Below the pieces are notes generated by a model that was not told the DNA's origin, did no database searches, and was given only the letters and a program-made list of their open reading frames with translations. DNA of 64,000 nt from Amoebophrya sp. A120 (lineage: Eukaryota > Protista > Dinoflagellata): positions 6,786,358 through 6,850,357 of the forward strand of contig CAJINV010000004.1 of the NCBI GenBank assembly GCA_905178155.1, in the 5' to 3' direction. Of this stretch, positions 1-64,000 are shown in pieces (position 1 is the stretch's first letter; every line of letters starts with the position of its first letter). A program made the position numbers and the translations under genes.

Positions 1-3000
1 GCAGGGCCGCGCTTTCGCCGCGCGGCTGGTTTGGCTTTCGCGCTGGTTAGATTTTCGCGCACGCATTTGGTTACCAATATCGCCCTCCGGGCGCGATCTT
101 CATACGGAGGAGGAGATGGAACAGCAGCAATTACAGGTGGGGGATCAAGTAGATGCTGGTACGAGGTTGTGAGCAGAAGGTGAACACCCTCCAAGGACAC
201 GCAGCCCTCAGCCTCACGTGGGTGCTTTCACTGAGGTTGGTTCGAACCTATTTTCGTTACATTGCGTTTTCAGCTGACGATGTATCACGATATGCTGACT
301 TCTTGCTTTATCTTTGTATGATTAGTCGTTTCGTATTCGCTCTTTTGTCCTTTTGCCTTTGCGTATAAAACTTGTACTATCACTGCTAGTGGAGCTCGAT
401 AACTACGCGACCCTAAGTGTAAGCCATCGAACGCGGCTCCCAGAGGCTCTGGCCGGTCGAATTGGTTCTCCTATCATGTAACTCCAACTACAAGACAACA
501 AGCTTATTCAATACCGACTCTGAAATGTGTATCATGTACGCCGCTACTTGTATTTTGCGCTGCGAAAAGTGCCGACGTATGAATATAATTACTTGCTAGA
601 CATTAAGGAAGGGCGGCACGCATTGCAAATCCGCATGCTGGTGTCCCCTTGTCCTTTCGTTCTCGTGTTCGACCGCGAAGCACTCCGAGCTGAAACCGAA
701 AGCACCGGGGGGCATAGAATAAGTAAGGGCAGCACAGTTTGGCCGCCCCCGTCTCTTATTTTCAGTTGCGCGCACTTGGCCCCCGGCCGTGTCGTGTAGT
801 TGGTGCGGCCGTGCTGCCGTGCCACGGCTGCCGGACCGCGCTGCCACGTTTTTGCGGGCCATGTCCTTCCCGGCCCGCCCTGGGGGGCGGCGGGGCGCGA
901 TTGGGCTGGGGTTTTGGTGGCGGTTGTCGGCGTAACATCGGCGCCCGGCCGCCCGGTCGTACCCCCTCCCTGCGCCGCGCGCGTGGTGTGCCACCAAGCC
1001 CCCGGCGCCCACGCGCATGCCCTCACCCTACCGCGCCCGCCCAGAAGACGGACCCAACGCGGCCGCTGGCCGGGTACCAAGCGAGAAGAACCGCCGGCGA
1101 ATTTCGCTCATGGGGGGCAGCGTCCTCGCTAGCAAGGGCCGTCGTGGTCCGGCTCCGAGGCGGGGGACTTTTTGCTTCGGCCCGGTGCGCACCATGGGGC
1201 CGCACCTGGGGCAATGTAGGGCGCAGGCGCCCTGTCCGGGTTGTAGCCCCAAGGCGCCAGCTTGCGGGCCGGCCCGTTCTGGTTGGGCAGGGCGCATGCG
1301 GGGGTGGCGGTCGGCCCCTGGTCTCGGGTCTGCTATGAAGAAGAGGCACGGTATGAGAGGCGGAAGACTGAAATCAACTAAAATCAAATGCCCGGACGTC
1401 GATAAACCAACCCCCAGAGCACAGCACTAGCTTCATAGTGGCGACTTACTTTTATGCCGTGGCCCTTGTCGTCGCGTTAGTTTTACTCATTGATAATTAT
1501 AGGCCACGGAGTCCGGTTTTTTTTTGCATCGCTTGCACACATCCTTCTGAAGCGCTTCTGACTTTGATGATTTCAATTTTATGCCTTTCATACTGCCGGA
1601 AATTCGAGCTTCGAGCTATTTTCTTTCCTGCATTACGGTGAACGACCCCGAGGACAACCCGGCCGGAAGTATTACCCTTTTGGAAATTTAGACGGGCGGA
1701 CGACCACGACGTGGCGGGGGGGGGGGCGCGTGACCAGGTGGCAGCTCGCGTCGGTACTTCGAACAAATTGCATCGCGAGGCGTACAAGTCCGCTGGGTTG
1801 CTTCCGTCCAAGTGGGTCGCCGGGACGACGAAAACCGCGCCCATCATTCCCACGGCGCCGCAGGCGGCGGCCGCGCACCCTTGTGCAGCACGCCTGCGGG
1901 CACGCGGCTACGTCCGGGGGAAGCCCCGCAGAAAGACCGGGCCCGCGCGCACGTAGCGCGTCAGCAACAAGACTGACCCCCCGCCTGGTTGCCCGGTGGC
2001 GCGGCCGGCCTGCCCTGGCAATGGGCAAGGCGCAAAGCCCCTAGCCCGGCGGCGGAGCCGGCCAGCAGGCAGAAGTGCTCCGCCCGACAGGAAGCAGAAA
2101 GTTGCCATCGGCGCAACGAACTAACGCGGGCCACTATTTTCGTCGGTCCGAGGCTGCCGCGCCTCTTTGTTTTGCCCCCCGCTGCTCCCGCTCCCTCGAA
2201 GCCCCAGCAAGAAGGGTCGCGGCCGGCACCCGGGCGGGGGCGGGGGGGGGTTGCTTCCCTCGGAGGCGGGGCGCCAATGTTGTACCTGACTTGGGTGCGT
2301 TCGTGTGGCGCGGGTGTTGTGCTTGCGCCGCGCGCCCGGGGGCGCGGCGTTGGGGTTCGTTGTTCGGGGTTGGGGCTTGGCGCCCCCGGGTCTGTGCCCC
2401 CGGCCCATCTATTTTGGTGGTTGTGTCATGTCAGTGTGGAGGCTGGCGCGCACGTTGTTTGCCGCCCCCGCCGCGGCGCGTGCGTCGGGCAGCGCAGCCA
2501 CTCAGATGGCCACATCGATTGCGTGCAGCGCGCTGTGCGCGCCTGCGCATCACGCAGCAGCGTGGAAGATGCTAGGCCATCGTCGTGGGCGAAATGGGAG
2601 ATGGTGGCTCGTTTCATCTCGCGTGTTTTTTTATATTATGGTGGCGTTAAACTTAAACTTGAAGCAGAAGCGGCTTGAAGCAGTCTGGATGCCAAAGTAA
2701 AGCGGTGTTGCGGTACAGACAGACGCACAGGGGTTGGCGCCGACAATCGTCAAGAAGACTGAGTGTGCCGTGAGCAAGTTGGTCTTTTCTTACCCAATTT
2801 ATCGGCCGAGCGTAGTAGTGGCGCAGCAGCACTGAGCGATGCCACAAAGTGGCTGCCGGACGAGAAGGCGAGCCGGGCCTACGGTTACTGAGATTGATAA
2901 GCATCTCGGATCAAATACAATTGAGAGCAGCACACATAGCGACGTAAGAAAGCTGTTGCGTAGCACACTCCTGGTGCAGGAGCTACAGCTAGAGATCCGT

Positions 3001-3064
3001 TTCCACACCGGTAGCGTGTGCATTTGAACTTTGTCTGTCTCCTTCGCATCTTTTGTCCAGAAAA

Positions 3065-6000
3065 ATGTCCGACGACGCCTCCGGGGCCGCACCAGCTGGT
3101 GGTGGCGGCGCCTCCGTCGAGATCGACGAGAAGGCCGATGATGGCGTGGCAAAATCCCAGTACCGCGTGGCCCGCATCCCCCCGCAGTACGAAGCTGCGC
3201 TCCCCAGTCTGGAGTACAAGCTGAAGACGATCGACCACTTTGATGAGTGTTTCGAGCTGGCCACCGCTGAATACAAAGACCCCGGGACCGGCCAGATCCG
3301 GCTGGTGAAGATATCAGATGCAAAAATGTCTGGGTCTGGAGGGATGCGAACTTGTGATGCGCATTTCACAACACAGACAAATCTCTCATGCATAGGCAGC
3401 AAAAGATGCGCACTTCCTGTCACCAAAATGGGGGATTTGTCAGGCGGATTAAGCAATGCGGAGGCTTCTCGAAATCTGTGGTGCTAGGGCTATTTCCATG
3501 ACAGACATTCTGGGTCATGCAAAAACTGCATGACAACTATCTGCATCCCTCCAGACCCAGACATTTTTGCAGTGCATAGAAGATCAAACGCTGCAAATTT
3601 GGCCCTTTGTCCCCCTGGATCCCGATCGCGAACAAGAACGACATCAAGCTGAAGGACCGGATCCGGTTCGTGCCGAAAAAGTCTGCGAAGGAGATACCAA
3701 ATGCAAAGATTAAAATGTCTGGGTCTGGAAGGGTGCGAACTTGTGATGCATACTTGGTGGATCACACAAAAATCTGTCATGCTTAGACAGCAAACGGAGC
3801 TCCTTTTCCTGTCGCCGAAAGAAGGTGTTTGTCATGCGGATTAAGCATTGGGAAACCGTCTCAAAACCTGTGATGCTAGGCCTTGCATGGCACACCTTCT
3901 GTGTCAAGCAGACACAGCATCACAAACCTCAGCAATGTTCCAGACCCAGACAGTTTTGCAATCCACAGGAGATGCAGGAGGACAAGTCTGCTGCCCGGGC
4001 CCAGCAGGTCCAGGACAAACTGGACTCGGTGCTGCAGTCCGACAGCGCGAAGGAGACGCGGTGGAAATATCTCGAGGAGGTGAAAGAACGCGACTTAGAG
4101 GAATACTACCGCTCCGACCGGATTGAGGTATAATGAAATTATCAAAAAACATAAAGTAAATAAATCAAGATGGTCATGTAGCTACGTAGTCCTTGACGAA
4201 CTTGTACTTGGTCTGCTCTAGAGCGTGCGCTTGATGTTGACAAACGTGGGTGTTTTCTATCTCCTGTTACCGTTACGTTAGTTTGCGATTCCGCTTGTTT
4301 CGCATCATTAAGTACACAAGTCACAAGATCTCACAATATCGATTAATCATTTTAATTTTTTGCACTTTGCTGTTCCTCGTCTCTACGAAACCCGGGTCAC
4401 AACAGAGGTCTTCCTGCGGGACCAAAGACTGGAGTTCTGCATGCGTATCTACGAGGAGGTCGATTTCTGGAGTCATTTGCGCATGCCGTTCAAGCTTCCC
4501 CGGCTGTTTGACGTGATCGTCCCGACGGACAAGACCAGTAAGAACGACCGGCTGGACATTGTCGAGGCCTTTCTGGTGTACGACTTGCCGCGGAGGCTTT
4601 CGCAAGCCGAGCTGTTCCACTTTATGTACCACATGCACCGGCAGAAATTCGCATTCGCGAAACACTTCTCCTCCTTTGTCAACAGCGTTTACTTAAACCC
4701 CATGACCGTTGTGCCCACCTGGAACCTGTCTTGCTACAATTTCGAGCTGGAAAAGCGGCAGCAGGAGCGGGCCGCCAAGGACCGCATTGGTGGCCTCGGG
4801 GGCGGTGGGGCGACTGCGAGTGCCAACTCGGCGGGCGGAATTACAGAGAGGCAAAGCAGTAGAGAACAACAACAGGCTGTCAAGGGGAAAGTGCCCGGCA
4901 AGGAGAAGCAAGCGGTGAAGAAGAAAAGCTCCACTGGACTACTGAATTCTAGCGGGAAGCTGACGCGGACGCCGGCTTTAGAGCAGAGCGACGACGGAGG
5001 TGCAAGTGGCTCTACTTCGTCCGGAATCAAAAGCGGCGGTACTTCTAAACACGGCGAGCCGGTGACCACCGAGTATCAGCAGCGGCGGTACGCACTGGAG
5101 CAGAAGCGGGCCGCCGCGAATTTGCAGCTCCTGAACAAAAAGATCCGTCCAAAGCACCCCTGCTGCAGCGCCATGCACCCGGACGACCGCTTTCTGTCAC
5201 CGGAACAGGTGGTTGGGGGGGAATTGTCCGACAAATCGGACGTTTTCGCCGGCGCGCTGTGCATCGCTGCGGACAAGCTGAATCGCGTGAAAGACAGTGA
5301 CGTGTCACTTGAGGAGCGGAAAGCCGCAGAAGTGCCGATCTGCTCGGGCCTGGAGCGTATCAAATGCAAAAATGTCTGGGTCTGGAAGAATGCAAGCCTG
5401 TCATGCTTGTCTGGCATGAATCGAGAATCTGTGTTGCATAGGCACGAAAAGGCCCTCTTACCTGTTATGCAAAAACGCAGTTTGCAATGCGGAATACGTC
5501 GTAAGACATGGGAGCCAAAATATTTGTCATGCATAGCGGCGTACTGCAGTCCGTCTACCATTCACTTTTAACATTACAAGTTTCGAGACCCAGACATATT
5601 TGCAATGCATACAGCCGCCCGTGGAGCGGTTGTGTATCGGGGCGGGGATTGCCATGTTCTACGACGAGAAAGCGCGAAAGCAGATGGAGGACGCGGCCAG
5701 CAAGAAGAAAAAGGGAAAGAAATTCGTCGACTTGGATGATGACGAGGAGAATGGCGAGAAAAAGCACACTTCAAAAAAAAACGGGGGAACAAGAAAAAGC
5801 GCGAATAGCAAGGCTGGTACAACAACAGACAGCTCATTATCCGGCGGGAAGCAGCTGCAAGGAGCAGGCAATGGTACTACTACAACTTCATCCGTGGGTG
5901 CAGAAGTCGACGAACAGACCACGGGTGGGATGAAGAAGGACGCAACAGAAGTAGGAGTAGTAGATGATCACGGAGGTGAAGTCGTTTCTAGTGCGGCCGA

Positions 6001-7556
6001 TCAAGAAGGCAGCACAAGAACTGCAACAGGAGGTGGGGACGAGAAGCTGACCGCGACAGAACATGAGCAACAAGGAGAATCATCCGCACCGCAACAAGGT
6101 GGAGACACGGACAGTGTGAAAAGAGCTAGCAGCACTCTAGACACCGTCGAAGAAGAGTCCGAGCGCGCCCGGCTGGAGGCGGTCCGGGGGATGGACAACC
6201 AGTATGGGGTGATCGTCCCCTTGGCGCAGGTATGCATTGCAAATATGTCTGGGTCTGGAAGGTTGCAACTTGTGACGCTGGCTTTGGATTCTGAAAAAGA
6301 TTTGTATTGCATGAACAGCAACAGAGGTGCAATTTTTGCTACGCGGAGAGGGCATTGCTCATGCGGTATGAGCATCAGAAAGCCCTCGCAGAATCTCTGA
6401 CGCTACAGCATGCATCACAGACCTCGTGGGCCATGCAAAATCTACATGACAAACTCCTGCACTCTTCCCGACCCAGACATATTTGCATTTGATAGCAGGA
6501 GGTGCACCAGAGAAGCACGTCGCCCACCAGTAAGGTGCCGGACAAGTTTGAAGAGATTAAGAAAGAGGAAAAGCGGAAACAGCAGGAAAAGGAAGAGAAG
6601 AAAAAAGCTTCTAGTGCTGGTAGTGCAAGTTCATCCGCAGGAGCAAAAACAGACACGGCGACGGATGTTGGTGGAGGAAGTACAAACAAGCAGCAGAACA
6701 AAGACAAAGAGAAAGGCTCATCGTCATCTGCAGGTGGAGCAAACAAGCTGTCGAGCTCTTCTTCATCTTCTACCGCAAATCTCCAAAGGCAAAATAGCAG
6801 TGCTAAGCCCTTTTACACCGCGGAGCAGCAGAAGTCGTTGGAGAAAATGAAGCAGTACTTCTGGATATCCTGTGTAAAAACGTACCCACCCCAGAGTTGT
6901 CATGCAATTCTGCATTCCAAAAAAGTTTCTCATGCGTAGCGCCATCAAAAGCATTTTCTAGTCGTGTTTTTCAATTTGTGATGCTATAATGAGCATGATA
7001 TACTAGATCTGTGATGCTGCTGAACTACCTAAACAGGATCACACTATGAGGAGAAACTTGTCATGCCAACCGACCAAAGCTGGCTGATTTGTCTAGCAGA
7101 TTTCCCATCTTGACTCTAGTGGTAGTGTGGGGACGTTTTTACAAATGATACTGGAAGTACTACGAGCCGCTGGAGTGGGAGGATATACTCACCAACAATG
7201 CGGTGTGGGACGCTTTGTCGGATCCCCGGCTCGAAAACTGCTTCAACTTGGACCCACGCGCGCGGCCGACGGCGTTAGAGATGATAAAGCGTTTCGACCA
7301 GAAATACGACCCGGATATCGAGGAGAAGGTCCGGTGCGAGAACCGGGGCATCGATTTTCACTCCTCGGACCTCGACGATAAGGACCTTCCGTTGGAATTA
7401 GCGCAGCGGATGGAAAACGAATGGGAGCGGGAAAAGTACAGCGACGCGGTCAATTTTCGCTTCCATTTTTTGCGGCTGGCGCAAAGGTTTCACGCTGATT
7501 ACTACGTGCCGCCGATCGAGGAATTCGATGAGAGGTGGCGGAGCCAGTTTGAATGA
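3065..7556 (+). CDS. Divergent protein kinase-like (possible pseudokinase), multi-exon
   Basis: Removing introners 3312-3578, 3695-3967, 5357-5612, 6231-6494 and 6866-7150 plus GT-AG intron 4128-4407 gives one frame. It contains kinase C-lobe-like motifs FLSPEQ..ELSDKSDVFA (subdomains VIII-IX) and ENCFNLDPRARPTALEMI (XI). No clear HRD or DFG. Confidence 0.65.
3312..3578. mobile_element. Introner-like element, TIR family A (TGCAAAAATGTCTGGGTCTGGA)
   Basis: TAT...ATA ends, TIR, direct repeat GAAGA on both sides; removal gives LVK-IKRCKF in frame. Confidence 0.9.
3695..3967. mobile_element. Introner-like element, family A
   Basis: Degenerate TIR ends, direct repeat GGAGA; removal gives KE-MQEDK. 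Confidence 0.85.
5357..5612. mobile_element. Introner-like element, family A
   Basis: GTAT...ATAC ends, 3-bp repeat AGC; removal gives GLE-PPVERL. Confidence 0.8.
6231..6494. mobile_element. Introner-like element, family A
   Basis: Direct repeat GCAGG (also creates GT-AG borders); removal gives LAQ-EVHQ. Confidence 0.9.
6866..7150. mobile_element. Introner-like element, family C (GTAAAAACGT.CCCAC)
   Basis: Direct repeat CTGGA; removal gives YFW-KYYEPLEW. Confidence 0.9.
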
Positions 7557-8649
7557 AAAAACACGAAGTTTTAGTACTTACTAACTAAGCATTAATTCCT
7601 TTGTTCAACATCTGTGATTCAGAATCCAATAGAAAAGCTGCAGTGTCATCTTTCAAAGCAAGAAAGTAGAACTTGTTATGATCCCACCTGCGGCATCAAC
7701 GTCGGAGATATTGATGTTGGGCTCCGTCAGTCGAGAAAAGAAGTAGAGAATCAGTGAAAAAACGAATTCGGTTTTGCAACAGTGAACAAAAAACGTCAAT
7801 CTCGGTTTTGTTTTCACCGGCACGACAGCGCACGACCTGCACTTACAACTACTGCCACGTATATTTACCAGTGCAAGAACTACAAACAGGAAAAATCGGT
7901 CTTCGTATTCTATTCCTGCCCATAATTGACTACTTATTAAGTAGTACTTACAGCCTAGTCGTACCGAGCAAAAAGAAGCAAAGGCAAAATGAGAATAAAA
8001 GCCTTAATAATATCAATCGTGATTTTCATTCGGTCTGCTCGTGCACCGCGTCGTACAAAAACAAAGAAGGACAAATACCGATGTGAATTGGATTGGTCGT
8101 CTCCTATTTGTACTTTCGTCGTTTTCGTATTCGTGGTCTTGTTTTTGATAACATTCAAATTTATCCTTGTCTTGTTCCTTTACCGATGCACTACCTACAG
8201 GACAAAAAATCACGCCAACTTTTGGTCCCCACACGACAATTCGAGCTTTACCTGACTCTCACTAGTTTCCCACCGCAAGAAATTTATACTTCGCAACTGC
8301 ATCCAAGCTAGTACGGAGTCTGACTAAGCTGCCGTATTGTTCAATCAGATTAAGTTTCAGAGCAAAAGCTACTTGAGTTTCCGAGAATAAACTAACAACC
8401 TCCTTTCGTAGGCATCATGGTGCAAGAATTGAGTATTGCGGACAAGATCGCCGCCCTGCGGAAAACCTCCATCGTGCTGGGCGCAGCACCCTGGGAACTG
8501 AAAAAGCGCGAGGGACGCAGGACGGACTGGGTATAATAGATTCATATTTATTTTTTTAGTAGTACAACTATCAAACCGTCTTGCTGCTGCTCAATGCTGA
8601 ATCTTGCACTTGATGAATGATCCATATGAAGCTTGCTAATGGCTAGGGT

Positions 8650-10990
8650 TTAACTCTAAAGCGCACGACACCAAAATTAATTCAAAACGAATTCAAACCG
8701 ATTTCAAAATGTAGCACTTTCGGCGTTTCGGAAACGTCAGAGTGGCCTGAAAGTCGTTTCCTTCGTTTCCTCAAATCGGCTAATGTTGAGCGAAAGGCGA
8801 AGCGCCCGTCGCACCCGTTGGCGTTGTCTTGAAAGTGGCGCCAGCGTCTATGCTTCAGAATGTATCTGCTATTGCGCAGGTCCCATGCCATGGCTTGGGA
8901 CAGTGAGCCCTTCCGGCGCATGGTTTCTGTTTGTGGCGATGGCCTAATCATCTCGTCTGAACCAGGCGCCGTCGTCTCTCTGAGGCCGCCGCCTGGCGCT
9001 GGTTTATCTTCTATCAGACGAGGAGGACGCGCGGCAGCCTTCGCGCAAAAAAACGAAGGGGCTGCTCAGGAGTGCCTAGCGCTCCAGCTTGGCTGGCTGG
9101 CGCACAGTAGCACGGGGGTTAAAGCGAGCGCATCTGCTGCGCTGAGTCGTGCCCCTATTTTGGTAGTTGAGCCAATGTTTCTAGCACGAGCAGAGCCCTA
9201 AAACAAGTAAAGACGACGCAGGGCAGAGCGCAATAGGAATAGCCGGGCCGTGTTTGGTGCGCTTCAGGGGTAGAACGTAGCGCCAGCGCGTCTGACTTGG
9301 CAGCGTCGGGGCGGTGTTTTCCTCTCCTCTGGTTGACCCAGGTCTTGCTTCTTGGAACTGTGTGCTGACCACACGACAACGTCCGGTGGAGTGGCTCCAA
9401 CATTGGCGGCGTCTCCAGGCCGGGACCCTGCGATGGACGATTAGCACTCTCGGCAGGCCCAGTCCCGTTCTGGGCGCGGGATTGCCTGCTCAAGTGTGGG
9501 CCGGCCCCTTCTCCTCGCGCAGTGCGCCTACCTCCACAGAGCTGCCTGCCTGCGGTTTCGCTTATTCCGGCAGCCCGGGCGCCGGAAGGGCATTCCGGAC
9601 GGAGCAGTCCCGGGGCCGGGCGACTGGTGTGCTTTTCTCTTGCCAAGAGGGGGGGTTGCGTATTGGCTTCCCCAGTTACCGCACTCGTAGACGGTTTTTG
9701 TATTTTTCCGTATTTCTCGGAGAACAGAAATTCGAACTCCGATTTTCTGTTTCCGGGGCTCATTTCAAAATCAAGTTCAAAATCCGTTCAAATTCCGTTC
9801 AAAACCAAATTTCTAATATGGGGAAGGGGCTTTGAACGGATTTTGAACGGAAATTGAACGGAGATTTGAATTTCGTTTTGAAATTGGCGGGGAATTTGAA
9901 ATACGTTTTGAAATTGGCGGGAAATTTGAATCACGTTTTGAAATTGGCCTGTGGGATGAATTTCGTTTTGAAATTGGCCTCCCCCATAAATGACGCTTCG
10001 AAATGTCAACCGGGGGCGAAGCCACGCTCCGAGCCTAGGGCCGGGGCCACTCGACCGCCAGCATGCCTGAAAATTGCCGCCAGGTAGCCCCCACAGCAGC
10101 AGCGGCAAAGGTATTCTGGAGGCGCGCGCGCTGCGCGCGCGCGTATTATTCATCTTTCATTCGCCAGCTAGGGCCAGCAATAAATGCCGCGCGCCCTGTG
10201 TCCTTCTTCGTGTTTTGGCAAAGCGCATCGAAGCGCGAAGGCCTGTGGCATCGCTTGGAGTGGATGGCTGGAAGCCGGACAACCTGGGGCCACTGCGCTT
10301 GTGTGGTCGTCCACGCCCAATGCTGTGGCTGCGCGGCTAATTGCCTTGCTTCAGGTAGATTCGTTGTCTCTGCGGTAGTTGCTGCTCCCCACATGGTGGC
10401 CTCGGGAGTTCGACGCGGGCCGCGACGGTGGTAACCGAAGGGCCAGGCCTCTCTTGTCCCGCCTTGCAAAAAAAGCAATCCGCCCTCCTGAAGGTTGGGC
10501 GCTTATTTTTCATACTCATCCGGGCGAGTAGCATAGCGTAGCCTCCTCGTGTATTGTGGCCTTTGGTTGTGGTGTCTTCCACCGCCCGGCCCCGTGCTGC
10601 CTGCGGCCGGCGGGAGGGGTGCCCGGTAAGCTCGGCTTTGTCGGGCGTTTTCCTTCCACAAACCGGCGGAGGGCGCTCGGTGGGATCGTTGAATGATAGA
10701 TGCTCGCCGAGGATGGTGTGAGTGTGAGAGCGGTACAACACCACGAGCGGGCGGTGAGTGATGGGAGTCTGCTTGCGACTATTGTCCCCAAAGCGTTCAT
10801 TGTGTGGGATGACGACCAAACCTGGGCCAGGTTCTGTGGTGGGGCGGGCATGGCAACTGCTGACTTTTTTTGCAAAATGACCCTCGCCACAGGTGTCCAA
10901 TGGCACCATGAAAGTCTGAAACATTGAAATTTTGAATTTGGTTTGAATTCGATTTGAAAAAGAATTAATTTTCGGTGACTTTGGATTTAA
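8650..10990. mobile_element. Putative foldback/TIR element (~2.3 kb)
   Basis: Flanked by direct repeat CTAGGGT (8643-8649, 10991-10997). Imperfect ~60-bp AT-rich inverted ends (AAAATTAATTC..CGAATTCAAACC..TTCAAAAT). Inverted repeat 9775-9803/9831-9859 at its centre. Confidence 0.6.
9865..9990. repeat. 30-bp tandem repeat, ~4 copies
   Basis: Unit approx TTTGAATTTCGTTTTGAAATTGGCGGGGAA repeated head to tail. Confidence 0.85.
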
Positions 10991-12531
10991 CTAGGGTGTT
11001 CTTGTACTAATGCACACTTGGTTCATCTTGATCACGACATCAAATCGAAAAGAAAGTTAACCACGCTCGTCATGAGACAACGAACGTAAATAAAAGCAAA
11101 ACTACTGTACCACGAAAAAGTTTTTTTTACGCAAGATGAACAAAATCGATAGGAATAAAAATCAAAAACAGAACCACGCCGGGCGCCCGCGCAACGGCGA
11201 GAAGCTCCAAGCCAAGGCCCCGGCAAAAGTGGAAAAGGTTCCGGTTTACACAACCGCGAAACTTGAGTCGGAGATGAAGGCCCGCTTCCAAGTCGTCGGC
11301 TTCACCCAGGCCTCGGCTTTTTGAGGTGCTGAAGCAAATTAGCTTTTTGTAGTAGAACAAGGGTATAAAAATACAGTACAACACGCACAATGAATTCTTT
11401 AACAGAGCAGGAAGTTGTCCCCTCACAAATCTTCCTCGTCTAGATAATCAAACAGCCCGCTTTCACATTTTACGTAGCCCGTGAACTACGTTGGTTCTTT
11501 ATTTGCTCACTGCAGTTCCCGTCGTCGGTGGGTCAGTGAAATAAAAAGACTAGCGGCGCATAATTTTTTCCTCGACAAAGTTTTGTGTAGTTCTATGAGT
11601 TTCACAACAGATTGTTTGATGAGCGTAAGTACCCCGACCGCGATGCATTCATGAAGCAGTGCAGCCACAACATCAAGTCGAAATTTTGTGACTACTCGAT
11701 AGAGTTAGAGGAAAAACACAATACAAAAGTTGTACTCACCTAAGCTAGCTTGGTACCCCCAGGCTGCGATTGACCATAAGCATAGCATTTTCATCACAAG
11801 AAGTCACACAGAAGAATATACTGGGCCAAGAAAGCTGCAACCCTGCTAATTGACGCGTATCCCCCTGTTCCTTGCGAAAATTACTAAAAGTTTTTGCGAA
11901 AAATATACCTTTGAGGTGCGTGTTGCGAAGATTCATCACGGCTCCTCATCCTCTGCGCTTCGGATTTTCCCATTGTGTACATCAGTTTGTTCGATTGCGA
12001 TTGCGATGGAGATTCAAACGATCTTCTCTCGTTTGATTTTTGCCGTCGAAAGGACGGTATCTCATGCTGCGAAATAACAAAGAAATGTTTATACTTTTAC
12101 CCGCATGGTCTTGGTCCCTCCGGATCCTTGGTGCTTGTCCCTGTTTGATCAGAAAGATTCGTAGAGCTTTTTCACGATCTTTTTGCTGTGGTGTGAAGAG
12201 ATCTGCATTGTCGTCGTTGCTTTTGCGCTGATGAAAAGTAAAAAAATTGTTGACGAAATAAATCCGGAGGCATTTTTGAAAGAGATGTAAGTAAGCAGAA
12301 GTGTGCAAGCCACTCTCTCATGCAGGTGCAGCAAAAGTTGGCCTCAAGCTCAATGGATACCTTGTGAAGATTTGCCGCACCACGGTGTTGTATCATATAG
12401 GGGAAAGAACTGAAAGTTTTAGCAGTCAAAAAAATGGCCGGGTGGGCAGTGGGTGGAACAACGTCAACGCCGGGCGCAGCTGGAGCACCGTGAACGACAC
12501 CAAAGGCTGCAACTCCAGGTTTTGCAGGATC

Positions 12532-15500
12532 ATGTTGTCGCCAGCTACACCGCCGGCGCCGAGGCCCACGAAGGCACCTCCCTTCGCGGGGGCCGACATC
12601 AGGCGCAACAAAAATGAAAAGAGCCAGATGTTGAAAAAGAACAACCCCGCGTCATCATGTACTTCTACTTCATCGCAACTACCGTTTCAGACACATCATC
12701 AAGTCGTCGTGCCGAACCACCACACCACCTGCGTCGCCCGGGTTCGTCCGGTGTCCGCCCAAGAGGAAGACAGCGACTTGATTGACGCCATCCTGGTTAC
12801 CCCGGAGTACGTATCCGGTGCAAAAGTATCGTACTAGTATCAACTGCATCAGAAATTCACTTGGCATTACAAATTAAAGTTGTAATGCGGATCTGCCTTA
12901 ATAAAGAGACTTGCAATGCATAAACGCAATTAGTACGAGTGCGATACTTTTGCAATGCATAGTACGTGCAGATTCATGGGCGGAAATTTGATTTGACGGA
13001 GGTGCTCGACGAGTACAGCAATCAGGATGATCTCTACTACCAGATCGGCGAACCCTGTGTGCAGCGCGTTTTGCAGGAACTGCAAACCTCCTCGCAGGAA
13101 GGGCAGGCGCTTGGTCAAGGACGAGGTAGTGTTGAAGCGCAAGAGAAGTTGTCAGGAACAAGCTCATGTCTCTCTTGCTCGTCAGATCGAGTAGAACCCA
13201 TTATCGGAGTTGGTGCCACGACCGCAAGGACCACGACACCGGAGGTCGTGTCTGCGTGCATTCTCGCATGTGGGGCTACTGGAACTGGGAAGACGCATTG
13301 TATCGTCGGGGATTTGTGGCGGGCGGACCCGGACGGAGTTGCACTATCATGTGCAGGAGCTAGTACATCAGAGGATAAGCCAAGAAGCAACATTAATGGC
13401 TGCAACACGACTTCTACGTCGGCGATGCTGGCAGATTTGGGAATCATGCCACGAGTCTGTTACAATCTGCTGGAGAAGCTGCTGACGGCGGAGCAACATC
13501 AATCTGGGTTCGAAGGCTCGCACAATGATATCAACAACGCAGCAGGTGAACGAGGTTATAGTGAGGCTGGTTTTCATATTTCCGCATCTGCAGAGGACAA
13601 TAAGAGAGACCTGACTGTCATGAATTCAGTGTCCAGCAGCATCAGCACCTCCGCAACGTCGATGTCGCCGAACAGCTCGTGTACTTCGTCTTCTAACCAG
13701 GTATTGAATAGCTGTGGAAGCATCAACCACAGCCGCCCCATTCAGATGAACCAGAGAACGCCATCACCGGCTGCACTGCATCAAGATGTTGAAACTCAAG
13801 CTTGTTCAACAGCCGGTCGGAACGGTGCAGCACGTGCTGCTGACATAACTACGACCCCGTCGTCCAATTATCGCACATCAAATGGTCGTAAGAATATTCT
13901 TCCACTCATGACTTCGGCATCGCTGGAGTGTTGCGAGCTATACAACGGCCAGGTGCGTGACTTGATCCGCGATCACGTGTGCGGGAGCAGTCTGAGCATT
14001 CGCGTGCACCCCGACCGCGGCGTTTACGTTGACGGGCTGAGCGTCAACAGTGTGCTGAGCGCGACCCACTGCTTAGAGTTGCTGAAAGAGGCAACGGAAA
14101 GGCGAACGCAGGTGAAACCAATAGAAGTAGGGTAGTGGGTGAGATGCATCAAAAGCAGTAAAAGTAGACTGACCACTGCAAGTCTGATTGATAGATTCAT
14201 CTGGCAGCATCGTTTTGAAAGATGAAAAAGCGGAAATTTCTTGCACTGTAGCTCGAAAATTTATATTTACGCTACATGAAGAATTGAAATTGATTTCCAG
14301 GTACCAACAAGCATAAACCCATCATCCAGTCGCTCGCATCTGATCTGCACACTGAAGCTATACGATTCGAAAGCGACAACTCCGGCCACAGCGGATTTTT
14401 CAACCCAGCATGATAAGTTTTCGCGAGGAGGGGGAAGTGGCATTGGCTCGTCATCGTCCGCTCCTTCGAGCAGTAAGAAAAATAAAATACCGCGTGCAGT
14501 GATTCAATTTGTCGACCTCGCCGGGCGTGAGCAATTGGGCGAAGAGCACGGGTATTGTAAGACCTTGAAGGGAGAGCGAAACCACATCAACACCAGTTTG
14601 TACCACTTAGGGCATTACGTGTCCGGTACCGGGATCTCAAAATTCCGCGACACGAAATTAACCATGCTGGTTTCACAGGTATAGTAAAGCCTAAAGCGCG
14701 ATGAACACTAGTAGTGCCTACTTAGGTGGCTCATTTGTCGGAGGATTTTGTGGTCTCCAAATTGTCGCTAGTAGCAAGAACGTAGTTGCGCCACGGTCTG
14801 TTCTTTGCTGCCGTCCAGGTATCGATCCATATATCTTCTACCCCAAGAAAAGAGTGGGAGGCGAATGCGAAGTCGAAAGCAGTCTTGATTGACTACGTAA
14901 TGACTCCACAACTACTATCCATCACAACTATTCAGACCCTCGCTAATCTGAACACGCGTCGGTACGTGATCGCCACGCTTTCTCCTCTCGATAAGCACCG
15001 GGCGGAGAACCTGGCGACGCTGCGGTTTTGCAAAAATTTGTCGGAGAAAGTGCTGTCTCTGCCCGTAAACCCGGGCACCAAGTTTGCGGATTTGGCTCAT
15101 AAGCATCTACACGATCATCCTGGTAGTGGTGCCGAGCCTCAGGGCAAAAATTTTCGTGCTGCAAGCAGGAACAGAGGGTCCGTGATTGCGCAGTTTCTGC
15201 AGGAGCAGAGTGCAGACGGACGAGCATCGTCGCAACCACGTACCAGTGATGTTTTCTTCTGGTCGTAATTTTTTGCAAGCTGATTTTTAGACAAAACACA
15301 CAATGTCGAGCGTGAGTTTCAATCAAAAACACCAGGTTCCTTCGAGCTCCCAACCGCGTCCTCGTTTTCAAAAAGAACGTCCAGCAAGAAGCGAAATAGA
15401 ATGGCAGGAACAACTGCTGGGCTCCTTGGCGTAAGTCCGAGCAGCAGTTCGCTTTTGCCGAAAAACAAGCCCAGTAAAAACAGCAGCTGTGGCACGCTGC

Positions 15501-18500
15501 CGAGCAACGTGAGCGGCATACTGAACGTGAAGCCCCTGGAGCACAGCAGCGGGTTCGGAGTGTTTAATGGTGGAAGCGGCGCGAGGGCAGAGGAAGATAT
15601 GGAAAAATTTGGCGGACCCAGGGGACGAGAAGCAGAAGACCATCTTCGTCATGTTATCGATGAGGGTCCGCACCGTCACGCGCGTCCAGAGCCAGAAACT
15701 TCCACACAGCTACATGAGGACCTGCAGCTGAGCCAATCTCCCTTAGTAGAAGGATGCGCGGGGGCGGCCACGTCGGCGAGCGAGGCCGATGAACATATGG
15801 AGCCACCAGGAGCGCAAAGTGGTCGTCACAAGAACTACCCCGGGAAGATGGTGAAAACATTTTCACCTTGTGCAGCTGGTCCCCCGCCGTTGGAACAACG
15901 AAACTCTACAGACGCAGGAGATCATACTGATTCGGATCAGCATTCATCTCGTCTGCGGTCCGCGTGCTCTAGTACCACTCTTTCCGCGTTGGCGCGGAAA
16001 CGGTTTGCGCCCGCTCGAGGTGCCGCGGGGAGTAATACGCCACAACACGGGAACCACCACGACGACATGCTGAATACAGACGAGGCTGGTGAGCAGGACT
16101 GCTCATCAATGTCCGACCGATCTGGTCCTGCTCCTGCGGGTAGAAATCTCCATAATTCCACTTCGTCTTCCCACCGTACGGCGTCCATTGTGCCGCGGAG
16201 ACTCTCCGGGCAGTTTGTTCAGCCTTCGTCCCACAGCGGGGGCAAGAAGACGGTGAACAACAACAACCCGTTTTTAGGCGCCGTTGGTGGAGGAGCTGCT
16301 TCGTCGGCGATGTACAATAACAGGTACAACTACAACTTGGCTAGTAGTACAAGTACTACTAAAGCCGGCGCTCGCTCCGTGTCCCCGCAAAGTAGTACAC
16401 TGTATGGCTGCAGTGGTGAAAGTGAAACAAGAACACGAACAGGTGGTAATTATGGTGGCGCAAATTCTAGTACATCGTCTCATGCGTTGTACCACCACCA
16501 CCATCATGCCTCGACCGGTAGTTTTCTTGAACGAATCTCTGAACAGCCCTGCAGTAGTAGCTCGCGGGAATCGCTGCACTCGAATAAGAGGAGGGGACGC
16601 GAAAGAACTACGGGTGATCAGTGTGGTGCACAGCGACCTCAAGAGGTGACGGAGTCTTGGGAGGCAGCTATTAACTCTAACATGGGTAGAAGTACAACTC
16701 CTTCTACGAGACAAGGTCTCAACAATGGCCACACTTCTCACAGTCAAAGCTGTGCAGCGCTCGCTGGACCTGGAGGCGGGGGAAGTGCCGGAATGGGAGG
16801 ACGAGCAGGCGCCGCCGGTGCTACCAGCACGACATTACTCCACCATGATGACAACCTCGAGCCAGATTTGCTCTCTACTTCGCAGCAGCAGCAACAGCAA
16901 CAACAGCAGCAATTATTCCAAAAATCGTCCACCTCCACCCGGAAAATGCAGGACTTGGATCGTTGTTTCCACCTGCAGATTATCAAATGCAAAAGTGTCT
17001 GGGTCTGGAAACTTGTGATGCTGGGTGGCGTATCATGAGGAGGCCACAAGTGCTGCCTCAGCGTGACAAGTTTCTGAGCTTCTAAGTGTTGCCTATTCAT
17101 ATTCTGCATGACAAACTGCGTTTCTGCATGACAGAAAAGTGGCGCTCTTGGGTAACGTGCATGACAGATTTGAGAGTCATGCCAGACAAGCATGACAGAC
17201 ATGCACTCTTCTAGACCCAGGCATTTTTACATTTGATCCAGATTCAACGGTTGCGCGACGCGGTTTCCGAAGTGTCTGCGACCAACAACGAGAAGAAGCT
17301 GCTAGAGTCGCAAATCTATCCTGTGCAAAAGTATCGTACTCGTAGTAATCGCAATTATGCATGACAAATCGCCTTCCTTTGCTAAAACAGCATTACAAAT
17401 CCAATTTGTCACGCTAAGGAAATGCAATTTATACTAGTACGTGTACGATAACGATACTTTTGCATTTCATAAAATCATGTTTCTAAAGTCCGTCCGGAAG
17501 GAGATCGGGACGACGACGAGTAGTAGAGCCTCCGGTAGAGCTGGAGGTCGGGGCCGGCGGCGGAGTTTGGTGAGCACTACGGCGGGGGAGCACGACACGA
17601 GCTTTCTGTCGCAACTCTCCGCGAGCTCGCCGGTGGGGGCAGGTAAGTCCGTACATAAGTGCAAGTTTTGAATTATGATCAAGTAGTTGTCTAAATCTAA
17701 TGCTAATCATCTACATCTTACTTAGTCATACTTGATCGCAAGCAATGGTGCTAGAGCCGCAAAGGCATAAGAATAAGTACCGTGATCGATTCACGAAATC
17801 ATACCCGGACCCGGAATCTTCCCCCACGCACACAGGCACCGTCGAACAACAGTCAGCAACAGCGTCCGGGGAAATTGCACCAGGAGCTACAAGTACAAAT
17901 ACACCTGCCTCGGCTTCCTTGCAGGAGCAGGACCGCCCGGCAGTCGTTCCAGCGCGCCGCGATGAAGTAGACCGGCTTTCCAACTCGATCCCTACCACCG
18001 CCGCGGAGCACAACGGCCAGCGACTGTTTTCCTTTGGCCCGACCACGGCGCCGAGTCGCCGATACAGTCTGAAGAAGGACGGCGTGGCCAGTGCGTCCGC
18101 CCCGGCGAAGACTTTTCCCGTGGGGGCAGAGGATACTGTTCTGGAGCAGACCGACCACGTTGATCCGGCGCAACATGCGCGTCTATCGAACACTGTTAAA
18201 CATCTCGATCAAGGAGCGCTCCCCGGTGGACCAGCGCCGGCAACAACTGCAGATCATGGTTCGAACGGGTCGCGTTCCACCTCGGAACCCAACTCCTCCG
18301 TTCGCGGACCTCTGACGAAAGTGGTGCCGAGGCTGCAAAACTTGGAACACTGCCGTACTGTGTACAAAAGCAGCTGCTCAGGAAAGCACGCGCGCCCAAC
18401 CAGTTTGGAACCTGGGTATCACAGTTGTATGATGGACGAAAAAGAAAATGATAACCACATGATATCCACCACTTCGGACGTCGGGGGTCGGGGGATCCGC

Positions 18501-20905
18501 AGTGTGCCAGCACACCTCGCTGCATCCTCACAAGAAGGAGTGATTGGGCAGCGAGGGCAAACAACAGGAGCTCCACCTGCGGAGGCAGAGGTAGCTGGTA
18601 GTTCTTCGCAAGGAATTATGCCCGCAGCCTACGGGCAAAATTATCAACAGCACTCTGCTTGGACTTCGAAACAAGCGAGTAGCAGAAGTGGGATATCAAC
18701 TGCAAAAATGTCTGGGTCAGGAAACTTGTGATGCTGGGTGGCGTATCATCAGGAGGCCACAAGTGCTGGCTCAGCATGACAAGCTTCTGAGCTTCTAGGT
18801 GTTGCCTGTTCTGCATGACAAATTGCGCTTCTGCATGACAGAAAAATGGGCGTCTTGGGTAATGTGCATGACAGATTTAAGAGTCACGTGAAACAAGCAT
18901 GACAAACTTGCATTCTTCCAGGCCCATACATATTTGCATTTGATATGGGACAGTTGTTAGCAACACCTCGTCTGGTGCGACTTCTGCTACAACATCTCAT
19001 GTCGTTTACAACCCACAAAACGAACCAGACTGCTGCAACCGCGGCCGAACCCTGGGCCATGCCCCGCCGCAGTACATTCAGACGCGCTCAGAATCTTTGG
19101 CCGCAAGAACTTCGGCGACAGGGAGTGTGGGTAAGGATTTTCTTAGCAGTTGTTTGGCTTCGACTAGATTTTTCTTTTATTCAGATTTTAGCTTCCTTTC
19201 ACGTAGAGGTGGAAAATGACATTGATTCATTGCTTTATGGAGGTTTGCAGCACTCGCTTGATGTTCGTGTTGACGATTGCTCTCGCTGATTTTTCCACTG
19301 AAAGTCCTTACATCAACCTCCCCGCCAGGCTCTCGGTATCCCAACGTTTCGGTGTCTCGTCGGTGGAGCCGAAGCGTTTCCCCGCGCCGAGCCGCCGCGG
19401 GAGGTGGGCCGAAAGCAACCATTTCGCAGCTGCCAACGTCCCTCACTCCCCCGAACCTGATCGCGCAGACAACCCTGCCCTTCCGGTCGCTTTCCCGCGG
19501 GACGCCCACTTTCGGGTTGACCTGTGGGTCGTTTGCGGATCTGCAGAGCGTCACGCCGTCGTTAGATAGCTCCTCCAGGAACTCAGGGGGAACGAATTAT
19601 AACAACCTGAGTGGCTTAGGCTTGCCGACGCCTCCCACCCCGGCGTTGCAGGGAGTTCAACAGACCGGAGCAGCGGGGGCTCCGATGCTAGGGGGTGCTC
19701 CTGTTGTGCAGACCGCCGGGGCTACGGCAGTTGGTTCTACCTATCCGAGAAGCTTCAGTGCGGTACGCCCGGAGCGGGGAAGTGCACGAGATGAAGATGA
19801 TTCTAGTTGTGCAAAGAACGGCGCAAGAGCCCCTGCTGGGGCAGGAGCAATTCCTATGGCACAGCAGCTACAGTACGGGAGTTGTGTTGGTCCTCCTGCT
19901 GCTGCTCCTGGGACCGCCACGAACAACAGCACCGATTCGTCGCGTCTCGGGGTGGCCTCGCAGGCCGGGATGTTGCAGATGACCGCAAGCGGCGCTTCCA
20001 GTATTTCAACGCCAGCAAAAGAACAACAACATATCACGACACCAAACGCACATTTTCAAATGAATGCCCAACATGCCGCTGCGGGGGGAACTGGAACACG
20101 AGCCTCACCAGGACCCCTGTCGAGTACCCGCGCTGGTGCAACGACACAGCAGCTACCCAGTGGTGGTGGACCGGTTCCGGTTAGTAGTGCAACACAGAAC
20201 CTTCTCCAACTCCACATGCCTCCGAGAATCACGGCACACAGTTGCTCGTTATGGACGCCGCCACTTCTCGGCGCGCCGTCGGGTCATGGGGCTCCTGCGT
20301 TGGGCGGCACGACCACTTCTTATCCAGCAGTTCTACAACAGCATCAACAAGCGCAACATCAGTTCACTTTTCAACGGCAGCAATTGCTCCACACCGCGAC
20401 CCCGATGCACAATTTTGCGTACCCAGGTGTGCCGAACATGCTTTTCTCGCATGTTAGCGGTAGTGGTTCTACTTGCACGACCGCTGCAGCAGGGGATGCG
20501 GGCCAACATGCACATTCAGCTACAAACAACAACAGCATGACTACGTCGAATGGTGGTCCACCGTTGGGGATGAAGCAGCAAGCTGGCTACGTAAACTCGC
20601 ACCAGTTGATGAGTCAGCAGGCGGGGAGTAGTTGTGCTTCTACATATCCCGTGGACCACGAGCAAGACAAATCTTGCCAAGATAGTTCCGATACTACACT
20701 CACCCGCCAGCAGGGCGAATGCGAGACGAGCGCTGAAGTCCGTGACAACTACGGGACGACCCCGTCGGCCGAGCGCGAGCAGGAACCTGTACAACAGGTC
20801 GTGCACCACCAGCAAGCTTCGGGAAGTTTTGTCGTGCCGCTGGGGAGCGAAACCCACCGGTCAGAGAGATCAACGACAAGAAATGGGGTGGAGCAGCAGG
20901 GATAG
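12532..20905 (+). CDS. Kinesin-like motor protein with long low-complexity tail
   Basis: Motifs VARVRP, GATGTGKTH (P-loop), ELYNGQVRDL, NPSSSRSH (switch I), VDLAGRE (switch II), FRDTKLT, ENLATLRF. Introners 12812-12961, 16981-17238, 17317-17471, 18694-18945. GT-AG introns 14112-14300, 14679-14935, ~15246-15335, 17643-17742, 19131-19304. Confidence 0.9.
12812..12961. mobile_element. Introner-like element, family B (TGCAAAAGTATCGTACT)
   Basis: Direct repeat GTACG; removal gives PEY-VQIHG. Confidence 0.9.
16981..17238. mobile_element. Introner-like element, family A
   Basis: Direct repeat CAGAT; highly similar to 18694-18945. Confidence 0.9.
17317..17471. mobile_element. Introner-like element, family B
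   Basis: Direct repeat AAATC; removal gives SQI-MFLK. Confidence 0.9.
18694..18945. mobile_element. Introner-like element, family A
   Basis: Direct repeat TGGGA. Confidence 0.9.
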
Positions 20906-21911
20906 ATGAAATGCGAAGAAGTATACGCATGATGGCATAATTCTAATCTAAAGTCCTCGATGTAGAACGGCGGGCTGCTCGTCCTGCTCTATCTTGTATT
21001 CATCCGAGCAAAATGACGCCAGTAATCTTACCACCGGTTTTGCTTTTCGTTTTGGTTTTGCTGCTCTTTTTCAAGGTGCAGGCGATTCTGATTCTAAATG
21101 AACACTAAAGCGCGACAGCACCAGCCCGCTTTAATTACTGACAATTGACCTCAGCGACATCATATTGAGCTTACTAAATTGCTTCCCAAATTATGATGAC
21201 AATTTTGACACGAGTAGCGTTTAAAGCCTAGAAGAACACAACTCGAGTGCCAATCTCGGGAATGATCCCAAATTGCCACGCACTATGCAAGCGTTTTCGG
21301 TAGTTTCATCAATCTATCAATTTACCGTGGTATTTTTTATATTCCCCGACCACCGTAAAAGAGCTACTACAAATGAATCAAGTTGTAGACGACTACATGA
21401 CAACAATTTCAAACCACAAATGAACCACAAGATGAACAATGGCACGGGCAGCTGGCATGCCTACCGACTTCTAACTTCTTCTACTTCAGCGTCTAAGTAA
21501 AAATCTACGTCTACCCTACGTAAACTTGGTTTCTCAAGAAATGCCTCTGCCATCACGACCGTTTCGATTTCTTTACCGTTCTTGACGTATTTTTGGCATA
21601 ATTCTGCATTTGAAATTGAATTCTGCCCGCTTGCTTGTCGTTCTGAAGTCCTCGATCCCTTCTTTCTTCGTGTTCCGTCTGTTTTTGCCCGAGCACGTCG
21701 AGTTTTGCGCTGTGCTTCGCTTGTTCCGTGTTTCTTCTGCATTCTTTTGGTCATTCTCATTTTTGCGCGACCTCACGACGGCCGATCTGTGTCTGGCTGT
21801 AAAAAGAATGGATCTCGTCCAAGACTTAATAACCGTTCCTACTTCTCCTGTCCAACAATCACAGACAATACTGAATCCTCGCCGCCCAACTACACATATA
21901 TTTGTTCCAAA

Positions 21912-22623
21912 ATGAAGCCTTTCCGGCCGCCAATGAGGCGGTGTTTCTGTTTTCTGTTTTGCTTGCTTGCTTCGGGCACCTGCGGTACCGTCGAAGCTTT
22001 GGAAAAGGTTTTGATGTCCTCTGCAAGAACGACTACATCGAAACACTTGCTCACCCAAGACCCGCCGCCAGCCCCGGCCGCAGACCACGCCGTGGATGGT
22101 GAGGCCTATTCGGACGAGTGGCACAAGGAATTTCGCGACGAAAACTACCCGTCGAGCTCCGCGGGGAAAGAGCACTACCCCCACACGTCGAGCATCCTGG
22201 CCGCCAAGCGCGAATCGCTGCCCTGGGGGTGGGGAAGCGCGTGGTTCTGGTATAGAAAGATTTTTCATGAGTGCTTGTAGTTCATCTGCATACACAAATC
22301 CAGAAGTTTATTTGGGAGTCACGCATGACCACAGGTTTCATCTGCAGATAAGATTCGCATACACAAAACAACAGGATTCCCACGTTCGCGTTGGTCGGAT
22401 TGGCGGTCCTCGGCACGACCTCCATCAAGATTTCCGATTTTTTGATGTGAGGAGAAGAGTTGCGGTTTTTCGCAAGCGAAACACAAACAGGATAGTTCCG
22501 AGGTTCTTGCGAGGGTCTTCATCCGTGATGATGAATGCAAAAGGTGGCACTGACGTAAACGTTGACAGAGGTCGTGAATCGGAACAGAATTCCTGTAGTT
22601 CTCTTTTTTTCCAAAGCGCTTGA
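21912..22623 (+). CDS. Small putative secreted hypothetical protein
   Basis: Signal-peptide-like start (RRCFCFLFCLLASGTCG). Possible intron ~22250-22490 carrying introner-like internal sequence. The 3' end is uncertain. Confidence 0.35.
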
Positions 22624-23221
22624 TTTGGCGGCACTGAATTAAAAAATCAACTCGAAGATGCACCGATACATCCGGAGGAGAAGAGCCGGGCTCAGCAGGC
22701 CGTGGTGCACGGCAGTCAGTTTGGAAAATTGGAACACCGATAAATCCAAAAAATTTTATTCCGCTCCAAGTCGTTCTCATTTCAATACAATTACGATCCC
22801 GACCACAAACCGAAAGCTGCCATGAAGTTTCTTAACTTCGCGATCCGTGGATCAACATGAAATTCAAAGCGAAAAGGTCTCTTTTGGATCAAAAAAGCAG
22901 ACAGACTGAAGATCTCGAAAACAGAAAGAGATCATCGGCAGCCGATCACGACCGTCAGCGTTAGAGGTGATGTCCTCGAGTACTTGGAAGAGAATGTGAG
23001 GGTCCAGATGCCTTCCTATTCCTGTGTGATGTGCGAAATTTTCGCTTCTGCTGCAGGCGACCTGGTGTAATGTCTAGAGTAAGAGAAGTGGCAAGTAGTA
23101 GTGATAGTGAAAGCAACATTTTTACTAGGTAGTCGCAGAGCCAGAACCTTCATTCCCCGGCCGTGGTTTACGTGTGTAAAACGTTGAAAGTCGTTTTGAT
23201 CATCCAAACGCGTTGTGAAAA

Positions 23222-26200
23222 ATGTGTGATAACGAGACAAAGAAAATGATTCCGCTTGTTCCGGAGAATAAAGCCACGGGAACGGAAAGCGGGAGCCTTG
23301 CAGGCTGCACCCTGGTGGCAAGAGGGAATGCAGAAGTAGGGGATATCACGACGTCGACACCCGAGGTTTCTTTGATGACACCAACCACGGACAGCAGTCC
23401 TAGCGAAGGCCCGGAGGTAGATGATCTTTTGGAAAGCAATTACACTATCCAGGCGAACGAGCAATGTTCTTACGAAAACGACACGACCCTGCGCGCGGAC
23501 ATCCGGGATGGAGATGAACAAGAAGAACAGCGGACGACGCGGGAACAAGAAAATCGACGACATGAAAAACTCAGATCCTACTACGCTAACAAGGCTCTGA
23601 CAGCAGCAACCTTGCGTAAGAACGCATCGTCATCGTGCAAAAAGATGAAACATGACGTCGAGCAAAAGATAAATAGCGTCAGCTACGAACACCTTCTCGC
23701 CACAGAAATTCGGAACAGCGGCTACCTCCTCTGCAATCACCTGGACACAAGCAAGCTGGTGGATTTTCTGAAGGAGCATAAGATGCTTTGTTCCTCCGGT
23801 GTCGTTCGCTCGTTTGTCCCGGAAGTGGACGCGAGGTACTTGCAAATTCTCTTCCCCTACAAACCCGTACAACGACAAGGAGGCGACAGCGCTCAACACC
23901 CCAAAATAGATCTGGTTCACCAGGAAGCGCTGCAGCATATGCAGAAGGAGGTGCTGTTCCACCCTGAGAGTGTCAAGAAACTGAAGTTGATCCCGCTGAA
24001 CGCGCAGGGAACGAGTTTGCTGGTCCGGGGGAACAAGGTTTTTGGCGCCACAGGAGCACGAGTTGCAACTTTGCTTGTAGATCAGGCTGGAAACGACGAG
24101 GACTCCAGTACAACATCACTGGAAGAGCTGCACAACGGCGACGAGAATGCCATGCCTACAGCGAACAAGCTGTACACAAATTACTTGAACACTATCGTCG
24201 GCAGAGAAAAACGATATCTCATGTTTTGCCACCCGCGAAGCGGGGACGGGGCGGACGACGATGTGGAGTGGTTTTTCAAAAGGAACAGCGAAATTCTAGG
24301 CACGGGCGCAAAAACTGACCCGGACACGGAGATAAGGCAGATCATCGGACAGGTGGTGGCACAGAAGTCGAAGTCCTCGTCCTCCTCGAACAGTACCAAA
24401 AATGAGGACCATTCGGCGCCGGTCCTCCATAAAGAATCTTTGCGCACCACGACCAGTACTTCTAGAGGTGAAGTACAAGATCACGAGCCTTCCGCCACCA
24501 TGCTTTCCCCGAAGACCATGCTTCCCTTCTCCACCGAGGAAGAAAAGCGGGTTTTTCTGCACGAAAAAACCAAAACCCTTTCATCCGCAAATAATTCTCC
24601 AAATAAAACCTTCACCTTTATCGACCTGTTTGCCGGCATTGGCGGTTTCCGCCTGGCGTTAGAAGCTCTCGGGGGCGTGTGTCTCGGTGCCTGCGAGCTG
24701 GACAAATTTGCTCGACAGACGTATGAGAAAAACTTTCATCCCAACTTGAAACACAACTTTGGCGCGGGCTGGAGCTATCGGCAGCCGGTGGGAGTCCCGA
24801 TTCGGTTGGACGAGTGTGACGAGTTTTTTATCAACGATGTGACGCGATTGGCTTTCGACAGCACTGGTGTCGTGCGAGATTGTGGCGAGGAGGCCTCTTC
24901 AAGAGATGAAAATAAGGCTTCCTCAGAGATGAACTTCTACTCGGCATCTTCAAGTCAACACGAACAACATCATCTTCCCTCTGCTACTGCCAAGGTCGAT
25001 CTTTTGACCGGCGGTTTCCCGTGCCAATCTTTTTCGACACTAGGTAAGCAGACGGGCGTACACGATCCGGAACGAGGAGGGCTGTTTTTCCATTTAGTCC
25101 GCATATTACGGGAGCTCAAACCTCGGTTCTTTCTGTTCGAAAACGTGCGGGGGCTGCTGACACTGGAAGAAGGAAAGCCGTTCGAAAAGATGGTGCAGAT
25201 GCTGGAGTGTAATGGGCTGTACGAAGTCGAATATGAGATCGTGGACGCAGGGGATTTTTTGCCGCAACGACGCGAACGGGTCTACATCACGGGGGCGTTG
25301 CGGGAGGAGAAGTATGCGCATTTGTTCACAACTTCGCCGAAAACTGCAGTTGATGTCCCGACCGGGAAAGACGCAACTGCGCTGTTATCTTTACGAGGCC
25401 GTATAGTGCAGAAGCTGTCCTCGTCTGTTGATTGCGCAGGAGCTCCGGATCAGCATAATCCGGCGCTGCACAAAGAAAGTCGAGCAAAAAGTGCTCCTTC
25501 CTGTAGTCCACTGGGGAATACAAAAATCTCATTACAAAGCGTGCTGGATTGCAACAGCACGGTCGATCGGCGGTACTTCCTGCTCCCCGCACAGTGGGAC
25601 AAGGTGCGGAGACAGCGCTACCAGCAACTGCACAAGGACGGCACGGGGCGACTGGTGTCCGAGCATTTGACGCACGCCCAGACTTTGTGCAGCAACTACC
25701 GAACCAATTTTTTCATGTTCAGCCAGCTGGTGGCGGATTTGAGGGGAGATGAAACGGAAGGAAGAAATCTTTGTGGACAGGAAGTAGTAGGCATTGGTGG
25801 TGAAACTGAAAATGGTGGTGAATTATCTGCAACGACGACGACGAGAGATGAAGTTGCCGATGCTGGCCAGCATTCGGGTGCGGGGGATCCGGGATTCCAG
25901 CTAAAAACCACCACAGGCAGCTCCGGCTCTAGTTGCACTTCTGCCATGATCAAGAACGGGAAAATGACAAACCACGGCGGAAAGACCGAGTCACCACGAC
26001 CAGAGCCACTTCCTCAGCAAGAAGAACAAACTAATCTTCAGGAGCTCACCTCGTCGCTGCTCGACCCGCACCGGGAGGGCCAAAAACGACCCCGGTTTTT
26101 CACCCCGAGGGAGTGTTGCCGGTTGCAGGGGTTTCCGGAAGACTTTGAAATCCCGAGGAAGGACAACTTGGGGGAGGAGGGCCGGTTTTACCACCAAATC

Positions 26201-26554
26201 GGCAACGCGGTCGTGCCCGCGGTCATTGCACTGGTAGCCGGCCCGGTCGTGGAGCACATTGTCAGGAAAGATGAAGAAGAAAACCGGAAGAGGTGCAACA
26301 GTTGCGGCACTGGTGAGCTTAAGGAAAACGCCTTTAATACTTTTCCGCTAGACGTCGAGAAGACCGTGCTGGATTTGCTAGCCCGGGCCAGGAAGGGAGC
26401 ACTTGGGGGCTGTTCTCAACACACCGACGGAGGTTCAAAGAATGATAAACAGACAGATCAACCGGAAAGCGTGGTGCCGAGGAAGAAGCGGTCTGCCTCT
26501 TCTGGTCTGGGCCCGAGCCTCCACCAGGAGGAACAAAAGCGGCTCAGAGCATAA
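23222..26554 (+). CDS. DNA (cytosine-5)-methyltransferase, bacterial/Dcm-HhaI-type motif order, intronless
   Basis: 1110-aa ORF. Motif I FIDLFAGIGGF, IV GGFPCQSFS, VI FENVRGL, VIII PQRRERVYI, IX RFFTPRECCRLQGFP, X QIGNAV. Confidence 0.95.
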   Translation: MCDNETKKMIPLVPENKATGTESGSLAGCTLVARGNAEVGDITTSTPEVSLMTPTTDSSPSEGPEVDDLLESNYTIQANEQCSYENDTTLRADIRDGDEQEEQRTTREQENRRHEKLRSYYANKALTAATLRKNASSSCKKMKHDVEQKINSVSYEHLLATEIRNSGYLLCNHLDTSKLVDFLKEHKMLCSSGVVRSFVPEVDARYLQILFPYKPVQRQGGDSAQHPKIDLVHQEALQHMQKEVLFHPESVKKLKLIPLNAQGTSLLVRGNKVFGATGARVATLLVDQAGNDEDSSTTSLEELHNGDENAMPTANKLYTNYLNTIVGREKRYLMFCHPRSGDGADDDVEWFFKRNSEILGTGAKTDPDTEIRQIIGQVVAQKSKSSSSSNSTKNEDHSAPVLHKESLRTTTSTSRGEVQDHEPSATMLSPKTMLPFSTEEEKRVFLHEKTKTLSSANNSPNKTFTFIDLFAGIGGFRLALEALGGVCLGACELDKFARQTYEKNFHPNLKHNFGAGWSYRQPVGVPIRLDECDEFFINDVTRLAFDSTGVVRDCGEEASSRDENKASSEMNFYSASSSQHEQHHLPSATAKVDLLTGGFPCQSFSTLGKQTGVHDPERGGLFFHLVRILRELKPRFFLFENVRGLLTLEEGKPFEKMVQMLECNGLYEVEYEIVDAGDFLPQRRERVYITGALREEKYAHLFTTSPKTAVDVPTGKDATALLSLRGRIVQKLSSSVDCAGAPDQHNPALHKESRAKSAPSCSPLGNTKISLQSVLDCNSTVDRRYFLLPAQWDKVRRQRYQQLHKDGTGRLVSEHLTHAQTLCSNYRTNFFMFSQLVADLRGDETEGRNLCGQEVVGIGGETENGGELSATTTTRDEVADAGQHSGAGDPGFQLKTTTGSSGSSCTSAMIKNGKMTNHGGKTESPRPEPLPQQEEQTNLQELTSSLLDPHREGQKRPRFFTPRECCRLQGFPEDFEIPRKDNLGEEGRFYHQIGNAVVPAVIALVAGPVVEHIVRKDEEENRKRCNSCGTGELKENAFNTFPLDVEKTVLDLLARARKGALGGCSQHTDGGSKNDKQTDQPESVVPRKKRSASSGLGPSLHQEEQKRLRA

Positions 26555-27247
26555 TAGCCTGGAAGGACCACCTCTCCCGGAACAGAGGAGGTTCTCCTGA
26601 GGGGCCTTCGATTAGTGTAGTAGATGAGATCAGTATAATAACGATCTGATACTGCTCAAATAATTGTGCAAGCGACACGTTGACGAACCACAAAAAAGAA
26701 TGCTTGAGCGACAACTTCGAACCTACGCAAATAGAAGAATCAACTCTTCCATGCTCTACGATTGAAGGACCCCTGTTCCTTCTGCAACGTCTCATCCTGG
26801 TGTTGTACCCCGTGTCTTTCTAAAATCCCGCACCACGCCTTATTGCAAGTGCACCGCGATCAGGTCCTCGTCCTCCAGATAAAGATATAGAGCGCTTTGA
26901 AACCCAATTCCTGAACAAACGATGGATTTGAAGAAGCGACTTTCCTGTCGATGAATCGGATAGCCGGTAGTTAGATCAGTTCACTAGTCTATTCGGCGGA
27001 AGAGAGTGTTCGTCCGTCATTTTGGCTTGCCTTCTTTTACTAGTACACGACACAGATCTCGTCTGCTTCGACTTTCTCCGCCGTTCCCGTGACGCTATGA
27101 CGCGTGAGATCTACTCTTCATTTGTGTCTTCATCTTGTGATGTCTTTTCGAAAACCACGACCCACTGATTATTGCTCCTGCGCCTGCCGCACCACGCGAG
27201 TACTATTCGCTAGTATACTTTAGAGCAAGCAGCAGGCGCACGCACAC

Positions 27248-28513
27248 ATGACGCCTCTCCCAATCAAACTCGGGCGGCGTCCCACCACGCAGCCGCCTTC
27301 GTCCGAGCGCATTGGCGCCGCAAGTAAGGAATGGAAGAACACCGCGGTATTAGCTGCGAAGCGGTTCGCGGCAAAGGAAGTGATCTTTTCCGAAGACGCC
27401 ATTCTCCAAACGGACGCCTTAGACTTGTTGAGCGGCACGGCGACGCTGAGATGGAACAATCTGTTAAAACTGTACGAAAAATTACAGGCGGAGAAGGTGA
27501 GCACTGGCAGCGCGAACCCAATCCTCAGCAACCGGATGGAGAAATTCAAGGAACTGGTGTTGAAATACACAACTACATGCACGCCCTCTACACCTCCAGG
27601 AGGGCATGAAAACAACACAACCTCCGGAAGTAGACTTGCTGGTTCGCTTTCCGCTACCGCACAGGATGAACTATCTTCAACAGTATCCGCCCATCAAGAG
27701 CTGCAAGAAAAAATCCCGCCCAACAACCTACACATGACAGACACCCAGTGTCGGATTTTCTGGGAACAGTGTGCGTTCACGATTTTCACGGACCGACATC
27801 GACATTGGAACTACCTCCTCCACGCCATCGGTTTTCCGGTATTCTTCTCGCTCCTACTCGCACACCTACTGCCGCTTTTACCCCTACCCTACTACCTCGG
27901 CGGCTTCCTGCTTCCGGACAGCGCGTTCAGCTCCTGGCTGCACCTGGGGTTTTGCTTCGTCGTTTTCTTTTTCGTCATTGTGGTGCAAACGGAGAAGTTC
28001 ATGGTGTACTGCACGCAAGGAGTTTTCGAATTCGCTTCGAGGATAAACCACAGCTGCAAGCCGAACGCGGTTGTGGAATTTTCGGAGAATTTTTTTGCTG
28101 CAGAGAAACAAGACCAAACGCAAACTCTCGCGGCAAATGAGCACCAGCAAATAAGTCCACCAACAGGAAAAAGAACACCAACTGTGCTACAACAGAGAAT
28201 AACGGTGAAAGCCTTGAAGCCGATTCTCCCGGGGGAAGAGATTTTGATAGATTTTCTGGGAACCTACATGGAGCGCTTTACCGCATTGGAAGCGGAAGCG
28301 AGATGCGAAATTCTCCGCCAGGACTACGGGGTGCGGTGCTTGTGCAAGCTGTGCAAGGCCGCGGAACCGCAGGTGCTGGAGAAGATCAAACAGTACGAAG
28401 CGGCACGGGTACAGAATGACCACGACATCAACGCGCTGCAGATGGGTCAGGAGGGTCAACCCGAACCTGATGTCCCGAGAAGGGAAGTAGACGAGGAAAG
28501 CGAGGATGACTGA
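27248..28513 (+). CDS. SET-domain protein (SMYD-like) with hydrophobic insertion, intronless
   Basis: ASRINHSCKPNA, VKALKPILPGEEILIDF, post-SET YGVRCLCKLC; N-terminal AAKRFAAKEVIFSE. Confidence 0.85.
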   Translation: MTPLPIKLGRRPTTQPPSSERIGAASKEWKNTAVLAAKRFAAKEVIFSEDAILQTDALDLLSGTATLRWNNLLKLYEKLQAEKVSTGSANPILSNRMEKFKELVLKYTTTCTPSTPPGGHENNTTSGSRLAGSLSATAQDELSSTVSAHQELQEKIPPNNLHMTDTQCRIFWEQCAFTIFTDRHRHWNYLLHAIGFPVFFSLLLAHLLPLLPLPYYLGGFLLPDSAFSSWLHLGFCFVVFFFVIVVQTEKFMVYCTQGVFEFASRINHSCKPNAVVEFSENFFAAEKQDQTQTLAANEHQQISPPTGKRTPTVLQQRITVKALKPILPGEEILIDFLGTYMERFTALEAEARCEILRQDYGVRCLCKLCKAAEPQVLEKIKQYEAARVQNDHDINALQMGQEGQPEPDVPRREVDEESEDD

Positions 28514-30520
28514 CGGTACAATTCCGGTGGCGTATGTGTGTGTCGATAGAAATAACAAATAAGTGCAGAACCGAGAATGGGGACGATGGTGATGGAAAAT
28601 GAGGAGCAACGAGCTTCGTCTATAAAGAATTTGATATCTTTAAACTACACATGCTGAAGCCGCATACACTGAAAATGAAAACCCTGAACGTCGCAGATGT
28701 GGATGTGAAAGAAGCAAGCAATAGTGCAAGGCAAGAGCCTCATAGTAGTGTAGCGCTTCTAGTAGATTTTCCGATTTCACACAGAAAGAACCAAAAGCGT
28801 TGAACGTCTCATCTTCTGCTTCGGCCTGGAGCTGTGCTATGTTCGCTATGAAAAGCTCTGCGTCATAACTTTTTGAGCCTGTACTTGCTCCCCGTACACC
28901 AATTTAGCCGCTAAATTGGACCGACCGAGCTGGCGGCCCGCAAGCGGAACAACGCGAAAGCCAACGCCTTCGCCGCGGCGATCCGGTCCCGCATCAACAT
29001 CGCCGCGCCGGGACAGCTGCAGGGCGGCGCTGCCTTTATCCGGACAGGCGCCGCGCCGTGCATTGCCGCCCCCATCAAGACGGGCGGCGTGATGAAATGG
29101 GACGCGCCCGCGACGGCGTCGATGCTGGACAACTTCGCCCCAGCGCGGGCGCTTACTCGGTTGCGCCCGAGTCCAAGGGGCGCCGCCTTGCGGGGCCGTG
29201 GAAGTGCGGTCGGCCGCTGGCTCCTGCATGGCCGACGAGGGGCCACATCTCGGCACATTAATGCGACCCGAACCCGAGGGCCCCACAGGCAGAGGAACGG
29301 TTCGGAACGGAGCGCGTTCGGCGCGTTCCCGTGTGCGGCGGCAATGCGCGCGCGCTTGGAGTGGGCCCAAGAGGCTTCGCAGGGTTTTGCCGGCCCTAGA
29401 TTTGGCAGGCGCAACGCACAGGCGCGCGGGCCCGCAGGGAGGGCCTGAAAAAGAATAAAAGGCCCCCGGTCTTTTGGGGCCGCGCGATGCAAGGCGCCCG
29501 CCGGGCCGGCGGCACACTTAAAGGCGCTGGCCCCTCGCAGTCGTTGGCGGGCGGTTCGTTGATTGTGGGGCAGGCCAATCAGACGGCAGGCCTTGGGGCG
29601 CGCAGCCAGACAGTGGAGGGCCATCGGGGGCGCGTTTGGGGATCGCGGAAGCCCCGCCCCTGCGCGGCTCTCCGCGATGGGGGCCCGGTGCCTGCTCGCG
29701 CTTGCAGCAAACCAGCCGCGCAGCGTGCTCGCACTCGCCGCGGAGGTCCGCCGCCCCCGGCCCGTCGCACGCTCGCACGTGCGCCCGCCCGGCCCCGCGG
29801 CGCGCTCCAACTACACGCGAAGACTGCGCCTGCGCCAGCTGCCCGGACGCGCGCGCGGCCTGGTCTCCAAGGCCCCCCAGCGGTTGGCGGGTGTTGCCGC
29901 CTGGAGGAGATGAAGGGCTTGTTGCGAGAACACGCGGCGCCATTGATGCCAGGGCGCGCAGCGGTTGGACGCAACAGCCGGCGCGCCGCCGTTTCTCTCT
30001 GCGGGAGAGTGGGCGCAAGAAGGGGCGCCGCCGCAGGGGGGGCCCTTCAGTCAGAGAGCCCGCGGGCCGCGGGAGGCACTAAATCCCAGCTAATTTTTGC
30101 GGGATTTCCCCGAAGCCCTTAGGGCGGGCGGTGGTTTTCCTCCTCGGGCGCTGAAGGTTCCCGGGCCCGCAGGGTTCCACCCTTTTCCACCGCGCCCGGG
30201 GGGCCGGGTTTTTTTCAAATCCCCCCGTTGGCCCCGCGTGTGTTTTTCAATGAAAAGCCACGACGGAAATTAAAATTTAAAAATTAGGGCCGTTTGCAGG
30301 GGATTCGGAATTTCGAACGCCGCGGGGGCTTCTTTGGTATTTTCGTACCCGGGTGGCCCCGAAGGTGGAGGGCAGCGCTCGTGGTCTGGTTTTCATGGGG
30401 GCCCTCGGATTTTCGGCTTGGGTTGTGAAGACCTGGGCCGTGTGGCCAATGTTGCTATCCCTGCACCCTATCCCTGTTTCGTTCTTTCGCAAAGCCATTG
30501 TCGTTGGGCTTTTCGAAAGC

Positions 30521-30800
30521 GTTCTATTTTTGGGCTTTAAGTCGTATTCTATTTTGGACTTCTAAACGTGCTCGCTGTTTTGCTTTCTATTTTTCTGCGG
30601 GATTCGCGTGTTCGGCAGCTGTCTTCTCAACTTCTATTTTTCGCGACACTGGAGATTTCCAAAGGAAATCCTCCAAAGCGCGAATTTAGAAGTTGAAAAG
30701 CAGCCGCTCGAACATGCGAATCCCGCAAAAAATAGAAAGCAAAATAGAAGCACGATTTAGAAGCCAAAATAGAATACGATTTAGAGCCCAAAAATAGAAC
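30521..30800. repeat. ~280-bp imperfect palindrome, followed by AAAATAGAA tandem repeats to ~30920
   Basis: GTTCTATTTTTGGGC (30521) pairs with GCCCAAAAATAGAAC (ends 30800); arms pair inward to GATTTCC-AAA-GGAAATC at ~30654-30670. Confidence 0.9.
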
Positions 30801-31980
30801 ACGATTTAGAATACGAAAATAGAACATGACTTAGAACACGAAAATAGAAGCAAAATTAGAATAGAAAATAGAGCCCAAAAATAGAAACAAAATTAGCCGC
30901 AGAATTAGCAGCGAAAATAGCCGCCCGCGGGGGGTGTTTCGTATGGCTGTAACTGGGTGGGGTGTTCAATGGGTGACTTTGCTTTTCGGGCGGTTTTGGG
31001 ATTTGGGGTTTTGCTTTGTGGGAATTCATCCTGTGCGAGATTGCCGGCGTTGCCATGCTCCATGTGTAGAAGACGGCCTGCTTCTCGTTGTTTTGTTTTT
31101 CTTGTCCTGGAGCCCCTCTCCTGATTGTTTTGGGACCTCGCGCGCGGCAACTTGCGTTGTCGCTTTTTCGGGTTTGGGCCTTCAACTATTATCCCGCTTG
31201 TCGGGGTTTGAAAAAATCCCGCAGAAATTAGCTGGAAATTAGCGGCCGCCACCGCCCCGGGGTTTCTAACTGAGGCCCTCCCGCCCGCCCCGCGCCCTTT
31301 CTGGATAGGCCGCAGGGAGGCAGGGCGCAGCGAACTGTCGCGGGCGCGCCTAGCCACCCAGGCCCCTTCTGTCTCTTCACTCTGGGCCGGCTCGTGTGTG
31401 GTGTATTGTATGTATTAAGACCCGGGCCGCTAGGCGGATTTTGGTTGTGTGGGAGATTGGCCGGCCGGCGGGCCCGCCCGCCCCCCCGTCGGCGCGTCGT
31501 TCGCCCCGTAGGTTCGCGGGCCGGGGCGGTGCGCGCGCGCGCCTTTGGTCTTTCAATGTGGCCAGGGCGCTGCCGCCTTTCGCAGCTTTAGTCGGTGGCC
31601 CGAGGCAAGTGCGGCCTGCGCCGATAACTTGCGCCAGGCAGCAAGCAAGCTCATTTTGGCAGTGTGGCGCTGTGGTTCGTCTATTAATTCTCAACGCCAC
31701 TGCGCGACGTCGCAGTGCTGTGTAGCCGTCCGATGCGTGTTGTCGCGATTTGTGTTCAGATGAACGTGAGGTCAGCTTCTCACAGCTCCCCCGTTTCCGA
31801 CGAGTTCATCTGCATCGCAGGACGCGTCGCGATGACATGTTCATGCGCCACATACTTGTTGCAACCAGTCAGGCCGCTCCCCCATTCGGATTTTGGATAG
31901 AAAAGGAATTAGGAACGTATTACCTCGCTCGTGTAACGACGGACATGCGCTGTGTGCTGGTCTCTGTCTCATGTCACATT

Positions 31981-33051
31981 ATGCGCACTCGTTTTCTCCT
32001 CCGCGTATATCTGCTGGCTACATCAGTGGCGCATGCCCTATCACTCCATTTTCAACTCCATCGGAGCTTCCTTCCCCACGCCGATACCGCTTTAGCTGCG
32101 CTTCACAGGACAAGAGGAAAACAGCAATACCCTGGTGGGCTAGACTTTGCAGAGCTAGATGGATATGATTTTGATGGACGAGCATCTTGCCATAGCAGGT
32201 CCCCCGTGTCGCATGTGAATGGCGACAAGACCCAAGAACACCACCCGCCGCCTGCTCTATTCCCTGATCATTCGTTTTGCGACCGGCCGCAGCGAGAAGT
32301 AGACTCCAACCCAGACGACTTTTCGGACGACGAAGATGACCAAGGTTATTTTGGTGCGACCTCGTCCTCTTCGTCCGGCAACTGTAGGAGTACGGGGTCG
32401 GGCAACTGCGTTAATCGGGCGATGCAGTGTTTCTGCCCGGCACGAAAGTTTCTGTCGGCATGTTGTCGCTTGTTCACGAACCGATTTCGAGCCCGCGGAC
32501 CTGTTGCAACTTTCCGCAGAGCGGAGGGCGGCGTGCCTTTACTGGAATCGGAAGGAAGCGAACTGCGGTGCCTCGACGGAAAGAGCGGTGGGGGACCAAC
32601 GTAAGAACTTCTTTGTGATGTGAGCAAGTAGAATTCAAAAGTTCACGTGAGAAGCTGTTTTTAGCAGGATGCCTCTGGGCTTTCATCCGTAAATGCTTCC
32701 AGAAAACAAGAAGATCGCAAACCCAATCACCACAGGCAATACTACGACTTGAGCCCCTCCTCGCGCGGCGGCACCCCGCGCAACAGCAAGAACCGTGGCC
32801 GCGGCGCCACTTCCATCTCTGCGTGGCGGAATAGCGGACGGGGGCGGTCCCTCGCAGACGTTCTCGCGCTGCAGCGGCAAAAGAGCGAGTGTCAGGCACT
32901 GCGGCAGCAAAGTGAGTCCGCGTTGGAGGCGCATGAGCTGTACTTGCTGAGCCGCCGAAGCCATAATTTGCAACACGAGCTGCATTTCTTTCCACCGAGC
33001 AACGACGGGGAGGAAATGTTGCTGGCGCCCTACTCTCATTGCGGATACTGA
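31981..33051 (+). CDS. Hypothetical protein with N-terminal signal peptide, two exons
   Basis: MRTRFLLRVYLLATSVAHA; phase-compatible GT-AG intron 32601-32735 joins the exon to ORF 32749-33051. Confidence 0.5.
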
Positions 33052-36000
33052 TCGCGCTGACCATATTTTCTGTCAGTGCGAAGAATTGGTAGTATTGGAC
33101 ACGTACTAGTTCGGGGCTGTGTAATCGGGAGTCTTCAAAATGGCCAAACACTGACACCAGATGCGGTTTCTCCCGATGTGCTCCAGAGTCTCGTCTACTA
33201 CCCCGTGTTGCAGTGGTCATTCTTCTCCCGTGCCAGGGTCTCACTCGGGATGGTTTGTTGCAGTGCGATCTCGCGGCTTCATCAGTCTGATGCTTGATAG
33301 ATATATGACAACAAGAATTATACAGGTTAAAGTTATACGATGGCCAGCAGCCTGCTGCTCGCCTTCTTTCTGCCGCTAAACAACTCGTCGTAACGGACGC
33401 TAACGGATAAATCCGGCGGCAGACCTCACAGGGAGTGGGACGAAACGAAGCACCGTTCCAAGCCCTGACAAGGTGCACACTGCGCCTCTGAAGGCGGAGG
33501 TGATGAGCACGTCGGAAAATGATGGAAGAGTACATATCAATCTTCGAGCTGTGGAACCATTTTGTTTTCATTTTATTGCTCACGTTGAAGATCCCGACTG
33601 ACATAATATTAGAAATAAGATTGCAATTGCATGATCGCGCGTGCTCCTGAGAAAATGAACAGCACAAGTCGAGCCCTCACACGCACGCGCGCACACTTGG
33701 TTTTTTAGCTTTGCCACCACATCGATTTTGAAGACCTCAGAAGTATGATGAAGCGCATTTTACTAGTACTACGCCTTTGACTTTCAATTTCATTCACGCG
33801 AAAGCGTAAGCGGTGGCGTACGATTAAAAAAACTTGGCGTTTGTTAAAGTGAACGGAAAAAAAAAGTATACAAAAAGCTGAAGTTGATGGTTCTGCTAGT
33901 GCTAGTAAACATCTTCGCTCTAGCTCTTCAGCAAAAATACACGAGCACCGTGGCACGATTGTGCAATGTTCTCCGCGCTTCCGCGGGCCTCTCCCTCTGT
34001 GTTTCTTGTTGCGGCGAGTCTTTCAGATAAGTAGCTTCCTTCGCTAGATGCGCGCGCGCCTGGGCTTTTGGGAAGGGGCGGGGCCCGCGAGGCGGGCCGC
34101 GGGGCCGCTGCGCCTTCCTCCCGGCCTGCGTGCTGGGTGGCGGCCAAGAAGCGCCGGGGCAGAGCCCTGGCCCAAGGGGGGCCCGTGTTTGTTCTGCAGG
34201 ATCGGCCTGCGTCGTCGGCTGTCGAGAACGGGCTGCCAGCGCCTTCCTGGTTCTTTTTTGCGGCGGCCGCCGGCCAATCCTTTCCTCTGCGACACCCCGG
34301 GGGAAAGAAAACCGATAGACAGAAGCAGCTGGCCCATCAAGCAGCTGGAAAACGGCTATCATTGCCGGCCGGGCGCGGTACGGGCTACCCGCCAGAAGTA
34401 GCCCGGGGCATTGGTTGTTTTCGTAAAGTGTTCTGGTTGGCCTCAACCGAACCGGGCCCGTGTTTGCGTTTGACTACGGCGCATTGGAGGCGCTTCAGGA
34501 TGCGAACAGCCCCAAGCGGACTGCCCCGCGAGTGGGCCCCCCCGGATTACCGGGCACGCCGACCAGCCGGCCCGCAGCCTTCCATCCCCCCTGTGGCCGA
34601 CGTAGCCCCCGGGGGGCCCCGGCCCTTCTCTGGGACCCTCCTGCGGGAACGAAATCCCCCGCGGGGGTGTTGGTGGCGTGGGCCGTCGGCGACGTACGCG
34701 CAGGCATCTAGGCCGCGGCGGAAGGCCGCCGCGCCGCCGCCGCCCCGTGTGTTCGGGCACAGCCAGCAAGGGCGTGGCGACAGCGGCGGCCGCGGATGGC
34801 GACCGGCGGCCGGCCGCGGCGAGACAGCGCGCATCCCGGGCCGGATCTTTGGGTCCCTGTGCCGCTCTTGGCTCTTGCACGCTATCCCTTTCTGGACCAC
34901 CAGCAGCGGGGGCTATTGGCATGCCGGCAATGCGCCGACCGGCTGGCTGCAGCGCGCGCGCGACGAGGCCGCCAAGGGAGAGGCCGCCCGGGGCCCGGCC
35001 GCTTCTCCTTGTGGCGCGTGGGGCGGGCGGGAGCGCCTCACTCAGTATTAACTCCCGCCCTTGTAGCCTTTTGCCGGGCCCGGGCGGGCCGGGCCGCCCA
35101 TACTCCCTCCGGCCCTCCGCGGTGGCGGGCGGGGGGCGGAGTTCTACCGCTTGGGGGCCGCCGCGCCCCCGCGCCTGCCACAAAAAATAAAAGGGAAAGC
35201 AGAAACCAAGCGCGCCGCGTTGCCGTGGGTTGCGCGCCCCGTCCTTCGTTCCAAGCGCAGGGCGTTCCGTGTGTGTCGCATGGCCGGAGCCGCCGCGCGC
35301 CAACCATGCTTGGAAGGATGCATGGCGCTGCCCCGTCGGGTCAGCACTATGTCTTGGGCCCCTCGTTGCCCGGCCTTCCTCGAGCGGGGCTCGGGGGGGC
35401 GGCGGCAGGGGATGAAGGGGTGGCGTCTGTAAATGAGTATAACGCGTGGTGCCCCTCCGCATGTTTTTCGAAATCTACTTGCTGGGCACGAAAGATGGTG
35501 GTCGGGATAAAGCTGAAGGTAGCTCGCCGGCGCCACGAGTGCGAGCGGCAGTACTTTTATTGGGAGCCCGTGCCCGTGTTCGTGTTGAATTTGCGCCGAC
35601 CAGCTAGCGCAGCGTGGCCCTCCCCCGTCTCCGGGTGCTGATGCTGTGTTGGCAACAGTAAGCATCGATGTATTTACTTATTTGGAAGTAGGACGCATTT
35701 TTCAGAAGACCTACCTGCCACCGCCAACTTCAAATGAAAATGAATCAACGCGACACGCACAATAATTAAAGATTCTCAGTCGAGTGCATGGATGTGCGGC
35801 GAACGCAAGGCAAAGGCCCAGTTTATTATTCCATTTTTGACAGGAAGCCTTGACTTTCCCCGCCTCGATTTTTTTCCATATTTTTCCGCCGTATCATGAA
35901 GTTTATAGCTTCCACAATAATGATAAACCGGCACTTAAGTACTACCCAAGAAACTCTCGCAGCACCCCTATTACACATCTCGCTTGACTTGCTTGTGCTC

Positions 36001-36373
36001 CTTCACAAAAATCTTCATGACACATCAAAACCACTGAGAATAGGACGAGGTAGTGACCGAGGAAGGTTGTAGTTCTAGTTGAAACGCAGACAGGGCAACA
36101 AGGTAGTAACACCACCAGAGCTGAAAGAACGTAGTAACACCTGTCTCACGGACGAACTTCAAGCCCGATATTCGAATTTGTCCTGTTGCAGTTGTTAACA
36201 CTGAGCAGCTGCCAGTACGAAATATATTTGTATCTTCTCTACGTCTACGAGACGAAAACAAAGATAAAGAAGAGAGTACTTCTACAACAAACTCTTCAAC
36301 GAAAATAAATTCTGTCCGTACTAAAATCCAAACTACTTGTTCTAAAACACGACGACCACGCCCTCAATATAAG

Positions 36374-39300
36374 ATGGTAGCCGACGCCACGCCGACCCTG
36401 CTTTCCCCGCAGCACGAGAAGTCTCCGCACCCCTGGGAGCGCGGTACCACGCCTACCATGGAGGAAGACGAAGACGACATCCGCCACGCACTTAGCGATG
36501 AGGAGGAGGAGGAGGAACAGACGCTGGAACAGGTCACGGACCGCTACTTTGAGTTCATTAACAGGTGCGGGGTGGTGGACTCGGAAATGAGCGGCATCTC
36601 GGCCACTGGAAAATACGACGAGTACAAAAAGTTCGCCAAGACCGCCGACATGGAGAAGTGCGTGTTTGTCCAGTGTGAAAAAAGAGGAACACTATTGACC
36701 GAGGGAGAAAAGAAAACGGCTTTTCAGTTGGACCAGCAGGAACAGGAAATTTTCACGGCCCAGAAACTGTCCTCCAACAACCGCTTATCTTCCAAACACA
36801 ACCCCCTCTTCGCCATCGTTGCCAGGTTGAGCTGCTTGACAAATAGTAAAACCAATCCCGACGGTGCAACATCTACAGCTTCTGTGAACAACAAGACCAC
36901 TTCAACTACAACCACGTCCGACACCACGACAGCAACGACCCCAAATACCTCCTTGCAGGAAACAAACGGAAGCGACCCGAAGTCCCGGGTGGAATCTTTG
37001 ATCAAGAAGTTGAACGAGCGCTTTTCCACCGAACCGGACAGCACCCACGCCTGCTTGCTATTGCAATGAAAAATGCCTCCACCCCGGAATGTGCACAAGT
37101 TTCTCATGCGAAGCTTCCAAATGAAAGCTGTTTGTCTTGCATTTATTAAGGACTGCGAGCCTCTCTGATGCAGAATCTAGGCACGCCAGGTATCCTCTGC
37201 ATAACAAACCATCATGCTGTTGGGCTCCTTCGCAACACAACTTCGAGCTATTCAGCATGGAAAATTTGTGATGCTGATACATAGAAGACGGGGAATGTTT
37301 CCATTGGAAAGGTTTGCATTACAAATGCTGCTGAGTAGTTCTGCGGTAGGAGCATTTTTCACTGTAATACTTGCGGGGCGTGATTCTCGACCCGGAGCTG
37401 CACGAAGCGTTTTTGCTAGCAAATGACGAGGAAACGAAGAAAACCTTTTACGACACGGTGCAGATGGTCAAGAACTACCAGTATGCATTACAAAAGTATG
37501 GCACTCGTAGTAAAAGTAATTGCCATCACGCATTACAAATCTCTTTCTTAACGTAAATCTACATTTACCAATTTCATCTGTAATGCTAGGCGAATTTGTC
37601 ACGCTTGCGTTTTCTACTAGTACGGTACTTTTGCAATGCATAGCCGACTGGTCTTCGAAATCTGTTTGAAGGAGGAAAATTTGGAAAAGGAGTTGCCGAA
37701 AGTGTTGGAATTGGTGGAAACGGTCAGTACGGAAATCGTGATTAAAATTGACTTATCTTCGAACAGTTTTATCACGGGATTGTCAGGGACAGTATCCACA
37801 GTAAAATTTTTCCCGTACACGTACAAATGCTGTTTCCGCATGACGAAACTTACCTTCAACCTTAGTCGGCATGACAAGTTGCTCACTCCAAGTTTGCAAA
37901 AAAAATTTGTCATGCATTTCGTACATGTGCGGAAATGAAAAATTGTATTGCATAAACTGGGACTACAACGACCACTACCGGCGCGACGTCGTCTTTCAAT
38001 CTGATCCAAGCGCTGACAGAGGCGGAGGCGAGATTGGAGCAGGAAGAAGTAGCCTCCGGAGTAGAGCAGCAGACCTATGCATTGCAAAAGTAACGTACTA
38101 GTATAAATTGCATTACAAATTTTGGCAAGAAGAAAAGTGGAATTTGTAATGCTGTTTTAATTTTGGAGAGAGATTTGTCATGCATATTTGCAATTAGAAC
38201 GAGCGCGATATTTTTGCACAGGATAAGACCGCGAGTACGACGATGACCCACGACCCGGTGGAGGTTTTGACCATTCTGGAGAAGATCGCCAAACACCGGC
38301 TATGAACTGCAAAAGTATCGTACTAGTGTAAATTGCATTACAAATTGACTTAGCATTACAAATAAGATCTGTGATGCGGATTTGCCATAACAAAAAGATT
38401 TGTAATGCATGCACGCAATCAGTACGAAACGAAAACGAATACGATACTTTTGCACAGGATACTGGCACGTGCACTGCAAGTTGCTCGGACACGAGGAGAA
38501 ATTGACCAAGGCGTGCTTGCGCTGGTTCGGCCCGGACCGCTGCATGTTCGCGACCAGTTGGAATGATGGCGAGGTAGTTTATTTGATCATGAGTGCTGAT
38601 TGTGAAGATTCTGCTCGTGCTCTGCTGGTGCTGCTTGCATCATGACACAACCAAGGCAGCTACTTTTAGTTGTATTGCTATTGGTATTGCATGAAAGTAC
38701 ACGAGCACGACGCAGTGGAACAAAATGCTTTCAGGTGACCCACAATCCCTCGCTGGACAAGATCAGCATCCAGATGAAGCGCGTCATTCAGGCCGTCGTG
38801 GAGTCGTATCTGGAGGAGCATGGTCTCCGCGACCGCCCGTCGTCACGCGAGAGCTGCTGGACCATGGGCTTTCCGCAGAACTGGTCCAGCGAGGACCAGT
38901 ATCGCAAGAAAAAAGTGTTACAGTTACACATTGTGTTGCAGGCCAAGCAAGACAGACAAGCTCTGTCATGCCGGATATGCATATGAGCCTCGTTTCGTAC
39001 GTGTTTTCCCGTAGGAATTCTGCATTACAAGTTTTCTCTCTCATGCAGAGAAATTTGCGTTGCTGAATTCCCTACAAATGTGTAACTGTAACACTTTTTT
39101 CGTGGGATAACCAGAAATTGGACCTGCGCACCCGGTATCCCATATGTGAGATCACGATGTTCACTCGCAATTTGCAACGGTGTCGTGCAGAGTCAGGGCC
39201 AAATTTGTACCTGGTTAACAGTACATGTACAACCTTGTTCCGAAAAAGAATAATTGATTCTTTAGGCCTAGGCATTCGCACAATTGCAAAAAAAGCAACT

Positions 39301-39394
39301 TAATACCGGTGAGTATCGTGATCTTGCACGGGATACGTGGATTACCCTGGAGAAAATCTTCCGAAAAAATGCGGAGCGGAAGTATATCATGTAG
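36374..39394 (+). CDS. Amidohydrolase_2 (LigI/fuconolactonase-like) TIM-barrel protein, divergent
   Basis: After removing 7 introners and GT-AG intron 38574-38734: KCVFVQC, LRGV, LVFEIC, IAKHRHVHCKLLG, WFGPDRCMFATSW, EKIFRKNAERKY. Confidence 0.7.
37059..37369. mobile_element. Introner-like element (TATT.CA.TGAAAAATGC TIR)
   Basis: Direct repeat CTTGC; removal gives ACL-RGVIL. Confidence 0.9.
37482..37642. mobile_element. Introner-like element, family B, GT-AG compatible
   Basis: TIR present, no 5-bp repeat; GT(37481)-AG(37643) splicing is in frame. Confidence 0.8.
37791..37958. mobile_element. Degenerate introner-like element
   Basis: Direct repeat GGGAC; internal GCATGAC/TTGTCATGC motifs; removal in frame. 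Confidence 0.7.
38076..38225. mobile_element. Introner-like element, family B
   Basis: Direct repeat AGACC. Confidence 0.9.
38301..38461. mobile_element. Introner-like element, family B
   Basis: Repeat CCGGC/CTGGC; removal gives KHR-HVHCK. Confidence 0.85.
38900..39109. mobile_element. Introner-like element (GAAAAAAGTGTTACAGTTACACA TIR)
   Basis: Direct repeat ACCAG; ~31-bp TIR. Confidence 0.9.
39136..39335. mobile_element. Introner-like element (AGATCACGAT TIR)
   Basis: TIR; degenerate repeat CCCGG/CGTGG; removal gives ITLEKIFRKNA in frame. Confidence 0.8.
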
Positions 39395-42300
39395 AGGATA
39401 TTTTCAGCGGCTTGAGCTTGATTTTATCAAGAGCCGGGGAGGTCGTTTGGAGCTGGCACAAGTGGCTATTGACGACCACTAGTGCTACGTAGAGATCAAG
39501 TCCACTTTAAGTTTTTTGTTTAGCTGAACATTTTCTGTTCGCTGATCGATTTGTGTTTTTCTATATTTCTTTTTCTTTTTTGCCAAGCGACTTCGACAGC
39601 ACACGACACCGAAAAGCGACTGAGCTATTTCGACATTTCACAAAAACAAATACAAAAACTATATGACGGTGCTCCGCCTGCGCCTGGAGGTGTTATAAAA
39701 AACAAAGAAGCAATAGCAATGTAACTTCGTTTATACGTTCCACTATTTTCAGAATTGCTTCGGCATCTTTGTTTCAATTTTTTCAAAGCTAGTGCTAGCG
39801 GTGAACTAAATATGACTGCATTATCAAATACTAAAGCACAGGAATCTGTTTTACGATTTCTTCTGTAAGCGCTAGCAGCAACCAGCATACCGTCCGGCGG
39901 CCCTCCTATTGACGTACGGATTTATATTCTTTCGAAGCACCGACGAAAGCAAATTCTTGCGTATATATTAGCTGAATACAACTCTTTTTTATCTTTTCTT
40001 CTTTCTAGTGGCCGCTAGCGCTACTCCCAAACAACTTTTTAGTGGCAAAATAAAAAAGTGCGACATTATCTCCTGTAAGTATTATCCATTGGGAAGATAA
40101 AGTTATTTTTTTATAATCATGTTTCGCGGGTGGAACACGGCGAACTGTGTGTCCGACTTATTGTCTTTTCTTGTAAAAATCACTTCTTGTTTTTTACATG
40201 TACAGCGACCAACTACAAGGTTCCCTCCTAGTGGGGGGATCTGTCATGCCACTCGCGTCAAACACAAACACCAACCCTGAACCCCCTGCAATTGCTCAAA
40301 GCTTAATATAGCAGACGCATTTTTGCAAGAACATTCAACGATTACCCGGCCGCTCCTAGTACTACACACGGTTAGAAGTGGTCTGCGTCTGATCGATCTT
40401 TGAGGAATACGAGAAGCATGCAAAGCTGAAGCTTTTGGATTTTGCATAGGTTTAGGTGGTGGTCGTGAAAAGGGCCGAAGTTGTAGAGATTTATGGAAAC
40501 AAATCAAGATAGTGAAAATAAGTAAGCAAATCAAGAATAGTGATGTCCTGGTCGTTGTCACCTTTCATCCTTTGTCTGCCAACATGCTCGTCAGGACTCT
40601 TTCGCAGAATAATATCCCGAGGATCATATAGCGATACTTTCTCTTTTTTTCAAGAAAAGAAGAGCAAGATGAAAGGCGGCTCAAGACTCGTCCTGAATAA
40701 TAGACTTTGTTCAGACAAATTTTGCCTACAAAATACAGATATGGAAATGCTATAGACGAATGCCAAACACAAATTGCGTTGCAAGGTTTCGGATATGGTA
40801 AGGTTTCAGCAATTTTTGCACCTCGTTTTCATCATTCCTTCGTATAGAATTTGGCGTTTCGAAATCTCATCCTTACCCTTACCACTATGCGCGCTTGTGG
40901 TAGCAGCACCTACTGCGAATAAACCAAACCCTGCTTCAAGCTGGTAACCAGAATAAATTCAGCAACGTCAAGCTTGTGGTAGAAACTCAGCCTATCAACA
41001 TCAAGGTAAGACGTAGTGGTAGTGCTTACCGATGAAGTGGCCGCAGGCGGTAGTTCCTACAGCACAAGTGCTATTGCAAAGCGTGATTTTTAGAAGAGAC
41101 AATATAGAACTTTCAGGGCGAAAAGTATTTTTCAGCTGAATTGTTGATGTAGTCTTTATGCATCCAATCGACACCGTTGCTCTCGGATTTTTTTTTGTTT
41201 TGGATGTGTGAAATGGTTTTATGATAATGATGTGTGTCAATGTCTATCAGATAATGTTAATGATCTTCTCGAGTTTGTTGCAGCAGTCTTGTGGCAGCTC
41301 AACATCCATCGTTCTCCATAACTTTAACTACGTTTGACTTGTTCTCATCAAGAACTCGTTTCCTGTTTCTCATTTACTCTTCTGCTATTGCCCAGCCACA
41401 GTTTCAGTTCCGTTGCCCAGTAACAGTACCAATTTTCATGCCCCTTCCGCTTTTTTTAGGCATGATTCTTTCTGCTGCTTTCTAATTTGGAACCACGCGA
41501 CTGTCACTTTTAACCAGTACAACTTGCGCTCTTTCTTCATCTGCTGCTGACGACAAGGCCTCAGAATGAATCTGCCTTTTATTTTTTCACACGACGACCC
41601 CGACGTGCGCAGGAGCACCCCGATCTTCACCGCCCTGCCTGAGCAACAGCGTTACAGCCTTTATTTGTCTGCAGTCATAGTCTACATGAGTAGATGGCAT
41701 CAACTAGGACAACAAGGCCTTCCCCGTCCTGTGGCAAAAACAATCCCAGCTATACCTTTATTCACCCGAGAGAAGAAGTAGTTGTGCTGCAAGAACTCTT
41801 TGATTTTTGCAACTACTTTTTTTTAGTCAACCTCATACGTACCTTTTTTTTCCACCACAAAAGCGACAGACCGAAAGACATTCCTTCCCTGCTGTTGAGA
41901 CTTCTATAATTCTACCAAATATTAAACCCGCTCCTTCGCCTTCAGTGGTCGGCCACGAATACAAAAATCGCAGCTATGATTTTTTACGCTGTCGTCCTCC
42001 TGCTGCCCAGAACCTCCTACCTTCTACCAACATTTTTTTCGATGAAAATAGTATGAACTGCTTGCCACCGAAGGGAAAATGAATCGCAATTATTTTCCGC
42101 AAGCATGCCCATACTATGGTGAAGACCTTGACACCTGTTTATTGGACTACTACGAAGTTTCATCCGGAAAAACAAAAAATGATGCTAGTATTGTTATTCC
42201 TCCCGCTGGTCTAAGAGTACTATCGGACGCCGCGAACATCATGGAGCAGGTCCAGCAGGCGCTCGCGGAGTACTACAACTGGCGATGCCGCTATTTGTTC

Positions 42301-42857
42301 CGACCGAGTTTTTCTTGACTTCGATCAGAAGATCTCCATTTAGAAAAACAAGGTCGTTTCGCTTCGTCCAGCTGTTTTTTTTTTCCAGCTGCACTGGATA
42401 ATGATCGATGATCCCACATGGAGGTTAGTCGTCGTGTTTTTGCATTCGGTGGCAACTTCGAAAATAAATGCGGTTTTTTGTTGAAACTATACTGCTTGGT
42501 TGTGGTCGTACCAGTTTTCTACTTTATTCTAAGTACTACTGTCGTTCTTCACTGCTGGTGATCTGTACGCGGATTCATTTACGATTGGGACGGGTCTCGT
42601 CTTCGTGGTCCTGTTCCAAGGAGCTGCTTGCTTACTTGTGGATGCTGCTACCCCTTCATCTATGCTGGAATAAAAAAAGAGAATTTGTTTATCATGTTCC
42701 CGCATCATTAGGAGCAAAAGTCATGAGAAATAAAATGAAAGCAAGTCGTCGACGTTCTTGCGGTCCTCCAGGAAGCTGTGCTGGTAGGTGGGCCCTGCTG
42801 AGAAGAAGAACAGCACGTCCTGCAGCATTACAGTCACCTGCCACGCCGCGCCGAACA

Positions 42858-45800
42858 ATGTTGAACTACAGTGGCTCTTTCTGGTGCACGGGAAGACGAG
42901 GAGTTGCAGCTTGCCTTCATGGTTCTCCCGCAACTACGCTGCTCCATGTAGTTGTATCACTGCTAGCTACGCTGATCCCCTTTTCTGTGCTGGTAAGCTA
43001 CCTTGAAGATGTTCTCCACGACCCCACGACAATATCTTCACAACCTTTCCCCCTCCTGCAGCTTGTTCACGCCCAAGAGGTCCCTTGGTTCGTGGACTAC
43101 GATTGCCGACAGAAGACGCACAAGAAGAGCGTTGCGAAGGGCTTGGTGTGGTCGTATCCTAAGTAAAAACTTTCCCACACCAATGTCAAGATGAGAAATC
43201 TGCTACACAAATCCCTAATGCTTTGGCTGTCGCGCATGACAAAGGTGGGCCCGCAATGTAGTCGCGTTTAGCTAGTGCAGCAGCATCACAGACCCAGTTT
43301 GTCATGCTGATTCGAGCATGACCACTCTCCAATCACCACTAGAAAACGCCTCTCATGGGTCTCCGCATGAGAAACATTCTAAGCATGCAGATTTGCATTA
43401 CAACTCTGGGGTGGGGACGTTTTTACACAGGAAAGGTCGGACTGGATCGGGGTGATCGACAAAGTGACGCGGGAGGGCATGGGACTGTACGTGGATTATC
43501 CTGTGCAAAAGTTGTATCGCACTCGTACTGATCGCAGTCATGCATTACAAATCTCGTTCCCAAGGTTAATCAGCATGAAAAATTCCACTTGTCATGCTGA
43601 GGCAATTTGTCATGCAATTACTACTAGTACGATACTTCTGCAATGCATATGGACGTTCTTACGTCGATTTCCGCGCCATTCATCAACACCATCGACGCTG
43701 CCTTGGACAGTAATTGGGACTTGCGATTTCCTCTAGGAGACGAGTGCGCGCTGGGAATGCTGTTCTACTACAGCATAAGACTGCACTGGTGCTTGACGCA
43801 GGTCAGGGACGCGCATGGCGGAGCGAATTCGGGAGTCGAGCAAGTTTTGGACCAGATAGCTGCTGGCTCGTCAGACGATTCCGACGTGACTGGCGAGGGG
43901 CAGCAGGCACTGCTTTCAAGGTGCTGGTCTTTTGGGCTTTTTCTAATGTTCTAGCTGTAGCTGTACGCACTGAAATATGTTACAACGCACTCACACTCAG
44001 CTCTTTGAAATTTCGGATAGTGTATTGAAATGGAAAGCGTTGTACTGAGGAATCTTCGAGTTCGTATTTCGTTTTGTTTTGCGCCCCCGCTACCCTTTTT
44101 CTCCCACTCACTACTCCACCTCTCCTTCCTCACGACAGACAGGCGTGAAGCGGAAGAGCGGCACTGCTGGGTGATGTCAGACGCCGAGGGCCAAATGATC
44201 GAAATGTACGCGCGATGGCCGATGCGGGTTGTGCTCGCGTCCAAATGGCCGTTTGTGCTTTTCCTCATGCACGACGAAATCATCCGCAACGCGTCCATCG
44301 CTCGGTTTTGGCGCCAGGACGACTACATCAACTGCAAGGGGTTTACGAATTCCCTGGATCCCGAAGTTGCTGAACGGCACCGGGCGGCCCTGGCGAAAAA
44401 CCCCCTCCGGTCGAAGACGTTCTACTTGGAATATGACAGTGCACATGATCCCCCTCATTTGTATAGCATGAACGGCAATACAAGCATCAGCAAGAGTCCC
44501 AGTTTTGCATGACAAATTTGAACTGGATTGTGGTTCTATTTCGGCTACCAGAAGTTGTCATGCAAAGAGTGCCGAGAGTCATATAGGTGGATTGGGTATT
44601 TTGCATGACAAATGAGGGAAGGGCTGTGCCCCGTCATATGGAATCCAGGCAGTACACGAACACCACCGGGAACTTTTCCTCACTACTTGACTATTTTTAC
44701 GACCATCGGAGAAACGAACCCATCCCATTGTCCGACGTGGACTGGCACGACGGGGTGTACAAATTCATCTACCAAAAGGACTCCGATACGGATATTGAGT
44801 CCTGCCCGCACGCGTTTTCCTTTCTAATCCTACTCCGGATGCAGATGTGCATGCTGACGGAATCCGCGTATTTCGTCGAGCGGGAATACAATTACGCGAT
44901 TATGCTGCGAAGGCTGGAAATGGGAGACCTGATCTTCAGCAAGTGGCCGCACTTTACGATGTTGTGGTCGTTGAAGGGAACCGTGCGGCATATGGCGTTC
45001 TCAAACGGTGCATTCTCAACTGTTGCATGAATTTGTGATGCAAGAGCCGCAACAGTCAAAGGTGCAAGCTTGCTGCTTTTGCATCACAGACTTGGCATGG
45101 TTTTAGATGCTGTTTAGCCCTCCGGAGATTTGTCATGCGAAGCAGCTTGATCCTCTACCGGCTCAAGGTAGTTTTGCATGACAAATTCATGCAACAGCTC
45201 AGAATGTAACGTTTGAGAACGCCATACGGCACGATTTTTTGTTGGGCCTGCATCTCCACGAGTTGTTGGACTCCAGGAGCTATGAAATGCAAAAGCATCG
45301 TACGTAGTTGTAGTATAAATTGCATTACAAATTGACTTGGCACTACAAATTGACCTTGTAATGCGGATTTCACCTAAGAAAAAGATTTGTCATGCATAAA
45401 TCCGATTACTACGAGTACGATACTTTTGCATTTCATAGGAGCTTCGTCCAAGAAGTGTCCATGCAGAATCTGATCGCGGAATTGAACGCAAAAGCAGTGC
45501 CGGTGGACGGAGATATTTTGCTGGAAAAAAGTTTGGTAAACAGGAAAAAAACGGTAAGGGCATTCACTAGTAGTGAAAAAATCATCGCAGAAGTAGAAAA
45601 AGCGAAAGACGAAAAGGAGAAAACTGACCGCTGTTGTGCAGGGGATGCAGGGGCGGTGCAGTTCTTATCGGACCAGTTTTTGGAGGCTCCGGTCATGGAG
45701 CGGGGGATAGTGGTGCGTGAAGATGATCATGGGAAGGAGCCGAGTACAGCTTCTACAGGTGTCGCCAATACTGCGTTCTCCTCTCCCCCGGAACAAAATG

Positions 45801-48166
45801 AGGTCGCAGCTCTATCTGCTCTCATCCCTCTCGGAGCTCCACCTGCTACAGAAACTGACGACCCAGCACATAGCACCATGAAAATAATAAATCAGCCAGA
45901 AGAACAACTGACGATCCGGCAGAAGCTTTGGGGCGGGGAATTCCCACTGGCTGATTCCCTGCGCTACTTGTCACAACGAGGCTCGGAGCTTCACCGGGCG
46001 GTTTTCTCGAGTTTGATGAAACTGCCGGACGTTTGGTGGGATGGAAACAGAAAGAACGAGTTTGTGACAACTTACAACAAAAAACTGAACTTAAATCTCG
46101 ACGTCGCAGATTTACCGAGAATCGGGTTCGCCTACACGGTAATGGTTTGGGGCGAGAAATTTAGCCGGTATTTGAAGATATCGACTGCAAAAATGTCTGG
46201 GTCTGGAAGAATGCCAGAGTTGTCATGCAGGTTTTCCATGACCCATGAGGTCTGGTATGAAGGACATAGCATGACAGATTCTGTGAGATATCTATCATCA
46301 TTATGCCTATCCTGCATGAGAAACTGCCTCTCGAACTCGATTAGGTCAAAAGTGGACAGCTTTTTGTAATCATGCAACACAGATTTTTTTACATGATTCG
46401 GATTTAGCATGACGAGTTGCTTTGTTCCAGACCCAGACACTTTTGCATTTGATAGAAGAATTTCATGCTCCGGTTCAAACAGACCGTCCAGAAGAACAAC
46501 CTGTATCAAAGGGAAAAATCCCCCCGCCCCATATCGAAATGGAAATCTGTGATGCGGGATTTGTGTACACAAATCGGCCCTGTATTGCGGGAAGGCATCG
46601 CGGCCAGATCCCCAGGCTATGCAGGGGCGTATCGGTCTAGTTGTTCAGCATGGCAAACGGCTCCGCTTTAGGCCTAACAGCATGACAAATCGCCTCCATA
46701 ATGGGGGCGAAGCTTTTGCCCTTGTCTTCTTGCAAGACAGACGTGATTTGTGACCTCAAATCAGCAACACAAATTTTCGGAAACATGCCTTTTCGATATG
46801 GGGAGGGGGGATTTTTCCTCACAATAACCTGCTCGTCTTCGCGATGGACAAGACCGCGTTTCACGAGTGCAAAAAGGCCTACAAAACCATCTGGCTCGCG
46901 GAAGAGAGGGTGAATCCAGGGATTCCGGTGTACCGACGGAAAAGGAAAGAGGGGGAGGAGGACGAGGAGGAATCCTCGAGGGCCCCACCTCTGTCTGAGG
47001 AAGAAGAGACCAGTTCTATCGATGCTCCGGCGTGCGTTTACGGCGAGGCGCGCACGATCGTTTCGAAGTTCACCATACCATTGCTACTGGCGAAGTACGG
47101 AATTGACAGCCTCTGGATCGATTTCGACGTGTATTTTGTCCAGGACCCGACGCCACATTTGTTCGAATCCGCGAAATCCTTGAGGCCCATGAATAAAAAC
47201 GGAGTAGTATCCAAGAAAAAAACATTGTAGGTGTAACTTTTTTCGAGGAACAGCATTACAAATTTTCTGGCATGACAGCAAAAACCTGTCATGCGCAGAT
47301 GGTACGTGAAAGCGGCCTGTAATGGACCCTAAGATGCATGCCAAGCATGACAGACACAATCATCTTGCATATTGCGCATCACAAATTTACACTAACAGCG
47401 TTTTTTTCTTGCATAAGTAGCTGACGACCCAGTGCCACGGATAGAAAGTATCGAGGCGCCGGCCAAGGCGGAAGGTGAAAAAACAGAAGTAGAATCGAGA
47501 ACTATCAAACCACAACCGCTTGAAATCCTTATCACCGGGTCTTTCGCCTCTCACTGCATCTGCAACGGCGTCGTCTACTTCCGCGCGACCGATGCGGTCA
47601 TTGCGTGGCTCATCGACGTCATCAGTTGGATGTATTCGCACCCCTACGAGCACGACCAGAAATGCTTCGCGCACTGGCTAGACCACACAGAACGAGTAAC
47701 TTTTCGACCCTTGCCAAGAAGCACGAAAGTGCCGCAATGGGCGTTACTCGACTCCGTGCAGAAATTCGTCACGGCGGCGGTCGTAGAAGGGAACGGGTGG
47801 ATGGGGAAAATCGAGAACATCGTTCTGTTTCACTGGCTACACGGCGACAGCGACGGCGCGGGAACGAGTGGGGAGTGGCTGCGGAACAGCGATTTTTACA
47901 AGAATTACCTCGCGCAGTTGGGTGGAGGTGGAGAGAATGATGAACAAGGGAGGAAAGATATCACAATGATGGACATCTTCTTCGGAGATCAAGATTCGAA
48001 AATCGCGTCAGAAACGATGAAAACGAAGGCGCTGCAGGCGTCAGAGCAGTTTGAGCGGAAAATGCTGCTGACGGAAACGCAACACTGCGGGGTTATGGCG
48101 GAACTGGTGTCGGAGCACGTGGAATTGCAAGAAAATTTGGCAGATAAGGACAAGTTGATTCTCTGA
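42858..48166 (+). CDS. Type II membrane glycosyltransferase, nucleotide-diphospho-sugar transferase (GT77/PF03407-like)
   Basis: N-terminal anchor LLHVVVSLLATLIPFSVLV. After removing 8 introners and intron 43921-44142: NLLVFAMD, KFTIPLLLAKYGIDSLWIDFDVYFVQDP (DxD), NGVVYFRAT, HDQKCF. Start could be 42723. Confidence 0.8.
43155..43434. mobile_element. Introner-like element, family C (opposite orientation to 6866-7150)
   Basis: Direct repeat GGTCG. Confidence 0.9.
43497..43649. mobile_element. Introner-like element, family B
   Basis: Repeat TGGAT/TGGAC; highly similar to 52814-52963. Confidence 0.9.
44432..44638. mobile_element. Introner-like element (TATGAC..GCACA TIR)
   Basis: Direct repeat TGGAA; removal gives YLE-SRQY. 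Confidence 0.85.
44991..45226. mobile_element. Introner-like element (TATGGCGTTCTCAAACG, ~50-bp TIR)
   Basis: Direct repeat CGGCA. Confidence 0.9.
45281..45437. mobile_element. Introner-like element, family B
   Basis: Direct repeat GGAGC. Confidence 0.9.
46179..46454. mobile_element. Introner-like element, family A
   Basis: Direct repeat GAAGA; removal gives YLK-NFML. Confidence 0.9.
46504..46826. mobile_element. Introner-like element, family D (GAAAAATCCCCC.CCCCATATC)
   Basis: Direct repeat ACCTG. Confidence 0.9.
47208..47415. mobile_element. Introner-like element (CAAGAAAAAAAC TIR)
   Basis: Direct repeat AGTAG. Confidence 0.85.
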
Positions 48167-48702
48167 TTGAGCAAAGAAAGCCGAAAGCCATTATTTCCAT
48201 TGATTGCGATTCGAAGCTCGTACTGGTGCGTCTACTGTCAGCATCATACCACAGATGATTATCGAGGGAAGACAGACTCAGCGTCAACGGGATTTCCCGG
48301 GAAGCAGCGGACGAGGCTCGTCCAGCACAAACGCAGCTGGAGCTGTGCGCCGTGCGAGGTCAGGATAGAACAATCGTTTTGTTATCTGTTCTGGACGAGA
48401 GTCTCTCTGAGTTCACTTGCTTCGAGCGATGGAAGCAGGAACCGGCTTGTTGGAATTCGAGTGAAAGAAGCAGCACGGACCTTTTGGAAAGAAATGTAGC
48501 GTGGAACTGTACAGCGCAAGTGGATCATACCAAGAGCGCAATTCGAATTCCGTTTTCCGAATGCGCGCCCGCACTTTTATATGTTGTAGTTCTAGTTTTA
48601 TTTCTCCCTTTTTCTCTACATTCACACTGGTGACTTGGAGTGAGTTACGAATTGATCATTCACTTAACAGGAAAAAAAATGTCGTAGTTTCAAGCATACT
48701 CC

Positions 48703-48811
48703 TATCCAGGAAAAAACACCCATCTCCATCCAATTTGTCATGCAAAACATACATAATTTCCAGCGTTTGCCATGCAAAACATGGATGGGGATGGGTGTTT
48801 TTTCCTGGATA
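48703..48811. mobile_element. Miniature TIR element outside coding sequence
   Basis: 109 bp; ~30-bp TIR TATCCAGGAAAAAACACCCATC.CCATCCA; internal TTTGTCATGC; no clean flanking repeat. Confidence 0.8.
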
Positions 48812-48873
48812 ATTTCGGTCGGCACGCGACCCGTAGGCGAAGTGTCGACCGTAGGTGGGTAACTGCGGCCAGC

Positions 48874-49659
48874 ATGGTGCGCTTGCTGAAGAGCAGGGCC
48901 GCGCGTTGTACCATGCGGAGGTCCTGCTCCCGCTTTCTTCCGATCTGTCTCGCACTTTTTGCGGCTCTTTTCGCACCGGACCACTTCTGTATCATCGCGG
49001 TCAAAATGAGAACAATTAGCGGCACCAAAACAGAGGATACCGCCCAGAACGCCATGCCTCGGACCGAGATGGCGGAAAAGCTGAATCTCTTCGAGCAGCA
49101 AACGAAGCGAATCGGTCAAGCCATCACGCAGATGCAGAGCCGGGTTTCCACACTGCAACACTCCGCCGACCAGACAATTTCGAATATCCGCTCCATTGAA
49201 ACGGATATCCAGAAGCGGAACGCCACGGCCCTGGCTGTGGCCACCATTCTGCAAAACTCCACAACCAAGAACTTTACGCTGAGTAAGCTGTTACTCCAGC
49301 AAAAAACGAACGTGACCGCGGTGAGTGAGACCCGCGAGCAAAACATCCAACCGATTAGCGTGAAGAAGACGCAGTTCCAGGACTTTCAACTCCAAGTGGG
49401 CGATGCGCAGGCGAGCGTCGACCGGATCCGGCCCGTGATGGAGAAAACAAGAAAGATGGTTTCGGACTTGGAATTCGCAACGAGGAACTGGACGCAGCTT
49501 GTGTTGCAGAGCGTGCACCGGAATTTGGACGCGCATTTGATGGACGAGAGCGACATCCATCGGCGGAATTTGAAGACCAGCACGGGGATTCACGTGTTCG
49601 GGCGGGCAGGAAGTGAAGGGAGTGCTGGAAGTGGTGGTGGGAGCGGTTCAACGCGTTGA
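48874..49659 (+). CDS. Secreted/membrane coiled-coil hypothetical protein, intronless
   Basis: Hydrophobic FLPICLALFAALFA followed by a heptad-rich Q/T/K region; start may be 48913. Confidence 0.6.
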   Translation: MVRLLKSRAARCTMRRSCSRFLPICLALFAALFAPDHFCIIAVKMRTISGTKTEDTAQNAMPRTEMAEKLNLFEQQTKRIGQAITQMQSRVSTLQHSADQTISNIRSIETDIQKRNATALAVATILQNSTTKNFTLSKLLLQQKTNVTAVSETREQNIQPISVKKTQFQDFQLQVGDAQASVDRIRPVMEKTRKMVSDLEFATRNWTQLVLQSVHRNLDAHLMDESDIHRRNLKTSTGIHVFGRAGSEGSAGSGGGSGSTR

Positions 49660-50433
49660 GGCTTCTTGTCCGGACTTTTCTATCCCATGAGGACAAGAAG
49701 ATTTGTTTGTAGGAGAGTAGTAGTTGTGATCTACTTCATCATCCACTACACCAACAAGATGTTGGACCTTGTACTTCGTGGAACGAACGCTCCAGTACAG
49801 ACAATGATTTTCTTTTCCATGTAGTAATGCGGACGTCAGTGGTTAAGAATTATCTGCAACAAAAAAGGTGGAAGGCTTCGTCCAGGACCGCTTTGTCGGT
49901 AAAAAGCGTCTGTTCCTCCTCTTCGTCATGTGCAAATCGTGAAGGATGGTCGCATTCGTTATTTTTTTCTTTTCAATGCGATCCTGTGTCTCTCAAGATC
50001 ACCATGATTTGATTTCAAGCCGACTATAATGTCGACGGTGATTACGCTTGTACTTTCTATGTATATGCTTCTGTTTTTGGTTATGCGCTCGCCGTCCATC
50101 GCTTGGCTAGGCTCGGTGCTGCTCTTCTCGGTTGATAAGTATATGATTTTGTGAAAGACCAGGCTGATTTTGACTTTTTATTTTCCATATTACTTTTCTT
50201 CATCGTCTTCGTCTTGCTCTTGTCTTCTTTGCTCCTGTTTCTCCTAGTAGACGAGACAAGTACAGCGCTCTACGTCGTGCCGCGCAGCTGCCCTGCATGA
50301 CGAGGAAATTATACTTCTTCGGCAGCTAGCGACAAGTTTTTGCCACCGGTCTGAAAAAATAGACCGACCGTCCTCGGATCTCTGCTTACGGTTCTATTTC
50401 CGCGCCCCCGGAGGTGGACATTAGAAGACCAAA

Positions 50434-53400
50434 ATGCGGTTCGGGCAGCACATAAAGGTGAGTCGGCACGCGCCCTGGGCCGAGTACTACTGCGATTACG
50501 AATTGCTGAAGCAAATTATCGAGGAAACGGATGCAGCCACGCAGACCGATAAAGAGGAAGGAACGACTGCCGGCAGCGGAAATAAAAGCGGTGGCGGTGC
50601 AGCAGGGGGAAGCAGTGTAACGGCAGCGACCGAACTGGGGGGTACAACTGGTACACAGGATACCAACGGATTGGTGCAAGTAGAACCTGCTGCATCTAGT
50701 TCCGCTGCACCAGACCAAGTCCAAGAGGATGCCGGCTCCGAGAAGTCTTTCGGTACCACCGGCTCGGACCACGGGGAGCAGCGCGCGAAGCCTATAGATC
50801 GCAAATCTGTCTGCGTCTGGGTCTGGGAGGATGCAAGGTTTATTGTCATGCTTGTCTGGTATGTTGACTGAAGAGTTTGTGATGCTGCGTGTCCAAGAAT
50901 AGACCCTTTTCTTTGCTTGTCAACATGCAAAAGCACAGTTTGTCATGCGGAAGGCGCAACACTAAGTAGCGCAGATATTTCTCGTGCTTGGCTGTGCATT
51001 ACAGTGACCTTTCACTATTCTTGACCCAGCATTACAAGTTTCCAGACCCAGACATATTTGCACAGCATAAGAGCCCGGGCCTCGCAACTCGCGGAGCGGA
51101 AGAAGGAACAATTTATCGCGATCTGGAAGGGCGAGCTGCAGAAGGTATATCCTGATTAAAAGCGTCCCCACACCACCAGAGTCAGGATGGGGATTTTGCA
51201 ACACAAACCTAGGAGTTTTGGGAGTCACGCATGACAAGTTTTAGGAGTCCGTAAGGTCGTGCAAGTTAGCAAGGAAAGCCGCATCACAAATCGACCTGCT
51301 GATCCTGTTTACAGCATTACAAGTTCTCAAACACGATTGGAAATGCCTGTCATGGGGTTGCGCATCAGTAGAAATGTTCCTGTCATGGCAAATCTGCATG
51401 ACAACTCAACGCACTGTGTATGCAAAGAAAAAACTGTTTCACTGTAAGTAATGATTTTGCAAGATCTGCATCACAAGTTAAAATCTGCATCATTTTGTGA
51501 AAGAAAGTACGTGAAAGAAAGTACTACGTAAATCGTCGTTAAAGAAAGAAAGTACTACGTGAAGAAGTTACGACGTAAGACATAAAATTGTAGACAAGCA
51601 TCATGTAAAAAGTAGAAGCAGATACTTCAACAGCCGCGCAGCTAGCGGGGGGGTGACTCCTGTGGTCCCCCCCCACCGGCTGTGCTTTTTCCAAAACATC
51701 CAGGAAAACCGTGTCGCGGTTCTTTTTTTTTCCAGCAAGTGGCTGGTGGGGGCGTAATATAGGATAAGGAAGTATGTAGGTCGTGAATGTAGAAAAGACT
51801 AAGAAGAGCCGTGCTGGTAAGGTAGGAAACCGGAACTACTTCGATACATAAATGGGGTCGTAGTTGGGTATAGTATTTTTTGGCTGAGATAAAAAGAAAA
51901 CATCATGAACAACGAACGCGGAATCGGAGACAACGCGGCAAAGCGGGGGCAGGGGCGCGGCCTGCCAGCGAGGACACGGCAAGGGAATCGGGACAAATGG
52001 CCAGGGGCTCAAGACAAGTGCCAATGAGGGGAGCCGCGCGCACCGTTCGAGCTACAGGAGGACGAGGAGGACTAGGCCAACGTGTGGAGCGGAGGGGGAG
52101 AGCGGGGAGGACTAGGCCAACGTGTGGAGGACCAGGGATACGCGTGTGGAGCGGAGGGAGAGAACGGCTGCGAAGCGAGAACAAGTTGCTGGGGCAGGCG
52201 ACAAGTTTAAATTTGGTACAAAAAAAAACAGCACTCAGATACCCGCGCCATCTGCTTAACTGTGTGAAATATTGTGTCGGCCCGGTCCTGCTTGGTCGCA
52301 GGCCGGTGTTCGTGAGATCAGATTTCACATGTTAAGTAACGCACACCGGCTCCTAGCTTAAAAAAGTGATGAATTTACATGAAGATGGGGCCTAATCAAA
52401 AAAAAAAAAAAAATCTGCATGACAACTCTGGGGTTTGCGAGAATCAGAGTAAGGAACTGTTGGCAAAAAAAGTGAGGCGTTGTTCAGTAGGCAAGTTGGC
52501 ACAGTATGGATGGTTGCGAAGTATGGCTGGTGGCGATAACAGAGTTGGAATATAGTGGCCGGGAGATGATGGCGATGGCACTTTGGTGTCCGCCTGACCC
52601 ACCCGCCCTGCGTCTCAAGCCATCTGCGGCCATGGCACAATGGGGGGGCAAAGTGTGTCGCATTTTGTTTAGCATGACAACTCTGGGGTGGGGACGTTTT
52701 TACATAGGATAAGGTCAGTAAGTGGTTTATGGAGAAGTGGTACGAGCTGGTGACCTGGATCTACAGCAGGATAAACCGGGCGGAGTCGTTGGAGTTTGTC
52801 GTGGAAAGGCTGTTATGCATTGCACAAGTATCGCACTCGTACTGATTGCATTTATGCATTACAAATCTCCATCCCAAGGGAAAACAGCATGATAAATTCC
52901 ATTTGTCATGCTCAGGCAATTTGTAATGCAATTACTACTATGACGATACTTTTGCAATGCATAGCTGTCCTCGGAAAACTTGGACGAAATCCGGAAGAAC
53001 GACGCGTTGCTGGTAATTCTGCATTCCTTCGCGGAAGACAACTTCGCGGCCTTGCGGAAATCCGTGAAAAAATTTGACAAAACCATGGGGCCGGAATTGT
53101 ATATGTTTTTGTCTTTTTTGTCTTTTTCATCCTGACCCTTTTTGTATTTTTTGCGCGTGTAGTGGTCACCATATGATCAATGATAGATGGCGTTCTTGAC
53201 GGTGCAAACAGCTGCTGATTCATTTTGTATTGCATCAATCCCGTACAAGTACAACGCAAAACAAAAAAGCGCCACCGCCAAGCTTCTCCTTCCCAGTCTC
53301 TACTGCTCCTTCTTTGGCGCCACCTGCGAGCAGTTGTGCGTCCTCGCGAAGAAGGTGCTCTTTATGGATCTGAACCGGCAGCAGAATTTACTAAAGCCGA

Positions 53401-56400
53401 AATCATCGAGGCAAAACATGTCGGGCTTCAATCTCGCTGGACAACAAGCAGGGACCAGTAAAGGAAGCACAAATTCCTCCAGCGGGATCATGACCCAGCT
53501 GCAGGTGAAGGACAATAACCGCAGTACGTCCAGCTTACTGCACCTAGTGCAGCAGAACCGTTCCTTCTATCGCGGGCCGCACACCTCCACGTCGCAGTTA
53601 CGGTTGTCGAGGAAAAACGGGTCGTCGAGTTCGAGGCTTTCGGCGTACAGCAGAACGAAAGTCTTCCGGGAACAGAGACCGAGCCCGCTAGCGAATCCGT
53701 CGGACAATCTATTGAAAGGAAAAACTCCCCCTTCCCATACTAAAAAGGGATACTCCTGAATAAAATTTGTGATGTTGCTGATTTGTGGCCACAAATCTTC
53801 TCTGTATTGCACGAAGGCAACGCCAGAGACTCCGCTGCGCTGTCGTGCAGGCAGTTTGTAATGCTGTATCGCCTGCAGAGGATATGCCAGTCTTGCTACG
53901 CGCCTACACCAAAACGCTCCTATAATTCAGGCTGTGCATCTGCCTGCAGTCCTCTACTGCAAGACAGAGCCGATTTGTGTATACAAATCCCGCATCACAG
54001 ATTTTCATTTTGATATGGGGAGGGGAGATTTTTCATTTTGATACAATCTGAAGTCGGAAATCTCCTGGCTCTACGACACGGTGGCGTCTCTGGATAACCG
54101 TAAGGGACTACATTCATACTGACTTTTGAAAAAAAAACATGATTTTCGTCTTCTGGATCTGGATCTAGCATGATAGTCAGTGGAGAAACACCAGGAGAAC
54201 CAGAACGACCCGCCTCGTGTGATGTGGTCGTGCTAGTACAACTGCAAAAATATTACAAAATTCCAAACCACTTTTATCTATATCAGGTCTTGCCAATGCC
54301 ATCGTCTCTCACCGTGGGTTTCATGGCAATGACGACGCCCGACCGGTGGAGAATTCCCTCCCGGCCTACGAGCTCGCTTGGTCGGCCGGTTTACCCTATT
54401 GCGAGTGCGACGTAATTATGCACTGCAAAAGTATTATACTCGTACTAATCGCGTTCATGCATTACAAATTTCTTTCTTAAGTCCAATCCGCATTAGCATT
54501 ACAAGTTTCACTTATCACGTTGAGGAGATTTGTCATGCGGTTTATAGTACTAGTACGATGCTTTTGCATGATTTCATAGTAATCTGCACCCGGGACGGAA
54601 AAATCATTCTCACCCACGACAGCACTTTGAAAAGGGTGGCTCTCCTCGACTCCCCCCTCGCCGGCCCGGTGGACATTGTGAACGCGGATGGGACGACCAC
54701 GGCTGGGCAAAACACAAAAGCGAAAAGTAAGCTGTATCAAGACGTCGGGGAACTCGATTTCCGGCAAATTGTGAAAACGCCGTTGCTATGCACTGCAAAT
54801 ATGTCTGGGTCTGGGAGATTGCGAGATTTGTCATGCTTGTCTCACATGACTCTTGAATCTGTAATGCATGAGCAGGAAGGCAGCCTCTTACCTGTCATGC
54901 AAAAAGGCAGTTTGTCATGCGGGAGGCGAAACACATAGGACCTCAGAAACTTGTCATGCGTGGCTGCATAACGCAGTGCGCCCACCATTCACACACTGGC
55001 ATCACAAGTTTCCAGACCCAGACATTTTTACAGTTGATAGTTACGCTCGGGCGTCAGACCACCGTTGCTCACCGAAGTTCTCCACTCTGCCGCGGCGATT
55101 TATCCTGTGCAAAAGTATCGTATTCGTATAAATGCATTACAAATTCCCTCAGCATGAGAAATAAAATTTGTAATGGGGATTTACCTTAAGAAAAGGATTT
55201 GTAATGCAAGACTTGCATTTATACGAGTGCGATACTTTTGCACGGGATACGATTTCTGACAATGCGAAACTGATCATCGAGCTGAAGTACGGCAACGTGA
55301 CCACGAATCCGAACCCGCGCGGCAGCCCACCCAGACCGAGAAGCGGCAACTTGAATAAGAAGGAAATAAATGGTGGAAATAATGACAGCAGTACTAGTAG
55401 GTCGACCTCGAAAACTACAGGCAACATCAATAATAAGCTCGGAAAGAAGCTGTACTACACGCTAGAGCCCATGGGGCTTGCCGCGCAGCCAGTGAGTGGT
55501 CACAATTTACTGCAGCAGCCCAGCTCTTCTAGCTCTTGCTGTAGCACGCCAGACCACAAGTCAAGTTCCACGCCCTCCAGTAATATCATCTCGGAAACCC
55601 GGTCGAGCAGCAAAAAGTCTTCCTCCCGAAGTCCGACTTTTTCTCCCACAAATTTGGCGGGGATAGGGGAAGACAAAGAAGTTACCTCGCCGCCCCCATA
55701 TGGGAATAAAACAAGTGCAAGTCGCGGTGACCAACCGAGCGAATTCATGCTAGAAGACGAAAATGGCACGATGACGCTTGGAACATCTTCAAAAAACCTG
55801 GATCCTGATCCATTTGGCGCTCCTTTATCAAATGCACTATCGAAGCAAATCACGATCACATCCCCCGACCTCGATCCGAAGGACGGGAGTTTCCGACTCG
55901 AGGAAAACGAAATTACCGCTTCGACCGCTATGAAATGCAAATATGCTTGGGTCTGGGAGATTGCGAGATTTGTCATGTTAGTCTGGCATGACTCCGAACT
56001 CTGTATCGCGTGGCCGCGAAGAGCTCCTCTTGCCTGGCATGCAACAACGCAGTATCTCATGCGGAGTACGCAACTCAGAACCACGCCAAAACTTGTCATG
56101 CTGGGCAGCGCATTGCAGTGTTTTCACTACTTCCTTCCTTGCATCACGAGTTTCCAGACCCAGACATGTTTGCAATGCATAATCGCCACGGGCCTGCACA
56201 TGCCAGACGACCACTCGACCTCAGTGACCGTCTCGATCTCGGGACAAGACGCCGAGGGCAGTAGCGTCAACGTAAACCTGAACGATGACGACGGCTGCAG
56301 CAGCTCCATCTTTGCGGCCTTTGCGACGCGCGCTGCCGAGCAACAACAAAATAATACGTCAAATCTGTCTTCGCCCGGGATGGTGACCGTGTACCGTTTG

Positions 56401-58272
56401 ATAGAGCTCTTCAAATATCCTGTGCAAAAGTATCGTACTCGTATTGCAATCATGCATTAAAGGTTATTGAGCATTACAAATTTCATTTCTCAAGCTGGGG
56501 AAATTTGTAATGAATTAATACGAGCAGGAGCGAGTGCAATACTTTTGCAATTCATATCAAACAGGACTTGTCGCTGGTGAAGTCTGTCGGCGTGATTATG
56601 AGCTTTGACCTGTACGTCATGGGCGAACTGGCGAAGCTGTGGGCCGCAGAGGTTTGACTTCTGGTTTATGATGACACTCCTGGTAGATTGTTTTTCGCAT
56701 TTGCATACGCTGCACTTTCGTGTAGTAGAAAATGAATTTATTCGGTACGAAAACGTACCTACTATCTGAATCAAAAAAGTAAATGCTCCACACAAGAACA
56801 GCCGTTCTTAGAACGGCTGTAGTGCATATAAAACTTCCACTTCATCTCCTCTCAGATCCAGCCCCTCCTCGACGAGCTCAACGGTGGGTCTCCCGACGTC
56901 TCTATGCAGGCTCCCGAAAACAATAATACGAACACCAGCATCAGCCGAACGAGCGAGCTGAGCCTCTCCCCGAAGCGAAAAGTTGTTCCGAATGAACGAT
57001 CGACGGAACAGTTCGCGCCAGATAGCAGGTTGCGGGATTTCCTAGTCGAGACGTCGTATGCATTGCAAAAAATGACTGGGTCTGGAAGATTCTGAGACTT
57101 GTCATGCACGGTTTGTGTGAGACATGATGTCTGTGATGCATGCCATAGCATCACAGGTTTTTTGAGGGATTCTTGATGCCTATTCCGCATGACAAATGCC
57201 CTCCCCGCGTAGCAAAAATCAGAATCCTTTTGCTGCTTATGCAACACAAATTTTTTAGACATCCAAATGCAGCATCACAAGTTACATCCTTCCAGACCCA
57301 GACACTTTTGCATTCGATACGTCGAATCCAGATCCAACTCCCGGAAAGCTCCCGTTAGGGCTCCCTTTAGGGGTATCCGAGAGCAGCGCGATTAGTACCG
57401 GGCACTTATCCCCCGCGAATAATATGCCGCTGAGCCCGAGTCCGGCCGTGCAAGCGGCCGCAGCGGTGAATTTGAATTTCGAAAAAACCAACACAACTTT
57501 GATCACGGAGGTATCCTGTGCAAAAGAAGTATCGTACTCGTATTGCAATCATGCATTACAAATCTTGTTCTTAAGCTAAATCCGCATTACAAATTTTATT
57601 TCTCATGCTGCGGAAATTTGATGTGATGCATTTATACGAGTACGATACTTTTGCAATGCATAGCACGAAGACACGAACAATTTAAACCCGAACCAGATCC
57701 AGCGGCCAGATTTTCTGCTGTTGACCAACTCCCATTTGGAATTGGAAAAGCCGCAAATTTCCCCGGATCTCTATGGCGAAATTCTGTACTTGAACGCGAA
57801 AAATTTCAGCTACCGGAAACACGTGAAACCGCTTTTGCGGGTTACCCCCAACATCTCCCTGGACGGAATTTACATCCAGAAAACGCCAACTCTGTCCACC
57901 GAGTATGCCACACAGGTCCGGGAGATCGCAAATCATTGCATTCTCGGGGTGTGGTTGGCGCACGACGATGTAGATACGTACCACGAAACGAAGAAGCTGG
58001 TGGAACTAGGCGCGAGCTACGTGAATACGGATTTGCCGCTGGATTGGAACCGAGGCAGGGAAGACGGCCCGCCGGGGCGGTGGGACTGGAGTCTGAGCGA
58101 GCGGTCCGGGGGCTCCAGTAGTCGGGCGGCGGGCGGTGCTGGAAATAGCATGCTGGGTGGCGGAGTGGTGGCGGGACCCGGCATGTTTGGTGCGGGTATG
58201 AGCTCATTCACGCTAGGGGGAAAGTCACAGCACCATGCCAGTGGCGCGTATACGGATGGGGAGTTTGCATAG
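50434..58272 (+). CDS. SPX-domain glycerophosphodiester phosphodiesterase (SPX-GDPD fusion)
   Basis: SPX: MRFGQHI..WAEYYCDYELLKQII and KGELQKVSKWF. GDPD: IVSHRG, ENSLPAYELA, ECDVICTRDGKIILTHD, PPLLTEVL, LIIELK, IMSFD, VNTDLP. 11 introners plus GT-AG introns 53013-53186, 54100-54286, 56652-56855. Confidence 0.9.
50793..51069. mobile_element. Introner-like element, family A
   Basis: TIR; repeat degenerate (AAGCC/AGAGC), but removal of the element plus 5 nt is in frame. Confidence 0.8.
51148..52711. mobile_element. Long (1.56 kb) introner-like element, family C ends
   Basis: Repeat AGGTA/AGGTC; removal gives ELQKV-SKWFMEK of the SPX domain. Confidence 0.85.
52814..52963. mobile_element. Introner-like element, family B
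   Basis: Direct repeat GCTGT. Confidence 0.9.
53710..54043. mobile_element. Introner-like element, family D (opposite orientation to 46504-46826)
   Basis: Direct repeat CAATC. Confidence 0.9.
54417..54578. mobile_element. Introner-like element, family B
   Basis: Direct repeat GTAAT; splits ECDV-ICTRDG. Confidence 0.9.
54787..55039. mobile_element. Introner-like element, family A
   Basis: Repeat GTTGC/GTTAC. Confidence 0.9.
55101..55249. mobile_element. Introner-like element, family B
   Basis: Direct repeat CGATT; similar to 60814-60959. Confidence 0.9.
55929..56181. mobile_element. Introner-like element, family A
   Basis: Repeat ACCGC/ATCGC. Confidence 0.85.
56416..56556. mobile_element. 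Introner-like element, family B
   Basis: Direct repeat TCAAA. Confidence 0.9.
57057..57319. mobile_element. Introner-like element, family A
   Basis: Direct repeat CGTCG; reverse-orientation relative of 6231-6494. Confidence 0.9.
57512..57662. mobile_element. Introner-like element, family B, GT-AG compatible
   Basis: TIR; GT(57511)-AG(57663) splicing is in frame; no 5-bp repeat. Confidence 0.85.
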
Positions 58273-59518
58273 TAGCTCGACGTTGTCACTCTCACTTGTG
58301 GGAGAGCACTGGCAGGAAGGGTAAAACAGAAAAAAAACGGATGTTTTCTGCCGGGAAATAAGTTGTACTAGATGTACATCCAAATGAACAACGTTTGTCA
58401 TTTTTTTTTGGGACTCCAACACACAACACATCGAAAGACGTATTTTATGATACAAGAGAAAAACACATCACTTGTACTACCTGTATTTGGATTCTGTCTC
58501 GAAAAAGTAGCGACATCATTAATTTTCCTGTTTGGTTTTTTCGGTGTATAGCTACACTAGATTGAAATTTGAACTTTTACTTTTTGAAACAACTCCTGCT
58601 TGTCAATAGAAATAGTCCAGAAGCTGAGCGGCCAAGCGCTCGTGTCAATACAAGAACACAACACTCTAACAATAAGAATAACACGTAAGAACTTCCGGAT
58701 TGATGATTTTTTTAAACGATAACGAACAATCGCTGTTATTAGGTAAATACAACTTTAGAAAAAGTCTGCTAAAGTCAGCATCATCGGGACCGAAATGCAA
58801 TAGACTATCGAAAGAGGACACTTCTTGAAATAAATCAACTTTGACGTTACCTACTTCACCTCCCGCTTGTACTTCATCGTGGTTTGATTTTGAATATCTG
58901 CTAGTTTTTAGAGCAGTTCCAATACAGATTGCACAGCGACGCTATTGCCGAGTGAGTGGATTGCGCTAGCGCTGGCGCACAAAGGAGCGCGTTGATGCCG
59001 GCGTATTTTTCTACTTAGTTTGTTCTCCGTTCTGGCCCTCTGCCACGGACGGATAAAGCAAACATGACCATGTTGACCTTCATTCGCCTAGTACAACTGC
59101 CCTGTTGCAGCGGGATCACTACTTTCACTACCTGAGAAGCGATTCTACAGAGGTATAAAATTCTAGTTTTTGTGGCCGATGACGATGAGTCGCAAGAACT
59201 CTTCTGAGATTCTTTCGCCTTCCTGCTCCCAACGCTGCACCTGGCGGTCTTATCTTATGGGGAGGTACTAGTAGTAACCAGCTGTACTCGTCGTGGTGCA
59301 CCACGCCACACTACTTCTAGCCCTCTTCTTCACTGCTGGAAGATGTTACGAACCGAGTCCAACGGAGAGTCGAGTCCCGAGCTTTCGATTTTCTAAATAT
59401 CTTTTCAACTCTTCGGAGCCTATACTATTGAAAAGAGATAATTAGGCACTAGCTCATTGCTGCATTTTTCCTGATCGCGGTTGTATTGATTTCATTTCTA
59501 CTCACGACGCACGACAAG

Positions 59519-62500
59519 ATGCCAGCGAACACGGGCGGCGGGAAAGCGGCGAAGGCCATTCAGGAGGTCGAGAGCAAGGCGCCAGAGGGACCGCCGGAAG
59601 CCGCGAAAACCGCAACAAAAGCAGTCCCGATGAAGACCGCGGCCATGAAAACTGCTGGTGCTGCACCTGCGTCGAAACAGAAACTAGCATCAAAAGAGGA
59701 CAACAGCACAAAAATTGAAGCAAAAACAACAGCGTCTTCTTCGTCTTCCTCGTCCGGCGCGACGACCACAAAGAGTAGAACTACAACTAAGCAACCTACC
59801 AACACCAAGATCAAGAAGAAACCACAGGACAACGTCGAAAAAGAAAATGAACAACAAAAACCCGACATGCACCTTGCCCAAGCGGGAAACACGGGTCGGA
59901 AGGAGCCGCGTCGGGGGGCTTTGACCCAGAAAAAAACCGCTGCATTCGGCAAGATGGGCGGCAGAGCGCAGGCACTGGATGCGTTGGAGCGGGAAAACTT
60001 TGACGACTTGTGCTTCGCGATGGAAAAAGGTACTTCATCACTCGAATACATGTTTGGTACAGCTTAAAAACAGAAGTGACAGTCAATTCATGCTGTAGTT
60101 CGAGGGTGAAGTAAAACAGGACACGTTTACAGTTTCTGCTGTAACAAGTAGTAGAGAAGTCTGTCATGCACGAATCGTGAAATCAAAATTTCTATTGCAG
60201 TATCAAAAACCAGGTATGACCGAGAAGCAGCGCTGGGAGTTTTTGGTAGAACAGGTAAAGGACATCAAGTTTATGAAGTCCTTATCCTGTGCAGAAGTAT
60301 CGTACTCGTTGTATTGCAGTCATGCATTAGCATTACAAATTTTTTTCTCAAGGTACATTATCCGCATTGCAAATTTTTTCTCATGCTGAGGGAATTTGTC
60401 ATGCATTTTTTATACGAGTGCAATACTTTTGCAGTTCATAGTCCTGGACCCGAAACAATGTGTTTCTCGACACGAAGGAAGAAGCACAAAACGCCGCCAA
60501 GCTCGGGATCGTATGAATTGCAAATATGTCCGGGTCTGGAGACCTGTGATGCTGAATTGAGCATGATTGAAGCGCTTGCAATGGCAGCCAAGCATGACAA
60601 GTTTTTGCGACGCGTTCTGATGCCTAGCACGCATTATTTGCATGACAAAGGAAGCTCCTCTTTTGCTGCTCATGCAACACAGATTTTCCAGGAATGCAAG
60701 ACACGCAACACAAGTTCCACGTGTTCCAGACCCAGACATTTTTGCATTTGATAGATCGGCCAGGAAGACAATGAGGGAAAAGAGTCGTTTGACTTGGAGG
60801 GCCAGGAGGTTGATATGACTTTCAAAAGTATCGTACTCGTATAAATGCATTACAAATTTCCTCAGCATGAGAAATAAGATTTGCAATGCTGATTTACCTT
60901 TAAGAAAAATATTTGTAATGCATGACTGCGATACGAGTGCGATAGTTTTGCACAGGATCGTTGACGAAAAGGAGCAGTTTGAAGACGAGCTAGAGGAAGA
61001 CCAACAACTCCAGAACGGCGCCGAAGAGGATGATGACGAAAAACAAAACGAGAAAGAACCCTCGAAAATGAATAACAAGAAGAAGAAACTGGGGCCGCGA
61101 TTGCAACAGGGTTACGATGTCACGAAGTTGCGAGAATTTCTCAACACGGGGTTGGTCTCCTGCCGACCCGTCGGGAAGTTGGGACAGACGATGAATCAGC
61201 CGAGCGGGATCAAGATGAGTTTTCTGATTAACGCAATTATGAAGACCGCCACCACGCGCGAACCGTTTACCTGCACCGCAAAGGATTGGTGGTACTAGTA
61301 CTAGACATGGCGCGCTGTGGTTTCTTTGTGATGTTATTTCACCTTCACAGCTTGGAAAAGAAAACTGCAGCACTCTGATGTCCTCGCATCTGGATATGCA
61401 TCTGCCATGCTGCATTTCATGTGATATACGCTTTATTCTAATACGTACGTAGAGTGACATCCTCATCGATTTATACTGATTTCCCTCAAAAGGAAAACCC
61501 AAGTATGAGTAAAATCCATGCTCTACTGTCAGGTACAGTTCTTGCACCATCAACAAAGGCGGCATTACCCGCGTACACTGCGACGCCGGAAACCTCGGCC
61601 CCTCCCGCCTGTTTTGCTTCGGTTGGGGCTTCATTGGCGGACAGACGTGGGTCATGGCGGAGGGGCATGAGGTCGACGACCCAACAGTAAAAATCGAGTG
61701 GGTGCCCACTTTTGCGGGCAACTGCAAGTCCGCAGTCCGAAACCGGGCGCAGGAGGTCAGGAAAATGCAAGACGCGGAGCGGGAAGAAAAGGCGGGCCGT
61801 GCTACGGGTGGCCGGGGGAAAATAAACTCCAGCAACCAGCACGGGGCCGCTGCTTCTGGAGGTGTGTCGTCGTCGAGTAGCAGCTCATCTACTGCGAATA
61901 AAAATGGAAAAAGCAACAACATTAACAAGCCAACCGGATTGACCGCCATTACCAGCAGCAAGAACAGTGCGCACAAACTGGAAGCGATTCGCATCATGAA
62001 GCTGGACACAAAGCAGATTATCACGGCCGACGTAGACTATCTGGATGAGGGAGGATCCTTAGCCGGGATCGCCCTCCCCTTCAAGCGAGTAGACTGCCGG
62101 AACAAGATCGCTGATTTTAACTATCCTCTGTGCAAAAGCTGTATTGCGCTCGCACTAATTCCAGGCATGAAGCACAAATCTTGTCTTTCAGTGAAAGCCG
62201 CACTACAGATTTCAGTTGTAATGCAGCTGAGAAAAGTTGTCATGCGATAGCGATTTCTACTACTAGTGAAACTGCAGCGCGATACTTTTGCAATGCATAT
62301 CAACGGCATCCTGCCCCATTGCACCACCCCTGTGTTTCCCGCCACCTGGGCAAAGGACCGAAGTCTGCGGCCCAAAGAAATCCAACACGTGGACGACCTG
62401 GAGTTTTGCGACTCGCCAGAGATGGCGCAGCTTCTCCTCGACGCGGCCAACATATCAAGCGTGAAAGTGTCTGGGTCTGGAAGATTCTGAGACTTGTCAT

Positions 62501-64000
62501 TCATGTTTTGCATTGGCCATGATGTCTGTGATGCATGCCCTAGCATCACAGATTTTTTGAGGGCTTCGCGATGCCTATTTATTTTCCGCATGACAAATTC
62601 CCTCTCCGCGTAGGCAATCGATAGCGGTTTTGCAGGTGCAGCCGGGTGGTAGTTAGGAAGTGGGCCGCGTCTCCACCTAGGGGTATCGGCAGAGGCTAAA
62701 TCTGTTCTAACGCCCAGGTATTGGCAGAGGCTAAATCTGTTCTAACGCCGACCCGCCAGGAGTTAAATGGTACTACTACTACTACGCGTAGCAAAAATTG
62801 TATTCCCTCTGCTGCTCATGCAATGCAGATTTTTTTGGAATCCAAATTCAGCATCACAAGTTGCATTCTTCCAGACCCAGACATTTTTACATTTGATACA
62901 ACAACCGGAAAGACGACCAGTTCCAGGAGTGTTGCCGCATGGTCGCGGTGTGTTACCCACACGGGTGCGCGCTCCCGTCGAAAGCCGTGCCGGAAAGCGT
63001 CGCCAAAGTTGTCACGTTCGGGTATGAGACGATGGGGCCACGTATGCAAGGCAGATGAAATAGTCGCGTAGTTCTTCCCGATTGTTGTCGATTTCTTGTG
63101 ATGCATGAGGCGCGCAAAAAAATTAAAATATGAATTTGAAAGCTACCTCTTCTTGTTCTGTAATGCAATCGGACATTACAACACACACGACAAATCGGCT
63201 CCACGAAGATGAACACGCGGATTTCGTTTTTCCCTCCCACACCAAACCTCCACGAAGCTCGGCTCGCGATGGACACCTTCCGCCGCGCGACGAACATTTA
63301 CGGGCAGTTAGCCATTGCAGTGACCGACGAGAACGGAAACGAAATCATCAAAAACTACCGCGGGACGAAAAATTACATCCGGTCAGACAAGTCCAAAAAC
63401 GACTTCGCCAGAATCATCGAAATTACGAAGAAAAAACTCGGCCCGAACTTCAAGGAGAAGAAGGACGTCGTGGGCTCCTGCCCCAACAAAGAGGATTGCG
63501 AAGCGTATCCGCTCCACGTCTACGACTGGATGTTTGAACTGCACGGCTTCAGCGATTGCTCCCGGAAAGCGCAACTCCAGGAGGGGAACGTCCGGATTAC
63601 TTGGATGACCGAACAAGCGGGTGGAGAAGCAGAAGCAGGCGGTGGTACTGCTGCTGCTGTTGTCAACACCGAGATGAACGACAAGAAGAACGCCGAACAA
63701 GAAGAAGCAGGAGCTGGTCCTGCACCTCCTGCTGCCCCGACATCAACTACTACAAAGATGAAAACGAAAAAGGCGGACCGTACCGGGAAGGAGGAGCGCG
63801 AGGCGTCCAAGCGACATGGGCGAGGAAACCTGCGGCACCTAGAAGGCCGAACGTTGACCTGGGTGAAGGGCCGGGAGTTGTGGGGGAAGGGGGAGAGGAG
63901 CTACGGAAAACTGGGTTTCCTGCCCTTCCGAGACTGGCCCAAGCACTGGTGGTATCAACTGCAAAAATGTGTGGGTCTCGAAGAATCCGAACTTGTGATG
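59519..64000 (+). CDS. TET/JBP-like 2OG-Fe(II) dioxygenase (3' end beyond window)
   Basis: Reassembled: YSSCTINKGGITRVHCDAGNLGPSRLFCFGWGFIGGQTWV (HxD at 61576-61584), DFNGILPHCTTP (His 62317), CRMVAVCY (Arg 62936). Introns 60030-60213 and 61292-61532 plus 6 introners. Confidence 0.75.
60283..60440. mobile_element. Introner-like element, family B
   Basis: Direct repeat GTCCT. Confidence 0.9.
60512..60753. mobile_element. Introner-like element, family A
   Basis: Direct repeat GATCG. Confidence 0.9.
60814..60959. mobile_element. Introner-like element, family B
   Basis: Direct repeat GTTGA. Confidence 0.9.
62122..62299. mobile_element. Introner-like element, family B
   Basis: Repeat TTAAC/TCAAC; splits DFN-GILPH. 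Confidence 0.85.
62453..62898. mobile_element. Introner-like element, family A, carrying a nested insertion
   Basis: Direct repeat CAACA; collinear with 57057-57319 except for a 171-bp insert. Confidence 0.9.
62614..62784 (+). mobile_element. Nested short retroposon-like insertion
   Basis: 7-bp target duplication CGCGTAG (62607-62613, 62785-62791), (TAC)n 3' tail, internal ~33-bp tandem duplication. Confidence 0.7.
63953..64000. mobile_element. Left end of family A introner (truncated by window)
   Basis: TATCAACTGCAAAAATGTGTGGGTCTCG...ACTTGTGATG. Confidence 0.8.

What the first reader, a model, noticed from the sequence alone, without database searches (positions are those of the whole stretch)
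3312..63999. About 40 TIR plus direct-repeat insertions act as non-GT-AG introns in six genes
Seen: the elements begin TAT and end ATA, carry TIRs from several unrelated families, and are usually flanked by a 5-bp direct repeat that differs at each site. Deleting the element plus one repeat restores frame and conserved motifs (GDPD ECDV-ICTRDG, SPX ELQKV-SKWF). Most borders cannot be read as GT-AG. Known: introner elements with inverted and direct repeats are described in Amoebophrya, but the excision machinery and the mobilising enzyme are unresolved. Inference: MITE-like DNA transposons are removed precisely by a non-canonical splicing system, or conceivably excised at DNA level as with ciliate IESs.
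Basis: partly seen in the sequence, partly recalled or inferred. Interest (0 to 1): 0.85.

Follow-up and report, generated by a model that had tools for sequence, protein, structure and literature searches.

The report
Transposon introns cut at fixed offset
Six genes of a likely Amoebophrya marine parasite carry 41 already described hairpin-ended transposon copies, 29 of which are missing together with five flanking bases from spliced transcript assemblies, and every informative junction fits one cut position that ignores nearby normal splice signals, which likely points to a modified spliceosome.

Summary
Confirmed but already described. The window holds 40 complete genic elements, one cut by the window end and one intergenic copy. 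They run TAT…ATA with terminal inverted repeats, and 28 of 40 have an exact 5-bp flanking repeat. They match the published introner elements of Amoebophrya A120 (PMC7789003).

Spliced contigs from four runs of one sample skip element plus 5 bases at 10 of 10 elements laid at base resolution. Length sums support 19 more. A genomic run keeps the elements, so removal is likely at RNA level.

Added to the paper, which calls the sites variable: all 9 informative mismatched repeats fit one cut, 1 base before and 4 after the element. An in-frame GT…AG at 37481-37643 is bypassed. Both orientations are removed. A relative's copies show no drift to GT-AG.

Best guess: a relaxed spliceosome reads N-UAU and an A seven bases from the end (A never changed in 210 copies; p=0.06, suggestive only). 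The families are related, not unrelated. No transposase was found. This scan reported the same system and register on other pieces of this genome.

The parts
3065..7556 (+). Host gene 1, unknown family; 5 elements and 1 canonical intron
   Evidence: 968-aa open frame after splicing
3312..3578 (.). Element, family A; repeat GAAGA exact
   Evidence: frame only
3695..3967 (.). Element, family A, TAC..ACA ends; repeat GGAGA exact
   Evidence: frame only
5358..5611 (.). Element, family A; repeat GAGCG/CAGCC; the offered GT..CAG (5357-5614) would break the frame
   Evidence: 549 aa against 968 aa; no RNA joint
6231..6494 (.). Element, family A; repeat GCAGG exact; the only one that is GT-AG at the fixed register
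   Evidence: frame only
6866..7150 (.). Element, family C; repeat CTGGA exact
   Evidence: frame only
12300..20905 (+). Host gene 2, kinesin motor domain; 4 elements; start and canonical introns modelled, approximate
   Evidence: PF00225 E 8e-16
12812..12961 (.). Element, family B; repeat GTACG exact
   Evidence: frame only
16981..17238 (.). Element, family A, reverse orientation, ends ATC; repeat CAGAT exact
   Evidence: frame only
17317..17471 (.). Element, family B; repeat AAATC exact
   Evidence: frame only
18694..18945 (.). Element, family A; repeat TGGGA exact
   Evidence: frame only
36374..39394 (+). Host gene 3, unknown family; 7 elements and 1 canonical intron
37059..37369 (.). Element, singleton; repeat CTTGC exact
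   Evidence: RNA joint skips 316 = 311+5
37482..37642 (.). Element, family B; repeat ACCAG/GCCGA; intron 37481-37646 fixed uniquely, GT..CG
   Evidence: RNA joint 37480>37647, no ambiguity, 4 of 4 runs
37793..37954 (.). Element, singleton; repeat GACAG/AACTG
   Evidence: RNA joint skips 167 = 162+5, register 4-5
38076..38225 (.). Element, family B; repeat AGACC exact
   Evidence: RNA joint skips 155
38301..38461 (.). Element, family B; repeat CCGGC/CTGGC
   Evidence: RNA joint skips 166, register 2-5
38900..39109 (.). Element, singleton; repeat ACCAG exact
   Evidence: RNA joint skips 215
39136..39335 (.). Element, singleton; repeat CCCGG/CGTGG
   Evidence: RNA joint skips 205, register 3-5
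42687..48166 (+). Host gene 4, nucleotide-diphospho-sugar transferase domain; 8 elements and 1 canonical intron
   Evidence: PF03407 E 2e-6
43155..43434 (.). Element, family C, ends AAA; repeat GGTCG exact
   Evidence: RNA joint skips 285
43497..43649 (.). Element, family B; repeat TGGAT/TGGAC
   Evidence: RNA joint skips 158, register 0-4
44432..44638 (.). Element, singleton; repeat TGGAA exact
   Evidence: RNA joint skips 212
44991..45226 (.). Element, singleton; repeat CGGCA exact
   Evidence: contig length sum
45281..45437 (.). Element, family B; repeat GGAGC exact
   Evidence: contig length sum
46179..46454 (.). Element, family A; repeat GAAGA exact
   Evidence: contig length sum
46504..46826 (.). 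Element, family D; repeat ACCTG exact
   Evidence: contig length sum
47208..47415 (.). Element, singleton; repeat AGTAG exact
   Evidence: contig length sum
48703..48811 (.). Intergenic element, TIR 20/20, flanks ACTCC/ATTTC; not an intron
50434..58273 (+). Host gene 5, SPX plus GDPD domains; 11 elements and 3 canonical introns
   Evidence: 1174-aa ORF; weak Pfam hits per exon
50793..51069 (.). Element, family A; repeat AAGCC/AGAGC; GC..AG option not used
   Evidence: contig piece ends 50791, register 4-5; length sum
51148..52711 (.). 1564-nt element, family C ends with about 1.2 kb of extra interior; repeat AGGTA/AGGTC; also readable as GT-AG
   Evidence: length sum; no long ORF
52814..52963 (.). 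Element, family B; repeat GCTGT exact
   Evidence: length sum
53710..54043 (.). Element, family D, reverse to 46504; repeat CAATC exact
   Evidence: length sum
54417..54578 (.). Element, family B, inside the GDPD motif; repeat GTAAT exact
   Evidence: length sum
54787..55039 (.). Element, family A; repeat GTTGC/GTTAC
   Evidence: length sum
55101..55249 (.). Element, family B; repeat CGATT exact
   Evidence: length sum
55929..56181 (.). Element, family A; repeat ACCGC/ATCGC; stop-free in frame yet removed
   Evidence: piece ends 55925
56416..56556 (.). Element, family B; repeat TCAAA exact
   Evidence: length sum
57057..57319 (.). Element, family A; repeat CGTCG exact
   Evidence: length sum
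57512..57662 (.). Element, family B; repeat GGAGG/GCACG; in-frame GT..AG 57511-57663 not used
   Evidence: piece starts 57667, register 4-5
59519..64000 (+). Host gene 6, unknown family, runs off the window; 6 elements
   Evidence: 872 aa open to 63952
60283..60440 (.). Element, family B; repeat GTCCT exact
   Evidence: length sum
60512..60753 (.). Element, family A; repeat GATCG exact
   Evidence: length sum
60814..60959 (.). Element, family B, ends ATC; repeat GTTGA exact
   Evidence: length sum
62122..62299 (.). Element, family B; repeat TTAAC/TCAAC
   Evidence: contig piece ends 62118 (5' side only); frame
62453..62898 (.). 446-nt element, family A with an extra interior; repeat CAACA exact
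   Evidence: frame only
63953..64000 (.). 5' end of a family A element, cut by the window end
   Evidence: D3

Best explanation
These are non-coding transposon copies of the Amoebophrya A120 introner type that are missing, with exactly five flanking bases, from spliced transcript contigs, likely because a relaxed spliceosome cuts one base before and four bases after each element instead of reading GT-AG. Shown: the anatomy (TAT..ATA inverted ends, 5-bp duplication), the removal of element+5 in 29 of 40, one register that fits all informative junctions, and removal in either orientation. Inferred: a transposase acting in trans inserts them and duplicates 5 bp without sequence preference. In the pre-mRNA the intron reads N-UAU(C/G)...AUA-NNNN. 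The UAU would stand in for positions +2 to +4 of the organism's GUA donor with the first base free, the inverted ends would bring the borders together, the A at -7 would serve as branch point, and the 3' cut would be set by distance from it. Because the ends are symmetric, any insertion in either orientation would be spliced without changing the protein.
For: RNA joints skip element+5 at 10 of 10 elements in 4 of 4 runs of one sample, in contigs that also skip two GT-AG introns. Five gaps in three contigs equal the predicted sums exactly (615, 822, 3282, 1032, 986). Register 4 is unique at 37482 and lies in every interval: 37793 (4-5), 38301 (2-5), 39136 (3-5), 43497 (0-4), and 50793, 57512 (4-5), 55929, 62122 (2-5) from piece ends; chance under a random register is about 0.005 after allowing any of six registers. 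In-frame GT..AG pairs at 37481-37643 and 57511-57663 are bypassed. Family B copies in opposite orientations are all removed. In 189 oriented copies of a relative, G at +1 (63) and AG at the end (16) are no commoner than at neighbouring positions. A at -7 changed in 0 of 210 oriented copies while its mirror T at +4 changed in 5 (p=0.06). Eleven of 12 modelled canonical donors start GT followed by A, G or T with GTA in 9. Precedent: Giardia introns have 5' VTATGTT and a branch point at an invariant distance from the 3' site (PMC6679479, passages). A120 keeps most spliceosomal proteins and U2, U4, U5, U6 (PMC7789003, passages).
Against: No lariat, branch or snRNA pairing was observed; the spliceosome step is inference. 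The -7 asymmetry is not significant (p=0.06 strict; 9 against 2, p=0.065, in a looser set with false pairs). Two relative copies have a changed +2 T (AAT, CAT; orientation weakly called at some window sizes). There is no U2-type branch consensus around the A. U1 snRNA was not detected in A120 (PMC7789003). Only one junction fixes the register alone; all RNA contigs come from one sample, are labelled RNA only as a guess, and hide minor isoforms. The paper describes the splice sites as variable relative to the hairpin. Two precisely removed elements (38076, 43497) have weak predicted end pairing (0.0 and 3.5 expected pairs). No transposase was found.
Confidence: 0.6

Rival explanations
1. Same elements and same fixed register, but a spliceosome-independent endonuclease and ligase read the terminal hairpin and make a staggered cut, as suspected for euglenid nonconventional introns that are released as circles.
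For: Outer bases are free, both orientations work, 34 of 39 elements have at least 8 expected end pairs against at most 6.8 in 12 canonical introns, U1 was not detected (PMC7789003), and euglenid TIR/TSD introns leave as circles (PMC11282704, section 6).
Against: 38076 and 43497 are removed precisely despite weak predicted pairing. Changes at +4 are tolerated while its partner at -7 never changed, which suggests a base is read, not only a pair. The UAU lines up with the canonical donor.
Confidence: 0.32
2. The elements are excised from DNA at some life stage, like ciliate IESs, so the transcribed template already lacks them.
For: The ends resemble transposase substrates and one repeat copy is left. 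The joint list of the genomic run was cut (1763 rows not shown), so rare DNA junctions are not excluded.
Against: Eight listed single-copy contigs of run X1 (depth 43-49) run from flanks into elements and keep a canonical intron, while X3-X6 contigs lack both elements and canonical introns. The parasite is not known to have a separate somatic nucleus (recalled).
Confidence: 0.04
3. The genes are pseudogenes, or the elements are removed through nearby cryptic GT-AG sites.
For: 13 of the 40 entries have some frame-keeping GT..AG pair near the borders. 11 of 40 elements have no full RNA check here.
Against: 29 of 40 are removed as element+5; only 3 of 40 are GT-AG at any register; offered pairs are bypassed at 37482 and 57512.
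Confidence: 0.02

Closest known systems
Introner elements among the non-canonical introns of Amoebophrya sp. A120 (Farhat et al. 2021, PMC7789003; read: abstract, sections 11 and 16, passages, supplement legends)
   Same: Inverted repeat starting TAT, seven variable bases, then AAA; 3-5 nt direct repeats at the borders; about 240 nt; RNA-supported removal; no internal transposase; many families.
   Different: The paper gives repeats of 3-5 nt and splice sites variable relative to the hairpin. Here the duplication is 5 bp and one register (-1, +4) fits all informative joints. The paper found no family relation; here all families share end consensus and one internal motif.
A120 introner families in Gozashti et al. 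2025 (PMC12130899; passages and 21 of 58 A120 rows of supplement 8)
   Same: Mostly 'TIR DNA, superfamily unknown', mixed splice dinucleotides, duplications called at 2-5 bp.
   Different: Border mechanisms are called inconsistently between families (co-opt both, co-opt 5', co-opt 3'); no single register is stated in the rows seen.
Euglenid nonconventional introns (PMC11282704, section 6)
   Same: TIR hairpin, TSD-like repeats, no GT-AG, likely MITE origin, staggered pairing of the ends.
   Different: Other end sequences (CAG at +4-6, CTG at -8 to -6), and circular products shown there; products are unknown here.
Fritillaria borealis non-canonical introns (PMC11282704 section 6; bioRxiv 10.1101/2025.08.15.670264, abstract only)
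   Same: MITE-derived introns removed by a modified U2 spliceosome.
   Different: Prevalent AG-AC and AG-AT ends there; here both outer borders are free.
Giardia and Trichomonas introns with fused branch point and 3' site (PMC6679479, passages)
   Same: Donor VTATG with a relaxed first base; fixed branch-to-3' distance, comparable to the proposed A at -7.
   Different: They keep CTRAC and a final AG and are not transposon copies.

Membership tests
Amoebophrya A120 introner elements | Inverted repeat starts TAT, seven variable bases, then at least three A | tested here: met
   TAT in 39 of 40; A at positions 11-13 in 35, 35 and 38 of 40 5' ends
Amoebophrya A120 introner elements | 3-5 nt direct repeat at the borders | tested here: met
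   exact 5 bp in 28 of 40, partly decayed in 12
Amoebophrya A120 introner elements | Removed from transcripts with non-GT-AG borders | tested here: met
   10 direct joints and 19 by length sum; 1 of 40 GT-AG at the fitted register
Amoebophrya A120 introner elements | Repeated families without an internal transposase | tested here: met
   families of 13, 15, 3 and 2 plus singletons; longest element has no frame above 153 aa
Amoebophrya A120 introner elements | Window comes from strain A120 itself | not testable with these tools
   no whole genome is held; the assignment rests on the motif description in PMC7789003
MITE (non-autonomous TIR DNA transposon) | TIRs, fixed-length target duplication, high copy number | tested here: met
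   265 of 552 TIR pairs in a relative have an exact 5-bp repeat, 24 another length, 263 none; genomic depth over elements in the thousands against about 45
MITE (non-autonomous TIR DNA transposon) | Autonomous partner with the same ends, or empty orthologous sites | tested here: inconclusive
   none seen in the window or in 148 loci; no locus matched the window's exons
hAT superfamily (hAT5-like) | hAT transposase acting on these ends | not tested
   only a lead from earlier scan notes and one terminal tag in supplement 8 of PMC12130899 (fam135)
U2-type spliceosomal intron | GT-AG or GC-AG borders | tested here: not met
U2-type spliceosomal intron | Lariat with a branch-point A | not testable with these tools
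   only indirect: A at -7 unchanged in 210 of 210, p=0.06 against its mirror position
Ciliate-type IES | Removed from DNA | tested here: not met
   genomic contigs keep the elements; rare excision not excluded
Euglenid nonconventional intron | Released as full-length circles | not testable with these tools
   no raw RNA reads of this strain were available

The most novel reading that the evidence does not exclude
The A120 lineage runs a second splice code in which a symmetric transposon end supplies both the donor (N-UAU) and the branch A, and the 3' cut is set by a seven-base ruler with no AG. Every cut-and-paste insertion with a 5-bp duplication, in either orientation and up to kilobases long, thereby becomes a scarless intron.
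Probability: 0.45. Interest if true: 0.8.

Novelty: already known. Interest (0 to 1): 0.48.

Why it matters
The elements are published, but how they are spliced is an open question. A fixed register turns 'variable borders' into an exact prediction: the intron is N-UAU...AUA-NNNN, with a candidate branch A at -7. That can be tested directly by lariat or circle sequencing and would separate a relaxed spliceosome from a new nuclease-ligase route. It also gives a simple rule for annotating tens of thousands of such introns. I did not find the register in six literature searches or in the passages read; figures and 37 of 58 supplement rows were not seen.

Tried and rejected
No whole genome is held, so no genome-wide transposase search was possible. 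The joint table was swamped by repeat matches from X1, so only its pieces table was used. Both lays are spent: genes 1 and 2 (9 elements), 62453 and the 3' side of 62122 have no RNA check. First frame tests for genes 1-3 used wrong start frames and were redone. My list had 39136 off by one and lacked 37793, which the RNA joints revealed; later calls use the corrected list. The 1564-nt element has no long ORF and its interior was not searched against families. Three long TIR pairs in the relative (972, 1104, 6197 nt) showed no obvious transposase by eye; the 6.2-kb pair probably spans several elements and was not scanned against Pfam. No Rfam family in the window. A test for drift of decayed repeats towards GT or AG in 54 copies showed no direction. 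A search for hAT5 with 5-bp duplications gave listings only; none was read. Empty orthologous sites were not found because no locus overlapped the window's exons.
Full report
OBSERVATION. Repeat scans and the RNA joints give 40 complete elements of 141-446 nt (one of 1564 nt) in six + strand genes, one more cut by the window end (63953), and one intergenic copy (48703-48811). A final scan of the masked window found no further TIR pair. Of the 40, 39 start TAT and 36 end ATA; 28 have an exact 5-bp flanking repeat and none an exact 6-bp one. The repeat sequence differs from site to site with no fixed base. In the real window 21 TAT..ATA pairs have both a TIR of at least 14/20 and an exact 5-bp repeat; ten shuffles gave 0 each.

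FRAME. Removing element plus 5 bases, with modelled GT-AG introns, opens frames of 968, 2342, 513, 1125, 1174 and 872 aa. Removing 0, 1, 3, 4 or 6 extra bases shortens the frame for 38 of 40; 38900 and 39136 lie too near the gene end to tell. Plus 2 is equivalent to plus 5 by frame, so frame alone cannot fix the length. Keeping the element shortens the frame in 37 of 40; 55929 is stop-free in frame. Single exons hit kinesin, SPX, GDPD and nucleotide-sugar transferase models, the SPX and GDPD hits below the curated cut-offs (7 of 13 pieces had a hit). GDPD profile positions continue across element 54417.

RNA. Eleven runs were listed. On 36300-44750, contigs of X3-X6 (one sample; RNA by guess) skip exactly element plus 5 at 10 of 10 elements in all four runs, with no other letters, and also skip two GT-AG introns. 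On 43001-63000, pieces of three X3 contigs leave gaps of 615, 822, 3282, 1032 and 986 bases that equal the sums for 20 elements plus 5 each and five canonical introns; this adds 19 elements, for 29 of 40. Caveats: the 615 sum assumes that the 3495-nt record is the same contig; I placed the acceptor of the canonical intron 53099-53269 with the help of the remainder, then checked that it is AG and keeps the frame; sums could hide compensating shifts. Run X1 behaves as genomic DNA: its eight listed single-copy contigs (depth 43-49) extend from flanks into elements and keep intergenic DNA and a canonical intron. Removal is therefore likely at RNA level.

REGISTER. With an exact repeat the cut can slide over six positions; decayed repeats pin it. 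At 37482 the joint is 37480 to 37647 with no ambiguity: the intron begins one base before TAT and ends four bases after ATA (GT..CG). The other joints allow registers 4-5 (37793), 2-5 (38301), 3-5 (39136) and 0-4 (43497). Piece ends allow 4-5 (50793, 57512) and 2-5 (55929, 62122), if placed leftmost as. All nine contain register 4; three further mismatched repeats (5358, 51148, 54787) have no base-level read. Under a random register the chance is 0.0008, or 0.005 allowing any of six. At register 4 the first two bases are GT 13, AT 11, CT 10, TT 6 and the last two take 15 different values; 1 of 40 is GT-AG. In-frame GT..AG pairs at 37481-37643 and 57511-57663 and a GC..AG option at 50793 are bypassed. 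At 5358 a GT..CAG pair would cut the frame to 549 aa.

FAMILIES AND ORIENTATION. Interior BLAST groups the elements into families of 13, 15, 3 and 2 plus 8 singletons, and all four families occur in both orientations within + strand genes. Family B copies of both orientations are among the direct joints. All families share TAT-N7-AAA-like ends, and a 9-base internal motif has 122 of its 127 window hits inside elements (40 of 41 carry it), so they look like one related group.

A RELATIVE. A TIR pattern found 151 stretches in metagenome contigs; 148 loci (0.56 Mb) were held, all of one assembly. Best matches to window elements reach 93% identity; none overlaps the window's exons. Of 552 TAT..ATA pairs, the longest exact repeat is 5 in 265, absent in 263 (decayed or mispaired) and another length in 24. 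I oriented copies by codon usage, which called 35 of 40 window elements correctly and none wrongly. Among 189 oriented copies with exact repeats, G at intron +1 (63) and AG at the end (16) are not enriched over neighbouring positions (41-66; 9-15). Among 210 oriented family members (170 relative, 40 window), terminal changes were +2: 2, +3: 2, +4: 5, -7: 0, -6: 3, -5: 5; +4 against -7 gives p=0.06. A looser set of 289 gave 9 against 2. This test followed a lead from an earlier scan note. It is suggestive only, and the two +2 changes count against an absolute U.

STRUCTURE. 34 of 39 folded elements have at least 8 expected pairs between their first and last 20 bases (median 15.3); 12 canonical introns reach at most 6.8. 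The 37482 region folds at z = -3.4. But 38076 and 43497, both removed precisely, score 0.0 and 3.5, so a stable hairpin may not be required, or the prediction fails there.

MECHANISM. Insertion: likely cut-and-paste by a transposase in trans, duplicating 5 bp; none was found here, and the A120 paper reports none. Removal: I favour a relaxed spliceosome (0.6) that reads N-UAU as a donor lacking the G and uses the A at -7 as branch point with a fixed distance to the 3' cut. Giardia offers a precedent with VTATG donors and an invariant branch-to-3' distance (PMC6679479, passages). The main rival (0.32) is a hairpin-reading nuclease and ligase, as suspected in euglenids (PMC11282704, section 6). 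DNA excision and cryptic sites are unlikely.

WHAT IS KNOWN. Farhat et al. 2021 (PMC7789003; abstract, sections 11 and 16, passages, supplement legends) describe these elements in A120: TAT start, seven variable bases, three A, 3-5 nt direct repeats, RNA-supported, MITE-like, U1 undetected, splice sites variable relative to the hairpin. Gozashti et al. 2025 (PMC12130899; passages and 21 of 58 A120 rows) class most as TIR DNA of unknown superfamily; two supplement files were not searched. PMC12005148 (passages) reports canonical introns and U1 in another strain. PMC12787238 (passages) added nothing on splice sites. The strain assignment of the window is inferred from the motif match. Earlier notes of this scan report the same system and the same register on other pieces of this genome; I had seen the fixed-register lead, and the result here rests on different elements.

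VERDICT. Real, and a member of an already described class. The added value is the fixed cut and the bypassed GT-AG pairs, which I did not find in the papers read and which make the unknown splicing chemistry testable. Interest 0.48.

Noticed in passing
window 23222-26554 and 27248-28513: Two long uninterrupted ORFs (1110 aa, with cytosine methyltransferase-like motifs FAGIGG, PCQ and ENV, label recalled and not scanned; and 421 aa) carry no element, while the six host genes hold 41 in about 21 kb of exon. About 23 kb of intergenic DNA holds one. Insertion or retention looks strongly uneven (gene bounds approximate).
   Followed up: partly
window 48703-48811: Intergenic element with a perfect 20/20 TIR but only 3 of 5 matching flank bases, just upstream of a transcribed ORF at about 48874.
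   Followed up: partly
window 51148-52711: 1564-nt element with family C ends and about 1.2 kb of extra interior, removed by length sum; part of the interior (1071-1278) matches locus L053 at 75%, and genomic depth of 230 at 51672-52338 suggests a few copies.
   Followed up: partly
window 39339-42215: RNA contigs continue unspliced for about 2.8 kb past the stop of gene 3, and a separate deeper contig covers 40065-42223 in X5 and X6: a long 3' UTR or a second transcript.
   Followed up: no
window 22287-22329: A probable GT-AG intron of a small gene near 21913-22440 has a 43-nt match to the interior of element 51148: possibly a decayed element turned canonical.
   Followed up: partly
window 55929-56181: Element plus repeat is 258 nt and stop-free in frame, so retention would add 86 residues instead of truncating; it is removed in the contig.
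   Followed up: partly
window 30525-30890 and 9660-9990: Intergenic stretches with short tandem-like repeats in inverted arrangement; GC-rich intergenic blocks at 29001-30000 and 34001-35000 (70-72% GC).
   Followed up: no
L018:505-1608, L068:6024-6995: Long TIR elements (1104 and 972 nt) with exact 5-bp repeats in the relative's contigs; no obvious transposase frame.
   Followed up: partly
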